This document shows, piece after piece, positions 1-55,830 of a stretch of 55,830 nucleotides of DNA. Both the position numbers and the translations under genes were made by a program. Position 1 is the stretch's first letter; each line of letters opens with the position of its first letter. Source of the stretch: a virus (lineage: Duplodnaviria; Caudoviricetes); the IMG/VR virus record IMGVR_UViG_3300030102_001765, positions 1 through 55,830 of that record. One strand, 5' to 3'. The notes under the pieces were generated by a model. That model saw only the letters and a program-made list of their open reading frames with translations. It was not told where the DNA came from and did not search any database.

Positions 1-100
1 TTGAATCGGTCAAGCAATGCCATGCTCTGTGGTCTTGCACCTTGGTACATGCCGAACTCGTCGCCTTGACCAACTGTGTTGCCAGTCGCAAACATACGGA
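1..100. repeat. Terminal direct repeat, copy 1 (circular assembly overlap)
   Basis: 1-98 identical to 55731-55828, one mismatch in the last 2 nt; lies inside an ORF that reads through the junction. Confidence 0.95.
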
Positions 101-1502
101 ACATTGCATGTGGCTTGACAAGACGACCACCATCCTCGGTAAGCAACAAGCCGTTGCCCTCGAAGGCTCTCTGCATCACGTAGGCAATGTCAGGTCTGAT
201 GAAGTCCAACTCGTCAAAGCAACCAATCGTAGGACTTGCCATCATCTGTGGCAGTATGCCGTCCACGAACTTGGAAATCGTAGCCTCGCCGTCCTTGGTC
301 AAGACGTCACGACCAACCAAGTCCATACGTGTAATCTCACTGTCGAAGTTGACACGTGCAAAGGGCCAACGCAGACGAGCAGCCACTTGCTCGATAAGTG
401 TCGTCTTGCCCGAACCAGTGTGACCATGCAAGTAGCAAGGCTGATTGGTAATCAAAGCATACAGAACTCTGAACAAACTCATTGGTCTGAACACGTAGTT
501 GGTGTCAATCTCTGGCACGTGAGGATGGTCGCCATCCCATTCCCAACACGGAACGTCAAAGTCGAAACTGTCGAGCCCCTTGCCAGTGATACCGAACAAC
601 GCATGAGCCTTGGCAACCTTGACCTTGCCACTCGGAATCGTGCCGTCGCCTTTGACCTCGGAAGTCGTAGGGGCAACAATCGTGGCTGATGACTTGCGAA
701 GACGAACAATGTCGTCACTCATCTTCTGCATGGTGTCAATCATGTCCGAAATCTTGGGCAAGCCGTTGGATGTCAACGCAAGGTCAATCAACGCAGACGC
801 ATCAGCGTTCGGTGCTTTCGGTATCGGCACGGCACTGTCCTCGTCTTTCTTTTGCGTGGCAAGGATGTGCTTGGTCAAAGCATTGCTTTTGCTCGTGTGG
901 TCTGGTTCGGGTACGTCTGTGCGACTCTCAAGCAAGCTTGGCATTGGCTTGAGCCTCTCGGTGTCGCCGAAGATGTTGTGCAAGGCTTGCATTGCATCCT
1001 CGCTTGTCCATCCCTCATTCACGACCAAGTCGTCGTGTACGTTGCACAGTTCTTCGAGTCCATAGTCCTCGACGTTAGTGGATACTTCACTCATGGGTTC
1101 CTCCTCGGTTGTTGTAGTGAAAGCAGATAGTCGGCACTCTTCGTACGCCTTGTCGTCAAACGTACGTGGTCGTCCGAATATGTAGCCAGTTTTGGATTTG
1201 CTACTCGTGGTAGCGTAGCCCTCGTGGTGTGGATTACGGATAGCATCAAGCACTTGGCTTGGTTCTACCTTGCCGACAATGATGCCGACCATTGTCTCGA
1301 CGTCTAGGCTGTCACGTAAGCCAGTGTAGGTTGCTCGTGGATTGATTTGCTCAACGCCGTCGCCCACGATTGGGCTATCGTCGAAAGCAACTTGGATTGC
1401 CCCTTTCGACCATGTTTCGAGAAATGGTGTGACCAAGTCACGAACCATTTTTCGTCTTTCCGTGAAGTCTCCCTCACGAAGAGCGTCTTGAAGTGTCGTC
1501 AT
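1..1502 (-). CDS. CobS/MoxR-like AAA+ ATPase, 5' part (continues across the origin into 55730..55400; ~610 aa in total)
   Basis: Missing from the ORF track because it spans the window end. Manual translation from ATG 1502 (RBS GAGGT) is open to base 1 and contains VPEIDTNYVF, Walker A GHTGSGKTT, RVNFDSEITRMDLVG, Walker B CFDELD and FATGN. Confidence 0.9.
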   Translation of the reverse strand, partial: MTTLQDALREGDFTERRKMVRDLVTPFLETWSKGAIQVAFDDSPIVGDGVEQINPRATYTGLRDSLDVETMVGIIVGKVEPSQVLDAIRNPHHEGYATTSSKSKTGYIFGRPRTFDDKAYEECRLSAFTTTTEEEPMSEVSTNVEDYGLEELCNVHDDLVVNEGWTSEDAMQALHNIFGDTERLKPMPSLLESRTDVPEPDHTSKSNALTKHILATQKKDEDSAVPIPKAPNADASALIDLALTSNGLPKISDMIDTMQKMSDDIVRLRKSSATIVAPTTSEVKGDGTIPSGKVKVAKAHALFGITGKGLDSFDFDVPCWEWDGDHPHVPEIDTNYVFRPMSLFRVLYALITNQPCYLHGHTGSGKTTLIEQVAARLRWPFARVNFDSEITRMDLVGRDVLTKDGEATISKFVDGILPQMMASPTIGCFDELDFIRPDIAYVMQRAFEGNGLLLTEDGGRLVKPHAMFRMFATGNTVGQGDEFGMYQGARPQSMALLDRF

Positions 1503-1623
1503 ATTTACCTCGTGTAATGTTAAAGTTGAAAGTAAAACGAGAGACAAACTCCGAAGAATTTGCCCCTCGATATAAAAGTTCCTTTATAAACGCACGTCGT
1601 GTATAGAGTTTCGTCATGTCACA

Positions 1624-1652
1624 TGTATAACACGTTAGACAACAACTGACAA
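1624..1652 (-). promoter_or_regulatory. Sigma70-like early promoter
   Basis: Minus strand TTGTCA-17 nt-TATACA with extended TG, upstream of the cobS-like gene. Confidence 0.55.
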
Positions 1653-1658
1653 CTCCCT

Positions 1659-2318
1659 TCATGCCTTTAACCATTCGAGCATGGTTTTTCGTGAACTTAT
1701 CTCGTTCTCGTTGAACTTAACGCACCCCCACTCGCCGTGCTTTTTCTCGATTTTGCCGTCTTCGTCGAGTAGGTTTCCGTCTTCGTCTATGCGTTCGTCG
1801 TCTAGCATGCTTTGGAACAGATAATCGCCGACTTGCTCCAATGCCCACTCTGGCATTGTTCCGTCCTCGAACGATTCTTGCATGCCGATACATGTGTCTT
1901 CGCCGTCTTCGTAGTAGCCAACGAAGTCACAACCTCCCTCTTCGTATTCGGCTGAGACTTTCCAACCGAGTTCATGTGCCTTGTTGTACACACCGATTGG
2001 TGGGCTCCACGCAGAATCGAAGTTGAATTGGACGCCGTTCTCGTCTGCGTTCTCTTCCCAATCGTAATCTTCGAGGTTGATTTCCCACTTCGTACCCCAG
2101 TTCTGCACTCGCCAATCCCACCAAGCTTGCGATACCTCCACTGGCTTTGTGCCACTGATTTCAGGGAACGTTGGCTTGACCTCGATTGTGCCGTCGTAGT
2201 TGGGTTCGGGCAGAAAATGTGCGAGGAAGTTACCCTTTCGCATGTCCTCGACTAACGCCTTGACTTTCGACTTGTCGTCGTGGGTAAGGCTTACCCAGTT
2301 GCTACACCAGTTTGGCAT
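1659..2318 (-). CDS. YubB/DUF1281 ferredoxin-like domain protein
   Basis: MPNWCSN start, WDWRVQNWGTKW and FDSAWSPP motifs; RBS GGAGG. Confidence 0.8.
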   Translation of the reverse strand: MPNWCSNWVSLTHDDKSKVKALVEDMRKGNFLAHFLPEPNYDGTIEVKPTFPEISGTKPVEVSQAWWDWRVQNWGTKWEINLEDYDWEENADENGVQFNFDSAWSPPIGVYNKAHELGWKVSAEYEEGGCDFVGYYEDGEDTCIGMQESFEDGTMPEWALEQVGDYLFQSMLDDERIDEDGNLLDEDGKIEKKHGEWGCVKFNENEISSRKTMLEWLKA

Positions 2319-2327
2319 GTTGACCTC

Positions 2328-2474
2328 CTATCTGTCGTTGCCGTTCATTCGTCTGCACTCGTCCTCCACACGTGACTTCACACGTGAGTAGTAGACGCAT
2401 TGTCCAGACCTCGCATGGTAGACGCCCCATCCTCTCGGATGAGACGCCACGTAGTAGTCGTCGCCCCACATCAT
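2328..2474 (-). CDS. Hypothetical protein (48 aa)
   Basis: ATG overlaps the upstream stop (ATGA); fills the operon gap. Confidence 0.55.
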   Translation of the reverse strand: MMWGDDYYVASHPRGWGVYHARSGQCVYYSRVKSRVEDECRRMNGNDR

Positions 2475-2749
2475 TTCCACGTGCCTGACTTGGGTTCGTA
2501 TGGGATGAAGACACACTCGCCATTCTTCCACGTGCCATCAGGGTAGTAGATGACCTCGCCACAACCACTGAACCACTCGATTATCACGAGCATGAACAGT
2601 GCGTAGACGAGCATGAAAGCCGTTAGGTATGCGAGAGCCTTGCCGAAACTACGTAGTAGTCGACCCAGTCTCTTGCGTCGTAGGCGTGTGTTAGTTATCG
2701 ACGTTCGTGGAAGTAACTCGACGAAGTCGTTGTGTCGTTGTTTTCGCAT
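2471..2749 (-). CDS. Hypothetical membrane protein
   Basis: RBS GGAGG, basic N-terminus, one long hydrophobic segment. Confidence 0.7.
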   Translation of the reverse strand: MRKQRHNDFVELLPRTSITNTRLRRKRLGRLLRSFGKALAYLTAFMLVYALFMLVIIEWFSGCGEVIYYPDGTWKNGECVFIPYEPKSGTWK

Positions 2750-2784
2750 GGTATCCTCCGTATGCGTTGATGAAAAAAAAGACC

Positions 2785-2822
2785 AAAAAAAAACCCCACA
2801 CCCGTGAGGGTGTGAGGTTTTT
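2785..2822 (-). terminator. Rho-independent terminator
   Basis: CACACCC-GTGA-GGGTGTG hairpin followed by a long U tract on the minus strand, just after the 2830 stop. Confidence 0.85.
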
Positions 2823-2829
2823 GATTCGC

Positions 2830-3234
2830 TTACTTGCGTAATTGCACAAGTGCGTTAAGAAAGCTTGCAAAAGCTTTCTCGTCCATGCCGTTCACTTGCG
2901 AAGCAAGGTCGGACAGTACATTCGGCTGTGAAGCCTTCGGCTTTGCCTTGGCTTTCGCTTTCGGCTTTGCCGTCGTCTTCGGCTTGGCTGGGGTTGCTTT
3001 AGCAACCTTCGCCCACGCAACCCTTGCCTCGTCGCCAGTCGCAGCGTATGCGTTGATGCGAGCAGTGTCGTTGCCCTTTAGGGCTTTGAGCAAGTTGCCC
3101 CAACGCTTACGCTTGGAAGACTTCGTCTTCGTTTCCACGTAAGCCACGAGTTCAGCTTTCACCTTCTGCGACTTTGTCGTGGAAAACTGCTTCGCAACTT
3201 CGGTAGCTGATGGGTTTGTGTTTGCATGTGTCAT
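2830..3234 (-). CDS. Lys/Ala-rich early protein (putative DNA-binding)
   Basis: RBS GAGGAG before ATG 3234; KPKAKAKAKPKA repeat; first gene of the leftward block, with its own terminator. Confidence 0.7.
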   Translation of the reverse strand: MTHANTNPSATEVAKQFSTTKSQKVKAELVAYVETKTKSSKRKRWGNLLKALKGNDTARINAYAATGDEARVAWAKVAKATPAKPKTTAKPKAKAKAKPKASQPNVLSDLASQVNGMDEKAFASFLNALVQLRK

Positions 3235-3346
3235 GTGAGTTCTCCTCGTGCGTTGGTTTGAGCCTCGTGTGTTACGCACAGAACACGTCGAGGTTGAACC
3301 GAGAAAATCGGCTCACCATAAAAGTTCCTTCGGAACCGCACGTGAG

Positions 3347-3377
3347 GGACGACTCGCCGTCTCGTTCCGTCTAAACT
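3347..3377 (+). promoter_or_regulatory. GGACGAC-N18-TAAACT putative late promoter (terminase operon)
   Basis: Matches the recurrent motif with exact 18-nt spacing. Confidence 0.65.
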
Positions 3378-3488
3378 GCTGAAATGATTACACATGCGTT
3401 ATTTTCAGGCATTGTTCAGAGCCTACCGAGGCTAAAATTGAAAATTTTAGCACGCACACGTAGGAAAAACCCCTACATAGGGAGTCAA

Positions 3489-3510
3489 AAACCCTTGTTT
3501 ACAAGGGTTT
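3489..3510. repeat. Perfect inverted repeat AAACCCTTGT-TT-ACAAGGGTTT
   Basis: Directly visible 10-bp arms in the divergent non-coding region. Confidence 0.8.
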
Positions 3511-3640
3511 ACATGCGTTATGTGACTGATTTGTGCCTGAAACACGTGCAAGACGAGGCTAGGGGGAGGGGGGTATCCCGCCCGCTCGTGTGTAACGTAG
3601 ATAGTCACCTCCCCTACCCAACAAATAATCGGAGCAAAAA

Positions 3641-4096
3641 TTGAAAACGTCTGAAAAAAGAAGTACAAAGAAGTGCGAACGGTGCGAAAAGGACTTTTAT
3701 GTAAAGCCTAGCCACATGGATAGGGCGAAATACTGTTCCTGGGAGTGCCGAACAGCCAAAGGAAGCGTAAAAGATATGAAAACAGTCATGGCTACAGTGG
3801 AAAACAAGCCATTAACGCCCCAGCAATCTGCGCAAATACGTAGTAATATAGCGCAATATGTAAAAGACCAGATTGTAATAGCCAATGAAGTGGTGATGCA
3901 CGGCAAAGAATGGACGCCAACACAGGCAAGAGTCTTTGGCATGCTACTAAATAAAGTAGTTCCAGACCTAAACGCTGCATATCACAAGCACGAACACGAG
4001 ATTAAGAACTTAACCGAGATGTCTCGTGCAGAATTAGAGCAGATTGCTTCTGGAACTAAACAAATTGAAGGAGAATACGTAGAAGATGTTAATTAA
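3641..4096 (+). CDS. Putative terminase small subunit with N-terminal Zn-finger
   Basis: CERC/CSWEC motifs; LLNKVVPDL and LTEMSRAELEQ segments typical of TerS-like proteins; upstream of TerL. Confidence 0.6.
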   Translation: MKTSEKRSTKKCERCEKDFYVKPSHMDRAKYCSWECRTAKGSVKDMKTVMATVENKPLTPQQSAQIRSNIAQYVKDQIVIANEVVMHGKEWTPTQARVFGMLLNKVVPDLNAAYHKHEHEIKNLTEMSRAELEQIASGTKQIEGEYVEDVN

Positions 4097-4307
4097 AAAC
4101 CAAAGAAAGGACGCAATTAAGTCCCGAATTACGCTAGAACAATTCGCTATGGCTATGAAACACGCCAATTTAGAGAATGTTCCGCCAGAAAAACGCAAAC
4201 AAGCAGTGCTTGACCACCTATTTACAATAATGTCTGACACAGTTGTGGACTCTGGGCTCAAATACGAAATAAAGTCCAGCCAACTATTAAGGAAACGTCT
4301 TGGCTAA
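4086..4307 (+). CDS. Hypothetical protein
   Basis: RBS AGGAG; overlaps both neighbours. Confidence 0.65.
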   Translation: MLIKNQRKDAIKSRITLEQFAMAMKHANLENVPPEKRKQAVLDHLFTIMSDTVVDSGLKYEIKSSQLLRKRLG

Positions 4308-5919
4308 ACCAACGCAACAGGAAGTTGCGAGATATTTACTGCGATTACGTGACGCCAGCGAATCATTCCGTGGCTTCGTAAAACTTATGCAGCCTGATTG
4401 GGAACTCGCCAGCTTCCAAGAAGAATTGATAGACGTATTAGACAATTTAGAAAAAGGTGAGTTGGGTGCTGACAACCTTCTCATCACAATGCCACCACGT
4501 CACGCAAAATCAACCTTTGGCACAATATACTTCCCATCATATTTCATGGCTCGTAACCCATCTCGTTACGTCATGTCTTGTTCCTACAACTCACAGCTTG
4601 CCACAGACTTTGGTAGACAGATACGTGGGGTGGTAGAGGACAAAGCAATACCTCAAGCCTTCCCTGACTTCAAACTATCACAGGACAGTAGAGCAGCAGA
4701 CGTATGGCGTACCGAAGATAACGGTGCATACTTTGCTGTAGGTATTGGGGGCACGACCTCTGGTCGTCCCGCCAATCTTCTCATAGTGGATGACCCAGTA
4801 AAATCCCGTGAGGACGCCGAGTCTATGACTCAGCGAAACAAGACATGGAACTATTACACATCAGCACTAGCCACACGTCTTCAGCCAGAACAGAATGGCA
4901 CGAGACCAAAACAAATAGTAATCCTAACCCGTTGGCATCCTGACGACCTAGCTGGACGCCTCCAGCAAACAGAAGACTGGGAAGAAGGAAGATGGAAGCA
5001 TGTTAACTTCCAAGCAATTAAAACAGTCCGTAGTGGCAAAATAAGCCGTCGTGAGCTACCAGAAACAGATTCTAGGTACATCGAACCAGGGGAACTAACT
5101 AAACTCGCCCCTGGCAAGCGTACAGTCGATATTCACGAAGAGGAATCTTTGTGGCCTGAACGCTTCTCACTCGAAGACCTTAAGCGACGTGAGCGTCTTA
5201 ATCCTAGAGAGTTCGCATCTCTATACCAACAACGCCCATACATCGAAGGCGGTAACATCATCAAAACAGAATGGTGGCAAAAATATCCCAAAGACCTGTC
5301 ACCAGAAAGTTTTATGACGCTAGTAATCGGTGTTGACACAGCCTTCAAGAAAACAGAAACAGCTGACTACAGTGTAGCTGTGGTAGCTGGCATGGATAAG
5401 AACGGCGACATATACATAGTGGACATTATACGAGGCAAGTACGATTTCCCAGAACTAAAGCAAATGCTAGTCCGTCTAAACACAAAGTGGCGAGGCAAGG
5501 GACTCCGAGCTATGTACATAGAAGACAAGGCGTCAGGACAATCCATACTGCAAGAACTAAAACGTGAAAGCGGTATGTCTGTAATTCCTTACAAGGTAGT
5601 CCATGACAAGGTAGCCAGAGTCAACGCTATACTGCCTTTGATAGAAGGGGGACGAATTTTTATTCCAGAACAGGCAGAATGGTTAGATTCATTTATAGAC
5701 GAAACAGTAACATTCCCTGGAGGAAACCATGATGACCAAGTTGATGCTATGACAATAGCTGTTGATGTTCTGTCAAGAACATCCATTTCGCCCGATGCTT
5801 GGAGCCTACACACAGATGCTTCACAGTCATTGAACAACGCTAACCTAAAAGCTCTTGGAGACTCCCTGACCAGAAAAGTTGATAAAAAAGCACACGAATG
5901 GAAAGGTTGGGGTCTTTAA
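4300..5919 (+). CDS. terL: Terminase large subunit
   Basis: Walker A-like MPPRHAKST, Walker B LIVDDP, TRWHPDDLAG, nuclease VDTA and FPGGNHDDQVDA. Confidence 0.96.
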   Translation: MAKPTQQEVARYLLRLRDASESFRGFVKLMQPDWELASFQEELIDVLDNLEKGELGADNLLITMPPRHAKSTFGTIYFPSYFMARNPSRYVMSCSYNSQLATDFGRQIRGVVEDKAIPQAFPDFKLSQDSRAADVWRTEDNGAYFAVGIGGTTSGRPANLLIVDDPVKSREDAESMTQRNKTWNYYTSALATRLQPEQNGTRPKQIVILTRWHPDDLAGRLQQTEDWEEGRWKHVNFQAIKTVRSGKISRRELPETDSRYIEPGELTKLAPGKRTVDIHEEESLWPERFSLEDLKRRERLNPREFASLYQQRPYIEGGNIIKTEWWQKYPKDLSPESFMTLVIGVDTAFKKTETADYSVAVVAGMDKNGDIYIVDIIRGKYDFPELKQMLVRLNTKWRGKGLRAMYIEDKASGQSILQELKRESGMSVIPYKVVHDKVARVNAILPLIEGGRIFIPEQAEWLDSFIDETVTFPGGNHDDQVDAMTIAVDVLSRTSISPDAWSLHTDASQSLNNANLKALGDSLTRKVDKKAHEWKGWGL

Positions 5920-5950
5920 GGACGACCAAGTTAATAACAGAAAGTATAGT
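5920..5950 (+). promoter_or_regulatory. GGACGAC-N18-TATAGT putative late promoter (portal)
   Basis: Recurrent motif, immediately after the terL stop. Confidence 0.75.
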
Positions 5951-5957
5951 TTAGATT

Positions 5958-7919
5958 ATGAGTGTAGGTGGCCCAAAAAGTAGAACGACAATAAATTCTG
6001 GTTCTGGATACAGAAACGCTGAGTATGTATCAGGCCCGAATGAAGGTGTGGTTGTTGACCTTTCTGAATTTGCAGAGGACTTAGTCAACTATCAAGACAT
6101 ATCTCACCGATTGTCAGACGAGCAAGAAAGACGAATCGTAGACTACGTAAAGTCTATGGTCGATATGTCTTACTTTAAAATCAGAAAAAGGTACGACCAT
6201 TGGACGGAAGCAGACCGAGCCCATGATGTTTACGTGCCACCAGATGCTACAGATTTCAGAGAAAAAGCTGTAATCGCCGATACCAGAGCTATCGCCGATA
6301 CGGTTCTCACATACTTGATGGCAGCACTATCAGGCAGAAACCCGATGTTTCAGCTTGAAGGTCTCAACAGAAAGTCCAGACAATCATCTATGATTCTGGA
6401 AAGAGTATTGCATCAACAGATGCGAAGGACGGCTGGTGAAGCACGTCTCGCCCAACTTCTCCTTGATAGCATACGCTACGGGTTCGCTCCTACGAAAATA
6501 GTTTGGGACTCTGGGACAAATCAAAATCGTATGATTAACTTTGACCCAAGGCGCTGCTTCCCAGACCCACGAGTAAACTGGGGTGACTGGGACAACATGC
6601 AGTACATAGTCTTTTCAGACTACGTCAGCTTCAACTCGCTTCTATACAGTGGAATGTATCCGAAGCTAAAGATGTTCCCAGCCCTACGTCACAAGATTTC
6701 ACCACCACGAAACGCTTGGAACGCACACCAGTTTCATAGAGAAGAAGGCAGAGGTCTATCAATAGACCCGTCTGCACCAAACCAAAGAGAAAGATTTGAC
6801 CACGCATACTTCACACTTGGCGACGCACGAGTGGTAGACGAAGCGTGGGTACGTCTATCTGGTCACGAAATCAACATACCTACAATCGACCAGATATTCC
6901 TAGTTATCACAATACTAGACGAGAACGTAGTAATTCGATTCCAGCTCAACCCATACGGCAGACAGATGCCAGCTGTTATCGGTGGTCTATACCAAGACTC
7001 GCACAAGACGTATGGTCAATCACTCTATGACCTTATCTTGCCAATGCACGATATAGCTACATACTTGATGCGTTCACGTATCGACAACATTAGTGCAGCA
7101 CTCAACAATCTTATATTCGTTGACCCAACACAGGTAAGTGTTCCTGACCTAATTGACAGGAATCCTTGGGGCGTTGTAAGAACATTGCCAGGGACAAAGC
7201 CTGGGGACGGTGTATTTATTGCACAGGTTCCAGACGTAACCCGTGGTCACTTCAACGACATTGCTGCTATGGCAGAACTCAAACAAAGGGTATCGGCAGC
7301 ATCCGACGCACAACAAGGTATGCCGACATCAGACGGCATCCGAACTGCAACAGAAATACAGCGTCTAACACAACTGGGCTCACAACGTCTTGGTGTGCTA
7401 GCACGTGTAATGTCTGCCACCACCATCCGACCTATGGTACGGATGATGGTTGCTAACATACAAGACAGTCTGTCTATGGAGGGTTCAGTTAAGGTAGACG
7501 AAAGAGAAATGCCAAACCAATTAGCATCTATGGTAGATGACGGCTATCTCGACTTTGATGTGCAGAAAGATTTACAAGGCGATATTGATTACCTTGTGAT
7601 TGATGGCACACTACCACTCGAACCAACACGCAATGCTGAGACATGGATGAACATGCTACAGATTATGGCGCAGACAGGTTTGAACATGGAATACAACGCT
7701 GGTCAGATTGCTGAAGAAGCTATTAGAGCTATGGGCATTACAGATATGGACAGGTTTCGTATCTCGAAAGACCAGATGGCACAAGAAGGCCCAAGCCCAT
7801 CTCAGCAAATGCAGCTTATGGAAAAGATGCGAGGTGCATCAGTACAACCGAATGAGAACGTCCAGCAAGAAGTTCAGAAGGGCAACCTCATTCCACTTAG
7901 AGAGAGGCAAGGACAATGA
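5958..7919 (+). CDS. Portal protein
   Basis: 653 aa directly after TerL; podovirus portal-like motifs (YGQSLYD, QQG..RTATEI), Gln-rich C-terminus. Confidence 0.88.
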   Translation: MSVGGPKSRTTINSGSGYRNAEYVSGPNEGVVVDLSEFAEDLVNYQDISHRLSDEQERRIVDYVKSMVDMSYFKIRKRYDHWTEADRAHDVYVPPDATDFREKAVIADTRAIADTVLTYLMAALSGRNPMFQLEGLNRKSRQSSMILERVLHQQMRRTAGEARLAQLLLDSIRYGFAPTKIVWDSGTNQNRMINFDPRRCFPDPRVNWGDWDNMQYIVFSDYVSFNSLLYSGMYPKLKMFPALRHKISPPRNAWNAHQFHREEGRGLSIDPSAPNQRERFDHAYFTLGDARVVDEAWVRLSGHEINIPTIDQIFLVITILDENVVIRFQLNPYGRQMPAVIGGLYQDSHKTYGQSLYDLILPMHDIATYLMRSRIDNISAALNNLIFVDPTQVSVPDLIDRNPWGVVRTLPGTKPGDGVFIAQVPDVTRGHFNDIAAMAELKQRVSAASDAQQGMPTSDGIRTATEIQRLTQLGSQRLGVLARVMSATTIRPMVRMMVANIQDSLSMEGSVKVDEREMPNQLASMVDDGYLDFDVQKDLQGDIDYLVIDGTLPLEPTRNAETWMNMLQIMAQTGLNMEYNAGQIAEEAIRAMGITDMDRFRISKDQMAQEGPSPSQQMQLMEKMRGASVQPNENVQQEVQKGNLIPLRERQGQ

Positions 7920-8197
7920 GCAAGGTAGAAGCACTCAAAGCCTCCATTGAAGACAAGAAGATAGTCGACTTGATGGAGGAGAACGACAGGCTCTTGGGAT
8001 TAGAGCTTACAGAAATGAACAAGACGAGGACATCTGAATACAAATCAATCAAAGACAAGATGACAGCTATGGAAGAAACCATAGCCAAATTAGAAACAAA
8101 GATTGAGGCACTAGAAGGAGCTGGTCAGGACGACAAGTATAAGATTACTAAAGTAAAACTAATACAGTTGATGAAAGATTTGGGGTATTACAACTAA
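7916..8197 (+). CDS. Coiled-coil hypothetical protein
   Basis: Translationally coupled at both ends; heptad pattern. Confidence 0.7.
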   Translation: MSKVEALKASIEDKKIVDLMEENDRLLGLELTEMNKTRTSEYKSIKDKMTAMEETIAKLETKIEALEGAGQDDKYKITKVKLIQLMKDLGYYN

Positions 8198-10476
8198 TGG
8201 CACAAACTCAACCAACAGGCGAACAGATACGATTCCGTTCCTCTAAGACAGGGGAACACATTTTAGATACGTACATGGAGAATACCGAGAAGGGTACACG
8301 TACTCTTCCTGATATGATTGATGACCTCTTTGATGGTTCAGGCGTATTTCGTTCAACTAACTTTGAGTTTAGATTCGACCCAACCACAGACAAGATACAA
8401 GTTCGTATAGGTCAGTTTGCTAACGCATCTACTGGTTATGTAGACATTACAACATTCTTTAACGTCACAGGCACATTTAGCACATCAACAACATATCAAA
8501 ACTTTGACATAGTCACTGACAGCGTAAAGGACGTGTACATCGTACACGGACTAACTTCAGGACAAACTTTTTCTAGCGAATCAAATTTTACATCTAGCAG
8601 CAATACGACAAAGATAGTCGATGTTTCTGAAGCAAGAGCCTACGCCATAAAAGTAAACGGAGCCATAACAGGAACTGAGTATAGTGCAAAAGCCTGGGCT
8701 ATTGGAGGTACAGGTGTAACAGGCGTAGCCAACGGCGGTAACGCAAAGGACTGGGCAACAAAAGTAAATGGCACAGCAGACAACGCAGAGTTCTCCTCGA
8801 AGGCCTACGCTCTTGGCGGAACTGGTGTAGACACCACCACTGGTTCTGCCAAGGACTGGGCTATCAAAACAGGTAGTACAGTTGGCAACACAGGAGAGTA
8901 TTCAGCAAAGTTCTGGGCGACATCTACAAATGTAGTCACTGTTGCCAATGGAATTGCAAACATCAACACTGTTGCAACAGACATTGCGAACATCAACACC
9001 ACAGCTACAAATATAGCTGACATCAACACCGTTGCTGGAATCAATGCAAACGTAACAACAGTAGCTGGGATACAAGCCAATGTTACAACAGTTGCAACTA
9101 ACAATGCGAATGTAACCACAGTTGCTGGAATTTCGTCTGAAGTTACAAGCGTAGCTGGTATTTCGTCTGCGGTAACTGCTGTAAACTCAAACGCTACAAA
9201 CATTAATGCGGTCAACGCAAACTCAACTAACATTAATAGTGTCGCTGGCATAAATACTAACGTCACTACAGTCGCTACCAACATAGCAAACGTAAACAGC
9301 GTTGCTGGCATATTCTCAGGTACACAGACGTTTGCGGTTACAGTTGTAAACTCTGGTGGTAACAAGTTTGCAATAGACGGAACAACAAACCCTACACTTA
9401 CGCTAGTTAGAGGTTTCACATACACATTTGACCAAAGTGACAGCACTAATGCTAACCACCCGCTAGCATTTAAAAACGGGTCTACGTCTTACACGACAGG
9501 CGTAACAACAACGGGAACCCCAGGGCAAGCGGGCGCAAAAACAGTTTTTGTTGTGCCAAACAACGCTCCAGCTTCAGGTCTTCTTTACTATTGTACTGTC
9601 CACGGCAACGCTATGGGCAACACGATTGCAACACAAAACAACGACATTGCTACAGTCGCATCAATATCCTCAGACGTAACTGCTGTTTCAAACATCAACG
9701 CAAATGTCACAACTGTTGCTGGAATAGCATCAAATGTCACAACTGTAGCAAACAACAATGCAAACGTCACAACAGTGGCGGGTTCAATCGCTAATGTAAA
9801 TACAGCTGCGGGCTCAATCGCAAATGTCAACACAGTCGCTGGCTCAATAGCCAATGTAAATACAGTTGCAGCAAACGTCACAGACGTAAACTCATTTGCT
9901 AACACTTACTCTATTGGAGGTTCTCAACCAGGGAGCCCGACTACAGGCGACCTTTGGTACGACACGTCTGCAACGCAAATGAAGGTTTATAACGGAACTT
10001 CTTTTGTATTGTTTGTTCAAGGCTACGACACCGACAATCTGCCAGAAGGCAGCACAAATCAATACTTCACAAATGCAAGAGCAGACGCTCGAATCACAAA
10101 TGCTTTTAGCAACAATGTAACTCTTGGAGCTGAACTTCGAGGCCCAGCTACATTCGTTATCGACCCAGCAGCGGTGGGTGACAACACTGGCTTGGTTCAA
10201 ATCAAGGGAAGTTTGCAAGTAGATGGTACGACAACCACAGTAAATTCTGCTACTTTGGATGTGACTGATAAGAACATTACTGTCGCCAAGGGTTCTGCAA
10301 ATGCAGCAGCCTCTAACGGAGCTGGGATTACAGTCGAGATTGGAAGCGGTACAGACGCAACATTAACATACGCAAATACGGATGATACGTGGAACGTAAA
10401 CAAGAATTTAAAAATAAACGCAGCTTTAGCAGCGACACAAGACGACGCTGTTGCACTAAGCATTGCGCTTGGGTGA
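8197..10476 (+). CDS. Tail fibre protein with ~10-aa V/A/N/T repeats
   Basis: YSAKxWA repeats, NVTTVAGI repeats, GDLWYD and TDNLPEGSTNQYFT fibre motifs, C-terminal ALSIALG. Confidence 0.85.
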   Translation: MAQTQPTGEQIRFRSSKTGEHILDTYMENTEKGTRTLPDMIDDLFDGSGVFRSTNFEFRFDPTTDKIQVRIGQFANASTGYVDITTFFNVTGTFSTSTTYQNFDIVTDSVKDVYIVHGLTSGQTFSSESNFTSSSNTTKIVDVSEARAYAIKVNGAITGTEYSAKAWAIGGTGVTGVANGGNAKDWATKVNGTADNAEFSSKAYALGGTGVDTTTGSAKDWAIKTGSTVGNTGEYSAKFWATSTNVVTVANGIANINTVATDIANINTTATNIADINTVAGINANVTTVAGIQANVTTVATNNANVTTVAGISSEVTSVAGISSAVTAVNSNATNINAVNANSTNINSVAGINTNVTTVATNIANVNSVAGIFSGTQTFAVTVVNSGGNKFAIDGTTNPTLTLVRGFTYTFDQSDSTNANHPLAFKNGSTSYTTGVTTTGTPGQAGAKTVFVVPNNAPASGLLYYCTVHGNAMGNTIATQNNDIATVASISSDVTAVSNINANVTTVAGIASNVTTVANNNANVTTVAGSIANVNTAAGSIANVNTVAGSIANVNTVAANVTDVNSFANTYSIGGSQPGSPTTGDLWYDTSATQMKVYNGTSFVLFVQGYDTDNLPEGSTNQYFTNARADARITNAFSNNVTLGAELRGPATFVIDPAAVGDNTGLVQIKGSLQVDGTTTTVNSATLDVTDKNITVAKGSANAAASNGAGITVEIGSGTDATLTYANTDDTWNVNKNLKINAALAATQDDAVALSIALG

Positions 10477-10488
10477 TAGGAGAACTAG

Positions 10489-10842
10489 ATGGCAAATACA
10501 TTTAAAAAAGCGTCAACACAGAAAATAGATACAACTTTTGTCACGGTGTACGACGCCAACACAGCAAACCTAACAGCATCAGTTATTCTTGGTGTAGCGC
10601 TTTGCAACAGGACAACAGGAACAATTAAGGTTAGTTGTGTGCTTCGACACGGAGGCACAGACGGAAGCTCAGACGCAAATCACCGACTGCTACTAAACGA
10701 AGTACAGGTTTTATCAGGAGCTACACTCGAAGTTATGGGTGGTCAAAAATACATACTCGAAGCAAACGACGACCTACAGTTTAAGTCAGACACTGCTGAC
10801 AGCCTCGATGTTGTCATGGGCGTAATGGAGATTACTAGCTAA
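10489..10842 (+). CDS. Virion structural/tail-associated protein
   Basis: MANTFK...LEAND...MEIT pattern seen in marine podophage tail modules; RBS AGGAG. Confidence 0.7.
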   Translation: MANTFKKASTQKIDTTFVTVYDANTANLTASVILGVALCNRTTGTIKVSCVLRHGGTDGSSDANHRLLLNEVQVLSGATLEVMGGQKYILEANDDLQFKSDTADSLDVVMGVMEITS

Positions 10843-12002
10843 TGCCATACTTAGGACAGTCCCCCAAAGAAACGTTTAGCGCTGCTACTTCTCAAGTAAT
10901 CACGGGCAACGGAGGCACGTCTTACAGTTTAAACACTGCTGTTTCTTCTCCCGAAGATTTAGAAGTATTTATTAACAATGTTCAACAGCAACCAACAACG
11001 ACTTACACTGTAAGTGGCTCAACAATTACTTTTGATGAAGCGTTAAACTCAACAGACACATGCTACGTTATTTTTCGTGGGTCAACAAAAGAGTCACGAG
11101 TACACCCAGCTGGGTCAAGCCTTACAGCAGCAAACATTACTGCGAGTGGAAACGCAACAGTTAGTGGAAACGCAACAGTTACTGGAACCTCTACCTTAAC
11201 AGGTGATGTTGCGGTTGCAACGGACGCACTAAAGGTTGACGGAGCTAACAACAGAGTTGGCATCGGAACAACAAGTCCTGACGTAAACTTAGTTGTTTAT
11301 GATTCTGCTGCAAGACTGAAAATGATAAATGCAAGCAGCCACCAAGTAAACTTTGGTTTGTGGGACGGCACAAATTATAGGATGGAAGGTGATTCTAACA
11401 GACCACTATATTTTACATCCTACAACGCTTCGGGCATAAAAATGGGCAAAAATGGTGGTGTAAGTTTTAAAATAGACGGAGGTACTGGAAAAACAATTAT
11501 AGTGCCAAATGACACTTATTCCCCAGGCACATTAGGTCAACTTAACGTTATCATAGACCCAGACAGCGCTGGTGTTTTACTTAGGTCTTCACAACACAGT
11601 GCTACAGGTTTTAATGCTACTAATATTCTGCATTGCTATAATTCTATAGCTTCTTCAAATGTTTACTACGATGTATGTTATGTAGGTCACTCTCCAAATG
11701 TATTAGTATGGGGAAGCACTTTAGAAAGTGATAATGGCAGTTTAGGTGGCGCAAGATATATGAGCAGAATGTACGGCACATACGGCAGTGTGGTGAACAC
11801 TACTTTTGCTGGTGGCTCAAGGGTAACTGCTATGAATGGAGGAGCGATTAATAATTTTGAGTATCGATACTTAAATAGCGGTGGTTCATCAGGCTCTTAT
11901 AGGTTGCAAGTAAGAGTTGGGTGGACTGGTTCTATTACAAATATGAAGGTAATGACAACTGTTATGGGTAACGGAACCGACACAATGTATGAGGATAATT
12001 AA
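10842..12002 (+). CDS. Tail fibre/receptor-binding protein
   Basis: MPYLG N-terminus, VFINNVQQQP..YTVSG domain, NNRVGIGTTSP fibre motif. Confidence 0.8.
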   Translation: MPYLGQSPKETFSAATSQVITGNGGTSYSLNTAVSSPEDLEVFINNVQQQPTTTYTVSGSTITFDEALNSTDTCYVIFRGSTKESRVHPAGSSLTAANITASGNATVSGNATVTGTSTLTGDVAVATDALKVDGANNRVGIGTTSPDVNLVVYDSAARLKMINASSHQVNFGLWDGTNYRMEGDSNRPLYFTSYNASGIKMGKNGGVSFKIDGGTGKTIIVPNDTYSPGTLGQLNVIIDPDSAGVLLRSSQHSATGFNATNILHCYNSIASSNVYYDVCYVGHSPNVLVWGSTLESDNGSLGGARYMSRMYGTYGSVVNTTFAGGSRVTAMNGGAINNFEYRYLNSGGSSGSYRLQVRVGWTGSITNMKVMTTVMGNGTDTMYEDN

Positions 12003-12256
12003 TGGCTGAAACAACAACTATAGACACACATACATTAGATTTGATTCCAGAAGAGCATAGAGCTAATGCAACTTCTTATGAAGCTCCTGATGGATTGTGG
12101 ACTGAAAAAGATAAAAAAACTGGCATGCTTCCAAAAGGCAAAAAAGTAGGCGATGTACGAGAAAAAGGTCACACAAGATACACTGTTACCTTTGTTGAAA
12201 AAGACCCAGAAATGGTTGCTTTAGAAAAAAGAATTGCAGCATTGGAGGGCAAGTAA
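12002..12256 (+). CDS. Hypothetical protein (possible fibre chaperone)
   Basis: Coupled ORF; C-terminal LEKRIAALE coiled coil. Confidence 0.6.
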   Translation: MAETTTIDTHTLDLIPEEHRANATSYEAPDGLWTEKDKKTGMLPKGKKVGDVREKGHTRYTVTFVEKDPEMVALEKRIAALEGK

Positions 12257-13095
12257 TGGCAAGAAGTAAAATTACAGAGGCTTCTTTATCAACGCCAAGC
12301 CAGTTTTTTGCTGTTGGAGGCACTCTGACTCAGTACCGCAGTGGTGGGGTTACATACAGAGTTCACTCATTTACAGATACTGGTAACCACAAAATTGTAT
12401 TCAACGCCACAGGTGCTGTTGATTTTCTTATTGTTGGGGGCGGAGGTGGCTCCGCAGCTGCTGAAGGGTACACGGGCTCTACAGGTGGCGGTGGTGCTGG
12501 AGGTATGGTCGAAGGCACATCTCAAACAATAGCTCGTGGAGAATACACAATCGTTGTGGGTACTGGAGGTGCAAAATCTACAGACATAAACGCTCCAGCT
12601 AGTAATGGTGGCGACAGTTCCTTTAACAGTTTTATAGGCAAAGGCGGAGCTGGAGGAGGAGATTATGAAGGTGGTCAAAGAAATGGTGGCTCTGGTGCTG
12701 GTGGCTCAGAAGACAATGAACTAGGCGGTACATCAACACAAGACACATATTCTGGAACAAGTGGTGTAACTGGATTTGGAAACGCTGGTGGTTCTGGCGG
12801 GCCTTACGGGGGCGGTGGTTCTGGCGGTTCTGGAGGTGGAGGCGGAGCTGGCGGAGCTGGCACGAACGCAAATAATGCAACTGCAAACGGAGGTGTTGGG
12901 CGTGCAAACAGTTTAAGGACAGGGTCAAATGTAACGTACGCACGAGGCGGTAACGGATACGCATACAATGAAAGCTCCGTAGACGAAGCAGCAAATACTG
13001 GTAACGGCGCACACGGAGTTTCAAGCACAGGGGGCAATAACACTAATAGTGGTAATGGGGGCTCTGGGATTGTGGTAATAAGATATGCTTTATAG
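12256..13095 (+). CDS. Glycine-rich tail-associated protein
   Basis: YRVHSFT, IVGGGGGS, GGGGAGG and GGSGIVVIRY motifs. Confidence 0.8.
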   Translation: MARSKITEASLSTPSQFFAVGGTLTQYRSGGVTYRVHSFTDTGNHKIVFNATGAVDFLIVGGGGGSAAAEGYTGSTGGGGAGGMVEGTSQTIARGEYTIVVGTGGAKSTDINAPASNGGDSSFNSFIGKGGAGGGDYEGGQRNGGSGAGGSEDNELGGTSTQDTYSGTSGVTGFGNAGGSGGPYGGGGSGGSGGGGGAGGAGTNANNATANGGVGRANSLRTGSNVTYARGGNGYAYNESSVDEAANTGNGAHGVSSTGGNNTNSGNGGSGIVVIRYAL

Positions 13096-13104
13096 GAGTT
13101 TAAC

Positions 13105-13572
13105 ATGCCATACATAGGACGTGAGCCACTTAGCTCAGATTTCAAAAAACTAGATAACATCTCCCCAAATGGTGGAGCATCTTACAGTCTTTTATTCAAT
13201 GGTGCAGCATACGACCCAGGAAGCAGCACTCGTCTTATTGTTTCGGTAAACGGTGTAACGCAAGCCCCAGACGTAGCGTACACAGTGTCAGGCTCAACAA
13301 TCACATTCACAGCAAACCTTGTAAATGGCACAGACGTAGTTGATTACATTGTAGGAATGGGCGACGTCTTCAATGCTGGTACAGTTTCAGACGGCGCAAT
13401 AACCCCAGCAAAGCTTGCCTCGACTCTCGTCTTGGACGACACACCCATACGAACTAATATAAACTCTTTAAATAACTCGGTAACAGTTGCAGCGAATCAG
13501 AACGCTTTTGTTGCTGGGCCAATAACAATTACGCAACCATTAACAATTAATGGGACATTTACGGTGGTATAG
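13105..13572 (+). CDS. Tail-associated structural protein (N-terminus paralogous to the 10842 gene)
   Basis: MPYIGREP, VSVNGVTQAP..YTVSGSTITF, AGPITI. Confidence 0.75.
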   Translation: MPYIGREPLSSDFKKLDNISPNGGASYSLLFNGAAYDPGSSTRLIVSVNGVTQAPDVAYTVSGSTITFTANLVNGTDVVDYIVGMGDVFNAGTVSDGAITPAKLASTLVLDDTPIRTNINSLNNSVTVAANQNAFVAGPITITQPLTINGTFTVV

Positions 13573-14139
13573 ATGGCATCAGAGCTAACAGTACAGACAA
13601 TCAAAGGCCCAACATCGGGTGGCAATGCCAACAAGATTTTAGTTGGCAGTGGGCAAGACCTTATAGCCCCTGGTCACGTGGTGCAAGTGGTAAGGCGTGA
13701 CCCAACTGCTGCTGCTATTACGAGATACTCAAGTGGAAGTACGTCTTACGTAAACACAGGTTTAGCTATAAACATAACTCCAAAGCTTTCTAATAGCATA
13801 ATAATTGTAAGCGGTTGTGCAAGCACTGGGGTTGGGGCGAATACTTATCTTTATGTAACTTTAAAAAGAGTAATAAGTGGGGGGTCAACAACCGATTTAG
13901 GTTTTACTGCCAGCGGTAATAACTACGGTATTGCGCAACATGGTGTAACTGGTGGCGCTCAGTTGTGGCACAATTTTCCTTTTGAGTATGCAGACGCCCC
14001 CAACACAACAAATCAAGTAACGTATCAGATTTGGGCAAAAAATCACTCTGGTAGTGCAACTCATTATTTTGGTTGGACAGGTGGTACAGATACAACACAC
14101 AATGGAATGTTTATGACAGCTATGGAGATTGCACAATGA
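13573..14139 (+). CDS. Tail fibre-associated beta-sandwich protein
   Basis: GHVVQV, INITP, DAPNTT and C-terminal MEIAQ; paralogue of the 14136 and 15144 genes. Confidence 0.75.
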   Translation: MASELTVQTIKGPTSGGNANKILVGSGQDLIAPGHVVQVVRRDPTAAAITRYSSGSTSYVNTGLAINITPKLSNSIIIVSGCASTGVGANTYLYVTLKRVISGGSTTDLGFTASGNNYGIAQHGVTGGAQLWHNFPFEYADAPNTTNQVTYQIWAKNHSGSATHYFGWTGGTDTTHNGMFMTAMEIAQ

Positions 14140-14605
14140 GTACGTTATTCGTAGACAATCTCAAGCCGAACTTAAACACGGGAGTTCATGTCCCTGGGCA
14201 TATCATTCAAGTAAAAAAATCACTTGCAACATCTTCAGTTCAAGCAACATCCAGTACCTTTGTAGACTCTGGTCATAGTCTTGTTATCACTCCTCATCTT
14301 GCTACAAGTGAGATTCTTCTTCAAATGTTTGCTGGTGGAACACAGTATAATGCTGGTAGCCCGAATGATGTGCAAATAAGAATTAAAAGAAATGGAACAG
14401 TTATTCATACAAATGACCGACATATTTACTCAGAAGATGGTACTTGGAACGGAATAAACTATGCAACGGCTTACTTTGATTCCCCGTCATCAACAAGTAC
14501 ATTAACTTATACATTTGAATTTAATGGAAATCGTGCAAGGTTTAATGATAATAGCGCATCTGTTAATAAATCTTACTTTATAGCTATGGAGATTGCACAA
14601 TGAGT
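14118..14605 (+). repeat. 24-bp direct repeat AGCTATGGAGATTGCACAATGAGT at 14118-14141 and 14582-14605
   Basis: Identical copies spanning consecutive gene junctions. Confidence 0.9.
14136..14603 (+). CDS. Tail fibre-associated beta-sandwich protein
   Basis: ATGA-coupled start MSTLFVD; GHIIQV, ITP, DSPSST, MEIAQ. Confidence 0.75.
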   Translation: MSTLFVDNLKPNLNTGVHVPGHIIQVKKSLATSSVQATSSTFVDSGHSLVITPHLATSEILLQMFAGGTQYNAGSPNDVQIRIKRNGTVIHTNDRHIYSEDGTWNGINYATAYFDSPSSTSTLTYTFEFNGNRARFNDNSASVNKSYFIAMEIAQ

Positions 14606-15139
14606 TCAGTAATTAAAGTTGACGCAATCCAAAACCAGTCAGGCACAAGTTCTTTATCTTTAAACTCAAACGGAATTGTAACAAGGTCAAAAGTGCCAGC
14701 ATGGTACTTCACCACTGGTAACGCACATGGTGCTCACGGTGGTGGAACTGCACATAACCCTTTAAACTGGGGATTCAGAAGAACTGACACTGATGGCGCT
14801 GGCGGAACAATGATTAAAACAGGAACAATTACGCATATTTTAATACCAGTTACTGGTCTTTATTGGGTTTCTTATGGTGGTATCAAAGGTAGCAGCAGTT
14901 CAAATGTTGGTCGTATGCAAATGAATAGAAGCACTGGCACTGGAGATAGTTCGTTTCCACAGTGCAGAGGCGAAGAAAATTCTCCATACGCAGAAATGTG
15001 TGTTGCATTTGTATGCAATGCCGTTGCTGGAGACGAATGGTATATGCAAACCTTTAGTGATGGTATGTGGATGGGAGGCTCTGCTTCAACTCCAAACGGA
15101 CATAATGACCCTTATTGGACTGGGTACTTAATAGGATAA
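14600..15139 (+). CDS. C1q/TNF-like tail-associated protein
   Basis: MSSVIKVDAIQ start; PAW..IPVTGLYWV..WTGYLIG pattern of C1q-like phage domains. Confidence 0.65.
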   Translation: MSSVIKVDAIQNQSGTSSLSLNSNGIVTRSKVPAWYFTTGNAHGAHGGGTAHNPLNWGFRRTDTDGAGGTMIKTGTITHILIPVTGLYWVSYGGIKGSSSSNVGRMQMNRSTGTGDSSFPQCRGEENSPYAEMCVAFVCNAVAGDEWYMQTFSDGMWMGGSASTPNGHNDPYWTGYLIG

Positions 15140-15143
15140 AGAT

Positions 15144-15674
15144 ATGGCATTAACAAAACTAAATAACGCAGCAGTATCTTCAGTAACAAATGCTGGCTTG
15201 CCAGTTTTAGCTAGAACAAACATGCCTACAGGCACTGTAATTCAAGTACAAAGCTATGGGGCATATCCAGGTTACGGCGAGGCTGCAAGCTCTAGTGGTT
15301 ATGTCGATTCTGGAATAAACATTTCAATAACCCCTACCGCTACTTCCAGTAAGATTTTACTGCAATGTCAATGGTCTTGGTGGTTTACTTCAGATGCAAA
15401 CAATTACATGATGGCTACACTTTATCGAACTATTGGTGGCTCTAATTTAACAAATTTAGCGCCAGATAATACTTATGACACCATGCACTTTTATGGCCCA
15501 TCTAGGCATGGGGCGTACAATGACGCAGCTTATCTTCATCATATTGATTCGCCTAACACGACATCGGCATGTGTATATAAACTTTACGTAAGAGCTTATG
15601 ATGCTTCAAATAATATAAGATTTAAATGGACGGAAGCAGAAACAACAATGCACGCTTTAGAAATTGCGGGATAA
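15144..15674 (+). CDS. Tail fibre-associated beta-sandwich protein
   Basis: MALTKL, GTVIQV, SITPTATSSKIL, DSPNTT, LEIAG. Confidence 0.75.
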   Translation: MALTKLNNAAVSSVTNAGLPVLARTNMPTGTVIQVQSYGAYPGYGEAASSSGYVDSGINISITPTATSSKILLQCQWSWWFTSDANNYMMATLYRTIGGSNLTNLAPDNTYDTMHFYGPSRHGAYNDAAYLHHIDSPNTTSACVYKLYVRAYDASNNIRFKWTEAETTMHALEIAG

Positions 15675-15687
15675 ACAAGGAGGGAAT

Positions 15688-16071
15688 ATGACTGACATAT
15701 CACAAGCATTAACGTCTCTCGAAATAAAAGAATGGGTATTGCGTGGCGAGCCCAAATCTAAATCTGAGTTCGAGAAGATGTTTACAAAAATAACTGGCAC
15801 AGACGAAAACGGAAGCGCCATAGAAAGCAGTGACCCAAAAGACTTTGGTGTTACTTGGGACGAGGTAAAGGCAGAAAAGGACAAGCTGGTATCAGCAGAG
15901 CCCATGAAGCTTTTACGTGCAGAACGAAACATGAAGCTTGCAGAAACAGACTGGTGGGCAAGCTCTGACCTTACAATGACAGATGCACAAAAGAAGTATC
16001 GTCAAGATTTGCGTGACATTACAAAAACATACGATAGTCTGGAGAAAGTAAAATGGCCTACGAAGCCATAA
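15688..16071 (+). CDS. Tail fibre assembly chaperone-like protein
   Basis: LRAERNMKLAETDW...YRQDLRDIT...WPTKP; RBS AGGAGG before ATG 15688. Confidence 0.8.
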   Translation: MTDISQALTSLEIKEWVLRGEPKSKSEFEKMFTKITGTDENGSAIESSDPKDFGVTWDEVKAEKDKLVSAEPMKLLRAERNMKLAETDWWASSDLTMTDAQKKYRQDLRDITKTYDSLEKVKWPTKP

Positions 16072-16080
16072 GGGTGCAGC

Positions 16081-16320
16081 ATGGAGTTAATGGTATGGAA
16101 TGGAGTTCTAACGTTAATACTTGGTTTAGTCGGGTATTTTTTACGTGAGAGGTCTAATGAAATCAGTCGTTTATCAATTCTTCTTAACAAGACACGAGAA
16201 GAAATTGCAAAAGAATATGTGACGAAAAAAGAAATGGAATCTGATATAAATAGAGTTATAGATAGATTAGATGCACTAGATTCTAAAATTGATAGGTTAA
16301 TTGAAAAGAGAGGGCGATAA
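16081..16320 (+). CDS. Small membrane-anchored coiled-coil protein
   Basis: N-terminal TM helix, EYVTK, LDSKID. Confidence 0.7.
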   Translation: MELMVWNGVLTLILGLVGYFLRERSNEISRLSILLNKTREEIAKEYVTKKEMESDINRVIDRLDALDSKIDRLIEKRGR

Positions 16321-16463
16321 TGGGAAGCAAAGAAGGAAAGATTGAATCGTACAATCCTAAAGACGCTGCTATCAACAGGACTGTGAACAAAAAGGGTCAC
16401 GGGTCTGTAATGGCTGGCAAGGCAGTTGTACGAAAGAGTAAGAAGATTAAAAGAACTAAATGA
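16320..16463 (+). CDS. Small basic protein (47 aa, not in ORF track)
   Basis: MGSKEGKIESYNPKDAAINRTVNKKGHGSVMAGKAVVRKSKKIKRTK; TAATG and ATGA coupling at both ends. Confidence 0.7.
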   Translation: MGSKEGKIESYNPKDAAINRTVNKKGHGSVMAGKAVVRKSKKIKRTK

Positions 16464-16741
16464 CCCCACAAGCAAAGCTCAAAGCGATAAAAGAGCTTAC
16501 AGGTTCAAAGGGTTGGGCAGTTCTTTTAGATGTAATGAATGACGAGATTCTGGCGTCTGCCATGTCTATTGCTGAGTCAGCAAACATGGATTTGACAGAA
16601 ATAAACTTCAGACGTGGCTCTATATGGGCTGCTAAGAGGATGCTCGAATTACCTGTACGTCTGCAATCAAAGCTGGAGTCGGAGATTGCACTGTCTGATA
16701 TGGACGACAGAAAAAAGAATACAGGCAATAATGAGCAATAA
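16460..16741 (+). CDS. Hypothetical head-module protein
   Basis: Coupled start; sits before the scaffold gene. Confidence 0.7.
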   Translation: MTPQAKLKAIKELTGSKGWAVLLDVMNDEILASAMSIAESANMDLTEINFRRGSIWAAKRMLELPVRLQSKLESEIALSDMDDRKKNTGNNEQ

Positions 16742-16785
16742 TTTAAACAAACCCCCCGCTTCGGCTGGGAGAACGGAGAAATAAA

Positions 16786-17841
16786 ATGGCGACACCGCAA
16801 AACCCCCAAGACGCTATGGCTGCTGTAGACAGACTGGCCTCAAACCAAATGGGCGTTACCCCTACTCAGACGCAAACACCAGCCCCTGAGAAGAAAAAAG
16901 AGGACAGCAACGAAGGCAAAGCAGCTGAGAAAGGCAGTCCCGAAACTGAAGGTGACAAGATGACCGCTGAAGCAATCATCTATGAGATTGAGTTTGGCGA
17001 TGGAAGTGACCCGAAGACAAAGCGAAAGCTTACACCTCAACAAATCAAATCAACGTTTGAGAGGTACAGCGCTCTTAACTTTAAGAACGCAAAGTATAAG
17101 CCCGTTATGGATGTTATTGAGCAGTACATGCGCAAAAACCCTGGGGCTAATTCAAAAGAAGTTGCTCAGATTCTTAGCAACCTAGCTAAAAGCGAAGAAT
17201 CAAATCCCACAATGGGCAACACACAGGGCGATAAGCCAGGTGTTTATGAGAAAGATGCAGCAGTCAAGTCTGGAGACATGGAGGCAAGTCTTAAGAAGTG
17301 GGAAGAAGAAAACGCAGCTTCACTGCCACCTGGGTACAAAGAGATGATGATGTCTGGAGCCCAAGGCAATCAAGGCATGCAAGCTATGCAACAACAAATC
17401 AACCAGCTATCACAGTTGCTACGTGGTGTATTGGCTAACTCACAAGGTGTTGCAAACGCAGCACGAGACCAAGTTGCCAACTCACAAGCACAAAGCGTAC
17501 AGGCTGTACAGCAACAGATTGCTAATAATATCGACAAAGTACAACAGGCACTGGGTCTACCTGACACTGCTGCTAATGACTTTATGATATTTGCAGCAGA
17601 ACGTGGCTTTACTATGGAAGATTTTGTTGACCCTCAAATGACTATTAAGGTCATGCAAGATTTCAAAAACAGCATGAACAGTCCAGAGATGGAGAGAATG
17701 AAGGCTATCGCTGAAAGGCGACAGGCATTTACGGGCTCGCTAGGTCAAACACCAGCAGCGACTCCGACAAATGCACCAGCCGAAGCTGGCTCTACTTTGG
17801 ATAACTTGATTAACAAGACCATGTCCAAACGGGTAGGCTAA
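16786..17841 (+). CDS. Capsid scaffolding protein (putative)
   Basis: Acidic, Gln-rich, helical, directly upstream of the capsid gene. Confidence 0.7.
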   Translation: MATPQNPQDAMAAVDRLASNQMGVTPTQTQTPAPEKKKEDSNEGKAAEKGSPETEGDKMTAEAIIYEIEFGDGSDPKTKRKLTPQQIKSTFERYSALNFKNAKYKPVMDVIEQYMRKNPGANSKEVAQILSNLAKSEESNPTMGNTQGDKPGVYEKDAAVKSGDMEASLKKWEEENAASLPPGYKEMMMSGAQGNQGMQAMQQQINQLSQLLRGVLANSQGVANAARDQVANSQAQSVQAVQQQIANNIDKVQQALGLPDTAANDFMIFAAERGFTMEDFVDPQMTIKVMQDFKNSMNSPEMERMKAIAERRQAFTGSLGQTPAATPTNAPAEAGSTLDNLINKTMSKRVG

Positions 17842-17844
17842 TAT

Positions 17845-18045
17845 TTGTACAAAGCATTTGTGACAATATGTCACTTAATGAACCCTGAGTATTGTATCGT
17901 ACTGGAAGACCAATACGGCCCGTACAAGACAGAGGAAATGTGCAAAAGACGTGCATACGAAATATCAAGGAAAGTTCACAAAGGCTATCCTATGTACAAG
18001 TCCAAAAGGTTCAGATGCCCTAAAATTGGAGATTATGATTTATAG
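17845..18045 (+). CDS. Small Cys-rich hypothetical protein
   Basis: TTG start, 4 Cys, fills the gap. Confidence 0.55.
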   Translation: MYKAFVTICHLMNPEYCIVLEDQYGPYKTEEMCKRRAYEISRKVHKGYPMYKSKRFRCPKIGDYDL

Positions 18046-18196
18046 GGATGACAAGTACATGGTTTATAACATATCATACTAATAACACACAAAGTTGCGC
18101 TACGGCTCAATGTGTTAAAGAGTTTATGCGATGGTTAATTTCCGTAACGACTCGACTGTAAAAAAAACCGTAACTAATGCTATAAGGAGGTAAATT

Positions 18197-19390
18197 ATGG
18201 CAGCAATACAAGGATTGCGGGGAACAGGAGAGTTTTCATCTGATTTCCGCCCGAAAAATTACCGTGAGCTTTTCACGTTGTTGGAACCAAACGGTAACGC
18301 TCCACTGAACGCATTGCTTGCAATGGGTTCATCAGAGCCAACAGACGACCCAGAGTATAAAAACTTTAGGGACGAACTACCAGAGCGTACGTTGACAGTA
18401 AACGGCGCTGTTGCTTCAACATCAACAGCTTCAATTACAATCGACGCTGCTGACGACAATAAATTCGCTGTAAAAGGCGCAATCATTGTCAACAGTGAGA
18501 CAAGCGAAGTGATGCACGCTACTGCTGATACTACTGGCACTACCCTTGCTGTGACCAGAAACATTGGTGGTACATCACATCAAATCGCAGATAATGCGGT
18601 CTTGTTTATCGCTGGATTTGCAGCGGCTGAAGGTGACACTTCACCAACTGCAATCAGCTTCGACGCTTCAGTAGTCTCAAACTTCACTCAGATTTTTAGG
18701 ACTGCTTTCCAAGTATCAAATACTTTGCAAAGCACATACCTACGAACTGGTGATAAGTTAGACGAGGCTATGACCAAGGCACTTAAGCTCCACATGTCTG
18801 ACATCGAGCGAGCTATGTTCTTTGGTAACAAGCACGAAGCTAACGGTTCAACTGCACAGCCAACAAGGTTTACTGGCGGTCTATTGAACAGCTTGACTAA
18901 CGTCGTTGACATCACAACAGCGTTTGCCACTTACGGTGGTAACGGTGCTGGTAAGATGACTGAAGATGGTTTCGACTCTCTTCTAATCAACACAGTGTTC
19001 AAGTTTGGTTCAAAGCAAAAGATTGCCTTTGTTGGTGAAACAGTAGCGAACCACTTGCAGCAGTATGGTAAGGACAGATGGCAGCCAACAGCTGTTGAAG
19101 GTGCTTACGGAGTCAACCTAACTAGGTATGCTACATTTGCTGGAGACTTGATGGTACACTTGCATCCGCAGTTCCGTCAGCTTCCACACATGAAAAATGC
19201 TATGGTTATCATTGACTTCCCATACTTGGTATATCGTTACCTTGAGGGACGTGATACTCAGTTGCTAGAAAACAGGCAAGCAGTAGACGCAGACAGCGTC
19301 AAGCACGAGTACCTAACCGAATGTGGTTTGGAACTCTTGCAAGACAAAGTGCATGCGTACATTAAAGGCTGGAACGCAAGGAAAAACTAA
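18197..19390 (+). CDS. Major capsid protein (DUF5309/SU10-like, HK97 fold)
   Basis: NFTQIFR, IERAMFFG, RFTGGL, EYLTECGLE motifs; strong RBS TAAGGAGG; followed by a terminator. Confidence 0.9.
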   Translation: MAAIQGLRGTGEFSSDFRPKNYRELFTLLEPNGNAPLNALLAMGSSEPTDDPEYKNFRDELPERTLTVNGAVASTSTASITIDAADDNKFAVKGAIIVNSETSEVMHATADTTGTTLAVTRNIGGTSHQIADNAVLFIAGFAAAEGDTSPTAISFDASVVSNFTQIFRTAFQVSNTLQSTYLRTGDKLDEAMTKALKLHMSDIERAMFFGNKHEANGSTAQPTRFTGGLLNSLTNVVDITTAFATYGGNGAGKMTEDGFDSLLINTVFKFGSKQKIAFVGETVANHLQQYGKDRWQPTAVEGAYGVNLTRYATFAGDLMVHLHPQFRQLPHMKNAMVIIDFPYLVYRYLEGRDTQLLENRQAVDADSVKHEYLTECGLELLQDKVHAYIKGWNARKN

Positions 19391-19393
19391 TTA

Positions 19394-19424
19394 GGACGAC
19401 CTTGCAGTTCTATTGAGGCATAGT
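19394..19424 (+). promoter_or_regulatory. GGACGAC-N18-CATAGT putative late promoter (tail genes)
   Basis: Recurrent motif just after the capsid stop. Confidence 0.7.
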
Positions 19425-19452
19425 AAGGGGGCAATAATGCCCCCTTACTTTT
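19422..19452 (+). terminator. Rho-independent terminator after the capsid gene
   Basis: 12-bp stem AGTAAGGGGGCA-ATAA-TGCCCCCTTACT followed by TTT. Confidence 0.85.
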
Positions 19453-19466
19453 ATCAAGAGGTGAAC

Positions 19467-19772
19467 ATGACAGAGAAAAAAGTTAGAGCTAGAACGAAGA
19501 AAGGCCATTATAAGGCTGATGACCCGTCTACACCTGATGTAAACGAAGCTTTCGTTCAGGAAGAAAAGCCAAAAAAAGCTGCTGCACCAACACTTGTTTG
19601 GTTTGAAAGCAGACAGCCAGAGCCCAGCATGTTTGATGTAGCTGGGATACGTTCAATTAGACGATACGCAGACAATCATTTAGAATGGAAAGTAATGTCA
19701 GACGACGTTGCTAGGTTTGAGCAAGACCACTTTATTATGAATGGAAGGGTACGTAGGAAGGTTGAAAGCTAA
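19467..19772 (+). CDS. Hypothetical protein
   Basis: RBS GAGGTG before ATG 19467; RARTKKGHYKADDPSTPDVNEA motif. Confidence 0.7.
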   Translation: MTEKKVRARTKKGHYKADDPSTPDVNEAFVQEEKPKKAAAPTLVWFESRQPEPSMFDVAGIRSIRRYADNHLEWKVMSDDVARFEQDHFIMNGRVRRKVES

Positions 19773-20311
19773 TGCCAACAGTTACAACTGATACTGCTAC
19801 AGAAACAAGTAACACTAATCCTCACATACGTGAGAAACATTCTCCCCTTGAGAGTCTAATATTTCAGGCGCTAAGACGTTACGGCGATTTTAGCCCTGGA
19901 ACATTAGATGGGGATGTGGGTCTGATGTTCCTTGAGTTTGCAAACATGATTATTGACGACATACGTATGCACCCATACGCACCGTCAACTACCACCACCA
20001 CAACGTCTGGCGATACAACAACCACCACAACAACAGTAAATGGCATAGATTACTACGAATCTTTGCAAGACGTGCGTGAGATTGATGACATCATTATAGT
20101 TCAGGGACTGCTTTATCACTATGCTTTACAACAAGGCAGTGAAAAAGTGTCTGTGTACTTGCCAACATACAACACAACTCTTAACAGGCAGTTGTGGAGA
20201 CAGAAGAATGGTAATACAAAGATACGTATGACTGTTGTGGATGACGGCACAAACAAAGGAAACATCAATAAAGGAAAAACAAATACAGTAAATGGAACGG
20301 TTAGCTATTAA
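19772..20311 (+). CDS. Putative head-tail adaptor (tail tubular A-like)
   Basis: Size and position between capsid and nozzle genes; poly-Thr insert. Confidence 0.55.
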   Translation: MPTVTTDTATETSNTNPHIREKHSPLESLIFQALRRYGDFSPGTLDGDVGLMFLEFANMIIDDIRMHPYAPSTTTTTTSGDTTTTTTTVNGIDYYESLQDVREIDDIIIVQGLLYHYALQQGSEKVSVYLPTYNTTLNRQLWRQKNGNTKIRMTVVDDGTNKGNINKGKTNTVNGTVSY

Positions 20312-21822
20312 TGTCCAGCACTATCAAGTCTCCAAGTGGGGTAAAAACCAAGGTATTTGCTTACGAGAACTTTCAAGGTCTTGATACCTCTCGTGACATA
20401 ACCTCTTTAGATACTGGTAAGGAGCAACACCTTAATCAGATTATCAACGGCACGGCAGACTGGCGTGGACAAATAGTTCGTGACGCATCAGTTGTATTTA
20501 GAAAAGGTGAGTTCAAAGTAAACCACATTCGCTTCTTTGGTAAAGACGAAGCTTTATGGGTAGAGCAAACAGGCTCTGGTCTTAACTTCAAGTCTGATAG
20601 AGACCACGAACTACTAGATGTACACCCAACAGCAGCAATAGTTTCTACTACAGTATTCAATCAATCAGTACAGTTGGCTGCAAGAGCAAGGCCAATGTAC
20701 CGATATGATGGTGTAAACTTTACAAGAAACCAATCGCCATCAATAAACAACTTGCAACCAGGGTTTCTTACGTCTGTGCAAAGACGTCTTGTGATAGCTG
20801 GAATCCCAGGTAGAGAAACACAAGTACACCTGAGTCGTGTAGACCAAGACGAGATTTTTCCTGAAGACGAAGACCCAGCATCAACAAACGTCTTGCGAGC
20901 TGGGTTCATAGACATTGCAAACTTGCTTGGAACAGCTGACCAGATAACTGGTCTTGGTTCTTTCGAGCAAAACAGATTGGCGGTATTTACTGCTGACCGA
21001 GCTATCATATTTAAGATAGACCCAAGTATAGACAACTGGCTTGTTGATGATAATGCAAACATCAATATTGGCTGTGCGTCTCACAACAGTATTGTGAACG
21101 CTGGAACAGACCTATTGTTCTGCTCAAGGTCTGGTATACACTCAATTAAGCGTTCAGAAGATAACGGGATTCTTGTTTATTCTTACAGCCTTTCAGACAA
21201 GATTGATATTCTATACAGAGAACTATTTGAGTCTGTGGAAGACCCAGAACAAATTAGTGCAGTATTTGACCAAGACACGGCTCAATATCATCTGTTTTTC
21301 CCACAAGCTGGAGGGTTTTTGTGTACTAGATTAACTCTAGCCATGAACCCAGAAGGCGGTCAGCCACAACCAAAGTTTAGTACAGGAACCTTTTTAAACT
21401 CTAGGTGCGGTGCATTTCTTAACGGAAAACTTTTGTTTGGTACAACTGGTGGTGTTTTTGAAGTATTGAAGGTAGAAGAATCTAAAGATAATTCTATCAC
21501 TCCTGAACTAACAGTGACGACACCCCTTCTTTGGCATGGTAGTTTAGAGGATACAAAAGAAACATCGAGCATAATTTTGCAGATGGCTGGCAAGGGAAAG
21601 GTATCTGTAGAAGCTCAAGACGACAAAGGAAGGCTTATTGGTACAATGTTTATGGAAGTAGACGACACATCGGACGACAACTACTTTCAAGATGTGCCAT
21701 TATCAAGGCAATATGAAAGAAAATGGCAACATAGGTACAGAGCAGCCCAGTATAAGTTTAAAACTGAAGGGGGTGACGGATTGCTTAGACTTATTGGTTT
21801 TGCAGTAGTAGTGAGGACATAA
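20311..21822 (+). CDS. Putative tail nozzle/stabilisation protein (tubular B/P22 gp10-like)
   Basis: NFQGLDT start, beta-propeller-like composition, IGCASHNSI motif. Confidence 0.7.
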   Translation: MSSTIKSPSGVKTKVFAYENFQGLDTSRDITSLDTGKEQHLNQIINGTADWRGQIVRDASVVFRKGEFKVNHIRFFGKDEALWVEQTGSGLNFKSDRDHELLDVHPTAAIVSTTVFNQSVQLAARARPMYRYDGVNFTRNQSPSINNLQPGFLTSVQRRLVIAGIPGRETQVHLSRVDQDEIFPEDEDPASTNVLRAGFIDIANLLGTADQITGLGSFEQNRLAVFTADRAIIFKIDPSIDNWLVDDNANINIGCASHNSIVNAGTDLLFCSRSGIHSIKRSEDNGILVYSYSLSDKIDILYRELFESVEDPEQISAVFDQDTAQYHLFFPQAGGFLCTRLTLAMNPEGGQPQPKFSTGTFLNSRCGAFLNGKLLFGTTGGVFEVLKVEESKDNSITPELTVTTPLLWHGSLEDTKETSSIILQMAGKGKVSVEAQDDKGRLIGTMFMEVDDTSDDNYFQDVPLSRQYERKWQHRYRAAQYKFKTEGGDGLLRLIGFAVVVRT

Positions 21823-23384
21823 TGGCAAGAATTAGACAACAGTTTCCGCAGAACTACGGCTCTTCTGGAAACATTAATACAGAATTTGAGAATTTATTTC
21901 GCTACTTAAATGCAGCAGAACTAGGCGATAATACTCTCGGTGAATTGCTACAAACAATTTTTAGTAGCACAGGCACATGGCAAGGCCCAATCGAATTTAG
22001 AAGAGATGCTAGTGGTGACATCCAATACAGGGTTGGAACATACGCAGACGACACAACTGGGTACATAACACTTGTTTCGGCAGCAGAATTACGTGGTGAA
22101 TCTGGAGCAACCGTTGGTGAGATTGGGGCTCCAATTATTCACTCAAGACAAGACACTGTCATATCTGGCAGTTCAACAACAGTTATTGACTATGCTCACT
22201 CAGCTACAGACGAACTTCTCGTATACGTAAACGGCATCCTAAAAAGAACAGGTGGTTCTTTTGACTATGTCAGCAGTCCAACTGCTGGCACTAGTAGTAA
22301 TGGTGCAGTTACATTTAACAGTGCGCTGTCTAATGCAGATGTTGTTTCTATCTACAAGATTAGGTCAACAGCTATAACAGGATTCACAAGAACAGATGTT
22401 GTGACAACAGGAAGCCAAGCTGTGTTTGCTTTTGTTCACGACTCAACATCAAGGCTACAAGTTTATAAGAACGGTATTCTTATGCGAGAAGGTGGTGCTA
22501 ATGACTACACCACATCTGCAACAACAAATACTGTGACATTCAACTCATCTGTTCCATCAGGAAACACTGTAACAATCATCACAGTTGAGAACACATCTGT
22601 TCAAGCTGTGACAGGTCACATGTTTGAACAGGATTTTGTCCACACTGACAGTGGCCTTATACAGCTAGCTAAAATTAAAATAGACAACAACGCCATTGAA
22701 CAAGCAAAAGTAAATGGTTTGTCAGCAGCCCTTACTGCAAAAGCTAAACTTACAGTGTCTAGCTCTACCCCATCAGCTCCAGCAACTGGTGATTTGTTTC
22801 TTGATACATCACAAACACCAAACCAGCTAAAGTTTTTTGATGGTACGCAGTTCTTAAAGACGTCTCCTGAATCATCTCTCCCGACCTTTACATCAGCTAA
22901 CGCAAGTCAGTTTGTGAAGGTAAATGGTACAGGGACGGCTCTTGAGTACGGAACAGTCGACCTTTCCTCCGTTGTTCCAGTAACTCAAAAAGGTGCAGCA
23001 AACGGTGTGGCGTCTCTCGACTCAACTGGTAGGTTGCCTTCCACACAACTTCCTACCGTTCTTTCTACCGACAGTTTTTTTACTGAAGTAGGAACAGCTG
23101 CAAACCAGACATACGGCGTAAAAAGAATATTTAAACAAAAGATTAGAATAGACGGCATAGCAGTCAGAACCACATCAGGTACTTGTAGTGTGCAAATATC
23201 TGTAGATGGTGTTGGTTTGGGTAGCACACTTAGTGCTAGCTCTACACCTTCTGAAACAGCATTAGGAACACCGATTGAAATTGACGCTTCAGTTTCATCA
23301 AAGAAAATAGAATTTATTGTAACCAACAACTCTTCAGCAAGCGTACTTGAAGTAACTATGGCTGTGAGTGTGATTGCGAGTTAA
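21822..23384 (+). CDS. Virion tail protein/fibre
   Basis: Two VY(V/K)NGIL...DY domains, GDLFLD, KGAANGVASLDSTGRLPSTQLP. Confidence 0.7.
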   Translation: MARIRQQFPQNYGSSGNINTEFENLFRYLNAAELGDNTLGELLQTIFSSTGTWQGPIEFRRDASGDIQYRVGTYADDTTGYITLVSAAELRGESGATVGEIGAPIIHSRQDTVISGSSTTVIDYAHSATDELLVYVNGILKRTGGSFDYVSSPTAGTSSNGAVTFNSALSNADVVSIYKIRSTAITGFTRTDVVTTGSQAVFAFVHDSTSRLQVYKNGILMREGGANDYTTSATTNTVTFNSSVPSGNTVTIITVENTSVQAVTGHMFEQDFVHTDSGLIQLAKIKIDNNAIEQAKVNGLSAALTAKAKLTVSSSTPSAPATGDLFLDTSQTPNQLKFFDGTQFLKTSPESSLPTFTSANASQFVKVNGTGTALEYGTVDLSSVVPVTQKGAANGVASLDSTGRLPSTQLPTVLSTDSFFTEVGTAANQTYGVKRIFKQKIRIDGIAVRTTSGTCSVQISVDGVGLGSTLSASSTPSETALGTPIEIDASVSSKKIEFIVTNNSSASVLEVTMAVSVIAS

Positions 23385-23389
23385 TATGT

Positions 23390-23818
23390 ATGATAAAGGT
23401 AATAACGCATGATAATGAAAGAATTTCAAAATGGGCTAGCAAGCACCTTGAAGGGATTACTTGGAGCAGCCCTCAATGTTTTGGATTTGAACTTAACGAC
23501 AAACTTATCGGTGCAGTCATCTTTAGCGAGTGGACTAAAAACGATATTCACGTCAGTGTTGTATCGACCAATGCTCGTATGTGGCAAAAGCGTATACTCC
23601 GTATTCTCTTCCACTATACGTGGGTTACTTGCGGTTGTATTAGGATTTCTGCGTTGGCTAAAGAATCAAATAAAAAATCTCGTAGACTTCTTGAGGCGCT
23701 TGGTTTCAAGGAAGAAGGGCGACTACGTAACTATCACGGCAGCGAAGACGGAGTCGTCTACGGAATCCTCAAAGAAGACTCCGAAAAATGGTATCAAACG
23801 AAAGAGAGGGAGGCCTAG
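23390..23818 (+). CDS. GNAT (RimJ/RimL-like) acetyltransferase
   Basis: SNKKSRRLLEALGFKEEGRLR motif. Confidence 0.85.
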   Translation: MIKVITHDNERISKWASKHLEGITWSSPQCFGFELNDKLIGAVIFSEWTKNDIHVSVVSTNARMWQKRILRILFHYTWVTCGCIRISALAKESNKKSRRLLEALGFKEEGRLRNYHGSEDGVVYGILKEDSEKWYQTKEREA

Positions 23819-23823
23819 AAAAA

Positions 23824-25698
23824 ATGGGTAAAGGCGGAGGAAGTCCAGCACCACCTGATTACACAGCTGAAAAAAGCCAAATCAGGAAGGACACAGAAAA
23901 GAAATACGGCGAGCAAGCTGAAGCTTACAACACTGCCGTAGATACATTTAACACGGCACTAGGCGGTTTTCAAAGCCAGTACGATAATCTTTCGAGTGCG
24001 CTCTCTGGTGCAAATATATCTAATTTGTATGATGACCCCACGACGACAGATGTAAACGAGAACATCTTTGATGTGTACTCCCCACAGATAAGTGACCTCG
24101 CTACTGCTTTAAGTGGTCTTGATACAGACATAGACAAGCCAATATTTGAGTCATCCGTTGGCTCAGAATATGGGCCTATTGGTATTACGAACATCCCAGA
24201 CCTAAATAAATTTTCTACAGCTGATTATGATACTCTTTCATCAAACATCAGTAGTCTTGCTGACACTCTTAACCAGTTAAAGGCAGACAGGGCAGCAGAA
24301 GAACAACGTATTACAGACTTTGGTCAAAGCTTAAACCAAGGTTTAGGTGGTATGGGCGTTACATTGGGTCAGCTAGGAATTGCAGACCTTGCGTCTATGA
24401 ACCAGCTAGAGAAACAGTTGTCAGACCTTAACTTGCAGAAGCAAGGGTTTTCGTCTGACATCATGGGTCAGTTTATGCCAGGGGGTTTCTCTAACTTCCA
24501 GAATCAATACGACACACTAACTGCTGGTCTTGCAGACCTCCAAGGCAAGAGGCAAACAGAGCTTGATAGAATCAGTACATTTGGTGACACACTTTATACT
24601 GACGTCGATAGCTACTTTGACAGACTCGATAACCTTGGAATCGCAGATGAAGCTGGCATTGAGTCCCTTATTGATGACATCGAAGACAGGCAAAGACAGG
24701 CTGGAAGATTCTCTTCTGAGCTTGGCTTTAACTTTGGAAACCAGCTAGGCGAACTAGGTGATGTTTTAGGTGATGTTAAAGACCTACAAAGTGAAAGAGT
24801 TGCAGAACTTGCACGTTTAGAAAACGCAAAAGCAAACTTCTTATCTCAAGCTGGTAACGTTGAGCAAGCTGCCGAAGGTGGCAATATGTTTAGCGCTGCT
24901 ATCCTAGACAGTATTGATGACCAAATACGTGACCTTAAAAATGAAATTTCTGGGTTCTCATCCGAATTACCATTTGATTTCTCAGGAGCTACAGGCGCTA
25001 TTACAGACGCAGAAACTGCGTTGGCTGGTTTACAGGGCGAAAGACAAACCGCACTAGACGATATTCTTTCAAGGGTACAAACAGCTGGCACAGGTATTGG
25101 CGACATTGCTCTATCAGACGAAGACGCTATAACTGGCAGACAAACAGACTTACAAAAACTTCAGCAAGAGCTTGCTAAATTCTCTGGTGGTAGAGTTGGT
25201 AACATAGGTGGTGAGATTACTGCGGGCCTCGAACAAGTAGATGCTCGTCTTGCAGACTTAGCAACCAAGCGTTCAGAGATTGAGACAGCAGCACAACAGC
25301 TTGTTGAAGACATTAACAACGCATCTTTCTATGGGCTTGATGACTTAACTGGTTCTCAAGCAGCTTTCGATGAACAAAAAGCACAGGTAGATTTATTTAA
25401 CGCACAGCAAGCATTGGATGAAATTGCAGCAGCTGAACAAAGGTTACAATCTGAAAAACAGAGACTTGAAACAGATGCAGAAGCCGTTGCTGCTAGGTCA
25501 GGACAAGCACAGCAAGACTTACTTGCATCAATAGGGGCATCAGGTGTTCCTGAGTTTCAGAACTTCGCTCAGATAGACCCAATAACCCTAGAGCAATATT
25601 TAAATCTATTGGCTCAAGGTGGCGACGAAGAAGAGCTGGGAGCATTAGCAAACTTGCCTTCAGCGTTTAGTCAAAACTTAGGGGTTATAAGTGTATAG
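23824..25698 (+). CDS. Internal virion/ejection protein
   Basis: MGKGGGSPAPPDY N-terminus, acidic helical body; follows the GNAT. Confidence 0.65.
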   Translation: MGKGGGSPAPPDYTAEKSQIRKDTEKKYGEQAEAYNTAVDTFNTALGGFQSQYDNLSSALSGANISNLYDDPTTTDVNENIFDVYSPQISDLATALSGLDTDIDKPIFESSVGSEYGPIGITNIPDLNKFSTADYDTLSSNISSLADTLNQLKADRAAEEQRITDFGQSLNQGLGGMGVTLGQLGIADLASMNQLEKQLSDLNLQKQGFSSDIMGQFMPGGFSNFQNQYDTLTAGLADLQGKRQTELDRISTFGDTLYTDVDSYFDRLDNLGIADEAGIESLIDDIEDRQRQAGRFSSELGFNFGNQLGELGDVLGDVKDLQSERVAELARLENAKANFLSQAGNVEQAAEGGNMFSAAILDSIDDQIRDLKNEISGFSSELPFDFSGATGAITDAETALAGLQGERQTALDDILSRVQTAGTGIGDIALSDEDAITGRQTDLQKLQQELAKFSGGRVGNIGGEITAGLEQVDARLADLATKRSEIETAAQQLVEDINNASFYGLDDLTGSQAAFDEQKAQVDLFNAQQALDEIAAAEQRLQSEKQRLETDAEAVAARSGQAQQDLLASIGASGVPEFQNFAQIDPITLEQYLNLLAQGGDEEELGALANLPSAFSQNLGVISV

Positions 25699-25710
25699 GG
25701 GCGTTAGTAA

Positions 25711-27252
25711 ATGGCATTTAGCGCAATATTAGGATTAGCTGGTAACTTATACGCAGCAAACCAAGCATCAAAGGACGCAGCAGCTGCAAGGTCTTTGCAG
25801 ATGCAACAAATGGAATCGCAAAGGCAGTTCCAAAACGCTAACTTTATGTTGGCACAAGATGCTCGTAGAGAACGCAGAGAACAAAACCAATACCTACAAC
25901 AGATAGAAGCTCTTAACAGGAGGCTTGCTGGACAGGAACGTGAGTTCCAAATGTCTGAGCTGGACAACTTTAAGAGGGCTTTGCTGAAAGAAAGAGAAGC
26001 AGATATTGAACGACAGATTCTTCAAGACAAAGAAGCTGCACGTCTTTCTACATTTAGACTAGAACAACTCCTAAAAGGACAGGACATTAGTGAGCAAGAG
26101 CGGGCTTTTGCTATACAACAACTTAATTTAGCTAGGTCAACCGCAGCTGGTGAACGTGATGAAGAGCTAAGACGTTTCTTACAAGACAGGGCTACGGCAC
26201 AGATAGAGCGTGACTTCCTTGTAAACATGGCTCTTGACGCACAAGACCAAGCACGTCTCGAACGTGCCGAAGGTATGGCTGTACGTGACCAAATACTAAA
26301 TCAGATACTTGGACTACAAGGCGCTGTAAACCAAACTGCTTCGCAGCTTGGTTACGTCCCTATTCCAGCAGCCGTATCTGAAGGAGACATACAAAAAGAA
26401 ATAGACAAGCGAACAGCACAAAACATTGCAGACGTAGACCGAGCAGCAGAAGCGGTAGCTTCTGTAGGCGAAGCTGGTCTTATACGCCAGGGCATGGATG
26501 ACAGCACAAAAGGCACAGCAGTTCGTGGTGACATTGCAGCACGTCTTGCAAATGAATATTCAAAAGCTAGAGACTCAGCTTATGATGACGCACTAAAATA
26601 CATCTCTGGAAGAGAGCAAGTCTTTGGTACAAACGTAGGCAACATTATGGATGCAAGAAGCAAATTGCTTGCAGAGACTGCTGGTATAGCTGGCACAGGA
26701 CTACAGCAACTAGCTAATCTTCCAAGCGCACCATCCGCCTTGTCTGGATACAATTACGCACGAATGATACCGTCATCAATCATAAACAGAAACATCAGCA
26801 GCGCTAATGACTTCAGGGCTCCTGTTGCGATTGGCAGTGCCATATATAACAACCCAGCATTAATGACATCGAGTCTAGCTAATTACTCAAGACCTACAAG
26901 CTTGGCTACTAACCAGGGCTTTAGTGTTAAGTCTGGCATATTCAACCCAGCAGCATTAAGTCTCGACAGCTCAAACTATCTTGGTAACGCTACAAGTATA
27001 GGTAATCAGATGATGAGCCAGCTTGGTACGTACGCTCAGAACATGCAAAACAGAGCAACAACAGCTGGTCAAAACTTTGGTCAGTCTTTTGGTCAGTTTG
27101 TAAACGACCAATCGCAAGCTGGTGGAATGAAGTATCAGTATGATGCAGACGGCAAAGTAATCCCAGGCAGTGGAGTAAAACAAAATGATGGTCTGTTCTA
27201 CAGCATAGACCAATCATTTAATAAATTTTTTAATAACCTGACAGGTAGTTGA
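25711..27252 (+). CDS. Internal virion/ejection protein
   Basis: Hydrophobic Gly/Ala N-terminus, long Q/R/E coiled coil. Confidence 0.65.
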   Translation: MAFSAILGLAGNLYAANQASKDAAAARSLQMQQMESQRQFQNANFMLAQDARRERREQNQYLQQIEALNRRLAGQEREFQMSELDNFKRALLKEREADIERQILQDKEAARLSTFRLEQLLKGQDISEQERAFAIQQLNLARSTAAGERDEELRRFLQDRATAQIERDFLVNMALDAQDQARLERAEGMAVRDQILNQILGLQGAVNQTASQLGYVPIPAAVSEGDIQKEIDKRTAQNIADVDRAAEAVASVGEAGLIRQGMDDSTKGTAVRGDIAARLANEYSKARDSAYDDALKYISGREQVFGTNVGNIMDARSKLLAETAGIAGTGLQQLANLPSAPSALSGYNYARMIPSSIINRNISSANDFRAPVAIGSAIYNNPALMTSSLANYSRPTSLATNQGFSVKSGIFNPAALSLDSSNYLGNATSIGNQMMSQLGTYAQNMQNRATTAGQNFGQSFGQFVNDQSQAGGMKYQYDADGKVIPGSGVKQNDGLFYSIDQSFNKFFNNLTGS

Positions 27253-27260
27253 GGTAGGGA

Positions 27261-29357
27261 ATGGTAGATTTTGTAGGATTCGGGACTGGCTATAACAAGC
27301 AAATGAACTCAGACGAACGTAGACGTCTTGAGTTGGCTAAAGCTTTTAACGAATTTAGGCAGTCAAACCCATACGCTTCGCCTATGGAAATGCAGTCTTT
27401 TGTAGACCAAGCTGCTGCTGGCAGAAACTATCTTGCTGGTGGTATGCCTAGTGCAGACGTTTTGAATATTATTGGCAAGCGTAATGCTGAAGCACTGCAA
27501 GCTAAAAAAGATGCAGACGCAAGGGCTGCTGCTACAAACAAATTAAATCTATTCAACACACAGCTTAACATGGGTGATGCTTTAGCTCGTGGTTTTACAG
27601 GAGAGATTTTTACAGAAGACGAGGAAGCAAACAGGATTTTTACTGACGAATACAAAAATTATTTAAAAGACATAGAAGAACAGAGTGGTGTTGATTTTAG
27701 TGAGATACTTACGCCAGACAGAATTAGAAAAGTAAGAGAAGACAGAACGATTAGTTTGGTTCCTAAAGTTGTAGATTATATTCGTACAACTGATGGAGAG
27801 GTTAACGTGGAAGATGCAGCCAAAGCCCTTGGTGTTCCTAAGTTTTTGATTAATAGCGTTGTTCAGCGTGTAAAAACACAGCTATCGAGGGAAAGTGCTG
27901 ATTATTTATACAACAAAAAGAAAGACCTTCTTGCCCAGATTAGACCAATTATGGAAGAGGGACGTGATGTTAATGAAGCGTTTGAAGCTTTTAAAACAGA
28001 CGCAATAAACTTTGGGATAGACCAATCTGAAGTAAACAAAGTCCTTGCAGAAATGAAGAAAGAATCTGACAGGATTAGAAAAAAAATTGATGAGGATAGA
28101 CTTTACGACAAAAACAAAAGAGTGCAAGAAGTTAAGATTGCGTTCGCTAATGATGTTCAGCAAGTACCTCAAGTCAAAGTGGCTATTGCACGAGGGGATA
28201 TTAATGCAGCCAAAGAATTTATGGAAGAGTATCTTCTAAATAATTACACAACTCTTAGTGACGACGAAAAGACAGCAATAAAAGAAACTTTTAACAGCAT
28301 CGTTAAAGGGTTAACGATAGAAGCTCAGTACAACCAAGACACTCTACATAACGAAAAGAAATCAAAAGCCGACATAGCTGTAGCTGGCGTACCAGCAGCA
28401 GTTCTGAAGAAAAGCCAAGACTCTGCTTTCACCTTCTTTACAGGTGGTGAAAAAAACAAAATCAATCCAGCAACTTCTGGGGAAGCTACTGCTGCACCCG
28501 CTGTTGCAGCCGAACTAGCGAAGAAATATGACCTAAGTAATTCATATACATTATCATTGTTGTCTGACTATTTTAAGAGAGTTGGCAAAGATGAAGGCAA
28601 TGATTACAACGCCTTGCTCGCTGGAGCAAATGCAATCCTTGAGAACACACGTGGCGTAACAACGATTGAACAAGCTACTGAGTACACGCAAGACCTTACC
28701 AGAAAACAGCTTGGCGACTTTGACGGAGACCAGACTTTTGAAAACTGGTTCACTAACGAGAAGACACAGTACAATAAAAAGTTTGAAGAAGCCAAAGCTG
28801 CACTAACCAGTGCATTACAAGAGACTGACGCAACTGCGAAGCTTAGAGCCCTTAGAGGTGTTGCTGCTGGTCTTAATCAACTACAACAAGTTACTGCCGA
28901 AAGCTTTAGAACTGCATTTAGATATGCTCAAGGTAAAGACAGGTGGATTACTGCTGGAACCCCTGGCTGGAATAGAACAACCGTAGAAGGATGGCAGAAT
29001 GGCATCAATACTGAGAAAGATGCTTTAATGAAGCAAATCACAGAGCAGATTGCCATTGCTGAAAGACAAGTACAAAACACACCAACCTCACCTACTCTTG
29101 TTGATAATATAACTAGCCAAGAAAAGACTCTTAGAGACTCTAACATTCCTACTGTTATAGCAAGGCAGCAAGGACAGAGACAAAAAATGGTTAAGCAATT
29201 TATGGATATACGAAACATAAAACGAGATATAATTAACAAGCTAGATTCAAGCCAGTATCAAGAGTTTCAACAAGACCCTGTGTCCTTTATCAAGCGATAC
29301 TACAACACCTATTATTCTCAATGGATAACACAAAACAATAACGGGGATGACTTATAG
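27261..29357 (+). CDS. Internal virion/ejection protein
   Basis: 698-aa helical protein in the ejectosome position. Confidence 0.6.
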   Translation: MVDFVGFGTGYNKQMNSDERRRLELAKAFNEFRQSNPYASPMEMQSFVDQAAAGRNYLAGGMPSADVLNIIGKRNAEALQAKKDADARAAATNKLNLFNTQLNMGDALARGFTGEIFTEDEEANRIFTDEYKNYLKDIEEQSGVDFSEILTPDRIRKVREDRTISLVPKVVDYIRTTDGEVNVEDAAKALGVPKFLINSVVQRVKTQLSRESADYLYNKKKDLLAQIRPIMEEGRDVNEAFEAFKTDAINFGIDQSEVNKVLAEMKKESDRIRKKIDEDRLYDKNKRVQEVKIAFANDVQQVPQVKVAIARGDINAAKEFMEEYLLNNYTTLSDDEKTAIKETFNSIVKGLTIEAQYNQDTLHNEKKSKADIAVAGVPAAVLKKSQDSAFTFFTGGEKNKINPATSGEATAAPAVAAELAKKYDLSNSYTLSLLSDYFKRVGKDEGNDYNALLAGANAILENTRGVTTIEQATEYTQDLTRKQLGDFDGDQTFENWFTNEKTQYNKKFEEAKAALTSALQETDATAKLRALRGVAAGLNQLQQVTAESFRTAFRYAQGKDRWITAGTPGWNRTTVEGWQNGINTEKDALMKQITEQIAIAERQVQNTPTSPTLVDNITSQEKTLRDSNIPTVIARQQGQRQKMVKQFMDIRNIKRDIINKLDSSQYQEFQQDPVSFIKRYYNTYYSQWITQNNNGDDL

Positions 29358-29387
29358 GACGACTGTAATACAGCAATAATATAAATT
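29357..29387 (+). promoter_or_regulatory. GGACGAC-N18-TAAATT putative late promoter (giant protein and lysis genes)
   Basis: Recurrent motif overlapping the upstream TAG. Confidence 0.7.
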
Positions 29388-29414
29388 AACCCTATCGGAT
29401 AACTGGAGTACCGA

Positions 29415-32400
29415 ATGGCAAACCAAACAAACTATGACGGCATATCATTTGCACCACAAGAAGAGGGTGCAACAGACGTAGGATACCTTAACGTATCCCC
29501 CGACCAAATCACAAAAGACCCACGATTCCTTACAGATTTGCGTAAATATTACGCAGACTACGGAAAATATTTTTCTACAGACCAAGAATACCTAGACGAG
29601 TTTTACGAAGACGCCACTTGGCGAGACCTTAACACTGCTGGTGCGGTGATTGGTGCTACCTATACTGCTGGCGAAAGCAAAGAAACACGAGCAAGAGCAA
29701 AACGTCTTGAGCAAGCATGGCGTCAGCTTCCAATGTTTTGGCAAGAAGGTGGTCGAGGCTTTGCTTCTGCTGCCCCTGACATTGCAAAAGCTATTATTCT
29801 TGACCCAGTAAACCTTATTCCAGTTGTTGGTGCATACGGGAAAGCTGCAAATGTAGCCAAAGCAGCATACCTAGCTGGCACAGCTGGAAGAGAGGCGACA
29901 AAAGCTGGAATTAAGTCTGGTATTATTACTGCTGGTGTTCAAGAGGCTGGAATCGGTGCGCTTGCAGAAGGTGTAATCAGCACAGCAAATCAAATCAGAG
30001 ATGTACAGCTTGGCTTAGAAGACGAAGTAAGTCTTGGTCGAGTTGCAAAAGACGCAGTTATTGGCGGTGCTACTGGTGGAATTATTGGTGGTGGTGTTCT
30101 TGGCCCAGTACCAGCGTTTATTGGTGCAAGACGTGGAGTCAATAGAACAGCAGCACAGGTAGACGAACTCACAGGCAAAGGTCTTACAGGTCAGCAGATT
30201 GCAGACACTGTAGCAGCACGTGGTGTTACTGGTTTTGATGAACTTGTTGAAGCGTCAAAAGATACTGATGCCTTTCTTGGCCCACCAGAAACAACAGAAA
30301 CAACAACAGCCACAGAGTCACCTACAGCTGAGATTGATGAGAAAATCAATCAAATCAAAACTTTTTACAAAGAAGAGCAAGACCTACTCGATAGTCAGCT
30401 AGACGACGGCGTAGACCCAGACATTGTTGCAGAAACAGAAGTAAACCTAAACGAACTAGCTGCACTTAGAGAGTTTGGCGAAAACCTAAAAGCAGAACAA
30501 ATAGAAATTAGCAAGCTTGAAGCCTCAAACAATCCTAACTTGAGGGCTCAAGCTCAGAAGCGTCGTGCAATCTTTGAAAGAAACTACTCAAAGTTTAGAC
30601 GAGCAACAAAGGGCGGTCTCAATCTATCTGAAATCAACGAGATTCTTGAGCAGTATAGAGCAAAGCCAAGCGACACTGCTGACGCAAACCCAGTAGAAAC
30701 AGAAACAACAACCACTGAAGCTACTGGAGAAGGCACTACAACCACAGAAGCAGCACCCGAAGGACGTACAGAAGGTACAGCTCCAGAGGCTGATGCTACT
30801 GCAACCGAAACTGTACCAGCAGACGAGACTGTTACAGCTACTGTCGAAGTTAAATTCGATGACATGCCCTTCAGAAACGAAGCGCAGAAAACAAAAATAC
30901 AATCAAGGTTTAACGAAGAATACACCCAAGAACAGTTTGAAGCTGACTTTGCAGCTGGGAAAATTTCTGTTGGTAGGGATGGTAAGTTTACACGAGACAC
31001 TGTTGGCGAGGTAACAGCAAGCGCATCATTGGCTAGGGACAGAAAAGCGTTCACAGAAATGATGGACTCAAAAAAACCTGAACCAAATGAAACTACAGTT
31101 ACAGCAGAACCAGAAGCTAAGACAGACGAAATTATTATTGATAGCGAGTCACGAGGTAGGGCTCTAGCAGCTGGTCTCGACCCGAAAGATATTCCAGCAG
31201 CGGAGGCATCTGCTTCTGGGCGTATTACAAAACGACAAGTAAACAAAGCAATCAATGCTGCAAAGAACAAACCAAAATCGTCTTATGCGCAACAAGTGAA
31301 AAGAGATTTGGACACGCTTCTTGAAACTATTGGAGAGGACATTGACGTAGACGAGAACAGTCTTAGAGCTTTGATTAGGGTTATGTCCCAGGACAAAGCT
31401 GCTTACAGGTCTGACCCAGACGACATCTTGGCATTGTTTGATGAGTTCAACAAAAGCGGTATGGCTACAGGCGATAAAGCTTTTACAAAAACAGAACTCA
31501 AAAAGATACGTCAACTCGTTAGAAAGATTCGAGACCCTAAAGAGGGTAACCCTGAGTTTTCAAAAGAAACAGCACAGATACTTGCAGAGAGACAAGTTCT
31601 CAACGCAAGAGACAATCCTGAGACACAGACTGAATCACTCGTTCGTTCTGTTCAAAAGTCTATCGACAACAAAAGCATTTACGAAACTGCTGGTAGAGAT
31701 ACACGTGGACGTATCCAAGCTATGCTTCGTAAGAGTTCAGTAAACGTAAAGCCAAACGAGTTTGCAAAAGAAGAAGCTATTATCAAAGCAACATCTGGCA
31801 AAGGGCCAGATGTCGTTAAGTATATCTCTGGTGGCGAAACAGCTATAGGCCCAGATGGAAGAAAAGTTCGTGTAAAAGCTGGCACTACTTTGTTTGCAGA
31901 CGGCGTAACAAAGAGAAGCTTTGTAAGCTACGAATACCTGATGAAAACACGTGGTGTGAACATCGGTAAGAAATCAACAAAGAAAGTGAAACAGCCTACA
32001 GACGAAACACCAACAATTACTAACGAGGTTGTTCAGAAGCTTGTTGCTGATTTACAGGCTGACGGAGATACAGACAAGTTTATTAGAACTGTAAAAGCAC
32101 TTCAAAAGAAAGGTGCTGGTGTACCTGAAGAGCCTTCAGCAACTGTAGACGTACCAACAACAAGTGCTGGTAAAAAACTAATTGTTCGCTCAAAGAACAA
32201 TGCTGCTGACGTTCGTATGATTAGCCAAAAGCAAATCAGCGAAGGCAAAGGCATAGAAGCTATTATCGGTCAAAAAGGTGGGCCTAACTCAAACCCAGCA
32301 AACTGGGAAATTAAGTACGCACCTTTTGATGCAGAAGCCAAGACGTTACGTGCAAGACAAGAGTTGTTTGAAAGCTTACCTTCTGGTGAAGTCCCAGGGC

Positions 32401-35400
32401 AAACACGTGAAGACGTTATCAAAAAGCCTATGGATGAAGCTGATTTTAATGAAAAAGAACTTGAGCTAAGTGAAGCAGAAGTAGCCATTGTAAACAATAT
32501 CCTTGGTGATATGGGTTTCCGTGGAGCCAATGGGCTAAAGGGAAATGCCATCACTGGCAGAACCTTAATGGTTATGGAAGATAAGCTCAGTATGGGGGGC
32601 TGGCCTGTAAAAGAAAGTGCAATGGATGCACGTATTGAGCAGATAGCTTTCCTTGAAAACCTTATGGCTAAGATTGCACCTGATGGTGTAAACAAGCCTG
32701 TTCAAACAAGGGCAGAAGCAAAGCTGGCTATAGAGAATATCTTTGCTGGTCACTCATCAGAAGAGATTGCTGGGGCTAAAAGACTTATTGATATGCTTGG
32801 AGGAGACCCAGACAAGGCTCCTCTAATCAGAGGCAAGACGACAGATACTATCGGGGCATACAGAGGTTATTACACACAAAGAGATAACGCTGTAACCATG
32901 AGGACTGGTCAGGGTCGTGGCACTGATATGACTCAGCTTACTCCCACAATAAACGTTTTGTACCATGAGGTTGGTCACTGGGCTTACAGAAACATTCTGA
33001 CACCAGAAGACAGGGCTCAGTTTTGGAATATAGCTAAGACACACTACAAGGGAGGTCGTGTAGATTCTGGTTCTATAGATGAGTCACGTTACCTTCAGAA
33101 CCAAACAATTAGCAAAGAAGGTCGACCTGACTATGTTGTGAGGCAACCTACAAGCCCACAAGAATACTTTGCAGAGCAGTTTGAAATGTGGGTCTCTCGA
33201 AAGAAAGCCTCACCAGACTTGGCTACAGAGAAGTTTTGGCAAAGGATTGCTACGTACGTCAAAGGTATCTTTGACAGGTACTACTATGGCGCTGAACTAA
33301 ACCCAGACCTAGAGCCTATCTTCGCTAAAATTATTCCTGACGTAGAAGAAGAAGTTACATTCCGTCTTGGCGTTGATGGTGAACCCAAAAAAGAAATTGG
33401 AAAACATATACAAAAACGTCTCGTACAGCTGCAAATTGTAAAAGAAGACATTGAAAGCGCAATCGGACGTGATAGCCCAGAAGCTATTGTAGAGGCTCAT
33501 AAAGAACTACAACTTCTTTTATTGCAGATGGTTCCAAATTCTAAAGTGGTAGCACGAGATGGGGCAGACGCTGCTATATTCTCTCCACTGAGAAAAGGTG
33601 CAGCTGGCAGAAGAGGCATGGTCAAACTTATTCGTGACCGAATCAACAACTACGATGAAATGATTGACGGAAGACAGTACGGCACAGACGACGGGTTTGA
33701 TGTTCGTAATTATGGCGACTTCTCTACCCAGGCAGACTTAGAAAAAGTTGCAGAACAACTTAAAGACTTTTACTACAACGGGTACGCTGGGACTTTCAAG
33801 CCAGCGCAAGGATTGCCTCCATCAGTAAAAGTAGAAAATATAGGGAACAGACGTTCGTCTACGCAAAACCTTATTGGCATGATTGATAAGCAGCTTAACG
33901 CTGTGTATCAACAAAAAGAAGGCACAACTAATCTTATTGGTGGTTCTAAGCCAGATATGGCTAACAAGCCTCCAGTACGTTCAAATGGTAAAGTTCAGCC
34001 AAGTAAGACAGCCAAGAACACAAAGATTAAGAACGAAAGAATCAAGGAGCAAACCCTTAACGAAGCTGTGCAAGTTGCAAAAACAAAGAAGAACAGCAGA
34101 GCAAGGGTTACTGCAAAGAATACACCAGCAATCAATCAGAACTCAGCCGAATCAGTTAAGGGTAAGAAGCTTAACGATTTGCTTGCCTTGTTTAGAAAGC
34201 ACAAAGGCACAGAGTATGGTGACCAAATTGGTGTAGAGATTGTAAACAAAATTAAATCTCAGCCAGCACCAGCCAAGCAAGTACGTGTTTCACGTGAAAC
34301 ATTTAAGCTAAGTGGTGACGCTCTTGAGTCAGAACTGCTAGACGCTCTGCATGTAGGTGACAAAGCTAGGGTAGATGAAGCCTATGCTGAAGTCGTACGA
34401 CGTGCAAACAACAAGCGTGCAAAGTCGCAAGGTGGTGCAGCTATACTGAAGCCTAAGTTTAAAAAGGCAAAGATGGCTATTGCCACAGAGATAGCTCACA
34501 ACAAAGGTGTCATTAGAAACGACGGCATACCTTCTGCTGCTCGTGCTTCTGTAAGAGAGATGTTGTCTTACATCACGCACAGAGACACAGAGATGCAACA
34601 GGTCAGCAGAACTATTGCATACAGGATGATGAACATTCTTAACAAGTCATCCTATGGCACTATGCAAAACGCCAACAGGATTACTATGGACATCATGGCT
34701 CGTCTTGGCAGAGGAGACTATGCTGTAACTGGCGATGGTGCTTTTGGAAACTACAACCTTCCAGATTTTAAGAATTTTAGGAACACAGTAAGACGATTAG
34801 CTACAGCTTTGAACAAAGGCGAAGACGTAGACAGCGGTATTACAGAACTAAACAAAATGGTTATTCGTTCTGGTGCGTTGCCACAAGACGAGATGGATGT
34901 AATCAGGGCTGCTTACGATGCTCTCGATGACACAGCAAAAGCTCAAGTCATTGCCAAGCATGGAAGTAAGTACGAAGGTTACTACTCCATGACTAGAGAT
35001 GAGATGCTAGCTAATGAATGGTTTGGAGATTCCATATCACGCTACATGAAAGAAGACATTACCCGTGAGGACATTCTCGAACTAAGCATATCTGGCGACA
35101 CACAAAACATAGCTAACATTGCCGTTCTCGACAGAGCAATCGACAGAACCATAGAGTATTCTTCTTACATTGCTAATGGTCAGATTGGTCGACAAGACGT
35201 TAAGAACGCTTACAGACGTGTATCCATGTATGGCGACATGTTTGAAGACAATGCTGCTCGACCACTGGCGGGTTCACTAGAGGGTAAGTATCTTACGCAC
35301 CCAAGTTATGCAGCTGATTATGCACATGACAGCTTCATGTCTATGTCAAAAGACAAGAAGACAAAGATTCTTAGGTTTGTAAAAGGTGGATACGGCTTTG

Positions 35401-38400
35401 ATGAGCCAAACCAAATGCCACTGTTCTTCTATCACGGGACACCACGTGGTAACAAACTAAAGAAAGCAAACAATCCAAACGTGCAAATGCGTCCGTCTGA
35501 GATTGGACTGTACGGCCCTGGCATTTACGTAACAGAAAATCCTTTTGTTGCATCACAAATGTACGCAAGGACACCAACGTTCAATGCAATGGTTGATGCG
35601 ATAGATGAGTCAAACCTTTCAGACATTATCAAAGAAGATTTGCACTGGGATGCTTACGAGCTAACACAGGTAAGACGTGATATTGGCAAGCTAAGACGAC
35701 AGTATGCGTCTTTGCAGCCAGATGCTTACTTGCAGCGGGAGATTGCAGACGAGAGAGTTCTTGTTAAAGAACAGCTAGACGAACTCATACAGGTTGAGCG
35801 TGGTCTAGTAGAAAACATGAAAAAGAATGGCATGGAGTTTGAGTCTGATGTCTTGCCTACAGTTATCAAACTAGATAGCCCAGCAGACTTCAGAGCAACA
35901 AGCGTATATCAGTCTGAAGACGACCCGTTCTTGCAAGCTCTCATGGCAAAGTTTAACGAAGAAGACGTCCCAGCAGAGATGATTTCTTCTCTTAGTATGC
36001 GAGGTGTAGATGGTAGAGCGTTTGGCCCAAGAACTGGAGAAGACATTTATAACTCTGTTATTGATGCTTTTGTTCGCTTCGGTGGTAGAAGTAAGACAGG
36101 CGCTCAAGCAGAATTTAACAATATGTTACAAGAGATGGGATATGATGGTCTCTTAACTACACACAGAAATAGCTTGAATGATGGAGATGAGTTCGTCGAA
36201 GTAAACAGAACTTACGGCGCTTCAAGTATTCAACACGAAACAGCTGTTCTGTTTAACTCAAATCAAATTAAACACATCGACGCAGATGAGTTTAATGATA
36301 TGGAGTACGGCATCTATGCACAAACTACAGGCAACCCAATTCCAAAAGGTGCTGTGGGAAGCATGGCAAGAGGCCTTCAAGACGGAGACTTCAACAGCAT
36401 AAACGACATTCCTGTTGGTGAGTTTGGAGAGCTACTAGAATCAGCTGGTGGTGACCCGAACTATGTCGGCGCTCTTATGTCTCTTATGAGAAAGAGAACG
36501 CTTACACCAGCCGAAGAAGAAACAATTAGAAAGTCTAGCCCTGTTGGTTTCCTTAAATCACAGTCTAACAATTTAAGAGATATGGGTGCTAGGTGGCTGG
36601 GTGATTGGTATGAAAACCATTTCCCTAATCTAAACCAACGCTTTGCTGGAATATACTTCCCAATCCAGAAAGCAATGAGAGACTTGCCTGACTCTGACGG
36701 AAGCTTGAAAAGATACTTCAAGAAGTCTGTAAATGTTGGCACAAAAATTACAGACAAGATTGCAGAGCAACCAAAATCTCATGCCAAGATTGTAAAAGCC
36801 TTACGTTATGGAGATGGAAGCCGTCACGAGACAGCTCTTACCGACCAAGAACGTGTTGTTTACAGGCAAATTAGGGGTGCTTTTGAGGCAGAAAGACAAG
36901 CCATGCTAGATGCTGGTTTGATGGTTGGTTATAGACAAAACTATTTCCCACAAGTTTGGAACGCAAAAGCCATTGGTAAGGACAGGGATAAGTTCGTCGA
37001 AGTTCTGCAACGGTACTACAACAAAGATGCGCTTCTAAATGGAAGAACACCTACAGACGCAGAAGCAAAAGACTTTGCTGAAGGCGTGATGATGAAGCTT
37101 GTAGATGATGAGGACGGTGCAGACGGAACATTCATTCCAGTAAAGGGTACAACAAGGAGCCCAACATTCGACAACGTTGATTACTCAAGGGTTCTTGAGC
37201 TTGATAGACCAGAGTTTATTGACGAGCTTCGAGACCTAGAGAAGTATTTAGAGAGCGACCTCGATGCTTTGCTGGTTAAATACTTTGAGGGTAGTTCAAG
37301 AAAGATGACGCATGTAGACGAGCTTGGTATCAACAGCCACGCTGTTTACGATTACATGCAAGTAGCTGAAGAAGGCATACAAGGAATTGCAAAGCTTCTA
37401 TCAACAAACAAACAGTTTAGGTTTGATAGGAGTGCAACAAACGCATCTGGCATGAGAGAAACATTTACTCTGCAAGACGTAATACGTATGCCGTTTGCAA
37501 ACAGTGATGCTGAAGCTCTTAAGTTTGCAGAGCAGTTAGTGAATACGCACAATGGTGCTGGCGCTCCAGCTGCAAGACAACTTCTTTATTCTGTGGCTCC
37601 AATAGACCCACGCACTGGCAGAATGAACCAGACATATAAGAGACGTGCTGATGCAATCGTGCATGCTCTTGATGACTTCAAAGGCAAAACAGGAGTGTTG
37701 CAACCACAAGACTATGACTTTATCGAACGTTCTTTAAAGCCTGTTATGAAGAAGCCCCTAACAACTATGGGAGGCAAAGCAATACAAACAGCCTCAAGGA
37801 ATGTAAGATTCTTTAACAACATCACGTTGCTTTCATATACAACTCTTACATCTCTTGGTGACTTAATGTTACCAATCATCCGTTCTGGAAGCATGAAGTC
37901 TTGGATGAAAGGAATGTACAGCTTGAGAGATGCTGAGATGAGGCAAGCGATTAGAAACACAGGCGTTGCTATGGAGAACATCATTCACGAAAGAATGATT
38001 CATCTGTATGGCGCACCTGATGGCAAGGCATCACACGCTTTCTTTAATGCCACGTTGCTTACAGACTGGACTGATATGAACAGACAGATAGCAGCAGCAA
38101 CTGGTTACAACTATTTTCAAGCGATGCAGACGAAAGCATTTAACAACTTCAAAGAAGGCGTGCCTTACGCACAGCAACCAGCATCATACAAAACTGCACA
38201 CAGAGCTTTGAAGATGTATGGTCTTGAGATGTATTTGCCTGGGGCAGAAGTGAACCCAAAATCTCTTGGCGATAAAAACGTCTTGCAAGACAAGCATGTT
38301 AAGATGGCTATGATTAGATTCGCTGATGATTCTATCTTCCAGCCTAATGCAGACGACGTACCAATGTGGGCTCAAACACCAATAGGTGCAGTTGTATTCC

Positions 38401-38996
38401 AGCTCAAGTCATTCCCGCTGATGATGACACGTCTTACAGGACACGTCTTGAAGGAAGCAAACTCTGGAAACTTTGGCCCACTGTTAGCTTTCGCAACTCT
38501 TGGCCCAACATTTGGTATGGGAACTCTAGCAGCAAAAGATATTTTGCAGTCACGTGGTGGTGAAGAAGGCAGAACCCCAGAGGTTAGAAAGAGAAACATT
38601 CTTAAATCTCTAGGCTATGACAAAAAAGTACATGGAGATGAAAACGACTTCCTTGGCTGGTATGTTGAAGGTTTGATTGTAATGGGTGGTCTTGGTCTTA
38701 TTGGAGACATGATGCACACAGCAGTTGAACAAATAGACAACGGAGCTTACGGACGAGAAAGAATGTGGGGAACATTACTTGGCCCAACGTTTGGTCTTGG
38801 CAACTCAGTAGCTAATGTTTTTGCTGGCATCGGAGAGGAAGAAGGAAGCGGTAAAGCAAGACAAGCAGTCAGAGAAATTGCCAACAGGATACCAGTTGTC
38901 GGTGGTAACAGAGCAGCTAAAGAAGCTATCGTTGATGCAGTTGCTGGTGAAACTGATGATGGTTCCAAGTCTTATCTAAGGAGCATCACTAAATAA
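29415..38996 (+). CDS. Giant polyvalent internal virion protein (zincin peptidase, ADP-ribosyltransferase-like and E3-binding/Lsr2-like motifs)
   Basis: 3193 aa; HEVGH+EYFAE; YHGT..GPGIYVT..GYDG..NQIK; SGRITKRQV. Confidence 0.8.
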   Translation: MANQTNYDGISFAPQEEGATDVGYLNVSPDQITKDPRFLTDLRKYYADYGKYFSTDQEYLDEFYEDATWRDLNTAGAVIGATYTAGESKETRARAKRLEQAWRQLPMFWQEGGRGFASAAPDIAKAIILDPVNLIPVVGAYGKAANVAKAAYLAGTAGREATKAGIKSGIITAGVQEAGIGALAEGVISTANQIRDVQLGLEDEVSLGRVAKDAVIGGATGGIIGGGVLGPVPAFIGARRGVNRTAAQVDELTGKGLTGQQIADTVAARGVTGFDELVEASKDTDAFLGPPETTETTTATESPTAEIDEKINQIKTFYKEEQDLLDSQLDDGVDPDIVAETEVNLNELAALREFGENLKAEQIEISKLEASNNPNLRAQAQKRRAIFERNYSKFRRATKGGLNLSEINEILEQYRAKPSDTADANPVETETTTTEATGEGTTTTEAAPEGRTEGTAPEADATATETVPADETVTATVEVKFDDMPFRNEAQKTKIQSRFNEEYTQEQFEADFAAGKISVGRDGKFTRDTVGEVTASASLARDRKAFTEMMDSKKPEPNETTVTAEPEAKTDEIIIDSESRGRALAAGLDPKDIPAAEASASGRITKRQVNKAINAAKNKPKSSYAQQVKRDLDTLLETIGEDIDVDENSLRALIRVMSQDKAAYRSDPDDILALFDEFNKSGMATGDKAFTKTELKKIRQLVRKIRDPKEGNPEFSKETAQILAERQVLNARDNPETQTESLVRSVQKSIDNKSIYETAGRDTRGRIQAMLRKSSVNVKPNEFAKEEAIIKATSGKGPDVVKYISGGETAIGPDGRKVRVKAGTTLFADGVTKRSFVSYEYLMKTRGVNIGKKSTKKVKQPTDETPTITNEVVQKLVADLQADGDTDKFIRTVKALQKKGAGVPEEPSATVDVPTTSAGKKLIVRSKNNAADVRMISQKQISEGKGIEAIIGQKGGPNSNPANWEIKYAPFDAEAKTLRARQELFESLPSGEVPGQTREDVIKKPMDEADFNEKELELSEAEVAIVNNILGDMGFRGANGLKGNAITGRTLMVMEDKLSMGGWPVKESAMDARIEQIAFLENLMAKIAPDGVNKPVQTRAEAKLAIENIFAGHSSEEIAGAKRLIDMLGGDPDKAPLIRGKTTDTIGAYRGYYTQRDNAVTMRTGQGRGTDMTQLTPTINVLYHEVGHWAYRNILTPEDRAQFWNIAKTHYKGGRVDSGSIDESRYLQNQTISKEGRPDYVVRQPTSPQEYFAEQFEMWVSRKKASPDLATEKFWQRIATYVKGIFDRYYYGAELNPDLEPIFAKIIPDVEEEVTFRLGVDGEPKKEIGKHIQKRLVQLQIVKEDIESAIGRDSPEAIVEAHKELQLLLLQMVPNSKVVARDGADAAIFSPLRKGAAGRRGMVKLIRDRINNYDEMIDGRQYGTDDGFDVRNYGDFSTQADLEKVAEQLKDFYYNGYAGTFKPAQGLPPSVKVENIGNRRSSTQNLIGMIDKQLNAVYQQKEGTTNLIGGSKPDMANKPPVRSNGKVQPSKTAKNTKIKNERIKEQTLNEAVQVAKTKKNSRARVTAKNTPAINQNSAESVKGKKLNDLLALFRKHKGTEYGDQIGVEIVNKIKSQPAPAKQVRVSRETFKLSGDALESELLDALHVGDKARVDEAYAEVVRRANNKRAKSQGGAAILKPKFKKAKMAIATEIAHNKGVIRNDGIPSAARASVREMLSYITHRDTEMQQVSRTIAYRMMNILNKSSYGTMQNANRITMDIMARLGRGDYAVTGDGAFGNYNLPDFKNFRNTVRRLATALNKGEDVDSGITELNKMVIRSGALPQDEMDVIRAAYDALDDTAKAQVIAKHGSKYEGYYSMTRDEMLANEWFGDSISRYMKEDITREDILELSISGDTQNIANIAVLDRAIDRTIEYSSYIANGQIGRQDVKNAYRRVSMYGDMFEDNAARPLAGSLEGKYLTHPSYAADYAHDSFMSMSKDKKTKILRFVKGGYGFDEPNQMPLFFYHGTPRGNKLKKANNPNVQMRPSEIGLYGPGIYVTENPFVASQMYARTPTFNAMVDAIDESNLSDIIKEDLHWDAYELTQVRRDIGKLRRQYASLQPDAYLQREIADERVLVKEQLDELIQVERGLVENMKKNGMEFESDVLPTVIKLDSPADFRATSVYQSEDDPFLQALMAKFNEEDVPAEMISSLSMRGVDGRAFGPRTGEDIYNSVIDAFVRFGGRSKTGAQAEFNNMLQEMGYDGLLTTHRNSLNDGDEFVEVNRTYGASSIQHETAVLFNSNQIKHIDADEFNDMEYGIYAQTTGNPIPKGAVGSMARGLQDGDFNSINDIPVGEFGELLESAGGDPNYVGALMSLMRKRTLTPAEEETIRKSSPVGFLKSQSNNLRDMGARWLGDWYENHFPNLNQRFAGIYFPIQKAMRDLPDSDGSLKRYFKKSVNVGTKITDKIAEQPKSHAKIVKALRYGDGSRHETALTDQERVVYRQIRGAFEAERQAMLDAGLMVGYRQNYFPQVWNAKAIGKDRDKFVEVLQRYYNKDALLNGRTPTDAEAKDFAEGVMMKLVDDEDGADGTFIPVKGTTRSPTFDNVDYSRVLELDRPEFIDELRDLEKYLESDLDALLVKYFEGSSRKMTHVDELGINSHAVYDYMQVAEEGIQGIAKLLSTNKQFRFDRSATNASGMRETFTLQDVIRMPFANSDAEALKFAEQLVNTHNGAGAPAARQLLYSVAPIDPRTGRMNQTYKRRADAIVHALDDFKGKTGVLQPQDYDFIERSLKPVMKKPLTTMGGKAIQTASRNVRFFNNITLLSYTTLTSLGDLMLPIIRSGSMKSWMKGMYSLRDAEMRQAIRNTGVAMENIIHERMIHLYGAPDGKASHAFFNATLLTDWTDMNRQIAAATGYNYFQAMQTKAFNNFKEGVPYAQQPASYKTAHRALKMYGLEMYLPGAEVNPKSLGDKNVLQDKHVKMAMIRFADDSIFQPNADDVPMWAQTPIGAVVFQLKSFPLMMTRLTGHVLKEANSGNFGPLLAFATLGPTFGMGTLAAKDILQSRGGEEGRTPEVRKRNILKSLGYDKKVHGDENDFLGWYVEGLIVMGGLGLIGDMMHTAVEQIDNGAYGRERMWGTLLGPTFGLGNSVANVFAGIGEEEGSGKARQAVREIANRIPVVGGNRAAKEAIVDAVAGETDDGSKSYLRSITK

Positions 38997-39379
38997 TGTA
39001 CGAGTACGCCATAAAAGAAATAACCAAAGTAGTTGATGGCGATACTGTCGACATGGTGATAGACCTTGGCTTCAGCCTTACAAAGAAAGAACGTGTACGT
39101 CTTGCTGGTATCGACGCACCAGAAAGCAGAACACGTGACCTCGATGAAAAGCAGATGGGGCTCGAAGCAAAAGCATTTCTTACAAGACGTCTTGCTGACG
39201 GCGAGCCTTCAGGTCTCAGAGTTAAGACAGAAAAAGACGGCAAGTATGGTAGAATGTTGGGGTGGATTTACATAGGACAGACGAACTTAAATGAAGAGAT
39301 GGTCTATCGTGGTTACGCCTGGGAGTATGACGGAGGCAAGAAAACAAAAAGCCTAGACGAACTGAAGGCAAGACGATGA
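38996..39379 (+). CDS. Thermonuclease (SNase-like)
   Basis: VVDGDT, RLAGIDAPE, GKYGRMLG. Confidence 0.92.
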   Translation: MYEYAIKEITKVVDGDTVDMVIDLGFSLTKKERVRLAGIDAPESRTRDLDEKQMGLEAKAFLTRRLADGEPSGLRVKTEKDGKYGRMLGWIYIGQTNLNEEMVYRGYAWEYDGGKKTKSLDELKARR

Positions 39380-39690
39380 CTCAGAAGAAGCTGCAAAAAC
39401 AATCAAAGTATGCGGAGTATGATGAGGACGGTGATGGTATTGTGAGTGACGAAGAACTCTCTCATATCAAAACTATCAAAGAGACAGAGACAGAATTACG
39501 AAAAAATTTAGCACAGTTACGCATGGCTAGGTTCACATTGGTTGCAATGGGTGCGTTTACTCTTGCGATGTTTTTCGTACCAATAGAGCGAGTACAAGCT
39601 TTAGCGGATATTAGTAACCTATTCTATATATCAGGCGCTGGAATAGTCGGCGCATATATGGGAACAACAGCATGGATGAGTAGAAAATGA
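39376..39690 (+). CDS. EF-hand-containing two-TM membrane protein (putative holin/antiholin)
   Basis: DEDGDGIVSDEE loop followed by two hydrophobic helices. Confidence 0.7.
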   Translation: MTQKKLQKQSKYAEYDEDGDGIVSDEELSHIKTIKETETELRKNLAQLRMARFTLVAMGAFTLAMFFVPIERVQALADISNLFYISGAGIVGAYMGTTAWMSRK

Positions 39691-40082
39691 TACAAGCATT
39701 GATAGGCCCAGTAACAGGGCTACTAGATAAATTTATTGAAGACAAAGACCAGAAGGCGAAGTTGGCTCACGAGATAGCCACCATGTCCGAAAAACATGCC
39801 CAGCAGATAGCGCTCGCTCAAATAGAAGTAAACAAAGCTGAAGCTGCATCTGGTTCGCTGTTCAAAGGCGGTTGGCGCCCAGCAGTTGGATGGACGTGTG
39901 CGTTTGCCTTCCTATACCATTTTATAATTAAAGACCTAATTGTGTTTGCCTGTGCAATAGCTGGCGTAGAAATACCAGAGCTACCAGAATTTGATATGGG
40001 TACACTTTTAACCGTCCTCGGTGGCATGCTCGGAATCGGGTCACTCAGGACATACGAGAAACAAAAAGGATTAACTAAATGA
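39687..40082 (+). CDS. Holin (3TM, GTA-holin-like)
   Basis: GGWRPAVGW and GMLGIGSLRTYEK motifs; directly before the endolysin. Confidence 0.85.
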   Translation: MIQALIGPVTGLLDKFIEDKDQKAKLAHEIATMSEKHAQQIALAQIEVNKAEAASGSLFKGGWRPAVGWTCAFAFLYHFIIKDLIVFACAIAGVEIPELPEFDMGTLLTVLGGMLGIGSLRTYEKQKGLTK

Positions 40083-40534
40083 CATTTAAATTATCAGAGC
40101 GAAGCCTCGGCAAGCTTGAAGGCGTGAATGACAGCATGAAACTTGTTGTTATGAAAGCCATAACCCTTACGAAAATTGACTTCGGAGTTATTTGTGGTCT
40201 GCGAACTCAAGAAGAACAAGAGGAGCTGGTAGCAAAAGGTGCATCCAAGACGATGAAGTCACGCCACCTTACTGGTGATGCCGTAGACTTGATGTGTTAT
40301 CTTGGCTCAAGGGGTTCTTGGGAATTGAATTTGTACGACGACGTTGCAGACGCAATGAAACAAGCAGCCCAAGACGAAGGAGTTGGAATACGTTGGGGTG
40401 CTGCCTGGCAGATACCAGACATTCGTGAATGGGATGGAACAATGGAAGAAGCTATGAACGCTTACGTAGACTTACGTAGGTCTGAGGGCAGACGTCCTTT
40501 CATTGACGCTCCACACTTTGAACTCAGCGAATAA
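40079..40534 (+). CDS. Endolysin, M15 family L-Ala-D-Glu peptidase
   Basis: GLRT..Q, SRHLTGDAVD, IRWG, DAPHFE. Confidence 0.9.
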   Translation: MTFKLSERSLGKLEGVNDSMKLVVMKAITLTKIDFGVICGLRTQEEQEELVAKGASKTMKSRHLTGDAVDLMCYLGSRGSWELNLYDDVADAMKQAAQDEGVGIRWGAAWQIPDIREWDGTMEEAMNAYVDLRRSEGRRPFIDAPHFELSE

Positions 40535-40550
40535 CAGGTTAGCAAACAAA

Positions 40551-40763
40551 CTACTTATTATTATTGTCTTGGTCTGTTGGATACTTGATGACCCTTCTGC
40601 ATTGCTTCTTCTGTACAATGGGGTCTCTCTTTTGTTCAAGTAAGTTAGCCATAACCAAACAACTTGCATGGCTAGTGAACTCTAATCTTTTTAGTTTTAC
40701 TTCTGACGACTCAACGTCTGGGACAATCAGCAACCACAAGCTATAAACAAATACTTCCTTCAT
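40551..40763 (-). CDS. Small hypothetical protein
   Basis: ATGA-coupled to the upstream gene; hydrophobic N-terminus, 2 Cys. Confidence 0.55.
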   Translation of the reverse strand: MKEVFVYSLWLLIVPDVESSEVKLKRLEFTSHASCLVMANLLEQKRDPIVQKKQCRRVIKYPTDQDNNNK

Positions 40764-41080
40764 TTGAAAGACCTGTATTCAACAGTCTTGTTCAGTTCTC
40801 TGGCAACCTTTATGCCTTGCTTCATCCCTTTCGATATACCTCTGTCTGTATAGACAACAACGTAATCTGCAACATCATACCACTTAAATGCAGCATCTAA
40901 TCCTATTTGTCTTTCTGATTCCACGTCTTCATCTAACACTTGCGTGTACAGTAGATGAGATAAAAAAGGGCTCTCGCCCTTTTTTAATGAATCAAGCATA
41001 CACTTACGTGCGAACTCTCTATTTTTTTTTCGGTCTGCCTCGTTTTGCCCTTTGTACGGGCTCTCTACTATTACTTTCAT
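40760..41080 (-). CDS. Nucleoside 2-deoxyribosyltransferase-like (DUF4406-related) protein
   Basis: VIVESPY, PFLSHLLY, GISKGM motifs. Confidence 0.6.
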   Translation of the reverse strand: MKVIVESPYKGQNEADRKKNREFARKCMLDSLKKGESPFLSHLLYTQVLDEDVESERQIGLDAAFKWYDVADYVVVYTDRGISKGMKQGIKVARELNKTVEYRSFK

Positions 41081-41351
41081 TTGTTATTTCTCCTCCAATA
41101 GCTCCATAAGCACACAAGTCCACCCATGAATCTGCATGCTCTGGTGTTTTTATAAGCCGTGAAATCTTCAAGCCAATCATACACATAACAACTTGTTCAG
41201 CTGTTATCTGTTTACCAAGAATCACAGACCAAATCTTAGCAATGTCTTCGTGATTCTTCTTTGCGGGCCCATACACTTTGGCTCTGTCACTATTGATAAG
41301 TTGGTCTGCCGTACCTAGAAATGACGTACGATTAAATTTTTTCTTATTCAT
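41019..41351 (-). CDS. DUF6378-like protein
   Basis: DRAKVYG, IAKIWS, LKISR, DSWVDLCAY. Confidence 0.75.
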   Translation of the reverse strand: MNKKKFNRTSFLGTADQLINSDRAKVYGPAKKNHEDIAKIWSVILGKQITAEQVVMCMIGLKISRLIKTPEHADSWVDLCAYGAIGGEITNESNSREPVQRAKRGRPKKK

Positions 41352-41604
41352 TTTTCATTCTCATCTTTATTAGTTGTATCTGTGCTTCAAGCTCTCGCTT
41401 CTTGTGGTTAAGTTCCACAGTCTCTTTGCGAAGATGCTTACGTTTATCATTGGCTTTTGCGAAGTCATCCTTCTCAAGATTGCTTCTCGAAATGCGTTCC
41501 AATATAGAGTTGATTTCGTTCTCGTTATGCTCGATGTCTTTCATAACTTCGGAACGTTCTTTGTGTAACGTTACAAATTTCTTTTCCAACTCTTCATACT
41601 TCAT
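41344..41604 (-). CDS. Coiled-coil hypothetical protein
   Basis: ATG 41604 directly after the nuclease stop; heptads. Confidence 0.7.
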   Translation of the reverse strand: MKYEELEKKFVTLHKERSEVMKDIEHNENEINSILERISRSNLEKDDFAKANDKRKHLRKETVELNHKKRELEAQIQLIKMRMKNE

Positions 41605-41605
41605 G

Positions 41606-42427
41606 TCAGCTTCCCTTCGGCAACGGTTCATAAAGCTCGTAAAAGTTACACAGTTCTCTGGCACTTCGTCCGTGTTTCTGGCAATGCCAGTCACCATCCG
41701 ACTTGGCGATTGCAAACTTACACGTCGTGCATGACTTGGGAACATCAATTTGCCCCCAACACGCACCCCTTTTAAAACACCCTCGGCATCTCCAATCTGT
41801 TTCGTCATTGCTAATCTTCCTCGCTTTGTTAAGTAAAACCCTCTCAATCCGTTCTTTAATGAACATAAACTCAAGGTCATCATAATCCACAATCTCAGAA
41901 TGGTATTCGCTAGTATTCTTATTGATTGCTATAAAAAAAGATGTCGGCATTTGCGACATCCCCATCATCATTTGTAACTGTGAGTAATATCTAGGATGTG
42001 ATTTCTTTACACCTTCCTTTTGAAATTTTTTCCATGAAGCATCGTTCATGCTTTTGATTTCGAGAACATGCAAGTCTTCCTTGCCTTCGTCTAACTGTAT
42101 GTGTCCGTCCATGTGACAGACGACATGACCACCCAGCTCCTCGTATGTATGTTGTCTTCCAGTCAGTCCGTCTTTTTCCCAGACCCTGACGTCTGCTTTA
42201 ACTTTTAAATCTCTAACGACTTCGTCTTCAAGAATGTGACCAAGTCTAAATATTCTTTTCAATCTTGGTGTCGGTGGATTGTTTGGAAACCCACGCAGAC
42301 TAAATGCTATCTCAGCATCACAAGCAGTACCAATCATAGATGCACCGATGTAATCTCTGGCTTTCTCTCTTGGCTCTTTCTCGTAACCCTCGTCTATTGC
42401 TTCTATTATTTTTTGTGCTTCGACCAT
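41606..42427 (-). CDS. Cas4-like PD-(D/E)XK exonuclease
   Basis: YIGASMIG..C, GH..E, HMDG, LEIKS, Q.Q..M, C-terminal CRGC..C and CTTC. Confidence 0.85.
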   Translation of the reverse strand: MVEAQKIIEAIDEGYEKEPREKARDYIGASMIGTACDAEIAFSLRGFPNNPPTPRLKRIFRLGHILEDEVVRDLKVKADVRVWEKDGLTGRQHTYEELGGHVVCHMDGHIQLDEGKEDLHVLEIKSMNDASWKKFQKEGVKKSHPRYYSQLQMMMGMSQMPTSFFIAINKNTSEYHSEIVDYDDLEFMFIKERIERVLLNKARKISNDETDWRCRGCFKRGACWGQIDVPKSCTTCKFAIAKSDGDWHCQKHGRSARELCNFYELYEPLPKGS

Positions 42428-42440
42428 ATTAAACCTGTAT

Positions 42441-42479
42441 AAAAAAAGAAGGAGTGGGGAGGATTTCCACTCCTTCTTT
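42441..42479 (-). terminator. Rho-independent terminator after the SSB gene
   Basis: AAAGAAGGAGTGG/CCACTCCTTCTTT stem with a U tract on the minus strand. Confidence 0.8.
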
Positions 42480-42487
42480 GCTAGTGA

Positions 42488-42973
42488 CTAAAACGGGATT
42501 TCGTCGTCTAAGTCTTTGTTATCTGCGGGAGGGTCAGACTTTTCAGACTTAGCGTCTGCCTTTGTAGGCATAAACGACTTGACCTCTGAACTCTGTCTTT
42601 GCACCCCATCGTCACCAGTCCAAGGTTTCCCTAAACCGACTCTGATTTTACATTGCAATCCTTTCAGAGACGCAACATCCCCAGGCTTGTCAGGTGTTGA
42701 GTGTCCAGCACAGACGAGAAATGATTTCAACTGTCTGAGGGCAATCTCTTGTGCCTGACTGCTGGTGTGCTTGATGTTCAAGTTCACCCTTATATCACCT
42801 TGACCATCGACATCATCGAAGTCAAGAACCAATTTACGATTGTTGGTAGCACCAACGGGTTCAATGGATGCGTTCTTACATTCCACTGTATACACACCTT
42901 GTTGTAGGCGTGTGCTTCCTGACCCTTCTTCGACAGAAGACAAGTCAAGATTAGTAAAGTTCCAATCACTCAT
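42488..42973 (-). CDS. Single-stranded DNA-binding protein (DUF669-like)
   Basis: GVYTV OB-fold start; acidic tail DLDDEIPF. Confidence 0.85.
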   Translation of the reverse strand: MSDWNFTNLDLSSVEEGSGSTRLQQGVYTVECKNASIEPVGATNNRKLVLDFDDVDGQGDIRVNLNIKHTSSQAQEIALRQLKSFLVCAGHSTPDKPGDVASLKGLQCKIRVGLGKPWTGDDGVQRQSSEVKSFMPTKADAKSEKSDPPADNKDLDDEIPF

Positions 42974-42974
42974 A

Positions 42975-43730
42975 CTATTTCTCCTCGGCTGTAGCCATTC
43001 TTGTTAATAATTCAGTGACATCATCCACTTGTTCAAATGGTTTCAGTACACCCTTTGGGTCTCTGGTCTTGCCATGCCACCCACTCACTTCGTCCGTAAC
43101 GATATATCTCTTCACCTTTGGCAAACCTTTATCGTTTGTCTCTGTCCGTCTCACACCACATAAGACGTGGTCAAACAAAGCTGGAACTTGTTTTGCAACA
43201 GAAGCTCCTTTCACCATAGGCCAATAATGAGTTACATCATTAGCGTCCTTCTCCTCCTTCGCCAAACACGTTACGTAGACATGCAAAGGCAAGTCACGTA
43301 TCCACTTCAAGGCTCCAATCATAATCCGTGAATTGTCACCATATAGTTTGAAGTTGTTGTTATCTCCCTGATGCTCGGCTTCGAGATGCTCCATCAACCT
43401 ATCTGACATCTCTGTCAAACTATCAATGGCTATCCACTTATAACCTTGCTTGGCAAACTCTGGGTCTGCAATCATCTTCATAATACCACGGAAGCTATAC
43501 TTGCCGTTCTCAGGGTCATGCCCCTTGTCCCATGAAGTAAACGGAACATAATCAATGTCCACGTCTTCGATTGATTTCAGACCAGCCTCACCTGATAAGA
43601 TGAGTCCTTTTCCATATCGTGTTTGATAGAACCTACACTGAAAGGTTTTACCAAACCCATGATGTGCATAAAGCAGAACCTTTGTAGGCCCGTCTTGCAT
43701 TATGTCTTTTGTACTAAACGTCTTGAACAT
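42975..43730 (-). CDS. Sak4-like AAA_24 ATPase/recombinase
   Basis: LLYAHHGFGKT, IAIDSLT, GKTRDP; adjacent to the SSB and exonuclease. Confidence 0.85.
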   Translation of the reverse strand: MFKTFSTKDIMQDGPTKVLLYAHHGFGKTFQCRFYQTRYGKGLILSGEAGLKSIEDVDIDYVPFTSWDKGHDPENGKYSFRGIMKMIADPEFAKQGYKWIAIDSLTEMSDRLMEHLEAEHQGDNNNFKLYGDNSRIMIGALKWIRDLPLHVYVTCLAKEEKDANDVTHYWPMVKGASVAKQVPALFDHVLCGVRRTETNDKGLPKVKRYIVTDEVSGWHGKTRDPKGVLKPFEQVDDVTELLTRMATAEEK

Positions 43731-44148
43731 GTTTCACTACCCTCACTTTCGGTTTGTCAAGATTGCGTGTTAGGCAATACTTGATTTCGTTTTGTGTTTC
43801 TAAAGGCATCTTTGTGAACGCCCTTTTATCTATGCTGAGATTACGCTTTACATAATGAGGCAGAGGTTTCTGCTCAAAATGTTTTTCCAAAGCGTCCTTA
43901 TCCCAAGACCATCTCTCAGAACGAGAAACAATGACTTCATACAATCCAAGTTCCTTGGACTGTGAGCCTGACTCTTCTGGAAATAATCTGGAGATGTCTC
44001 CCTCTAGCACAGATATTCTTTCTTCGAGGGTTATCTTCTCAAGGTTTAGTTTATACAGCTCGGCAGACATATCTTCCAATCGCTGTGTCGTTTTAGATGC
44101 GACAACATCTTTGCGTGTTTTGTCAAACACGTCCCAACTATCAGTCAT
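43714..44148 (-). CDS. Hypothetical protein (Gp157/Gam-like position)
   Basis: Coiled coil plus VKRNLSIDK; RBS TAAGGAGG. Confidence 0.65.
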   Translation of the reverse strand: MTDSWDVFDKTRKDVVASKTTQRLEDMSAELYKLNLEKITLEERISVLEGDISRLFPEESGSQSKELGLYEVIVSRSERWSWDKDALEKHFEQKPLPHYVKRNLSIDKRAFTKMPLETQNEIKYCLTRNLDKPKVRVVKHVQDV

Positions 44149-44216
44149 ACGACCTCCTTATTTAATGCGTCATCAGCAATTTATATGAATGATGACTTGA
44201 TTAATAATATAGGTGT

Positions 44217-44245
44217 AGTATAAATTATACATTAATGCAAGTCAA
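44217..44245 (-). promoter_or_regulatory. Sigma70 promoter of the recombination operon
   Basis: Minus strand TTGACT-17 nt-TATACT. Confidence 0.8.
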
Positions 44246-44257
44246 AAGGAGAACAAA

Positions 44258-44485
44258 ATGCGACTTAACATCGAGAAGCTCATCACCGATTTGGGTGGGG
44301 CGTCTTCGGTGGCTAAGATAACTGGCGTGGTTCGTACTGCCCCATACGGCTGGATGAAGCGACGCTATATAAGTAGCCAAGTTCTTGAGAAAATAAAGGA
44401 GCATGCTCCAGACATTGACTTTAACGATTACTTTGAGGAAGACGAACATGAACGAAAAACTGGCAGCAGCGCTGGATTATCTTGA
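44258..44485 (+). CDS. Cro-like HTH regulator
   Basis: LITDLGGASSVAKITGVVRTAPYGW; divergent position; RBS AAGGAG. Confidence 0.75.
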   Translation: MRLNIEKLITDLGGASSVAKITGVVRTAPYGWMKRRYISSQVLEKIKEHAPDIDFNDYFEEDEHERKTGSSAGLS

Positions 44486-46349
44486 GAGAGGTTGGTCTGT
44501 AATACCAATCAAACCAGACGCTAAAAGACCCGCTATTAAGTGGAGACAATATCAAGAGAAGCCACCTACTGAGAAAGAAGTAGACCAATGGTGGACACAG
44601 TGGCCTGACTATGACATTGCAATCATAACAGGCGAAGTAAGTGGAGTTGTTGTTGTCGATTGCGACAATGATGAAGCTTACAAACAGGCAATAAATACAG
44701 GCATGCGCTCGGCTTTTACAGTCAAGACGAAGAGAGGAGTGCATTTATATTTCGAGCATCCCAAAGACGGAGTTCGTCGTGGGCCTCGTGCTGGCGTAAA
44801 CAGCACGGGCTCCGACTGGCCTCGCATAAATGGTTTAGACTTTAGAGGCGACGGCTCTTATGCGTTGTTGCCTCCAAGTAAAAACTACAGTTGGGAAATA
44901 GGTATGGGCTTGGATTGGGATGACCTTCCAATTTGGAAGGATTGGAAACCAATCTTACCATCTATGGACGGCAAAGACTTTGAGTTCTCGCAGTTAGACT
45001 TGTCGTCTGTCATGCCACTAGACCCAGACGAGTTTATATCTGAGTGGGACAGGACTGCCAAATATGTCCGTGATTCTTTTCCAAACTCACTGAAGATTCC
45101 ATCTGGTCTTGGAAACGGACGCAATGAACGTGTGATGCGGTACATATCTGAATCCATACTTGAGGGGTTCTGGGGTCACGATTTACGTCTTCGTGGCTAC
45201 GCATTTATGAATGAGTTTTTTGAAGAGCCCTTAACAGAACGTGAGTTTGAAGCAACCGTTCTGTCTATGGAACAATCAGAACGACGTAATCATCCTGACA
45301 GATTCGATGAGAAGGGTGACTATATATATAAGCCATACATAAATGCCAACCAACCAGTCGAAGCTAGGTCACGCAGACTTATACAGATGAAGGATGCAGA
45401 CCAGCTGTTACAAGAAGCTGATGCAAAGACGTATCTGATAGAACCTTGGCTTCCAAGCAACACGATTGTGCAAGTGTTTGGATACAGTGGTCACGGCAAG
45501 TCGTTGTTTGTGCAACATGCGATGGGTGCTTTGGCTGCTGGCAACAAATACTTTGGCCCTTTCGAGATAGGCAAGCCAGCACGTGTCTTGTACATGGACT
45601 TCGAGATGGGCATGGCTACCATTGCAAGACGATTGATTGACTTGAAATCAATACACTCTGATACAGCTGACAGACTCAATATCTGGACTCCGTTTATTGA
45701 TAAGAAAGAAATCAATCTGCACAACAGAGATGGCTTACAGGAACTGCAAGGTTGGATTGAGTTCTCTGACCCAGACGTTGTCGTCATTGATACACTGCGA
45801 ACAGCTTATCCAGGGCTTCAAGAGAACAGCTCAGACGAATGGTCAAAGGTAAACCAGCTCGCAGTGAAGCTCAGAAACTCTGGCTTGTCTGTAATACTTA
45901 TACATCACAGCAACAAACCAAGTGACAGTGGTATCGGGAGAGAAGCTGGCTCAACGAATCAGCTTACTACTTTGGAAACACAGATACGTGTAGCACAGGT
46001 ATTCCAAGACGAAGATACAGCGAAACAAAATGCTGCGTTGTATGATGGCAACTACGACCAACCTGTTTGGCCCTTGCTGCAAGGAAGTTTGCCTGAGAAC
46101 TTTCGTCTGTACATGGTGATGGAGGTTCGGTACGGAAAGGTTCGTGAGTGGACAGACCTACACGATAGAGTTCAGTGGCTGGGGTTTTCCGCAAACGATA
46201 TTACTGGCGAGAAGCGTATCGTCGCTAGCAAATCTACAAAACAAAAAGCAAAAGAGATGGCTCTGAACGGACTAGATGCCGAGCATATAGCTGATAAGCT
46301 GGGCAAGCCCCTTACTTTGGTTCGTCTTTGGTTGGAGTTATCGAGGTAA
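44448..46349 (+). CDS. Bifunctional Prim-Pol primase / RepA-like (AAA_25) helicase
   Basis: GWSVIP, VVVDCD, GVHLYF, DFRGDGSY, GRNE; Walker A GYSGHGKS, VVIDT, LIHHSNK; RBS GAGG before ATG 44448. Confidence 0.92.
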   Translation: MNEKLAAALDYLERGWSVIPIKPDAKRPAIKWRQYQEKPPTEKEVDQWWTQWPDYDIAIITGEVSGVVVVDCDNDEAYKQAINTGMRSAFTVKTKRGVHLYFEHPKDGVRRGPRAGVNSTGSDWPRINGLDFRGDGSYALLPPSKNYSWEIGMGLDWDDLPIWKDWKPILPSMDGKDFEFSQLDLSSVMPLDPDEFISEWDRTAKYVRDSFPNSLKIPSGLGNGRNERVMRYISESILEGFWGHDLRLRGYAFMNEFFEEPLTEREFEATVLSMEQSERRNHPDRFDEKGDYIYKPYINANQPVEARSRRLIQMKDADQLLQEADAKTYLIEPWLPSNTIVQVFGYSGHGKSLFVQHAMGALAAGNKYFGPFEIGKPARVLYMDFEMGMATIARRLIDLKSIHSDTADRLNIWTPFIDKKEINLHNRDGLQELQGWIEFSDPDVVVIDTLRTAYPGLQENSSDEWSKVNQLAVKLRNSGLSVILIHHSNKPSDSGIGREAGSTNQLTTLETQIRVAQVFQDEDTAKQNAALYDGNYDQPVWPLLQGSLPENFRLYMVMEVRYGKVREWTDLHDRVQWLGFSANDITGEKRIVASKSTKQKAKEMALNGLDAEHIADKLGKPLTLVRLWLELSR

Positions 46350-46515
46350 CTTTTGCATCAGGGAAGTGCTGTCTGATTTCGTCAACTATCTTGGCGACTT
46401 CTGGGTGGCGCTTCCTATTTTCTTCACGCTGTTTCTCAATCTCTAAGTCACGATTGCGCTTCCAAGAGTTGTACTTTTCTTCAATTTCTTTTTGTCTTAG
46501 ATTTAATTTTTTCAT
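46312..46515 (-). CDS. Hypothetical protein
   Basis: NRKRHPEVAKIVDEIRQHFPDAKV; convergent with the primase gene. Confidence 0.6.
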   Translation of the reverse strand: MKKLNLRQKEIEEKYNSWKRNRDLEIEKQREENRKRHPEVAKIVDEIRQHFPDAKVTSITPTKDEPK

Positions 46516-46525
46516 GTATTAAGGA

Positions 46526-46631
46526 TGATACAACGACTTTCACTTCGCTAAAAACGCCTTAAGTCAAAAGGCGTGGTTTACAACCACGCCTTTTAAAGAC
46601 TAAACGTTTAGTCGTTGTATCACTTTTGACT
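46526..46631. repeat. Nested inverted repeats/palindromes
   Basis: 13-bp outer IR 46526-38/46610-22; 13-bp hairpin 46566-78/46582-94; 16-bp palindrome 46598-613. Confidence 0.9.
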
Positions 46632-46722
46632 GGATAAATCAACACCTAGAAAAAAATTTCTTGTAAATATTTGTTATTAGTATTAAATGTTATACTATAC
46701 ATGGAAAAAGGAGCAGTGATAT

Positions 46723-47016
46723 ATGCCAAGAAACATTCGAGTCTCGGACTCGGACTTATCTTGGCTTCGTCAAAACCATAGAATTAAAACTTACTCTGAC
46801 ATGGCACAACACCTAAATTGTTGTGTCGATACCTTGAAAAGAATACTTGTAAGAGAAGGCTTGCAAGAGTTCGATGGGGCCAAGTATCAGGTTCGCCGTG
46901 ACTTCCAAGGAAAAACGTGGACTAGGCCGTGCATGAAATGTAGAGATACGACAGAGCGACCCAAGAATTGGTTTTTTTGTAAGTCTTGTCGTAAAGATTT
47001 GGGGTACGAAGATTGA
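46723..47016 (+). CDS. HTH plus C-terminal Zn-finger transcription factor (GcrA-like architecture)
   Basis: TYSDMAQHLNCCVDTLKRIL HTH; CMKC...CKSC; RBS AAGGAG; extended -10 TGTTATACT upstream. Confidence 0.65.
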   Translation: MPRNIRVSDSDLSWLRQNHRIKTYSDMAQHLNCCVDTLKRILVREGLQEFDGAKYQVRRDFQGKTWTRPCMKCRDTTERPKNWFFCKSCRKDLGYED

Positions 47017-47396
47017 GTAAACAAAAGAAAAAAGGCGACGACTACGAAAGAGAGTTAGCCAAATACATTAATCAAGAAACAGGACTGAAGACAGCACATA
47101 GAGCCCCATTATCTGGTGGCGGTTACGTAGACATGTCGGGTGGTGCAGATATTCTTGGTGTCCCAGGGATATTCATAGAAGCAAAACGTGTTGAACGTCT
47201 GAACTTCCATGATGCCCTGAGACAAGCAGAACGTAACATAGGAAAAACAAATGCGCCAGAGGTTCCTATAGTAATTAATAGAAAAAATAGAATGAAGACA
47301 GGCGAAAGCCTATGTCTGATAAGGCTAGACGACTTCTTAAAATTTTATTGTAGTTACCTGAGAGAAACAGGTTCAGTCAAATTTAACAACAGATAG
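47013..47396 (+). CDS. Holliday junction resolvase (Hjc-like PD-(D/E)XK)
   Basis: KKKGDDYERE, RAPLSG, ADI, IEAKR. Confidence 0.85.
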   Translation: MSKQKKKGDDYERELAKYINQETGLKTAHRAPLSGGGYVDMSGGADILGVPGIFIEAKRVERLNFHDALRQAERNIGKTNAPEVPIVINRKNRMKTGESLCLIRLDDFLKFYCSYLRETGSVKFNNR

Positions 47397-47426
47397 GACG
47401 ACTAAGACGTTGTCATCCAGTATCTT
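47396..47426 (+). promoter_or_regulatory. GGACGAC-N18-TATCTT putative late promoter (basic-protein operon)
   Basis: Recurrent motif overlapping the resolvase TAG. Confidence 0.7.
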
Positions 47427-47497
47427 TATTGAGGGTAGAGAAGTACAGTTTATTGGCTGTATACTTTTATACATACTTTACAGAGTGGTTTTTGGAT

Positions 47498-47764
47498 ATG
47501 GCACGAAAGAAAAAGAACGTCAGTTTATCAGTAGGAAGAGGCGAAAAGAGACCCGCCTCCAGAGGGGCGGGCCTCACAGCAAAAGGCAGACGTAAATATA
47601 ATAAAGCTACGGGCTCTAACCTGAAAGCTCCACAGCCACAAGGTGGTAAACGTAAGAAATCATACTGTGCAAGGTCTGCTGGCCAGATGAAAATGCACAA
47701 CATCAGTTGTAAGAAAACACCAAAGAAAAGAATCTGCGCAGCCAGACGTCGATGGAAATGCTAA
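47498..47764 (+). CDS. Small basic protein (DUF6321-like)
   Basis: GLTAKGRRKYN, LKAP, RKKSYCAR, ARRRWKC. Confidence 0.75.
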   Translation: MARKKKNVSLSVGRGEKRPASRGAGLTAKGRRKYNKATGSNLKAPQPQGGKRKKSYCARSAGQMKMHNISCKKTPKKRICAARRRWKC

Positions 47765-48381
47765 TGGCAGACGACTGGGAAGAATACTCAAGTTTGATTG
47801 CAGCTGAAATACAGGCGTGGTCAAACGAAGTCTTGGAAAAACCAACGCCACTGTTTGCAGACATGCCACCATGTCCTTTTGCAAGGAAAGCTTGGATGGA
47901 TGGACACGTTGTCGTACATGTCACAGACCATCTTGCTCCAGTAATCAACATCAAAAGCCACGAGCTGTTACCAACAGACGAAACTGTACATGTCGTAGCG
48001 TGGACAGGCTGGGAAGACTTGACTCGACAAGAGTTCGAGGCGTGGCTAGACGAACAAAACAAAAACCATTTCGGCATTTGGCTTATGGGTTTTCACCCAG
48101 ACGCCGAACACAACCCCAACATTCCTGAGTTCGATGGTCTTGTTGAGGACGACTACGCACTAATTTTAGTGCAATCATTGAGTAAACTTGTTCAAGCATC
48201 TGATAAGTTGAGGAAGACAAGTTACTATGAAAAGTTTAAGATAGAAGACATCAAGTATATTAACAACCGCAAGGAGGTATGCAATGCGTGGAATGAAAAA
48301 GTCAATGAAGAAGCCTATGCCCAAGAAGAAAGCTATGGCATCAAAAAAAGGCTCCTCAATGAAGAAGAAAAAATCCATTAG
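47752..48381 (+). CDS. DUF1415-like protein
   Basis: PPCPFARKAW and GFHP motifs; acidic; start may be a later Met (~47758-47764). Confidence 0.6.
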   Translation: MEMLMADDWEEYSSLIAAEIQAWSNEVLEKPTPLFADMPPCPFARKAWMDGHVVVHVTDHLAPVINIKSHELLPTDETVHVVAWTGWEDLTRQEFEAWLDEQNKNHFGIWLMGFHPDAEHNPNIPEFDGLVEDDYALILVQSLSKLVQASDKLRKTSYYEKFKIEDIKYINNRKEVCNAWNEKVNEEAYAQEESYGIKKRLLNEEEKIH

Positions 48382-48391
48382 GAGAGCATAA
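48284..48391 (+). CDS. Lys/Met-rich micro-protein (35 aa, not in track)
   Basis: RBS AAGGAGGT; MRGMKKSMKKPMPKKKAMASKKGSSMKKKKSIRRA; stop abuts the next ATG. Confidence 0.7.
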   Translation: MRGMKKSMKKPMPKKKAMASKKGSSMKKKKSIRRA

Positions 48392-48583
48392 ATGATTAAG
48401 AAAAACCGAGGTGTAATCTTCGGAACACGTGGCAAGACGCCAGGGATGCAGACGATGAAGGTTGGTGGCAGAGCTATCAACCCTTATCGTGCAATGTCCA
48501 TGATGCCTAGCCAGTTCGGAAGAACAACTACAGGAGTAAAGCCTATCTTCGGTGGTCGTGGTCGTTCCCTCAGACGTAGGTAA
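48392..48583 (+). CDS. Arg/Gly-rich micro-protein
   Basis: RBS AGGAG; no acidic residues. Confidence 0.7.
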   Translation: MIKKNRGVIFGTRGKTPGMQTMKVGGRAINPYRAMSMMPSQFGRTTTGVKPIFGGRGRSLRRR

Positions 48584-48588
48584 AGACT

Positions 48589-48720
48589 GTGGCTAGCATT
48601 GGTAGGAAGGTAAAGTCTGTCGCTAATAAAACGCAGACAGGTAAAATGAAACACGCAAACTGTCCTTGCGTGATAGCAAGAGGTAACAATGGCAAGAAAG
48701 TCAACGTCAAAAAAGCGTAA
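48589..48720 (+). CDS. Basic micro-protein (43 aa, not in track)
   Basis: GTG start after AGGT; MASIGRKVKSVANKTQTGKMKHANCPCVIARGNNGKKVNVKKA. Confidence 0.55.
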   Translation: MASIGRKVKSVANKTQTGKMKHANCPCVIARGNNGKKVNVKKA

Positions 48721-48874
48721 GACTTCTGCTAAGAAAGACGCTTGTTACCACAAGGTTAAGTCACGCTACACAAAGTGGCCTAGCGCTTACGCAAGCGGAG
48801 CGTTAGTTAAATGTAGACGTGTAGGTGCAAAGAACTGGGGTAATAAGAGTGGCTCGAAGCGAAAGTCTGCATAA
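48689..48874 (+). CDS. Basic micro-protein (DUF5872-like)
   Basis: KKDACYHKVKSRY..WPSAYASGALVKCR; RBS GAGGT. Confidence 0.75.
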   Translation: MARKSTSKKRKTSAKKDACYHKVKSRYTKWPSAYASGALVKCRRVGAKNWGNKSGSKRKSA

Positions 48875-49067
48875 ATGGTTCAGCCGAAACAAAGGCAAAG
48901 GTTGGGTAGACTGCAAGACTGGAAAGCCTTGTGGTCGTAAGTCGGCGAAAGGTAAATCCAAGAGACCTTACCCAGCTTGCAGACCGACGAAGGCTCAATG
49001 TACGTCTGCCAGCAGAAAGAAGAAAGGGCCAGCACGTATCAGCTGGAAGAAAGGTAAAAAGAAATGA
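48849..49067 (+). CDS. Basic Cys-containing micro-protein
   Basis: SLHKWF..WVDCKTGKPCGR..YPACRP. Confidence 0.7.
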   Translation: MARSESLHKWFSRNKGKGWVDCKTGKPCGRKSAKGKSKRPYPACRPTKAQCTSASRKKKGPARISWKKGKKK

Positions 49068-49213
49068 TGGGTCGCAACAAAGGAATGAAGAAAGGAAAGG
49101 GCTTAACTAAAAAGCAAAAGATGATTGCTGGTATGGCTCCTCCCTTTGACAAGATAACAGGCGCAGACTTCAAGAAGCTTAAGCAGAAGAAGAAGCGCAC
49201 GAGAACAGCTTGA
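49064..49213 (+). CDS. Basic micro-protein (49 aa, not in track)
   Basis: ATGA coupling; LTKKQKMIAGMAPPFDKITGADFKKLK. Confidence 0.7.
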   Translation: MMGRNKGMKKGKGLTKKQKMIAGMAPPFDKITGADFKKLKQKKKRTRTA

Positions 49214-49530
49214 TTTGCTATAAATGTGGGGGCTCTACAAAAGTATTAGACAGTCGTTCCAAAGACGGAAGCATAAGACGCAAGAGAACATGCACGAATT
49301 GCACTACGAGTTTCTGGACATTGGAAGTATTAGAGACCTCCTTGCACACAGAGAAAGACTGTACGTCAGAGAAGAACGTTTCTCAGACGAAAAGAAAAGC
49401 AGCCCCAAAAATTTCCCAGGAAAAACTAAATAACACATCGTATATGTTCGACGTCGACAGCTTGTCAGACGAAGAGCTGGAAAGACAGGTGATGTCTGGC
49501 AACGTACGATTTGACGAAGACGAACTATAG
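49210..49530 (+). CDS. NrdR-type Zn-ribbon domain protein (no ATP cone)
   Basis: CYKCGGSTKVLDSR..IRRKRTCTNC..F.T.E. Confidence 0.75.
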   Translation: MICYKCGGSTKVLDSRSKDGSIRRKRTCTNCTTSFWTLEVLETSLHTEKDCTSEKNVSQTKRKAAPKISQEKLNNTSYMFDVDSLSDEELERQVMSGNVRFDEDEL

Positions 49531-49560
49531 GACGACACTTCCTACTCCCGTAGCTATTTT
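49530..49560 (+). promoter_or_regulatory. GGACGAC-N18-TATTTT putative late promoter
   Basis: Recurrent motif overlapping the TAG. Confidence 0.7.
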
Positions 49561-49585
49561 ATAAGAGGGTGTTAAGGAGGTTAAG

Positions 49586-50038
49586 TTGGAACCAATTACA
49601 ATGGCAGTCGCAGCTTTTAACGGAATAAAAGCGGGCGTGGCTGCTGGAAAAGAAATTTCGTCTTTGGCTAAAGACATCGGCAAAATGTTCGATGCGATTG
49701 ATAATGTCAAAAAAGAACACAACGATGAAAAGAACAAACCTTTTCAGTCTGCAAACGAAGAAGCGTTAGAAACTTTCATTAACAAGAAACAAGCCGAAGA
49801 CCTTGAAGACAACTTGCGACAAATCATTACCGCAACTAGAGGCCCATCTGCATGGCAAGAACTAATACGTATGCGTGTCGAAGTCAGGAAACGTAGACAA
49901 GAAGAAATCGAAGCAAAGATAAGACGACGACGAGAAATTATCGAAGCTATCGGTACTTGGTTTCTAGTTATTTTTCTCGTCGTCTTAGTAGGTGGTGTTG
50001 GTGTATTAGCTTTGGCTAAATACTTAGGCAGAATCTAG
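49586..50038 (+). CDS. Membrane-anchored coiled-coil protein
   Basis: RBS TAAGGAGG, TTG start, C-terminal TM helix. Confidence 0.75.
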   Translation: MEPITMAVAAFNGIKAGVAAGKEISSLAKDIGKMFDAIDNVKKEHNDEKNKPFQSANEEALETFINKKQAEDLEDNLRQIITATRGPSAWQELIRMRVEVRKRRQEEIEAKIRRRREIIEAIGTWFLVIFLVVLVGGVGVLALAKYLGRI

Positions 50039-50278
50039 TAACAATACTGCCCAATGCTCTAAATATTGAGGGGCTTTTGGCCCCTCAATATAATTGCGTC
50101 CATCTTTTTCAATGAACCCAATGTACATAAGTGTGTGAAGATAACGTGATACACTGTGTTGCGTAACACCTATGGCTTCAGCTATCTCCTTTTGTCGATT
50201 CACTGGTGTCGTCGACTGGCGGAGGTGCTTTAGAATTTTCACTGCCATCACTTTCTGGTTGTGCGTTAGTCGGTGCAT
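50024..50278 (-). CDS. Winged-helix DNA-binding protein
   Basis: RQKEIAEAIGVTQHSVSRYLHTL..GFIEK. Confidence 0.75.
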   Translation of the reverse strand: MHRLTHNQKVMAVKILKHLRQSTTPVNRQKEIAEAIGVTQHSVSRYLHTLMYIGFIEKDGRNYIEGPKAPQYLEHWAVLLLDSA

Positions 50279-50486
50279 CTTTGTCCTCTACTCTGTTAAT
50301 CGTTGCAAATAACCATCGTGTATTCAGTATAGAATTTTTCATAAAGTCTACGACTGTCATCGCTCCATCTTTATTGAAGACGTTTTGTGTGAACGTCATC
50401 TCCAGACCAACGAACTGGTCGTCGTTCTTTACCATCCAAACGTCTGCGACCTTCACAAACTCTGGCTGTTTAGTTTCTTCTGCCAT
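50178..50486 (-). CDS. Hypothetical protein
   Basis: RBS AGGAG before ATG 50486, directly after the integrase. Confidence 0.6.
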   Translation of the reverse strand: MAEETKQPEFVKVADVWMVKNDDQFVGLEMTFTQNVFNKDGAMTVVDFMKNSILNTRWLFATINRVEDKDAPTNAQPESDGSENSKAPPPVDDTSESTKGDS

Positions 50487-50487
50487 G

Positions 50488-51474
50488 TTACTCTCCTTCA
50501 AGTAAGTTGATTGTTGTTTCTAAATGTGTCGGTGCGAGATGCGAATACCTCATCACCATTGCTAGAGACGAATGTCCAAGCAAGTCTGCAACTGCTCGAA
50601 GAGATGCCCCCTTTTGCACCAAGTGACTAGCGAACGTATGTCTACAGTCATGTGGTGTAAAATCTTTTATGCCAGCAACATTACAAGCGTTGTAAAAGCT
50701 ATCGTAAAACTTAGACCTCACCCACTGGCTTCCATCTGGCTGAGTGAAAACGAAATCGGCGTCGTCGTCGACTGTCAGAATTTTAGATACTCTGGCCCCC
50801 AGCGGAACAGCTCGAACTTTTTTTCGTTTCGTCTTGCCTTTTCTGCTGGTAAACAAAGCCGAGCCCCTGTGAATATCCTGTGGACGAAGTGCGAAAGCCT
50901 CGCCAATCCTCGCCCCCGTATAGAATAAAAAGGTTACGACGTCTTTGATTGTGCTGTCGCAACAGTCAATCAAGTGGTCTCGCTCGCTCTCGGTCAACCA
51001 ACGCAAGCGACTATCGTCCACGTTCGGACGCACAATGTTAATGCTTGGCACATCCCACCCCATACTTTCTGCATGCGATAGCATGGCTTTGATACTGTTC
51101 AACTCTCTCGCCACAGTGTTCGGCTTGTTTCCACGGCTCGTGACGTGGTGCATAATCTGCTCCAACGTCAACGCATGCAATGGAACATGCCCAAGTGCAG
51201 ACGAAAAAAGTCGCATGATTGTTTGGTCGGTAGTCCCAGGAGAGTTTGGTCGTCCCAGGAAAGCATCCGCTGCGTCAGCTGCAAGACGTCTTGATTTCGT
51301 CTTGACCTCTCCCGCTGCGACTGCTGCGTAAGTTTTTGTGAGTTCGTCTTTGGCTTTGGATTTCTGGCTCTTGTGGAGGCCCGTGGATTTCCGTACTCGG
51401 ATGGGTCTTCCGTCTTGTATGACAGTGCCAGTTATCTGCCATACGTCTTTGCGTAAAGTTAAGTTAAGTGTCAT
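50488..51474 (-). CDS. int: Tyrosine recombinase/integrase
   Basis: YTGARIGE, HDCRHTFAS, LLGH, RYSH catalytic residues all present. Confidence 0.95.
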   Translation of the reverse strand: MTLNLTLRKDVWQITGTVIQDGRPIRVRKSTGLHKSQKSKAKDELTKTYAAVAAGEVKTKSRRLAADAADAFLGRPNSPGTTDQTIMRLFSSALGHVPLHALTLEQIMHHVTSRGNKPNTVARELNSIKAMLSHAESMGWDVPSINIVRPNVDDSRLRWLTESERDHLIDCCDSTIKDVVTFLFYTGARIGEAFALRPQDIHRGSALFTSRKGKTKRKKVRAVPLGARVSKILTVDDDADFVFTQPDGSQWVRSKFYDSFYNACNVAGIKDFTPHDCRHTFASHLVQKGASLRAVADLLGHSSLAMVMRYSHLAPTHLETTINLLEGE

Positions 51475-51481
51475 GTTGTAC

Positions 51482-51533
51482 TCCCTTGTATAACCCTCAC
51501 ACTATAATATAGTATAACAGATTATACAAGGGA
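51482..51533. promoter_or_regulatory. Inverted-repeat element with integrase promoter
   Basis: TCCCTTGTATAA...TTATACAAGGGA with inner ACTATA-A-TATAGT; minus strand TTGTAT-17-TATAGT. Confidence 0.7.
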
Positions 51534-51543
51534 ATAAGTTTGG

Positions 51544-51690
51544 TCACTTCTTGAACCACTTGCAGTAAGGGCATTTGATTATCTCATGCCAAGTCTGTTT
51601 CAAGGCTTGCTTGAAATGATTGTTCACGTGATAGTCTTTTATCACGCCCTTACCTTTACAGAATGTGCAGACGTTCTTCTTCTTACGCAT
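51544..51690 (-). CDS. Small Zn-finger protein (48 aa, not in track)
   Basis: MRKKKNVCTFCKGKG...CPYC; start overlaps the upstream gene end. Confidence 0.6.
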   Translation of the reverse strand: MRKKKNVCTFCKGKGVIKDYHVNNHFKQALKQTWHEIIKCPYCKWFKK

Positions 51691-51946
51691 CCGTAAGTTT
51701 CTCCGTGGGCAACTTGTTAAAGTCTTTCACGTCCATATCCAACCAAAAGGTTCCCTTTCCATACGATACCTCGGCACGTACCTCGGTGTCATTGTGAGGG
51801 AAGTGCATGCCGATGGGGTATTTAACCCCATCTTCAAGCACCTCTTTGTACGCTCGTGTATAAATCGAACGATTCTTCTTGAGCCTTATGGCTTTGTTGT
51901 TGAGACGTACGATGTCGTCTTTAGTCATGTATGTAACTTTTGTCAT
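51683..51946 (-). CDS. Hypothetical early protein
   Basis: RBS AGGAGG. Confidence 0.7.
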   Translation of the reverse strand: MTKVTYMTKDDIVRLNNKAIRLKKNRSIYTRAYKEVLEDGVKYPIGMHFPHNDTEVRAEVSYGKGTFWLDMDVKDFNKLPTEKLTDA

Positions 51947-51955
51947 GTAATCCTC

Positions 51956-52423
51956 CTATGTTAGACGTTTAGTTACCTCGGCGTGTACGTCTGCGTACAC
52001 TGCCGAATCTACAATCAGGGATACACCCTCGATTGTCTTCGTGTCAGAACCCACAGTAATGTCTACACTCGAACCATCTTTACGTTCGCATAGATAGTAA
52101 TACTTGGGGTTCTTGCATCCAATCATGCACAAAGCACCAGTGCCAAGTTCTTTCTCGACGTCATTGACCCAACCACCCACGATGGAAAAGATACCTTTCT
52201 TGCTTGCGTCAATGCTATCAACTGCCTTAATCCAAAACGGACGAAAGCTACCTCGACCTTTCTTCTTTGGCTTGGACGTAGAGCCACCGACCATTGCATC
52301 CATCTCGGATTCTGTCAGCACTCCGTCATCCACCACACGTTTACCAATCGCAGTAATCAGTTCACGTTTCTCGTCTGTACTCATGGCTGAGTACAGTTCC
52401 ATGATTGTCTCAATCAGTTTCAT
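51956..52423 (-). CDS. Hypothetical early protein
   Basis: RBS GGAGGT. Confidence 0.7.
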   Translation of the reverse strand: MKLIETIMELYSAMSTDEKRELITAIGKRVVDDGVLTESEMDAMVGGSTSKPKKKGRGSFRPFWIKAVDSIDASKKGIFSIVGGWVNDVEKELGTGALCMIGCKNPKYYYLCERKDGSSVDITVGSDTKTIEGVSLIVDSAVYADVHAEVTKRLT

Positions 52424-52598
52424 CTTTTACCTCCCAAATGTTTTCTAACGTCCAATCGTGTCCGTCATCTGTCTTCTCCCAATGAGGGTCTGACGTCCTA
52501 TCGCCACGTGCTATCGCCCACGCCTCGTCTTCGGTGTCTGCCTCGATAACAGTGGCATATCCCACGTCCATCGTAGCGGTCACTTTATATTTCGGCAT
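52410..52598 (-). CDS. Hypothetical early protein
   Basis: RBS GGAGG; MPKYKVT..IEADTEDEAWAIA motif common in phage micro-proteins. Confidence 0.65.
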   Translation of the reverse strand: MPKYKVTATMDVGYATVIEADTEDEAWAIARGDRTSDPHWEKTDDGHDWTLENIWEVKDETD

Positions 52599-52770
52599 TG
52601 TCTTCCTCCTCCCACTTCTTGAGCAAGTCCTCTGCAACTGCACGATGCAGAGAACCTTTCTTGTTTTCGATATACTTCAAAGCTTGCTCGTTGGTCATGC
52701 CGTAATCGTTCAAGCATGTGTACAACATAGTATCCACTTCGGGCATTACAGCGTTTGCTATCTTACTCAT
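52585..52770 (-). CDS. Hypothetical early protein
   Basis: Overlapping operon arrangement; start taken at MSKIAN. Confidence 0.55.
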   Translation of the reverse strand: MSKIANAVMPEVDTMLYTCLNDYGMTNEQALKYIENKKGSLHRAVAEDLLKKWEEEDNAEI

Positions 52771-53278
52771 GCTTTGCCCCCACTTTGAAAGAGATGTCAC
52801 AATACTCGCCAGTCTCTTCGTCTAGGTAGAAGAAGTCTTTGGCTAGCATGTTGGCAATCTTCTGCCTCACGAGGTTCGGTGCTTGCGAGCCCTTGTAGAT
52901 GAACCCACCGCCCTCGGCTACGTCTGCAACATAGCGTGAGATAGTAGCAACAATCTCTCGCCAATCATGTGGGTCATAGAAAGCTTTGCCACCATTCACG
53001 CTCGGTGCTTTTCTCATTTCGAGAAGTGTGTGCTGAACCACTGGCTTTGAATACGCAGACGGCGTCTTCGCAACTGGGTTCGTAGCCTCCCATGCTGACT
53101 TGGTTGTCGCCCTCGTATACACAGTCGTCTTGCGTGTAGACTTCTTCTTCGCCTTGGATTTAGGTTTGCCACCGACAAACTTTGCGATGTCATCCTCAAT
53201 GACCAATGGCTTTTCTTCTTGCAAGCCGTAGTCGGCAAGCTTTTTATCAACGATTGTTTTCTTTATGTCTGAACTCAT
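52763..53278 (-). CDS. Hypothetical early protein
   Basis: RBS GGAGGT; basic central segment. Confidence 0.7.
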   Translation of the reverse strand: MSSDIKKTIVDKKLADYGLQEEKPLVIEDDIAKFVGGKPKSKAKKKSTRKTTVYTRATTKSAWEATNPVAKTPSAYSKPVVQHTLLEMRKAPSVNGGKAFYDPHDWREIVATISRYVADVAEGGGFIYKGSQAPNLVRQKIANMLAKDFFYLDEETGEYCDISFKVGAKHE

Positions 53279-53453
53279 AGTCCACCTCCATACATATTAG
53301 TTTGATTGCATTGTAATTCGTCGACCTCACACGTTGGTCAACAACTCTATGGGCAACCTCCAACCAAAACTTGGTATGCCAACCACGTTTCGGAAAGAGG
53401 CTGAACCATTCCGTACGTACCACTGTGGTACGTTTCCGTTTACCTCGACGCAT
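53247..53453 (-). CDS. Hypothetical early protein
   Basis: Overlaps both neighbours on the coding strand. Confidence 0.5.
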   Translation of the reverse strand: MRRGKRKRTTVVRTEWFSLFPKRGWHTKFWLEVAHRVVDQRVRSTNYNAIKLICMEVDYEFRHKENNR

Positions 53454-55389
53454 TGAGCAATAGAGAATTGTCTACGACAAACCTCTCTCCCAATAGGATA
53501 CGTGCAAGGTTATCCATGCCAGCATGTGCAAGCGTCTCCACCGAATCCACAACTGTGTACTTCGGATAGTATCTCTTCACACTGTCTGTCTGAATACCGA
53601 TGCCAAGACACTCGATGTCTTCGGCAACCAACTGATTGACGGCATCTCGGCAATGTTGGTCGAGAGCATGGCTGTCACCACTCGCACAAGGCATGCCGTC
53701 TGACAAGACGAACATAATCTTGCGACGCTCACTCCTTGGCTTGAGTCTGTCTCTCGCATACAGGATTGCCTCGCCGTCTGAATTGTTGCCACCCGCCATG
53801 TCTGCGATAGTACCGAGCGAACCCTTTGCCTCGTACAGACGTTCTTCAAATGCCTTGAAGATGTACATGTCCAAGGGCTCGTATCTGCTGAAACTACCAG
53901 TGCTTTCGGCTCTGATGGAATGACGAGTGCCACTCTTGTGACTAGTACGATTGTTGAAACCCAACACCTCGTACTTGATAGATGTTCGGTCAATCGCCTC
54001 AATCATGGCAATGGCACACTGCATAGCAACGTAGGCTCTATGGCTTGCCATCGAACCCGATAGGTCAATCAAGAACGTGACGGCAGTATCCAAGTCTTGT
54101 CTCTCGGTACGCAACTTGAACACGTTGGGCTTGCTGTTGTACGCACCAACAAAACGTCTGCTATCGAGACGACCTTGCTCCTTGGCATAATCCCAATCTC
54201 GGTTCTCACGAGCAAGCAAGGCACGTTCAAGCTTTCGTCGCATGACATTGACATCGCCAGCCATGCCAGCAACTTGCTTGTCATACTCGTCTGCCGTACC
54301 CTTTGCCATCCATCTGCCAAGCGTTTGACGTGAGCCGTACTTGGTTGGCTCGTCAAGTCTGTGATGCCACTTGTCACTGGCAGTAGACAACGGACGATAC
54401 GAACCACGACCACCCTCAAGCAACTCGGTTGTCTTGCGTAGTTCCTTGACCACACAATCCCTGACGTCGAATTGTTCGTAGACCTCTACGTCTTCGGACT
54501 CTTCGGGTTTCGTCTCCGTGGTAGCATCACCACGTTCTCCGCCTCCATACTCGTTGCCGTGTTTGTGTCCGTCGTCTGGCTTGCTTTCCTCTCCACCACT
54601 CGAAGGGTTGTCGCTTTCGCTCCCATCTCCGTCAGACCCCTCATCAGCAGACCCATCGCCTTTCTCCTCTGATGGGGCTCGACCATCATCTCCACTCGTA
54701 GGTTTATCCCCTTTCGTAGCTCGACCATAAGGCTTATCAGTTTCTTCATTGGCATCTGCCTCCTCTCGTAGTTCACGTTCGATAGTTCTTGCAAGGTCAA
54801 CAATGTCCTTGCTGTTTCTGCATGCGTCGATAGCCTTGACCCACACTGGCAACTTCTTGCGAAGATTGTCACTGCATACGTCAAGACATTCGCCACACGT
54901 CTCGCCACCATATCCCTTGCGACCCTCCCAAGTGATGGCAACTGGTGCAAGGAATCTGTCGTCTTTCAATCGCTTGTCCGTCTTGGATACGTTGTCGAGA
55001 AACTCTCGATTGACCGCAGACGTAGTTGCTCGCAAGTTTTTCTCGCTCCCAGGATAGTCACGCATGACTCGTCTCTCCAACCACACGTCTTCGAGACCAT
55101 TGGCTAGTGACTTGAGCAGTACGTTGTTCTCTTTCGCACACTCATTGAAGAACGAACGAAGAGCCTTGAAGTTCGTGTGCTTGACGTGACCACTCTCATG
55201 GTCAACGTAGCCACGAATAATCTCGGCAGTGGCATCATCAACCTCTGCATTGTGGTCAATAGACGGCAGATAGATGGTCGAACCATCCGTCGCCGCTCCG
55301 TCGCCTTGGAACACGACGGATACGTCTTGCTTTCTACCGAATACGGATGAGGTCTTTTGAACCTCGTGTGTGAATAAATCTCCTCTCAT
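53440..55389 (-). CDS. CobT-like protein (N-terminal HExxH domain, acidic linker, C-terminal vWA)
   Basis: RGYVDHESGH, NGLED, GRLDSRR, MIDAS IDLSGSM, NSDGEA, VLSDGMP, GIGI. Confidence 0.9.
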   Translation of the reverse strand: MRGDLFTHEVQKTSSVFGRKQDVSVVFQGDGAATDGSTIYLPSIDHNAEVDDATAEIIRGYVDHESGHVKHTNFKALRSFFNECAKENNVLLKSLANGLEDVWLERRVMRDYPGSEKNLRATTSAVNREFLDNVSKTDKRLKDDRFLAPVAITWEGRKGYGGETCGECLDVCSDNLRKKLPVWVKAIDACRNSKDIVDLARTIERELREEADANEETDKPYGRATKGDKPTSGDDGRAPSEEKGDGSADEGSDGDGSESDNPSSGGEESKPDDGHKHGNEYGGGERGDATTETKPEESEDVEVYEQFDVRDCVVKELRKTTELLEGGRGSYRPLSTASDKWHHRLDEPTKYGSRQTLGRWMAKGTADEYDKQVAGMAGDVNVMRRKLERALLARENRDWDYAKEQGRLDSRRFVGAYNSKPNVFKLRTERQDLDTAVTFLIDLSGSMASHRAYVAMQCAIAMIEAIDRTSIKYEVLGFNNRTSHKSGTRHSIRAESTGSFSRYEPLDMYIFKAFEERLYEAKGSLGTIADMAGGNNSDGEAILYARDRLKPRSERRKIMFVLSDGMPCASGDSHALDQHCRDAVNQLVAEDIECLGIGIQTDSVKRYYPKYTVVDSVETLAHAGMDNLARILLGERFVVDNSLLLNASR

Positions 55390-55399
55390 GTTTACCTCC

Positions 55400-55830
55400 C
55401 TAGTTGAAGATTCTGTCTACGATACCATTCAACACGGCTCTGTCTTGAGCCGAGCATCTGTCGAGAACAACAGTCTCGATGGCTTGTCGCACACCAAGCT
55501 TGTTGTCTCCACTTGGCATCAGTGAAGTGAATGTGTGGATAGCATTGGCTAGAGCAATGTAACCACGTGGCGAAATGGGTTGCATGACCTTGGACGTCGT
55601 GAACGCATTGATATGCTCGGTCACATACTTGCTGACCTTGTTGACCATTGCTTTGTCCAAGCTTGGCACGGAAGACTTGATAAGTTCCTCACGTTGCTTG
55701 GCATCCATGTACTCGACGTGAATCCAAACCTTGAATCGGTCAAGCAATGCCATGCTCTGTGGTCTTGCACCTTGGTACATGCCGAACTCGTCGCCTTGAC
55801 CAACTGTGTTGCCAGTCGCAAACATACGAA
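55400..55830 (-). CDS. CobS/MoxR-like AAA+ ATPase, 3' part
   Basis: FATGNTVGQGD..ALLDRF..ISPR; in frame with 1..1502 across the circular junction. Confidence 0.9.
   Translation of the reverse strand, partial: RMFATGNTVGQGDEFGMYQGARPQSMALLDRFKVWIHVEYMDAKQREELIKSSVPSLDKAMVNKVSKYVTEHINAFTTSKVMQPISPRGYIALANAIHTFTSLMPSGDNKLGVRQAIETVVLDRCSAQDRAVLNGIVDRIFN
55731..55830. repeat. Terminal direct repeat, copy 2
   Basis: Duplicate of bases 1-100. Confidence 0.95.

Follow-up and report, generated by a model that had tools for sequence, protein, structure and literature searches.

The window analyzed here, a 55,830-nt stretch of DNA that is the complete genome of a CRP-810-type marine temperate phage, carries a recurrent element, GGACGAC-N18/19-YAwnnT, that probably defines a promoter class specific to CRP-810-type phages, in which host RNA polymerase would read the -10 hexamer and a phage factor the upstream box. 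[quoted passage not shown] The window phage carries an integrase gene, adjoined by a wHTH gene, and many of its ORFs lack a family assignment. The words promoter, sigma and RNA polymerase are absent from the family paper (PMC11288001), a whole-word literature search for the GGACGAC motif returned nothing relevant, and we know of no earlier description of regulation in CRP-810-type phages.

In the proposed mechanism, the host RNA polymerase holoenzyme would recognize the -10 hexamer as usual, and a phage-encoded factor, made early, would read the GGACGAC box at the -35 position and switch on about eight middle/late + strand transcription units. Transcription of the first late gene and of the portal gene would begin at their ATG, giving leaderless mRNAs.

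Motif enrichment and geometry

GGACGAC occurs 14 times in the whole window, 11 times on the + strand and three times on the - strand, compared with an expectation of 3.62 +/- 1.95, and 14 copies were reached in none of 100 shuffles. The composite GGACGAC-N18-TANNNT, put forward as a candidate late promoter in an earlier sequence-only reading of the window, was observed five times versus 0.04 expected, again reached in 0/100 shuffles. All seven N18 sites named in that reading are present (P1-P3 and P5-P8, Table 1), as are its N19 variants at 18046 (P4), 13434 (TAAACT) and 21672 (CATTAT); a further variant at 8128 exists but is weaker than claimed, its hexamer TAAAAC lacking the final T, and one copy (48147) was absent from the list. 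The boxes had also been said often to abut or overlap upstream stop codons, which is the case at six sites of the window (5920, 18046, 19394, 29357, 47396 and 49530).

Across 61 sites, position 2 of the hexamer is A in 59 and position 6 is T in 56, position 1 is C in 18, and the spacer between box and hexamer measures 18 nt in 34 sites and 19 nt in 24. YAnnnT at N18/19 is found at 52 of 60 boundary sites, but after only 1 of 35 copies on the opposite strand and at 5.7% of positions taken at random. At two conserved sites, upstream of the first late gene and of the portal gene, an ATG lies exactly 6-7 nt past the hexamer, from which leaderless mRNAs are predicted. With A2, T6 and a location 6-8 nt before the predicted start, the hexamer has the properties of a sigma-70 -10 element. 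The box, at about -37 to -31, does not have those of a sigma-70 -35 element: ACGACn occupies the place of TTGACA, with GAC alone in common and an invariant GGAC instead of TTG. It is possible that, through the GAC kept at the canonical -35 place, host sigma-70 recognizes the box directly, if weakly, with no need of a phage factor.

Table 1. Features of the window, with positions counted from its first nucleotide.
Feature	Position	Strand	Details
P1, start of structural (late) operon	3347..3386	+	box 3347-3353; hexamer TAAACT 3372-3377; ATG 3384
P2, terminase/portal junction	5920..5960	+	box abuts terL stop; hexamer TATAGT 5945-5950; portal ATG 5958
P3, scaffold gene	16702..16788	+	box 16702-16708; hexamer AATAAT 16727-16732; ATG 16786
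P4, major capsid gene	18046..18199	+	variant box GGATGAC 18046-18052; N19; TATCAT 18072-18077; ATG 18197
P5, in capsid terminator	19394..19454	+	box 19394-19400; hexamer CATAGT 19419-19424
P6, 3193-aa internal-virion protein and lysis genes	29357..29417	+	hexamer TAAATT 29382-29387; ATG 29415
P7, after Holliday-junction resolvase gene	47396..47500	+	box overlaps TAG; hexamer TATCTT 47421-47426
P8	49530..49588	+	hexamer TATTTT 49555-49560; SD AAGGAGG; start 49586
Intragenic boxes	8128..8160, 13434, 21672, 48147	+	function uncertain; 48147 within gene
GGACGAC, - strand copies	1169, 4763, 51249	-	all within genes
Early rightward promoter	44196..44260	+	cTTGATT-N16-TATAAA upstream of Cro/YdaS-like gene 44258-44485
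Leftward promoter	44245-44217	-	TTGACT-17-TATACT; faces rightward one
Candidate box reader, 97 aa	46723-47016	+	N-terminal three-helix HTH; C-terminal CxxC-N12-CxxC zinc ribbon

Conservation among relatives

In 78 loci (951 kb), 269 boxes lie on the gene strand versus 9 on the opposite strand, and ten whole genomes carry 10-19 gene-strand boxes each versus 0-9 on the other strand. GGACGAC is found at the terL stop in all 43 distinct terminase/portal junctions from the 78 loci, in 26 of which nAnnnT follows at N18/19 and a start codon after another 6-7 nt, and it lies downstream of the capsid gene in 42 of 52 distinct sequences. In the cultured phage CRP-810 itself, the box precedes gp63 and gp36, and is present at the terL/portal junction and after the capsid gene. 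Dozens of uncultured relatives share gene boundaries with the box, the spacer sequence being variable while the box is held at homologous boundaries, and three relatives have terminator, box, hexamer, SD and ATG in succession, a classical promoter layout. The promoter interpretation of the sequence-only reading thus draws strong support from spacing, conserved position, strand bias and ATG geometry in relatives.

The box is unchanged across phages of 41-64% G+C, and in three MAGs containing related contigs, the binning of which is uncertain, the composite motif gave 1, 0 and 3 hits, fewer than its reversed control with 7, 10 and 30. This constancy, together with the absence of enrichment in the three MAGs, favors a reader carried by the phage itself, and both observations argue against a host alternative sigma factor or conserved host activator as the reader, with the promoters belonging to a host regulon. 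Some ECF-type -35 elements do begin with GGAAC, and the family is temperate with mostly alphaproteobacterial hosts, but the hexamer is of the housekeeping rather than the ECF type, and we regard a host reader as decidedly unlikely.

A temperate lifestyle would also suit a role of the boxes as prophage repressor operators, similar to stoperators, that lie over weak host promoters or gene ends and silence lytic genes: the asymmetric sites run in the direction of transcription and lie at stop codons in a phage with an integrase, and the wHTH gene adjoins the integrase gene. A plain roadblock, however, needs neither a hexamer at 18-19 nt nor an ATG 6-7 nt beyond it, and no wHTH was found in G007 or G008, despite their 16 and 19 boxes, making this function highly improbable.

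Predicted promoters of the window

For P1 a start at the A of the ATG is predicted, and hence a leaderless mRNA; the homologous GGACGAC-N18/19-TAAGTT-gttgaa-ATG is present in CRP-810, G003, G004, G007 and G010, with close variants in G005, G006 and G008. The predicted P2 mRNA is leaderless or has a 1-nt leader. P3 sits in the final codons of the preceding gene and is followed in the 5'-UTR by a hairpin containing CGCTTCGGC (16757-16765); equivalent sites followed by a CGCTWCGGC hairpin occur in G003, G004, G005, G006 and G007. P4 is likewise followed by a hairpin, CGCTACGGC (18098-18106), and was alternatively scored as ATGACA-18-TATCAT in a scan for sigma-70-like promoters; its place is occupied by the canonical GGACGAC in G010 and G008. 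RNA contigs begin at ~18105-18123 near P4 in three of four runs, weak evidence given at low coverage.

The P6 box overlaps the upstream TAG, an SD sequence (ACTGGAG) precedes the ATG, and homologous sites exist in CRP-810, G003-G008 and G010. The 3193-aa protein encoded downstream had no sequence match in the PDB and aligns with three CRP-810 proteins: gp34 and gp35, both annotated as hypothetical, and gp36, annotated as internal virion protein D. P7, with homologous sites in G003, G005, G006 and G008, is followed by a basic DUF6321 protein gene (ATG 47498) and a gp20-like gene (47752-48381), and the P8 box overlaps the TAG of an NrdR-like zinc-ribbon gene. The label of late promoter given in the earlier reading fits the structural units but is too narrow, as the sites at 47396 and 49530 head non-structural replication-arm genes. 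The boxes at 8128, 13434, 21672 and 48147 represent either internal promoters or coding coincidences (Asp-Asp codons); for the 21672-type site, its retention in the box-poor G001 and G002 indicates coding constraint.

A predicted promoter nested in the capsid terminator

The P5 hexamer overlaps the capsid terminator, which consists of a stem (19422-19433/19438-19449) and a T-run, and the predicted start near 19431 falls within the 5' arm of the stem. The complete hairpin has a folding energy of -29.5 kcal/mol (z -5.3), and an RNA begun at 19431 does not form it. Transcripts arriving from upstream would stop at the terminator, and new transcripts would begin in the stem and continue into the next gene, which probably starts at ATG 19467; such an arrangement would uncouple capsid mRNA levels from those of the downstream genes. 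Box, hexamer and hairpin occur in the P5 order in 41 of 52 distinct relatives.

In three of four seawater metatranscriptomes, RNA contigs end without loose ends at 19393/19394, at the first base of the box. These ends, seen in low-coverage RNA contigs, disagree with read-through as far as the terminator and, together with the boxes that abut stop codons, could suggest that the box works at the RNA level, as an intercistronic signal for processing or for 3' ends. However, contig ends also coincide within the capsid gene, at 18633 in two runs and at 18912 in two runs, and the ends at 19393/19394 may therefore be assembly breaks; a signal in RNA would moreover leave the -10 hexamer, the ATG distance and the post-terminator sites unexplained, and we find this reading hardly credible.

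Early promoters and the search for a phage sigma factor

The sequence-only reading had assigned ordinary promoters to the early genes. This holds for the promoter upstream of 44258, but sigma-70-like matches are unenriched overall (19 versus 22.1 and 21 versus 30.5 in shuffles). The pattern cTTGnCA/TTTACA-N16/17-TATAtA is readable at this locus in several of 12 genomes and clear in the window, CRP-810, G003, G005 and G006, and the conservation of an early promoter with a TTG-type -35 in the same phages makes the GGACGAC box the mark of a second class.

A phage sigma factor, or another diverged polymerase subunit, that reads both box and hexamer would account for the architecture of a 7-mer, ~18 nt and an AT-rich hexamer, as well as for the 18 of 61 hexamers that begin with C, and could reside among the many ORFs without family assignment. 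The phage had been described as having no recognizable sigma or RNA polymerase gene, and at the Pfam level the six-frame searches agree for sigma factors: Sigma70_r2 (PF04542) gave no match at E <= 1, and the sole hits of the region 4 models PF08281 (12 bits) and PF04545 (10.7 bits) were to a generic HTH in an 84-aa wHTH protein. T7-type RNA polymerase (PF00940) gave no match in six frames, and none in the control genomes either. The A2/T6 pattern of the -10 is, in addition, that of the ordinary early promoter of these phages. We therefore consider a phage sigma factor unlikely and retain host sigma-70 as the probable reader of the -10. Among known activators, neither MotA (PF09114) nor AsiA (PF09010) was matched in the six frames at E <= 1, and Ogr_Delta (PF04606) gave nothing at E <= 1.

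A candidate reader of the box

We propose as best candidate for the box reader a 97-aa HTH plus zinc-ribbon protein that is present in 12 of 12 genomes. Its third helix, the recognition helix, contains D36 T37 L38 K39 R40, invariant in 45 sequences with identity down to 37%, and DTLKR is found in 117 of 120 homologues. In fold comparison the model (pLDDT 81) comes closest to the DNA-binding domain of GcrA (5yiu_A; Z 6.4, rmsd 2.7 over 47 aligned residues), a weak match that is tied with generic homeodomain and Myb folds and lies in the chance range for small helical domains, unrelated ones scoring within one Z unit of it. Foldseek returned nothing below E 0.5 for the candidate, and Pfam GcrA (PF07750) no match at E <= 10. 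The box-poor G001 and G002 keep the gene, and their proteins differ at only three positions in the helix and directly behind it, so that gene presence does not track the box. The CRP-810 homologue lies at 14026-14316, where no feature is annotated. The LuxR-type regulator of CRP-810 has no homologue in the window and thus cannot be the general reader.

Tentatively, the 97-aa protein may serve as a monomeric stand-in for sigma-70 region 4 that reads the 7-bp GGACGAC and re-aims host RNA polymerase to middle/late promoters, including leaderless and terminator-embedded ones. If true, it would represent a new protein family of transcription switches, spread across an abundant oceanic phage family, and promoter and regulator would form a compact, portable pair testable in roseobacters. 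The box class provides a ready map of CRP-810-type transcription units, leads one to expect late genes without leaders, and draws attention to a conserved, so far unannotated gene as the candidate switch.

Comparison with known systems

The middle and late promoters of SPO1 are read by the phage sigma factors gp28 and gp33/34. Like the sites of the window, they combine a heptamer-like phage -35, a spacer of ~18 nt and an AT-rich -10 upstream of later gene classes, but they depend on a phage sigma, whereas no sigma domain is detectable in the window. The stoperators of cluster A mycobacteriophages, the sites of L5 gp71, resemble the boxes in being numerous, asymmetric, oriented along transcription and placed, again in a temperate phage, in the short intervals at stop codons; the boxes differ in having a hexamer at fixed spacing and, in two cases, a start codon at the predicted start. 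The zinc-finger late activators P2 Ogr and P4 Delta offer a parallel in that a small phage zinc-binding protein switches host polymerase to late promoters, as we propose for the candidate, but Ogr sites are dyads near -55 compared with a single box at -35, and the candidate reader adds an HTH and has no Ogr_Delta match.

T4 middle promoters pair a MotA box with a sigma-70 -10 and are activated by MotA/AsiA "sigma appropriation". The MotA box has another sequence and is centered near -30, ~12 nt from the -10, whereas GGACGAC ends 18-19 nt before the hexamer; no MotA or AsiA domain was found here, and host and phage family are unrelated. In both systems, nonetheless, a housekeeping-type -10 is kept, the -35 is swapped for a phage box, and early phage protein(s) act as the switch, as we propose here. 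The Caulobacter protein GcrA works as a cofactor of sigma-70 and has a three-helix DNA-binding domain (PMC5887438, PMC4647560, PMC9976885); acting as a monomer, this domain binds an asymmetric site of 7 bp, and it is reported to resemble sigma region 4 (PMC5887438). GGACGAC lacks the GANTC methylation site, and the candidate reader has a zinc ribbon in place of the sigma-interacting C-terminal domain of GcrA; any likeness would lie in its N-terminal domain, for which GcrA is the top, though weak, fold match.

Results

In the window, GGACGAC (the box) occurs 14 times, 11 on the + strand and three on the - strand, versus 3.6 ± 2.0 in shuffled sequences, and the composite pattern GGACGAC-N18-TANNNT occurs five times versus 0.04 expected. 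Neither observed count was reached in any shuffle, which bears out the enrichment of motif and spacing anticipated by the sequence-only reading. All of the sites listed in that reading are present, the one weaker case being 8128, where the box and a -10-like hexamer at N19 were found as described and the final T of the hexamer is missing. The box abuts or overlaps the upstream stop codon at six sites, again as described. The three - strand copies are all intragenic and carry no hexamer, and the promoter class is limited to + strand units. The box finding is real and far beyond chance. Literature searches for the motif returned only primers or unrelated text, and nothing relevant.

The window is the whole virus record (55,830 bp; completeness rating, 100%; G+C content, 44%). 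Of 50,697 deposited phage records, only that of Roseobacter phage CRP-810 is related to it, with 68% nucleotide identity in the capsid-tail region and a common gene order (Table). The text of the study describing the CRP-810 family as temperate, with 251 uncultured genomes (PMC11288001), contains no occurrence of the words promoter, sigma or RNA polymerase. CRP-810 carries the box on the equivalent strand ahead of its first late gene, where terminase and portal meet, behind the capsid gene and ahead of gp36.

Table. Window coordinates of genome blocks, genes and sequence elements
Feature	Position	Strand	Remarks
Late block	3384-40534	+	small genes, terminase, portal, tail fibres, scaffold, capsid, tail, internal-virion proteins, lysis
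Recombination genes	40551-44148	-	
Replication arm	44258-50038	+	
Arm with CobS/CobT and integrase		-	
CobS-like gene	1-1547 and 55400-55830	-	crosses both record ends
Predicted box promoters	3347, 5920, 16702, 18046, 19394, 29357, 47396, 49530	+	18046 has the variant box GGATGAC
CGCTWCGGC hairpins	16757-16765 and 18098-18106		~55 nt after box; scaffold and capsid leaders
3193-aa ORF	29415-38996		
(GT)CAACACCT / AGGTGT words	44211-44218 and 46638-46647		
Nested inverted repeat	46526-46622		between primase-polymerase gene and candidate reader gene
97-aa protein (candidate reader)	46723-47016	+	
Basic cluster	47498-49067		downstream of the promoter at 47396; 88-aa DUF6321 protein, then 63-, 61- and 80-aa ORFs rich in K, R, G
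gp20-like protein	47752-48381		
wHTH protein	50024-50278		adjoins integrase

Several features of the genome were recorded alongside. Both ends of the linear record lie within the CobS-like gene, so the record is either a permuted circle or was opened inside a gene. The 3193-aa ORF is collinear with three separate CRP-810 genes, gp36 (annotated as internal virion protein D), gp35 and gp34 (both hypothetical), and since it aligns with them in order it looks like a fusion or unsplit form. Very basic small proteins are clustered downstream of the predicted promoter at 47396. No Rfam family was found in the window.

A capsid query against IMG/VR gave 141 relatives, and the 80 best loci were retained; two (L023 and L063) were left out because their capsid match extended to the end of the contig. 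In the remaining 78 loci (951 kb), the box is found 269 times on the gene strand versus nine times on the other. Among 52 distinct capsid-downstream sequences, 42 have a box within 30 nt of the capsid stop, followed after 17-19 nt by nAnnnT in 41 of the 42; a G+C-rich hairpin with a T-run comes directly after the hexamer in 41 distinct sequences, the order is reversed (terminator, then box) in three of the 52, and seven are boxless. Querying with the portal gave 80 loci; the terminase end could be located in 78, yielding 43 distinct terminase/portal junctions. GGACGAC is present at the terminase stop in all 43; 26 combine it with nAnnnT at N18/19 and a start codon after a further 6-7 nt, another five pair a hexamer with a longer leader, and 12 have hexamers lacking the T at position 6 (e.g. 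TAAAAA, TAAAAC). Eight of ten near-complete genomes, a non-random sample consisting of the longest contigs, carry 10-19 boxes on the gene strand versus 0-9 on the opposite strand, and more distant relatives of 55-64% G+C retain the exact box and the hexamer at N18/19.

The other two genomes, G001 and G002, belong to a low-G+C clade of the family (L087-L092) that has lost most boxes, with only three and two copies on the gene strand and four and one on the other, respectively. Their portal gene has a degenerate GGAAGAC-N18-TATACT-N6-ATG at the corresponding place, AGACGAC-N17/18-TAYACW occurs at some other equivalent places, and GGTAGAC is a further variant. At the late operon start and after the capsid gene, the clade has elements of ordinary appearance in place of the box (TTGACT-N16-TATTGT; TAGGGTATAAT).

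In a logo built from 61 boundary sites, aAGGACGACc is followed by a variable spacer and gTAwnnT. After realignment the hexamer is Y-A-w-n-n-T (A2 in 59 and T6 in 56 of 61 sites); 34 sites have an 18-nt spacer and 24 a 19-nt spacer. Because realignment picks the best offset, a fixed-offset test was added, in which YAnnnT at N18/N19 was found at 52/60 boundary sites versus 1/35 opposite-strand copies and 5.7% of random positions. The corresponding figure for gene-strand boxes inside ORFs is 27/72, several of these falling in the last codons, just upstream of a Shine-Dalgarno sequence and ATG. Counted from the hexamer, the box lies at about -37 to -31, and its final GAC takes the place of the GAC in TTGACA at a 17-18 nt spacer; a generic sigma-70 scan picks up 18048 (ATGACA-18-TATCAT) and 16704 (ACGACA-17-AATAAT).

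The late operon begins with GGACGAC-N18/19-TAAGTT-gttgaa-ATG (in the window, TAAACT-gctgaa-ATG at 3384), and the portal ATG likewise follows its hexamer by 6-7 nt; from this geometry, both transcripts are predicted to be leaderless. The post-capsid hexamer extends into the stem (12 bp; -29.5 kcal/mol, z -5.3) of a terminator, and a transcript from the predicted start near 19431, ~7 nt after the hexamer, would lack the 5' arm and fail to fold. Separately, the 5' leaders of both the scaffold and the capsid gene contain a conserved small hairpin with CGCTWCGGC (UNCG-type loop); it occurs about twice per fetched genome, nearly always on the gene strand, is retained in box-poor G001 and G002, and is a possible mRNA-stabilising or processing element.

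In four seawater metatranscriptomes, the capsid region is represented by short contigs of low depth from related strains, too low in cover and too fragmented to place transcription starts, their uncovered parts being uninformative. In three of the four runs, contigs start at ~18105, 18105 and 18123, downstream of the predicted start near 18084 and just inside or after the capsid-leader hairpin, and none of the contigs listed spans 17908-18105. Contig ends in three of four runs (19393, 19394 and 19394) coincide with the first base of the post-capsid box, unlike the prediction of simple read-through to the terminator. The ends at 19393-19394 and ~18105 may reflect either breaks in assembly or true RNA ends; since coincident ends also occur within the capsid gene (18633 and 18912), we treat all of these RNA data as weak evidence.

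The proposal that early genes have ordinary promoters was upheld at the Cro/YdaS-like gene (44258), which is preceded by cTTGnCA or TTTACA, 16-17 nt and TATAtA in the window and several of the 12 compared genomes, most clearly CRP-810, G003, G005 and G006. The TTG-type -35 indicates that host polymerase uses a normal -35 there and that the box marks a distinct class. In CRP-810, G005, G006, G008 and G010, words like (GT)CAACACCT / AGGTGT recur in two places, at the divergent early promoters and ahead of the gene for the candidate reader; they may be a repressor/Cro operator, with both under one control, and show no enrichment in the window when two mismatches are allowed. Several relatives also have GTCAACACCT-like words upstream of both this gene and the early promoter, and their reading as an operator was dropped, as they are not enriched in the window at two mismatches (62 vs 58).

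A six-frame search of the window with Pfam models for Sigma70_r2, T7-type RNA polymerase, MotA, AsiA, Ogr/Delta and GcrA gave no match, and sigma region-4 models matched only an 84-aa IclR-type wHTH (10-12 bits); at this level, the result agrees with the statement that the phage has no recognisable sigma or RNA polymerase gene, the T7-type model having given no match in the control genomes either. Several candidate readers of the box were rejected. The LuxR-type regulator gp13 of CRP-810 has no window homologue (tblastn, E <= 1e-3). The gp20-like protein, found in box-rich genomes and absent from G001/G002, is also not found in box-rich G007; it has no family or PDB match, only DUF6875/DUF1415-like leads. 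The wHTH protein by the integrase was not found in four of the 12 compared genomes, two of them box-rich (G007 and G008). The 3193-aa protein, considered as a virion RNA polymerase, has only a weak, sub-threshold match to ART-PolyVal (ADP-ribosyltransferase of polyvalent proteins) at residues 2001-2052 and no PDB match. Besides the wHTH protein, the remaining HTH proteins are the Cro/YdaS-like protein, found in all 12 compared genomes and probably an early regulator, and the 97-aa protein.

The 97-aa protein is present in 12/12 compared genomes, and many of its 130 homologues lie on contigs of 55-60 kb, similar in size to the window genome; among deposited phages it occurs in CRP-810 only. The GenBank record of CRP-810, the only cultured family member, has no annotated feature for this homologue (OR671924.1, 14026-14316, - strand; 70% identity over the full length). 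The third helix of the 97-aa protein, DTLKRILVREGL, contains D36 T37 L38 K39 R40, invariant in 45 sequences down to 37% identity, and DTLKR is found in 117/120 homologues; the counterpart in box-poor G001 and G002 is DTIKRILVRHNL. The structure model (pLDDT 81) has a three-helix HTH followed by a CxxC-N12-CxxC ribbon. Foldseek gave no significant match to this model, and a wider structure aligner placed the Caulobacter GcrA DNA-binding domain first (Z 6.4, rmsd 2.7, 47 residues aligned), with generic homeodomain, Myb and Tc3 folds within 1 Z unit. A complex prediction with Caulobacter RpoD scored 0.00 and carries no weight either way. The gene has its own TGtTATACT extended -10, from which the protein could be made early by host polymerase alone. 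Upstream of it lies the nested inverted repeat, with outer arms of 13 nt around an inner hairpin of 13 bp (-43.6 kcal/mol, z -6.8). G001 and G002 have a similar structure. The repeat may act as a bidirectional terminator or an origin, or may correspond to an RNA.

Discussion

Phages of 41-64% G+C share an identical box, and in three MAGs holding related contigs, whose binning is uncertain, the composite pattern occurs 1, 0 and 3 times versus 7, 10 and 30 for the reversed control. The best reading of the box with its hexamer is a promoter class for middle and late genes that is specific to the phage family. In the mechanism put forward by the sequence-only reading, which is still the most economical one and stays conditional, host RNA polymerase would recognise the -10 hexamer and a phage-specified factor would read the box at -35.

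As described in PMC5887438, the GcrA DNA-binding domain is a three-helix bundle resembling sigma region 4 that binds as a monomer to a 7-bp asymmetric site. The likeness of the HTH of the 97-aa protein to this domain and a single 7-bp box at -35 form a coherent picture, and the modelled fold makes the protein a lead as the putative reader. Promoter classes of this kind are already known in other phages; this one has a new box sequence and no known reader family, and it combines conserved, predicted leaderless starts with a predicted promoter inside a terminator.

Follow-up and report, generated by a model that had tools for sequence, protein, structure and literature searches.

The internal proteins IPI-IPIII of phage T4 are small, basic, and made late, are packed with the DNA and injected, and are loaded by means of a capsid-targeting leader that is cut off by the head protease. 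The basic mini-proteins described here, encoded in a marine phage DNA stretch of 55,830 nucleotides (IMG/VR record IMGVR_UViG_3300030102_001765; hereafter the window), have no sequence similarity to them, and their likeness to protamine-like proteins is one of composition alone (24 to 46% Lys plus Arg). Two families that they do resemble, DUF5872 (PF19197) and DUF6321 (PF19846), are found in phages, bacteria, and giant viruses, and no function is attached to either. The 88-aa protein of the window is a member of DUF6321, and the 61-aa and 72-aa proteins appear to correspond to profile positions 7 to 44 and 55 to 112 of DUF5872, with the difference that they are encoded by two overlapping genes in different frames and that neither half alone scores above the Pfam cutoff. 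We refer to these proteins as modules C, A, and B, respectively, and to their genes as the trio.

The same modules occur in the T4-GC119 proteins of cyanomyoviruses (the 529-aa protein of S-P4, Syn9 gp114, and P-SSM2 gp114), which adjoin a small terminase gene and carry B, A, and C with the same conserved cysteine pairs. There they form one long chain with Glu-rich spacers and extra modules, whereas the window has free-standing genes in the order C ... A, B. Sullivan et al. (2010, PMC3037559), in the passages available to us, place T4-GC119 in a mobile cassette together with zwf, gnd, petE, and PTOX and describe it as "a hypothetical protein." Polyvalent proteins, as described in the part of the source available to us (Iyer et al. 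2017, PMC5512222), are likewise built of swappable modules and, by prediction, enter the virion and are injected with the DNA. One relative, P0081, has A and B linked to an ART-PolyVal domain. Polyvalent proteins combine 2 to 15 disparate domains, whereas the window proteins are single modules with no enzymatic domain and only their relatives are fused; modules A, B, and C go unmentioned in that part of the text, where "cysteine" and "small domains" occur zero times.

The acidic protein encoded among the mini-genes shares the motifs W...C-P-F-A and F-H-P-D with the uncharacterized families DUF1415 (PF07209) and DUF6875 (PF21780), from which it differs in being viral, acidic, and tied to basic mini-genes and in lying outside both Pfam models. 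No solved structure is known for DUF1415. The sequence-only reading of this DNA knew of no functional description of such a cluster, and none was found in the available parts of the literature for DUF6321 and DUF5872, which appear only in a gene table, or for DUF1415.

Layout and coding status of the cassette

Positions 47498 to 49213 of the plus strand hold seven coupled basic ORFs (88, 35, 63, 43, 61, 72, and 49 aa) and one acidic ORF of 209 aa (Table 1). The sequence-only reading had described this layout, and all eight ORFs were recovered at the places that it gave. Its picture of tightly coupled, Lys/Arg-rich proteins with few acidic residues and several cysteine pairs, around a single acidic gene of about 205 aa, was borne out as well: the seven basic proteins have 24 to 46% Lys plus Arg, zero to two Asp or Glu residues, and pIs of 10.9 to 12.0; their cysteine counts are 4, 0, 0, 2, 2, 4, and 0 in the order above, with three of the seven lacking cysteine; successive gene gaps are -13, -98, 0, +5, -32, -26, and -4 bases; and the acidic protein has 40 Asp plus Glu residues. 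Such basicity is rare in the window, where only 8 of the 561 ORFs of at least 30 aa in six frames are equally basic, 4 of them inside the cluster.

Table 1. Features of the cassette and its borders. Codon differences are given as silent/amino-acid-changing, pooled over seven related loci that are mutually non-independent.
Feature	Position	Strand	Codon differences	Remarks
GGACGAC motif	47396-47402	+		Immediately follows the Holliday-junction resolvase stop codon; the first mini-gene begins 96 bases further on
88-aa basic protein (module C)	47498-47764	+	149/38	Pfam DUF6321; 4 Cys; pI 11.8
Acidic 209-aa protein	47752-48381	+		pI 4.7; invariant Cys41 in a C-P-F/Y-A motif; near-invariant His115-Pro116
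35-aa Lys-rich protein	48284-48391	+		46% Lys plus Arg; out-of-frame overlap of 98 bases with the 3' end of the acidic gene
63-aa basic Gly-rich protein	48392-48583	+	23/11	No Cys; constant neighbor of the acidic gene
43-aa basic protein	48589-48720	+	26/11	GTG start; H-x-x-C-P-C motif
61-aa basic protein (module A)	48689-48874	+	51/22	Putative N-terminal half of DUF5872; WPSAYASG motif; conserved Cys pair
72-aa basic protein (module B)	48849-49067	+	33/6	Putative C-terminal half of DUF5872; GTG start; longest frame 80 aa from 48825
49-aa basic protein	49064-49213	+	15/23	(D/N)K(I/V)T(G/R)(A/G)D(F/V) motif; weakest coding signal
NrdR-like zinc-ribbon gene	49210-49530			Closes the operon; zinc ribbon PF22811, 1.9e-11
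Second GGACGAC motif	49530-49536	+		Directly 3' of the stop of the NrdR-like gene

We regard the mini-ORFs as real genes because most codon differences among related contigs leave the protein unchanged in the proposed frames, whereas off frame nearly all of them alter it; in the two other frames, changing codons outnumber silent ones at least fivefold. It is extremely improbable that they are untranslated random frames in A-rich DNA. The ORFs are indeed short, gene callers have missed several homologs in public records, and the 49-aa ORF has more changing than silent differences in frame, a weak signal to be read beside its off-frame counts of 7 silent versus 35 changing and 2 versus 41. However, the frame-specific silent excess of the other six already refutes chance for these, Shine-Dalgarno-like sequences precede several of the starts, homologs occur in hundreds of phage records and contigs, and there are Pfam and PHROG profile matches. 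The cluster order is the same in nine complete related loci (L003 to L011) and in one truncated locus (L013). The ORFs are thus conserved, under purifying selection, and linked, the opposite of the untranslated, unconserved, or unlinked frames that by its own account would speak against the sequence-only reading. In public records of relatives, homologs are unannotated (Roseobacter phages CRP-810 and CRP-902) or another frame is annotated (Roseobacter phage CRP-2).

The possibility that one large gene has been broken into pieces was rejected since the module order here (C ... A, B) is unlike that of the fusions and each ORF is under selection. An Rfam search of positions 46500 to 50200 gave nothing below an E value of 0.27, and an NCBIfam search with six of the proteins gave zero matches. 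Homologs of the 43-aa protein were found in five other loci (L012, L014, L025, L026, and L096) and those of the 49-aa protein in three (L014, L025, and L063), the latter being present in 6 of 80 trio loci.

The GGACGAC motif that the sequence-only reading had placed in front of the cluster is there and is found at the same place in L003 to L011, although the bases that follow it differ. The window contains 14 copies against 3.6 expected, a number that none of 100 shuffles reached. Elsewhere, the motif marks gaps between late structural genes, following TerL, following the capsid gene, and preceding the giant virion protein, and these places are kept in relatives. A tie between the cluster and the late structural genes through this motif is therefore plausible, and that much of the earlier idea of a dedicated late module stands; the single module around the acidic protein does not. 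Altogether, the cluster is probably a translationally coupled cassette of small polycationic proteins that is switched on late, together with the late genes.

Two units within the cassette

The cassette consists of two units, the trio (88, 61, and 72 aa) and an acidic-protein unit (209, 35, and 63 aa). The acidic gene rarely accompanies the trio (7 of 80 loci); its partners are the 35-aa and 63-aa genes.

Within the trio, module C matched PF19846 over profile positions 6 to 72 of 72 (E value of 7.9e-16, 58.9 bits, cutoff of 28.5), reached 58.4 bits in a six-frame search, and matched phrog_10346 at 1.1e-24; tblastn matches were found in 158 of 50,697 phage records. Module A aligned with positions 7 to 44 of the 116 in PF19197 at 16 bits, below the curated cutoff of 27.5, and matched phrog_727 at 1.9e-20. 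It is present in 365 of the 50,697 records, and in cyanomyoviruses the identity reaches 92% over 38 aa. Module B has the motif KWF..GW(V/I)DC..PCGR..YPACRP with two invariant cysteines (alignment A2). The 72-aa protein itself gave nothing against PF19197 at an E value of ≤10; its homolog in the Prochlorococcus phage P-SCSP2 matched positions 55 to 112 (53.3 bits), a fused Flavobacterium phage protein matched positions 7 to 83 (23 bits), and DUF5872 is found in 18 to 29% of the members of its atlas neighbors. These profile alignments suggest that DUF5872 is here split into two genes, with A supplying one half and B the other. At least 579 IMG/VR stretches encode module B (579 relatives among 599 pattern matches). 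With such counts for A, B, and C, few unexplained genes of ocean phages are as widespread as these mini-genes, homologs of which are often skipped or misframed by gene callers.

A homolog of module A lay directly upstream of B in all 80 contigs fetched with module B, and a module C gene was nearby on the same strand in 66 of them. Exactly two cysteines are conserved in each of the three modules. Fusions are found as B+A+C in the S-P4 protein next to the small terminase gene and as A+B in a Flavobacterium phage, and in other aquatic phages the modules are welded with acidic spacers into proteins of 130 to >600 residues; A precedes B in 69 of the 120 listed longer relatives of B. A frameshift joining A to B was ruled out, since the A/B junction differs among loci (overlap, abutment, or gap). 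The AF2 model of the natural A-B fusion P0086 (55-row alignment A6) had a pLDDT of 60 and a pTM of 0.33, too poor for a fold search.

The acidic protein belongs to a large family (1027 cluster representatives at an E value of ≤0.001), and the conservation of Cys41 and His115-Pro116 was judged in 50 diverse members. The sequence-only reading had called it DUF1415-like, which does not hold as membership in the Pfam family: the protein matched neither the DUF1415 nor the DUF6875 model (E value of ≤0.01), and against DUF1415 (cutoff of 26 bits) there was nothing at an E value of ≤1 or, in six frames, at ≤10. Remote homology is what remains of the claim. Of 50 family representatives, 13 match DUF6875 and 3 match DUF1415, and hhalign comparisons with 17 DUF1415 proteins gave probabilities of 90.8% (alignment A1, E value of 1.2e-6) and 97.0% (A7, 1.2e-10) over 105 to 131 columns, with both signature motifs aligned and with reversed or unrelated control alignments at ≤0.3%. 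Together with the shared W, C-P-F-A, and F-H-P motifs, this points to a remote relative of DUF1415 and DUF6875, and the link offers a first experimental handle on this superfamily. In genome contigs, the family was found in only seven short contigs of metagenome-assembled genomes of mixed phyla.

The AF2 model of the acidic protein (pLDDT of 78.6) had no Foldseek match in the PDB at an E value of ≤0.001. The best wide VIA-align hit was AglA (9ub3_A; Z of 5.4, rmsd of 4.4, 145 residues aligned), followed by Rossmann-like methyltransferases at Z of 3 to 4, within the stated background of the tool, and PDB sequence searches with alignments A1 and A4 gave nothing below an E value of 0.02.

The overlap between the acidic and the 35-aa genes is dual-coding, with selection on the frame of the small gene: differences there are 17 silent and 4 changing in the 35-aa frame versus 0 and 18 in the acidic frame. 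AAGGAGG lies upstream of the ATG of the 35-aa gene, and in distant lineages the acidic gene is followed by an overlapping peptide that starts with MRG(M/R)KK or by another Lys/Arg-rich overlapping ORF. Homologs of the 63-aa gene lie directly 3' of the acidic gene in CRP-810, where it is unannotated, and in L014, L016, L017, L025, and L026; among the 50,697 phage records, only CRP-810 has one. Read-through from the 35-aa into the 63-aa gene was ruled out because the frame that they share in the window and L003 is not shared in L006 or L009.

This constant adjacency could mean that the acidic protein acts on the 63-aa or 35-aa peptide in the way a tailoring enzyme acts on its precursor, modifying or maturing it, and that the modified peptide is the active product. 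The overlap with the 35-aa gene, the catalytic-looking motifs kept in 50 diverse members (invariant Cys41 and near-invariant His115-Pro116), and the size of the family fit such a pair. Nevertheless, we consider it unlikely: the acidic protein was matched to no known enzyme fold or family, a leader-and-core layout is not visible, and the 63-aa peptides share only R6, G7, F10, F42, G43, and a basic tail (alignment A5). A complex prediction with the acidic protein (residues 1 to 178, A1) and the 63-aa peptide (A5) scored 0.01, compared with a mark of 0.32, which speaks neither for nor against binding.

In contigs from four metatranscriptome runs of four studies, positions 48229 to 48567 (the 35-aa and 63-aa genes) are the only part of 46700 to 50100 that is represented. 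Since DNA may be present in such libraries, this is only a weak hint of a role inside the infected cell (see below). The 339-nt piece has a folding z of -2.89, which is not decisive.

Possible roles and genome setting

The reading that we favor, at a probability of roughly 0.4, is that the cluster encodes late-made, DNA-binding capsid cargo. The basic proteins would bind nucleic acid by charge and be loaded into the capsid together with the DNA; there, outside the reducing cytoplasm, the conserved cysteine pair could staple each of the A, B, and C domains. In the capsid, they would neutralize the charge of the DNA, enter the host with the genome, or both, and the acidic protein, with its invariant Cys and its His-Pro, may serve the basic companions as an enzyme or chaperone in the infected cell. 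If they are DNA-bound capsid cargo, the proteins would bear on how marine phages pack, stabilize, and deliver their DNA, and standard tryptic virion proteomics would miss them.

Several observations argue for this role. In P0081, A and B are joined to ART-PolyVal with an E value of 1.1e-10, above the cutoff, and this domain belongs to proteins predicted to be injected with DNA, according to the available part of Iyer et al. (2017, PMC5512222). A cyanophage fusion is named "structural protein, T4-GC0119" in three GenBank records, the cassette of L012 is flanked by the scaffold gene and the major capsid gene, and the GGACGAC link to the late structural genes and the two-cysteine pattern of A, B, and C fit as well. 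A survey of trio neighbors elsewhere (48 representatives scanned, from 137 clusters of 271 flanking ORFs) found large terminase genes at 11 loci, portal or adaptor genes at 9, virion structural proteins, and lysis genes.

Other observations count against capsid cargo. ART-PolyVal was found in only 1 of the 120 listed longer B relatives by precomputed Pfam matches, confirmed by a scan of 11. Three of the seven basic proteins lack cysteine, the acidic protein has no recognizable fold match as far as its model can tell, and in the window it is the primase and resolvase genes, rather than head genes, that precede the cluster. In the Syn9 record, proteins detected by mass spectrometry are labeled "structural protein," whereas the homolog at the same position is only "gp114"; the literature search for Syn9 or gp114 in the virion found nothing, and the available main text of the S-SCSM1 paper does not name a T4-GC119-type ORF. 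The DUF6321 gene of the T7-like Synechococcus cyanophage S-TIP37 also has scaffold and capsid genes on its two sides but shares that stretch with the metabolic cargo genes hli and psbA, so that such a position is no proof of a role in the head.

Action inside the cell without packaging is nearly as likely as capsid cargo, although still only a tentative reading. The proteins could compact the nucleoid, act as RNA chaperones, or modulate translation, with DNA, RNA, or ribosomes of host or phage as their binding partners, and would form a mobile "cargo" cassette like the metabolic genes that accompany them. In the window, the cluster ends a replication and recombination operon and adjoins the NrdR-like gene, and the S-TIP37 and cyanomyovirus modules share islands with hli, psbA, petE, PTOX, zwf, and gnd. 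The missing structural label of Syn9 gp114 and, weakly, the RNA library contigs agree with it, and the high identity of module A to cyanomyoviruses fits a universal cellular target or recent transfer. However, conserved cysteine pairs are unusual in cytoplasmic mini-domains, and the relative fused to ART-PolyVal, the frequent proximity of the trio to terminase, portal, and capsid genes, and the motif common to late genes all favor capsid cargo.

Another alternative is that the cationic peptides disrupt the outer membrane during lysis in place of spanins or act as antimicrobials against competitors. The peptides are small and cationic, some with cysteine pairs, the trio lies beside holin and lysozyme-domain genes in some contigs (representatives from L031, L032, L036, L044, and L048), and PHROG scans of 40 window ORFs recognized a holin and an endolysin, with no spanin among the matches. 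We find this improbable: the same modules also form part of proteins of 200 to >600 aa, where they are separated by acidic spacers, and adjoin an ART domain, the sequences show neither a signal peptide nor a hydrophobic stretch, and the lysis genes of the window are 7 kb from the cluster.

Extending the capsid cargo reading beyond this genome is more doubtful. Aquatic phages of many lineages may share a set of polycationic mini-domains (A, B, C, and others), stapled by disulfides, that rides with the DNA in the capsid, shapes the packaged DNA, and enters the host, as a counterpart of protamines and adenovirus core proteins, to which one group would have added an acidic Cys/His protein from the DUF1415 superfamily, serving as enzyme or chaperone. 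If true, this would provide the first functional context for that superfamily.

The genome is podovirus-like, and a general PHROG scan of 40 of its ORFs gave no match to a T4-type head protease. The higher-GC ends of the window were considered as prophage flanks, a possibility set aside since they carry cobT/VWA-like and AAA (cobS-like) genes, which are common in marine phages. Given these phage-type end genes and the terminal repeats of a 55,708-bp relative, the window is probably a whole phage genome. Outside the cassette, the eighth basic peptide reported earlier at position 16320 exists (16320 to 16463, 47 aa) and is conserved in three of five related records searched, with 96, 85, and 44% identity.

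Conservation and coding evidence for the cluster

The existence and the conservation of the cluster are both confirmed, and it proves to be a composite. All eight ORFs of the sequence-only reading were found at their positions (see the table), the seven small proteins are strongly basic as it had described (24 to 46% Lys plus Arg, 0 to 2 acidic residues, and a pI of 10.9 to 12.0), and the embedded protein of 209 aa is acidic (pI 4.7). Coupling is indeed tight, with overlapping or abutting genes and gene-to-gene gaps of -13, -98, 0, +5, -32, -26, and -4 bases. The eighth basic peptide likewise exists: it has 47 aa and a pI of 10.7, lies upstream of the scaffold gene and away from the cluster, and is kept in three of five related records (96, 85, and 44% identity).

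With the acidic protein as the query, 16 related IMG/VR loci were gathered. Nine complete loci (L003 to L011) carry the whole cluster in the same order, and the incomplete L013 has everything from the 3' half of the acidic gene onwards. Identity to the window in L009 and L010 is 73% for the acidic protein and 82 to 99% for the small proteins. Silent versus changing codon differences were pooled over seven loci, which are related to one another and so not independent, and gave 149 versus 38 (88 aa), 17 versus 4 (35 aa), 23 versus 11 (63 aa), 26 versus 11 (43 aa), 51 versus 22 (61 aa), and 33 versus 6 (72 aa) in the proposed frames, while in the two alternative frames nearly all differences changed the amino acid. 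The 49-aa ORF gave a weaker signal, with 15 versus 23 in frame and 7 versus 35 and 2 versus 41 off frame. Public records lack annotation for homologues of the 63-aa and 72-aa genes at L001 6700-7097 (CRP-810), L020 3477-3710 (CRP-902), and L021 2188-2541 (CRP-2), the last of which annotates another frame over the 72-aa homologue.

Features of the window, with positions and strands where assigned
Feature	Position	Strand	Remark
AAA_5 (cobS-like) and CobT/VWA genes	3-1547 and 53440-55389	-	at the two higher-GC ends
GGACGAC	3347	+	ahead of first late gene; far from any listed gene end
Large terminase (TerL)	4300-5919		PHROG scan
GGACGAC	5920	+	after TerL
Portal or adaptor, tail fibres			PHROG scan
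47-aa basic peptide	16320-16463	+	
66-aa ORF, four Cys	17845-18045	+	
Major capsid protein	18197-19390		PHROG scan
GGACGAC	19394	+	after capsid gene
GGACGAC	29357	+	ahead of giant virion protein
Internal virion protein, 3193 aa	29415-38996	+	PHROG scan
Holin and endolysin	39687-40534		PHROG scan
Recombination block		-	PHROG scan
Primase	44403-46349		PHROG scan
Holliday-junction resolvase	47013-47396		PHROG scan
GGACGAC	47396	+	ahead of cluster
88-aa gene (module C)	47498-47764	+	
Acidic gene, 209 aa	47752-48381	+	
35-aa gene	48284-48391	+	
63-aa gene	48392-48583	+	
43-aa gene	48589-48720	+	
61-aa gene (module A)	48689-48874	+	
72-aa gene (module B)	48849-49067	+	
49-aa gene	49064-49213	+	
GGACGAC	49530	+	after cluster
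150-aa protein, C-terminal membrane helix	49586-50038	+	
Integrase	50488-51474	-	PHROG scan

Modules A, B, and C and their fusions

The trio of modules A, B, and C is a widespread cassette. Module C belongs to Pfam DUF6321 (58.9 bits). Within DUF5872, module A matches positions 7-44 under the cut-off, positions 55-112 are matched by the module B homologue of P-SCSP2 (53.3 bits), and a Flavobacterium phage protein carrying both matches positions 7-83. Together these matches argue that DUF5872 is A plus B, split into two genes in the window. Each module has two conserved Cys residues. A pattern search with the B alignment gave at least 599 IMG/VR stretches, at least 579 of them encoding a B relative. 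In the best 80 of these loci, a sample biased toward similar sequences because these are the closest relatives of B (71 to 96% identity), A immediately precedes B on the same strand in every one, and 66 also have C close by, as C-A-B or A-B-C. The other members are present in few of the same 80: the acidic gene in 7, the 49-aa type in 6, the 43-aa in 5, the 63-aa in 4, and the 35-aa in 3. The proposal of one dedicated module thus stands for the reality, conservation, and kept order of the cluster in L003 to L011 but not for its unity, since the acidic gene accompanies so few of the trio loci. Among cultured phages, A was found in 365 records, mainly cyanomyoviruses (up to 92% identity over 38 aa), C in 158 (cyanomyoviruses, cyanopodoviruses, and Pelagibacter and Microcystis phages), B in 11, and the 63-aa protein only in CRP-810.

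The modules also occur fused. A 529-aa protein of S-P4, annotated "structural protein, T4-GC0119" and adjoining the small terminase gene, carries B, A, and C in one chain, with Glu-rich stretches ahead of the modules as judged by eye. Of longer B relatives, 283 proteins of at least 127 aa were found, and in the 120 of these whose architectures were counted, A precedes B in 69, B is followed by an EF-hand-like loop in 26, and B stands alone in 24 (assigned by regular expression); a C-like tail is present in 3, two among the 69 and one with B only. One relative of 602 aa (P0081) joins A and B to ART-PolyVal (E 1.1e-10; 42.9 bits, cut-off 31.2), the ADP-ribosyltransferase of "polyvalent proteins," which Iyer et al. 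2017 (PMC5512222) predict to be injected with the DNA.

Likeness to a single EF-hand calcium loop within very basic peptides was seen in the motif of the 49-aa protein, in a 41-aa P-SCSP2 peptide (DANKDGKISREDF; L022 2755-2880), and in the 26 B-protein tails, for instance those of P0046 and P0031. In the metagenomic protein P0135 (476 aa), about 290 residues are inserted in module A after PSAYA, with Cys first and Asn last before Ser. This looks like an intein, a reading made by eye because Pfam and NCBIfam scans gave no match.

The acidic protein and its basic companions

No match to the acidic protein was found in Pfam, NCBIfam, or PDB sequence searches. Across its alignments Cys41, part of a C-P-F/Y-A motif, is invariant, and W23, H115-P116, Q141, and Y158/Y159 are nearly so. 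A full HMM search gave 1027 cluster representatives at an E of ≤0.001 (430 at ≤1e-10), and among 50 representatives (the window protein and 49 matches) 13 match Pfam DUF6875 and 3 match DUF1415. Against an alignment of 17 gammaproteobacterial DUF1415 proteins, profile comparison gave a probability of 90.8% (E 1.2e-6, 105 columns) with the narrow acidic alignment and 97.0% (E 1.2e-10, 131 columns) with the broad one; the C-P-F-A and F-H-P-D motifs were aligned in both, and reversed or unrelated alignments gave at most 0.3%. The label "DUF1415-like" is therefore right at the superfamily level, although the protein is not a Pfam member. An AF2 model shows an alpha/beta fold with the Cys at a helix start (pLDDT 78.6, pTM 0.72), and fold searches with it gave no convincing match. 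A literature search gave no functional description of DUF1415, and the acidic protein may be an enzyme or a chaperone.

The end of the acidic gene overlaps the 35-aa gene (48284-48381), and silent versus changing differences there are 17 versus 4 in the 35-aa frame and 0 versus 18 in the acidic frame, which argues that the overlap yields the final ~30 residues of the acidic protein as a by-product. The acidic protein's conserved AWNEK and the MRGMKK with which the 35-aa gene begins are read from the same bases. A K/R-rich ORF crosses the 3' end of the acidic gene in all lineages examined but L012 and L017, beginning MRG(M/R)KK in most and with other starts elsewhere, and in CRP-810 (where it is unannotated), L014, L016, L017, L025, and L026, but not in L012, a gene of the 63-aa type comes after the acidic one. 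In L017, a single peptide starting from the stop of the acidic gene begins MRGMKRPNRGVVF and unites both types. This constant, overlapping arrangement suggests that the acidic protein is co-produced with a basic partner. The reading frames of the 35-aa and 63-aa genes coincide in the window but differ in L006 and L009; a single gene was therefore rejected, and the two are separate, coupled genes.

Twelve metatranscriptome runs contain 5 to 11% of the cluster's words. Within 46700-50100, five contigs (151 to 268 nt, 95 to 100% likeness; four runs, four studies) cover only 48229-48567, that is, the 35-aa and 63-aa genes; the contigs are only a hint of expression as RNA, since such libraries can hold DNA and the contigs show neither strand nor level. 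As RNA, this piece has a folding z of -2.89 and no Rfam match.

Late-gene setting and possible role

Direct terminal repeats in a close relative (55,708 bp) make it probable that the window, a 55.8-kb IMG/VR virus record, is a complete phage genome. CobT/VWA-like and AAA (cobS-like) genes are common in marine phages, and the higher-GC ends therefore need not be host DNA. The nearest cultured relative for the cluster region is Roseobacter phage CRP-810.

GGACGAC, noted earlier ahead of the cluster and located immediately 3' of the resolvase stop, occurs 14 times in the window against 3.6 expected. Eleven copies are on the plus strand, six of them intergenic, and five of these six lie within a few bases 3' of a stop codon (the exception being 3347) and, where another gene starts close by, 38 to 102 bases upstream of it. 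Both copies flanking the cluster are retained in L003 to L011 despite divergent bases downstream, and in L012 the motif precedes the scaffold gene and follows both B and the capsid gene. These shared and kept places tie the cluster to the late genes. The motif might act as a late promoter, as a processing site, or as a site associated with a terminator.

The best-supported reading, to which we give a probability of about 0.4, is that the cluster proteins are putative DNA-binding cargo of the capsid; a putative intracellular nucleic-acid-binding role comes close behind. L012 carries a cassette of C, the acidic gene, the 43-aa type, A, and B between its scaffold gene and its major capsid gene, an interval that in P-SCSP2 contains A, two other mini-genes, B, and C. 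The same interval in S-TIP37 also holds hli and psbA, and in cyanomyoviruses petE, PTOX, gnd, and zwf share a mobile cassette with the fusion; position alone is therefore no proof of a head role. The flanks of the 80 best B loci hold 271 ORFs in 137 clusters, and PHROG scans of 48 cluster representatives named large terminase in two clusters (8 and 3 loci) and portal or adaptor in another two (5 and 4 loci). The scans also gave a "ferredoxin" family in 21 loci, virion structural proteins, a holin, lysozyme-domain proteins, and many unknowns.

A weak match to ART-PolyVal (E 4.7e-4, below the cut-off) was seen in the 3193-aa virion protein, whose C terminus matches lysozyme-domain internal virion proteins. 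This protein could be a giant polyvalent protein of the virion. In the window, the scaffold-capsid gap, which is the site of the basic cassette in L012, is occupied by the 66-aa ORF. The 150-aa membrane-helix protein lies 3' of the cluster in the window, L014, L016, and L017, and its CRP-2 homologue directly precedes the small terminase gene.
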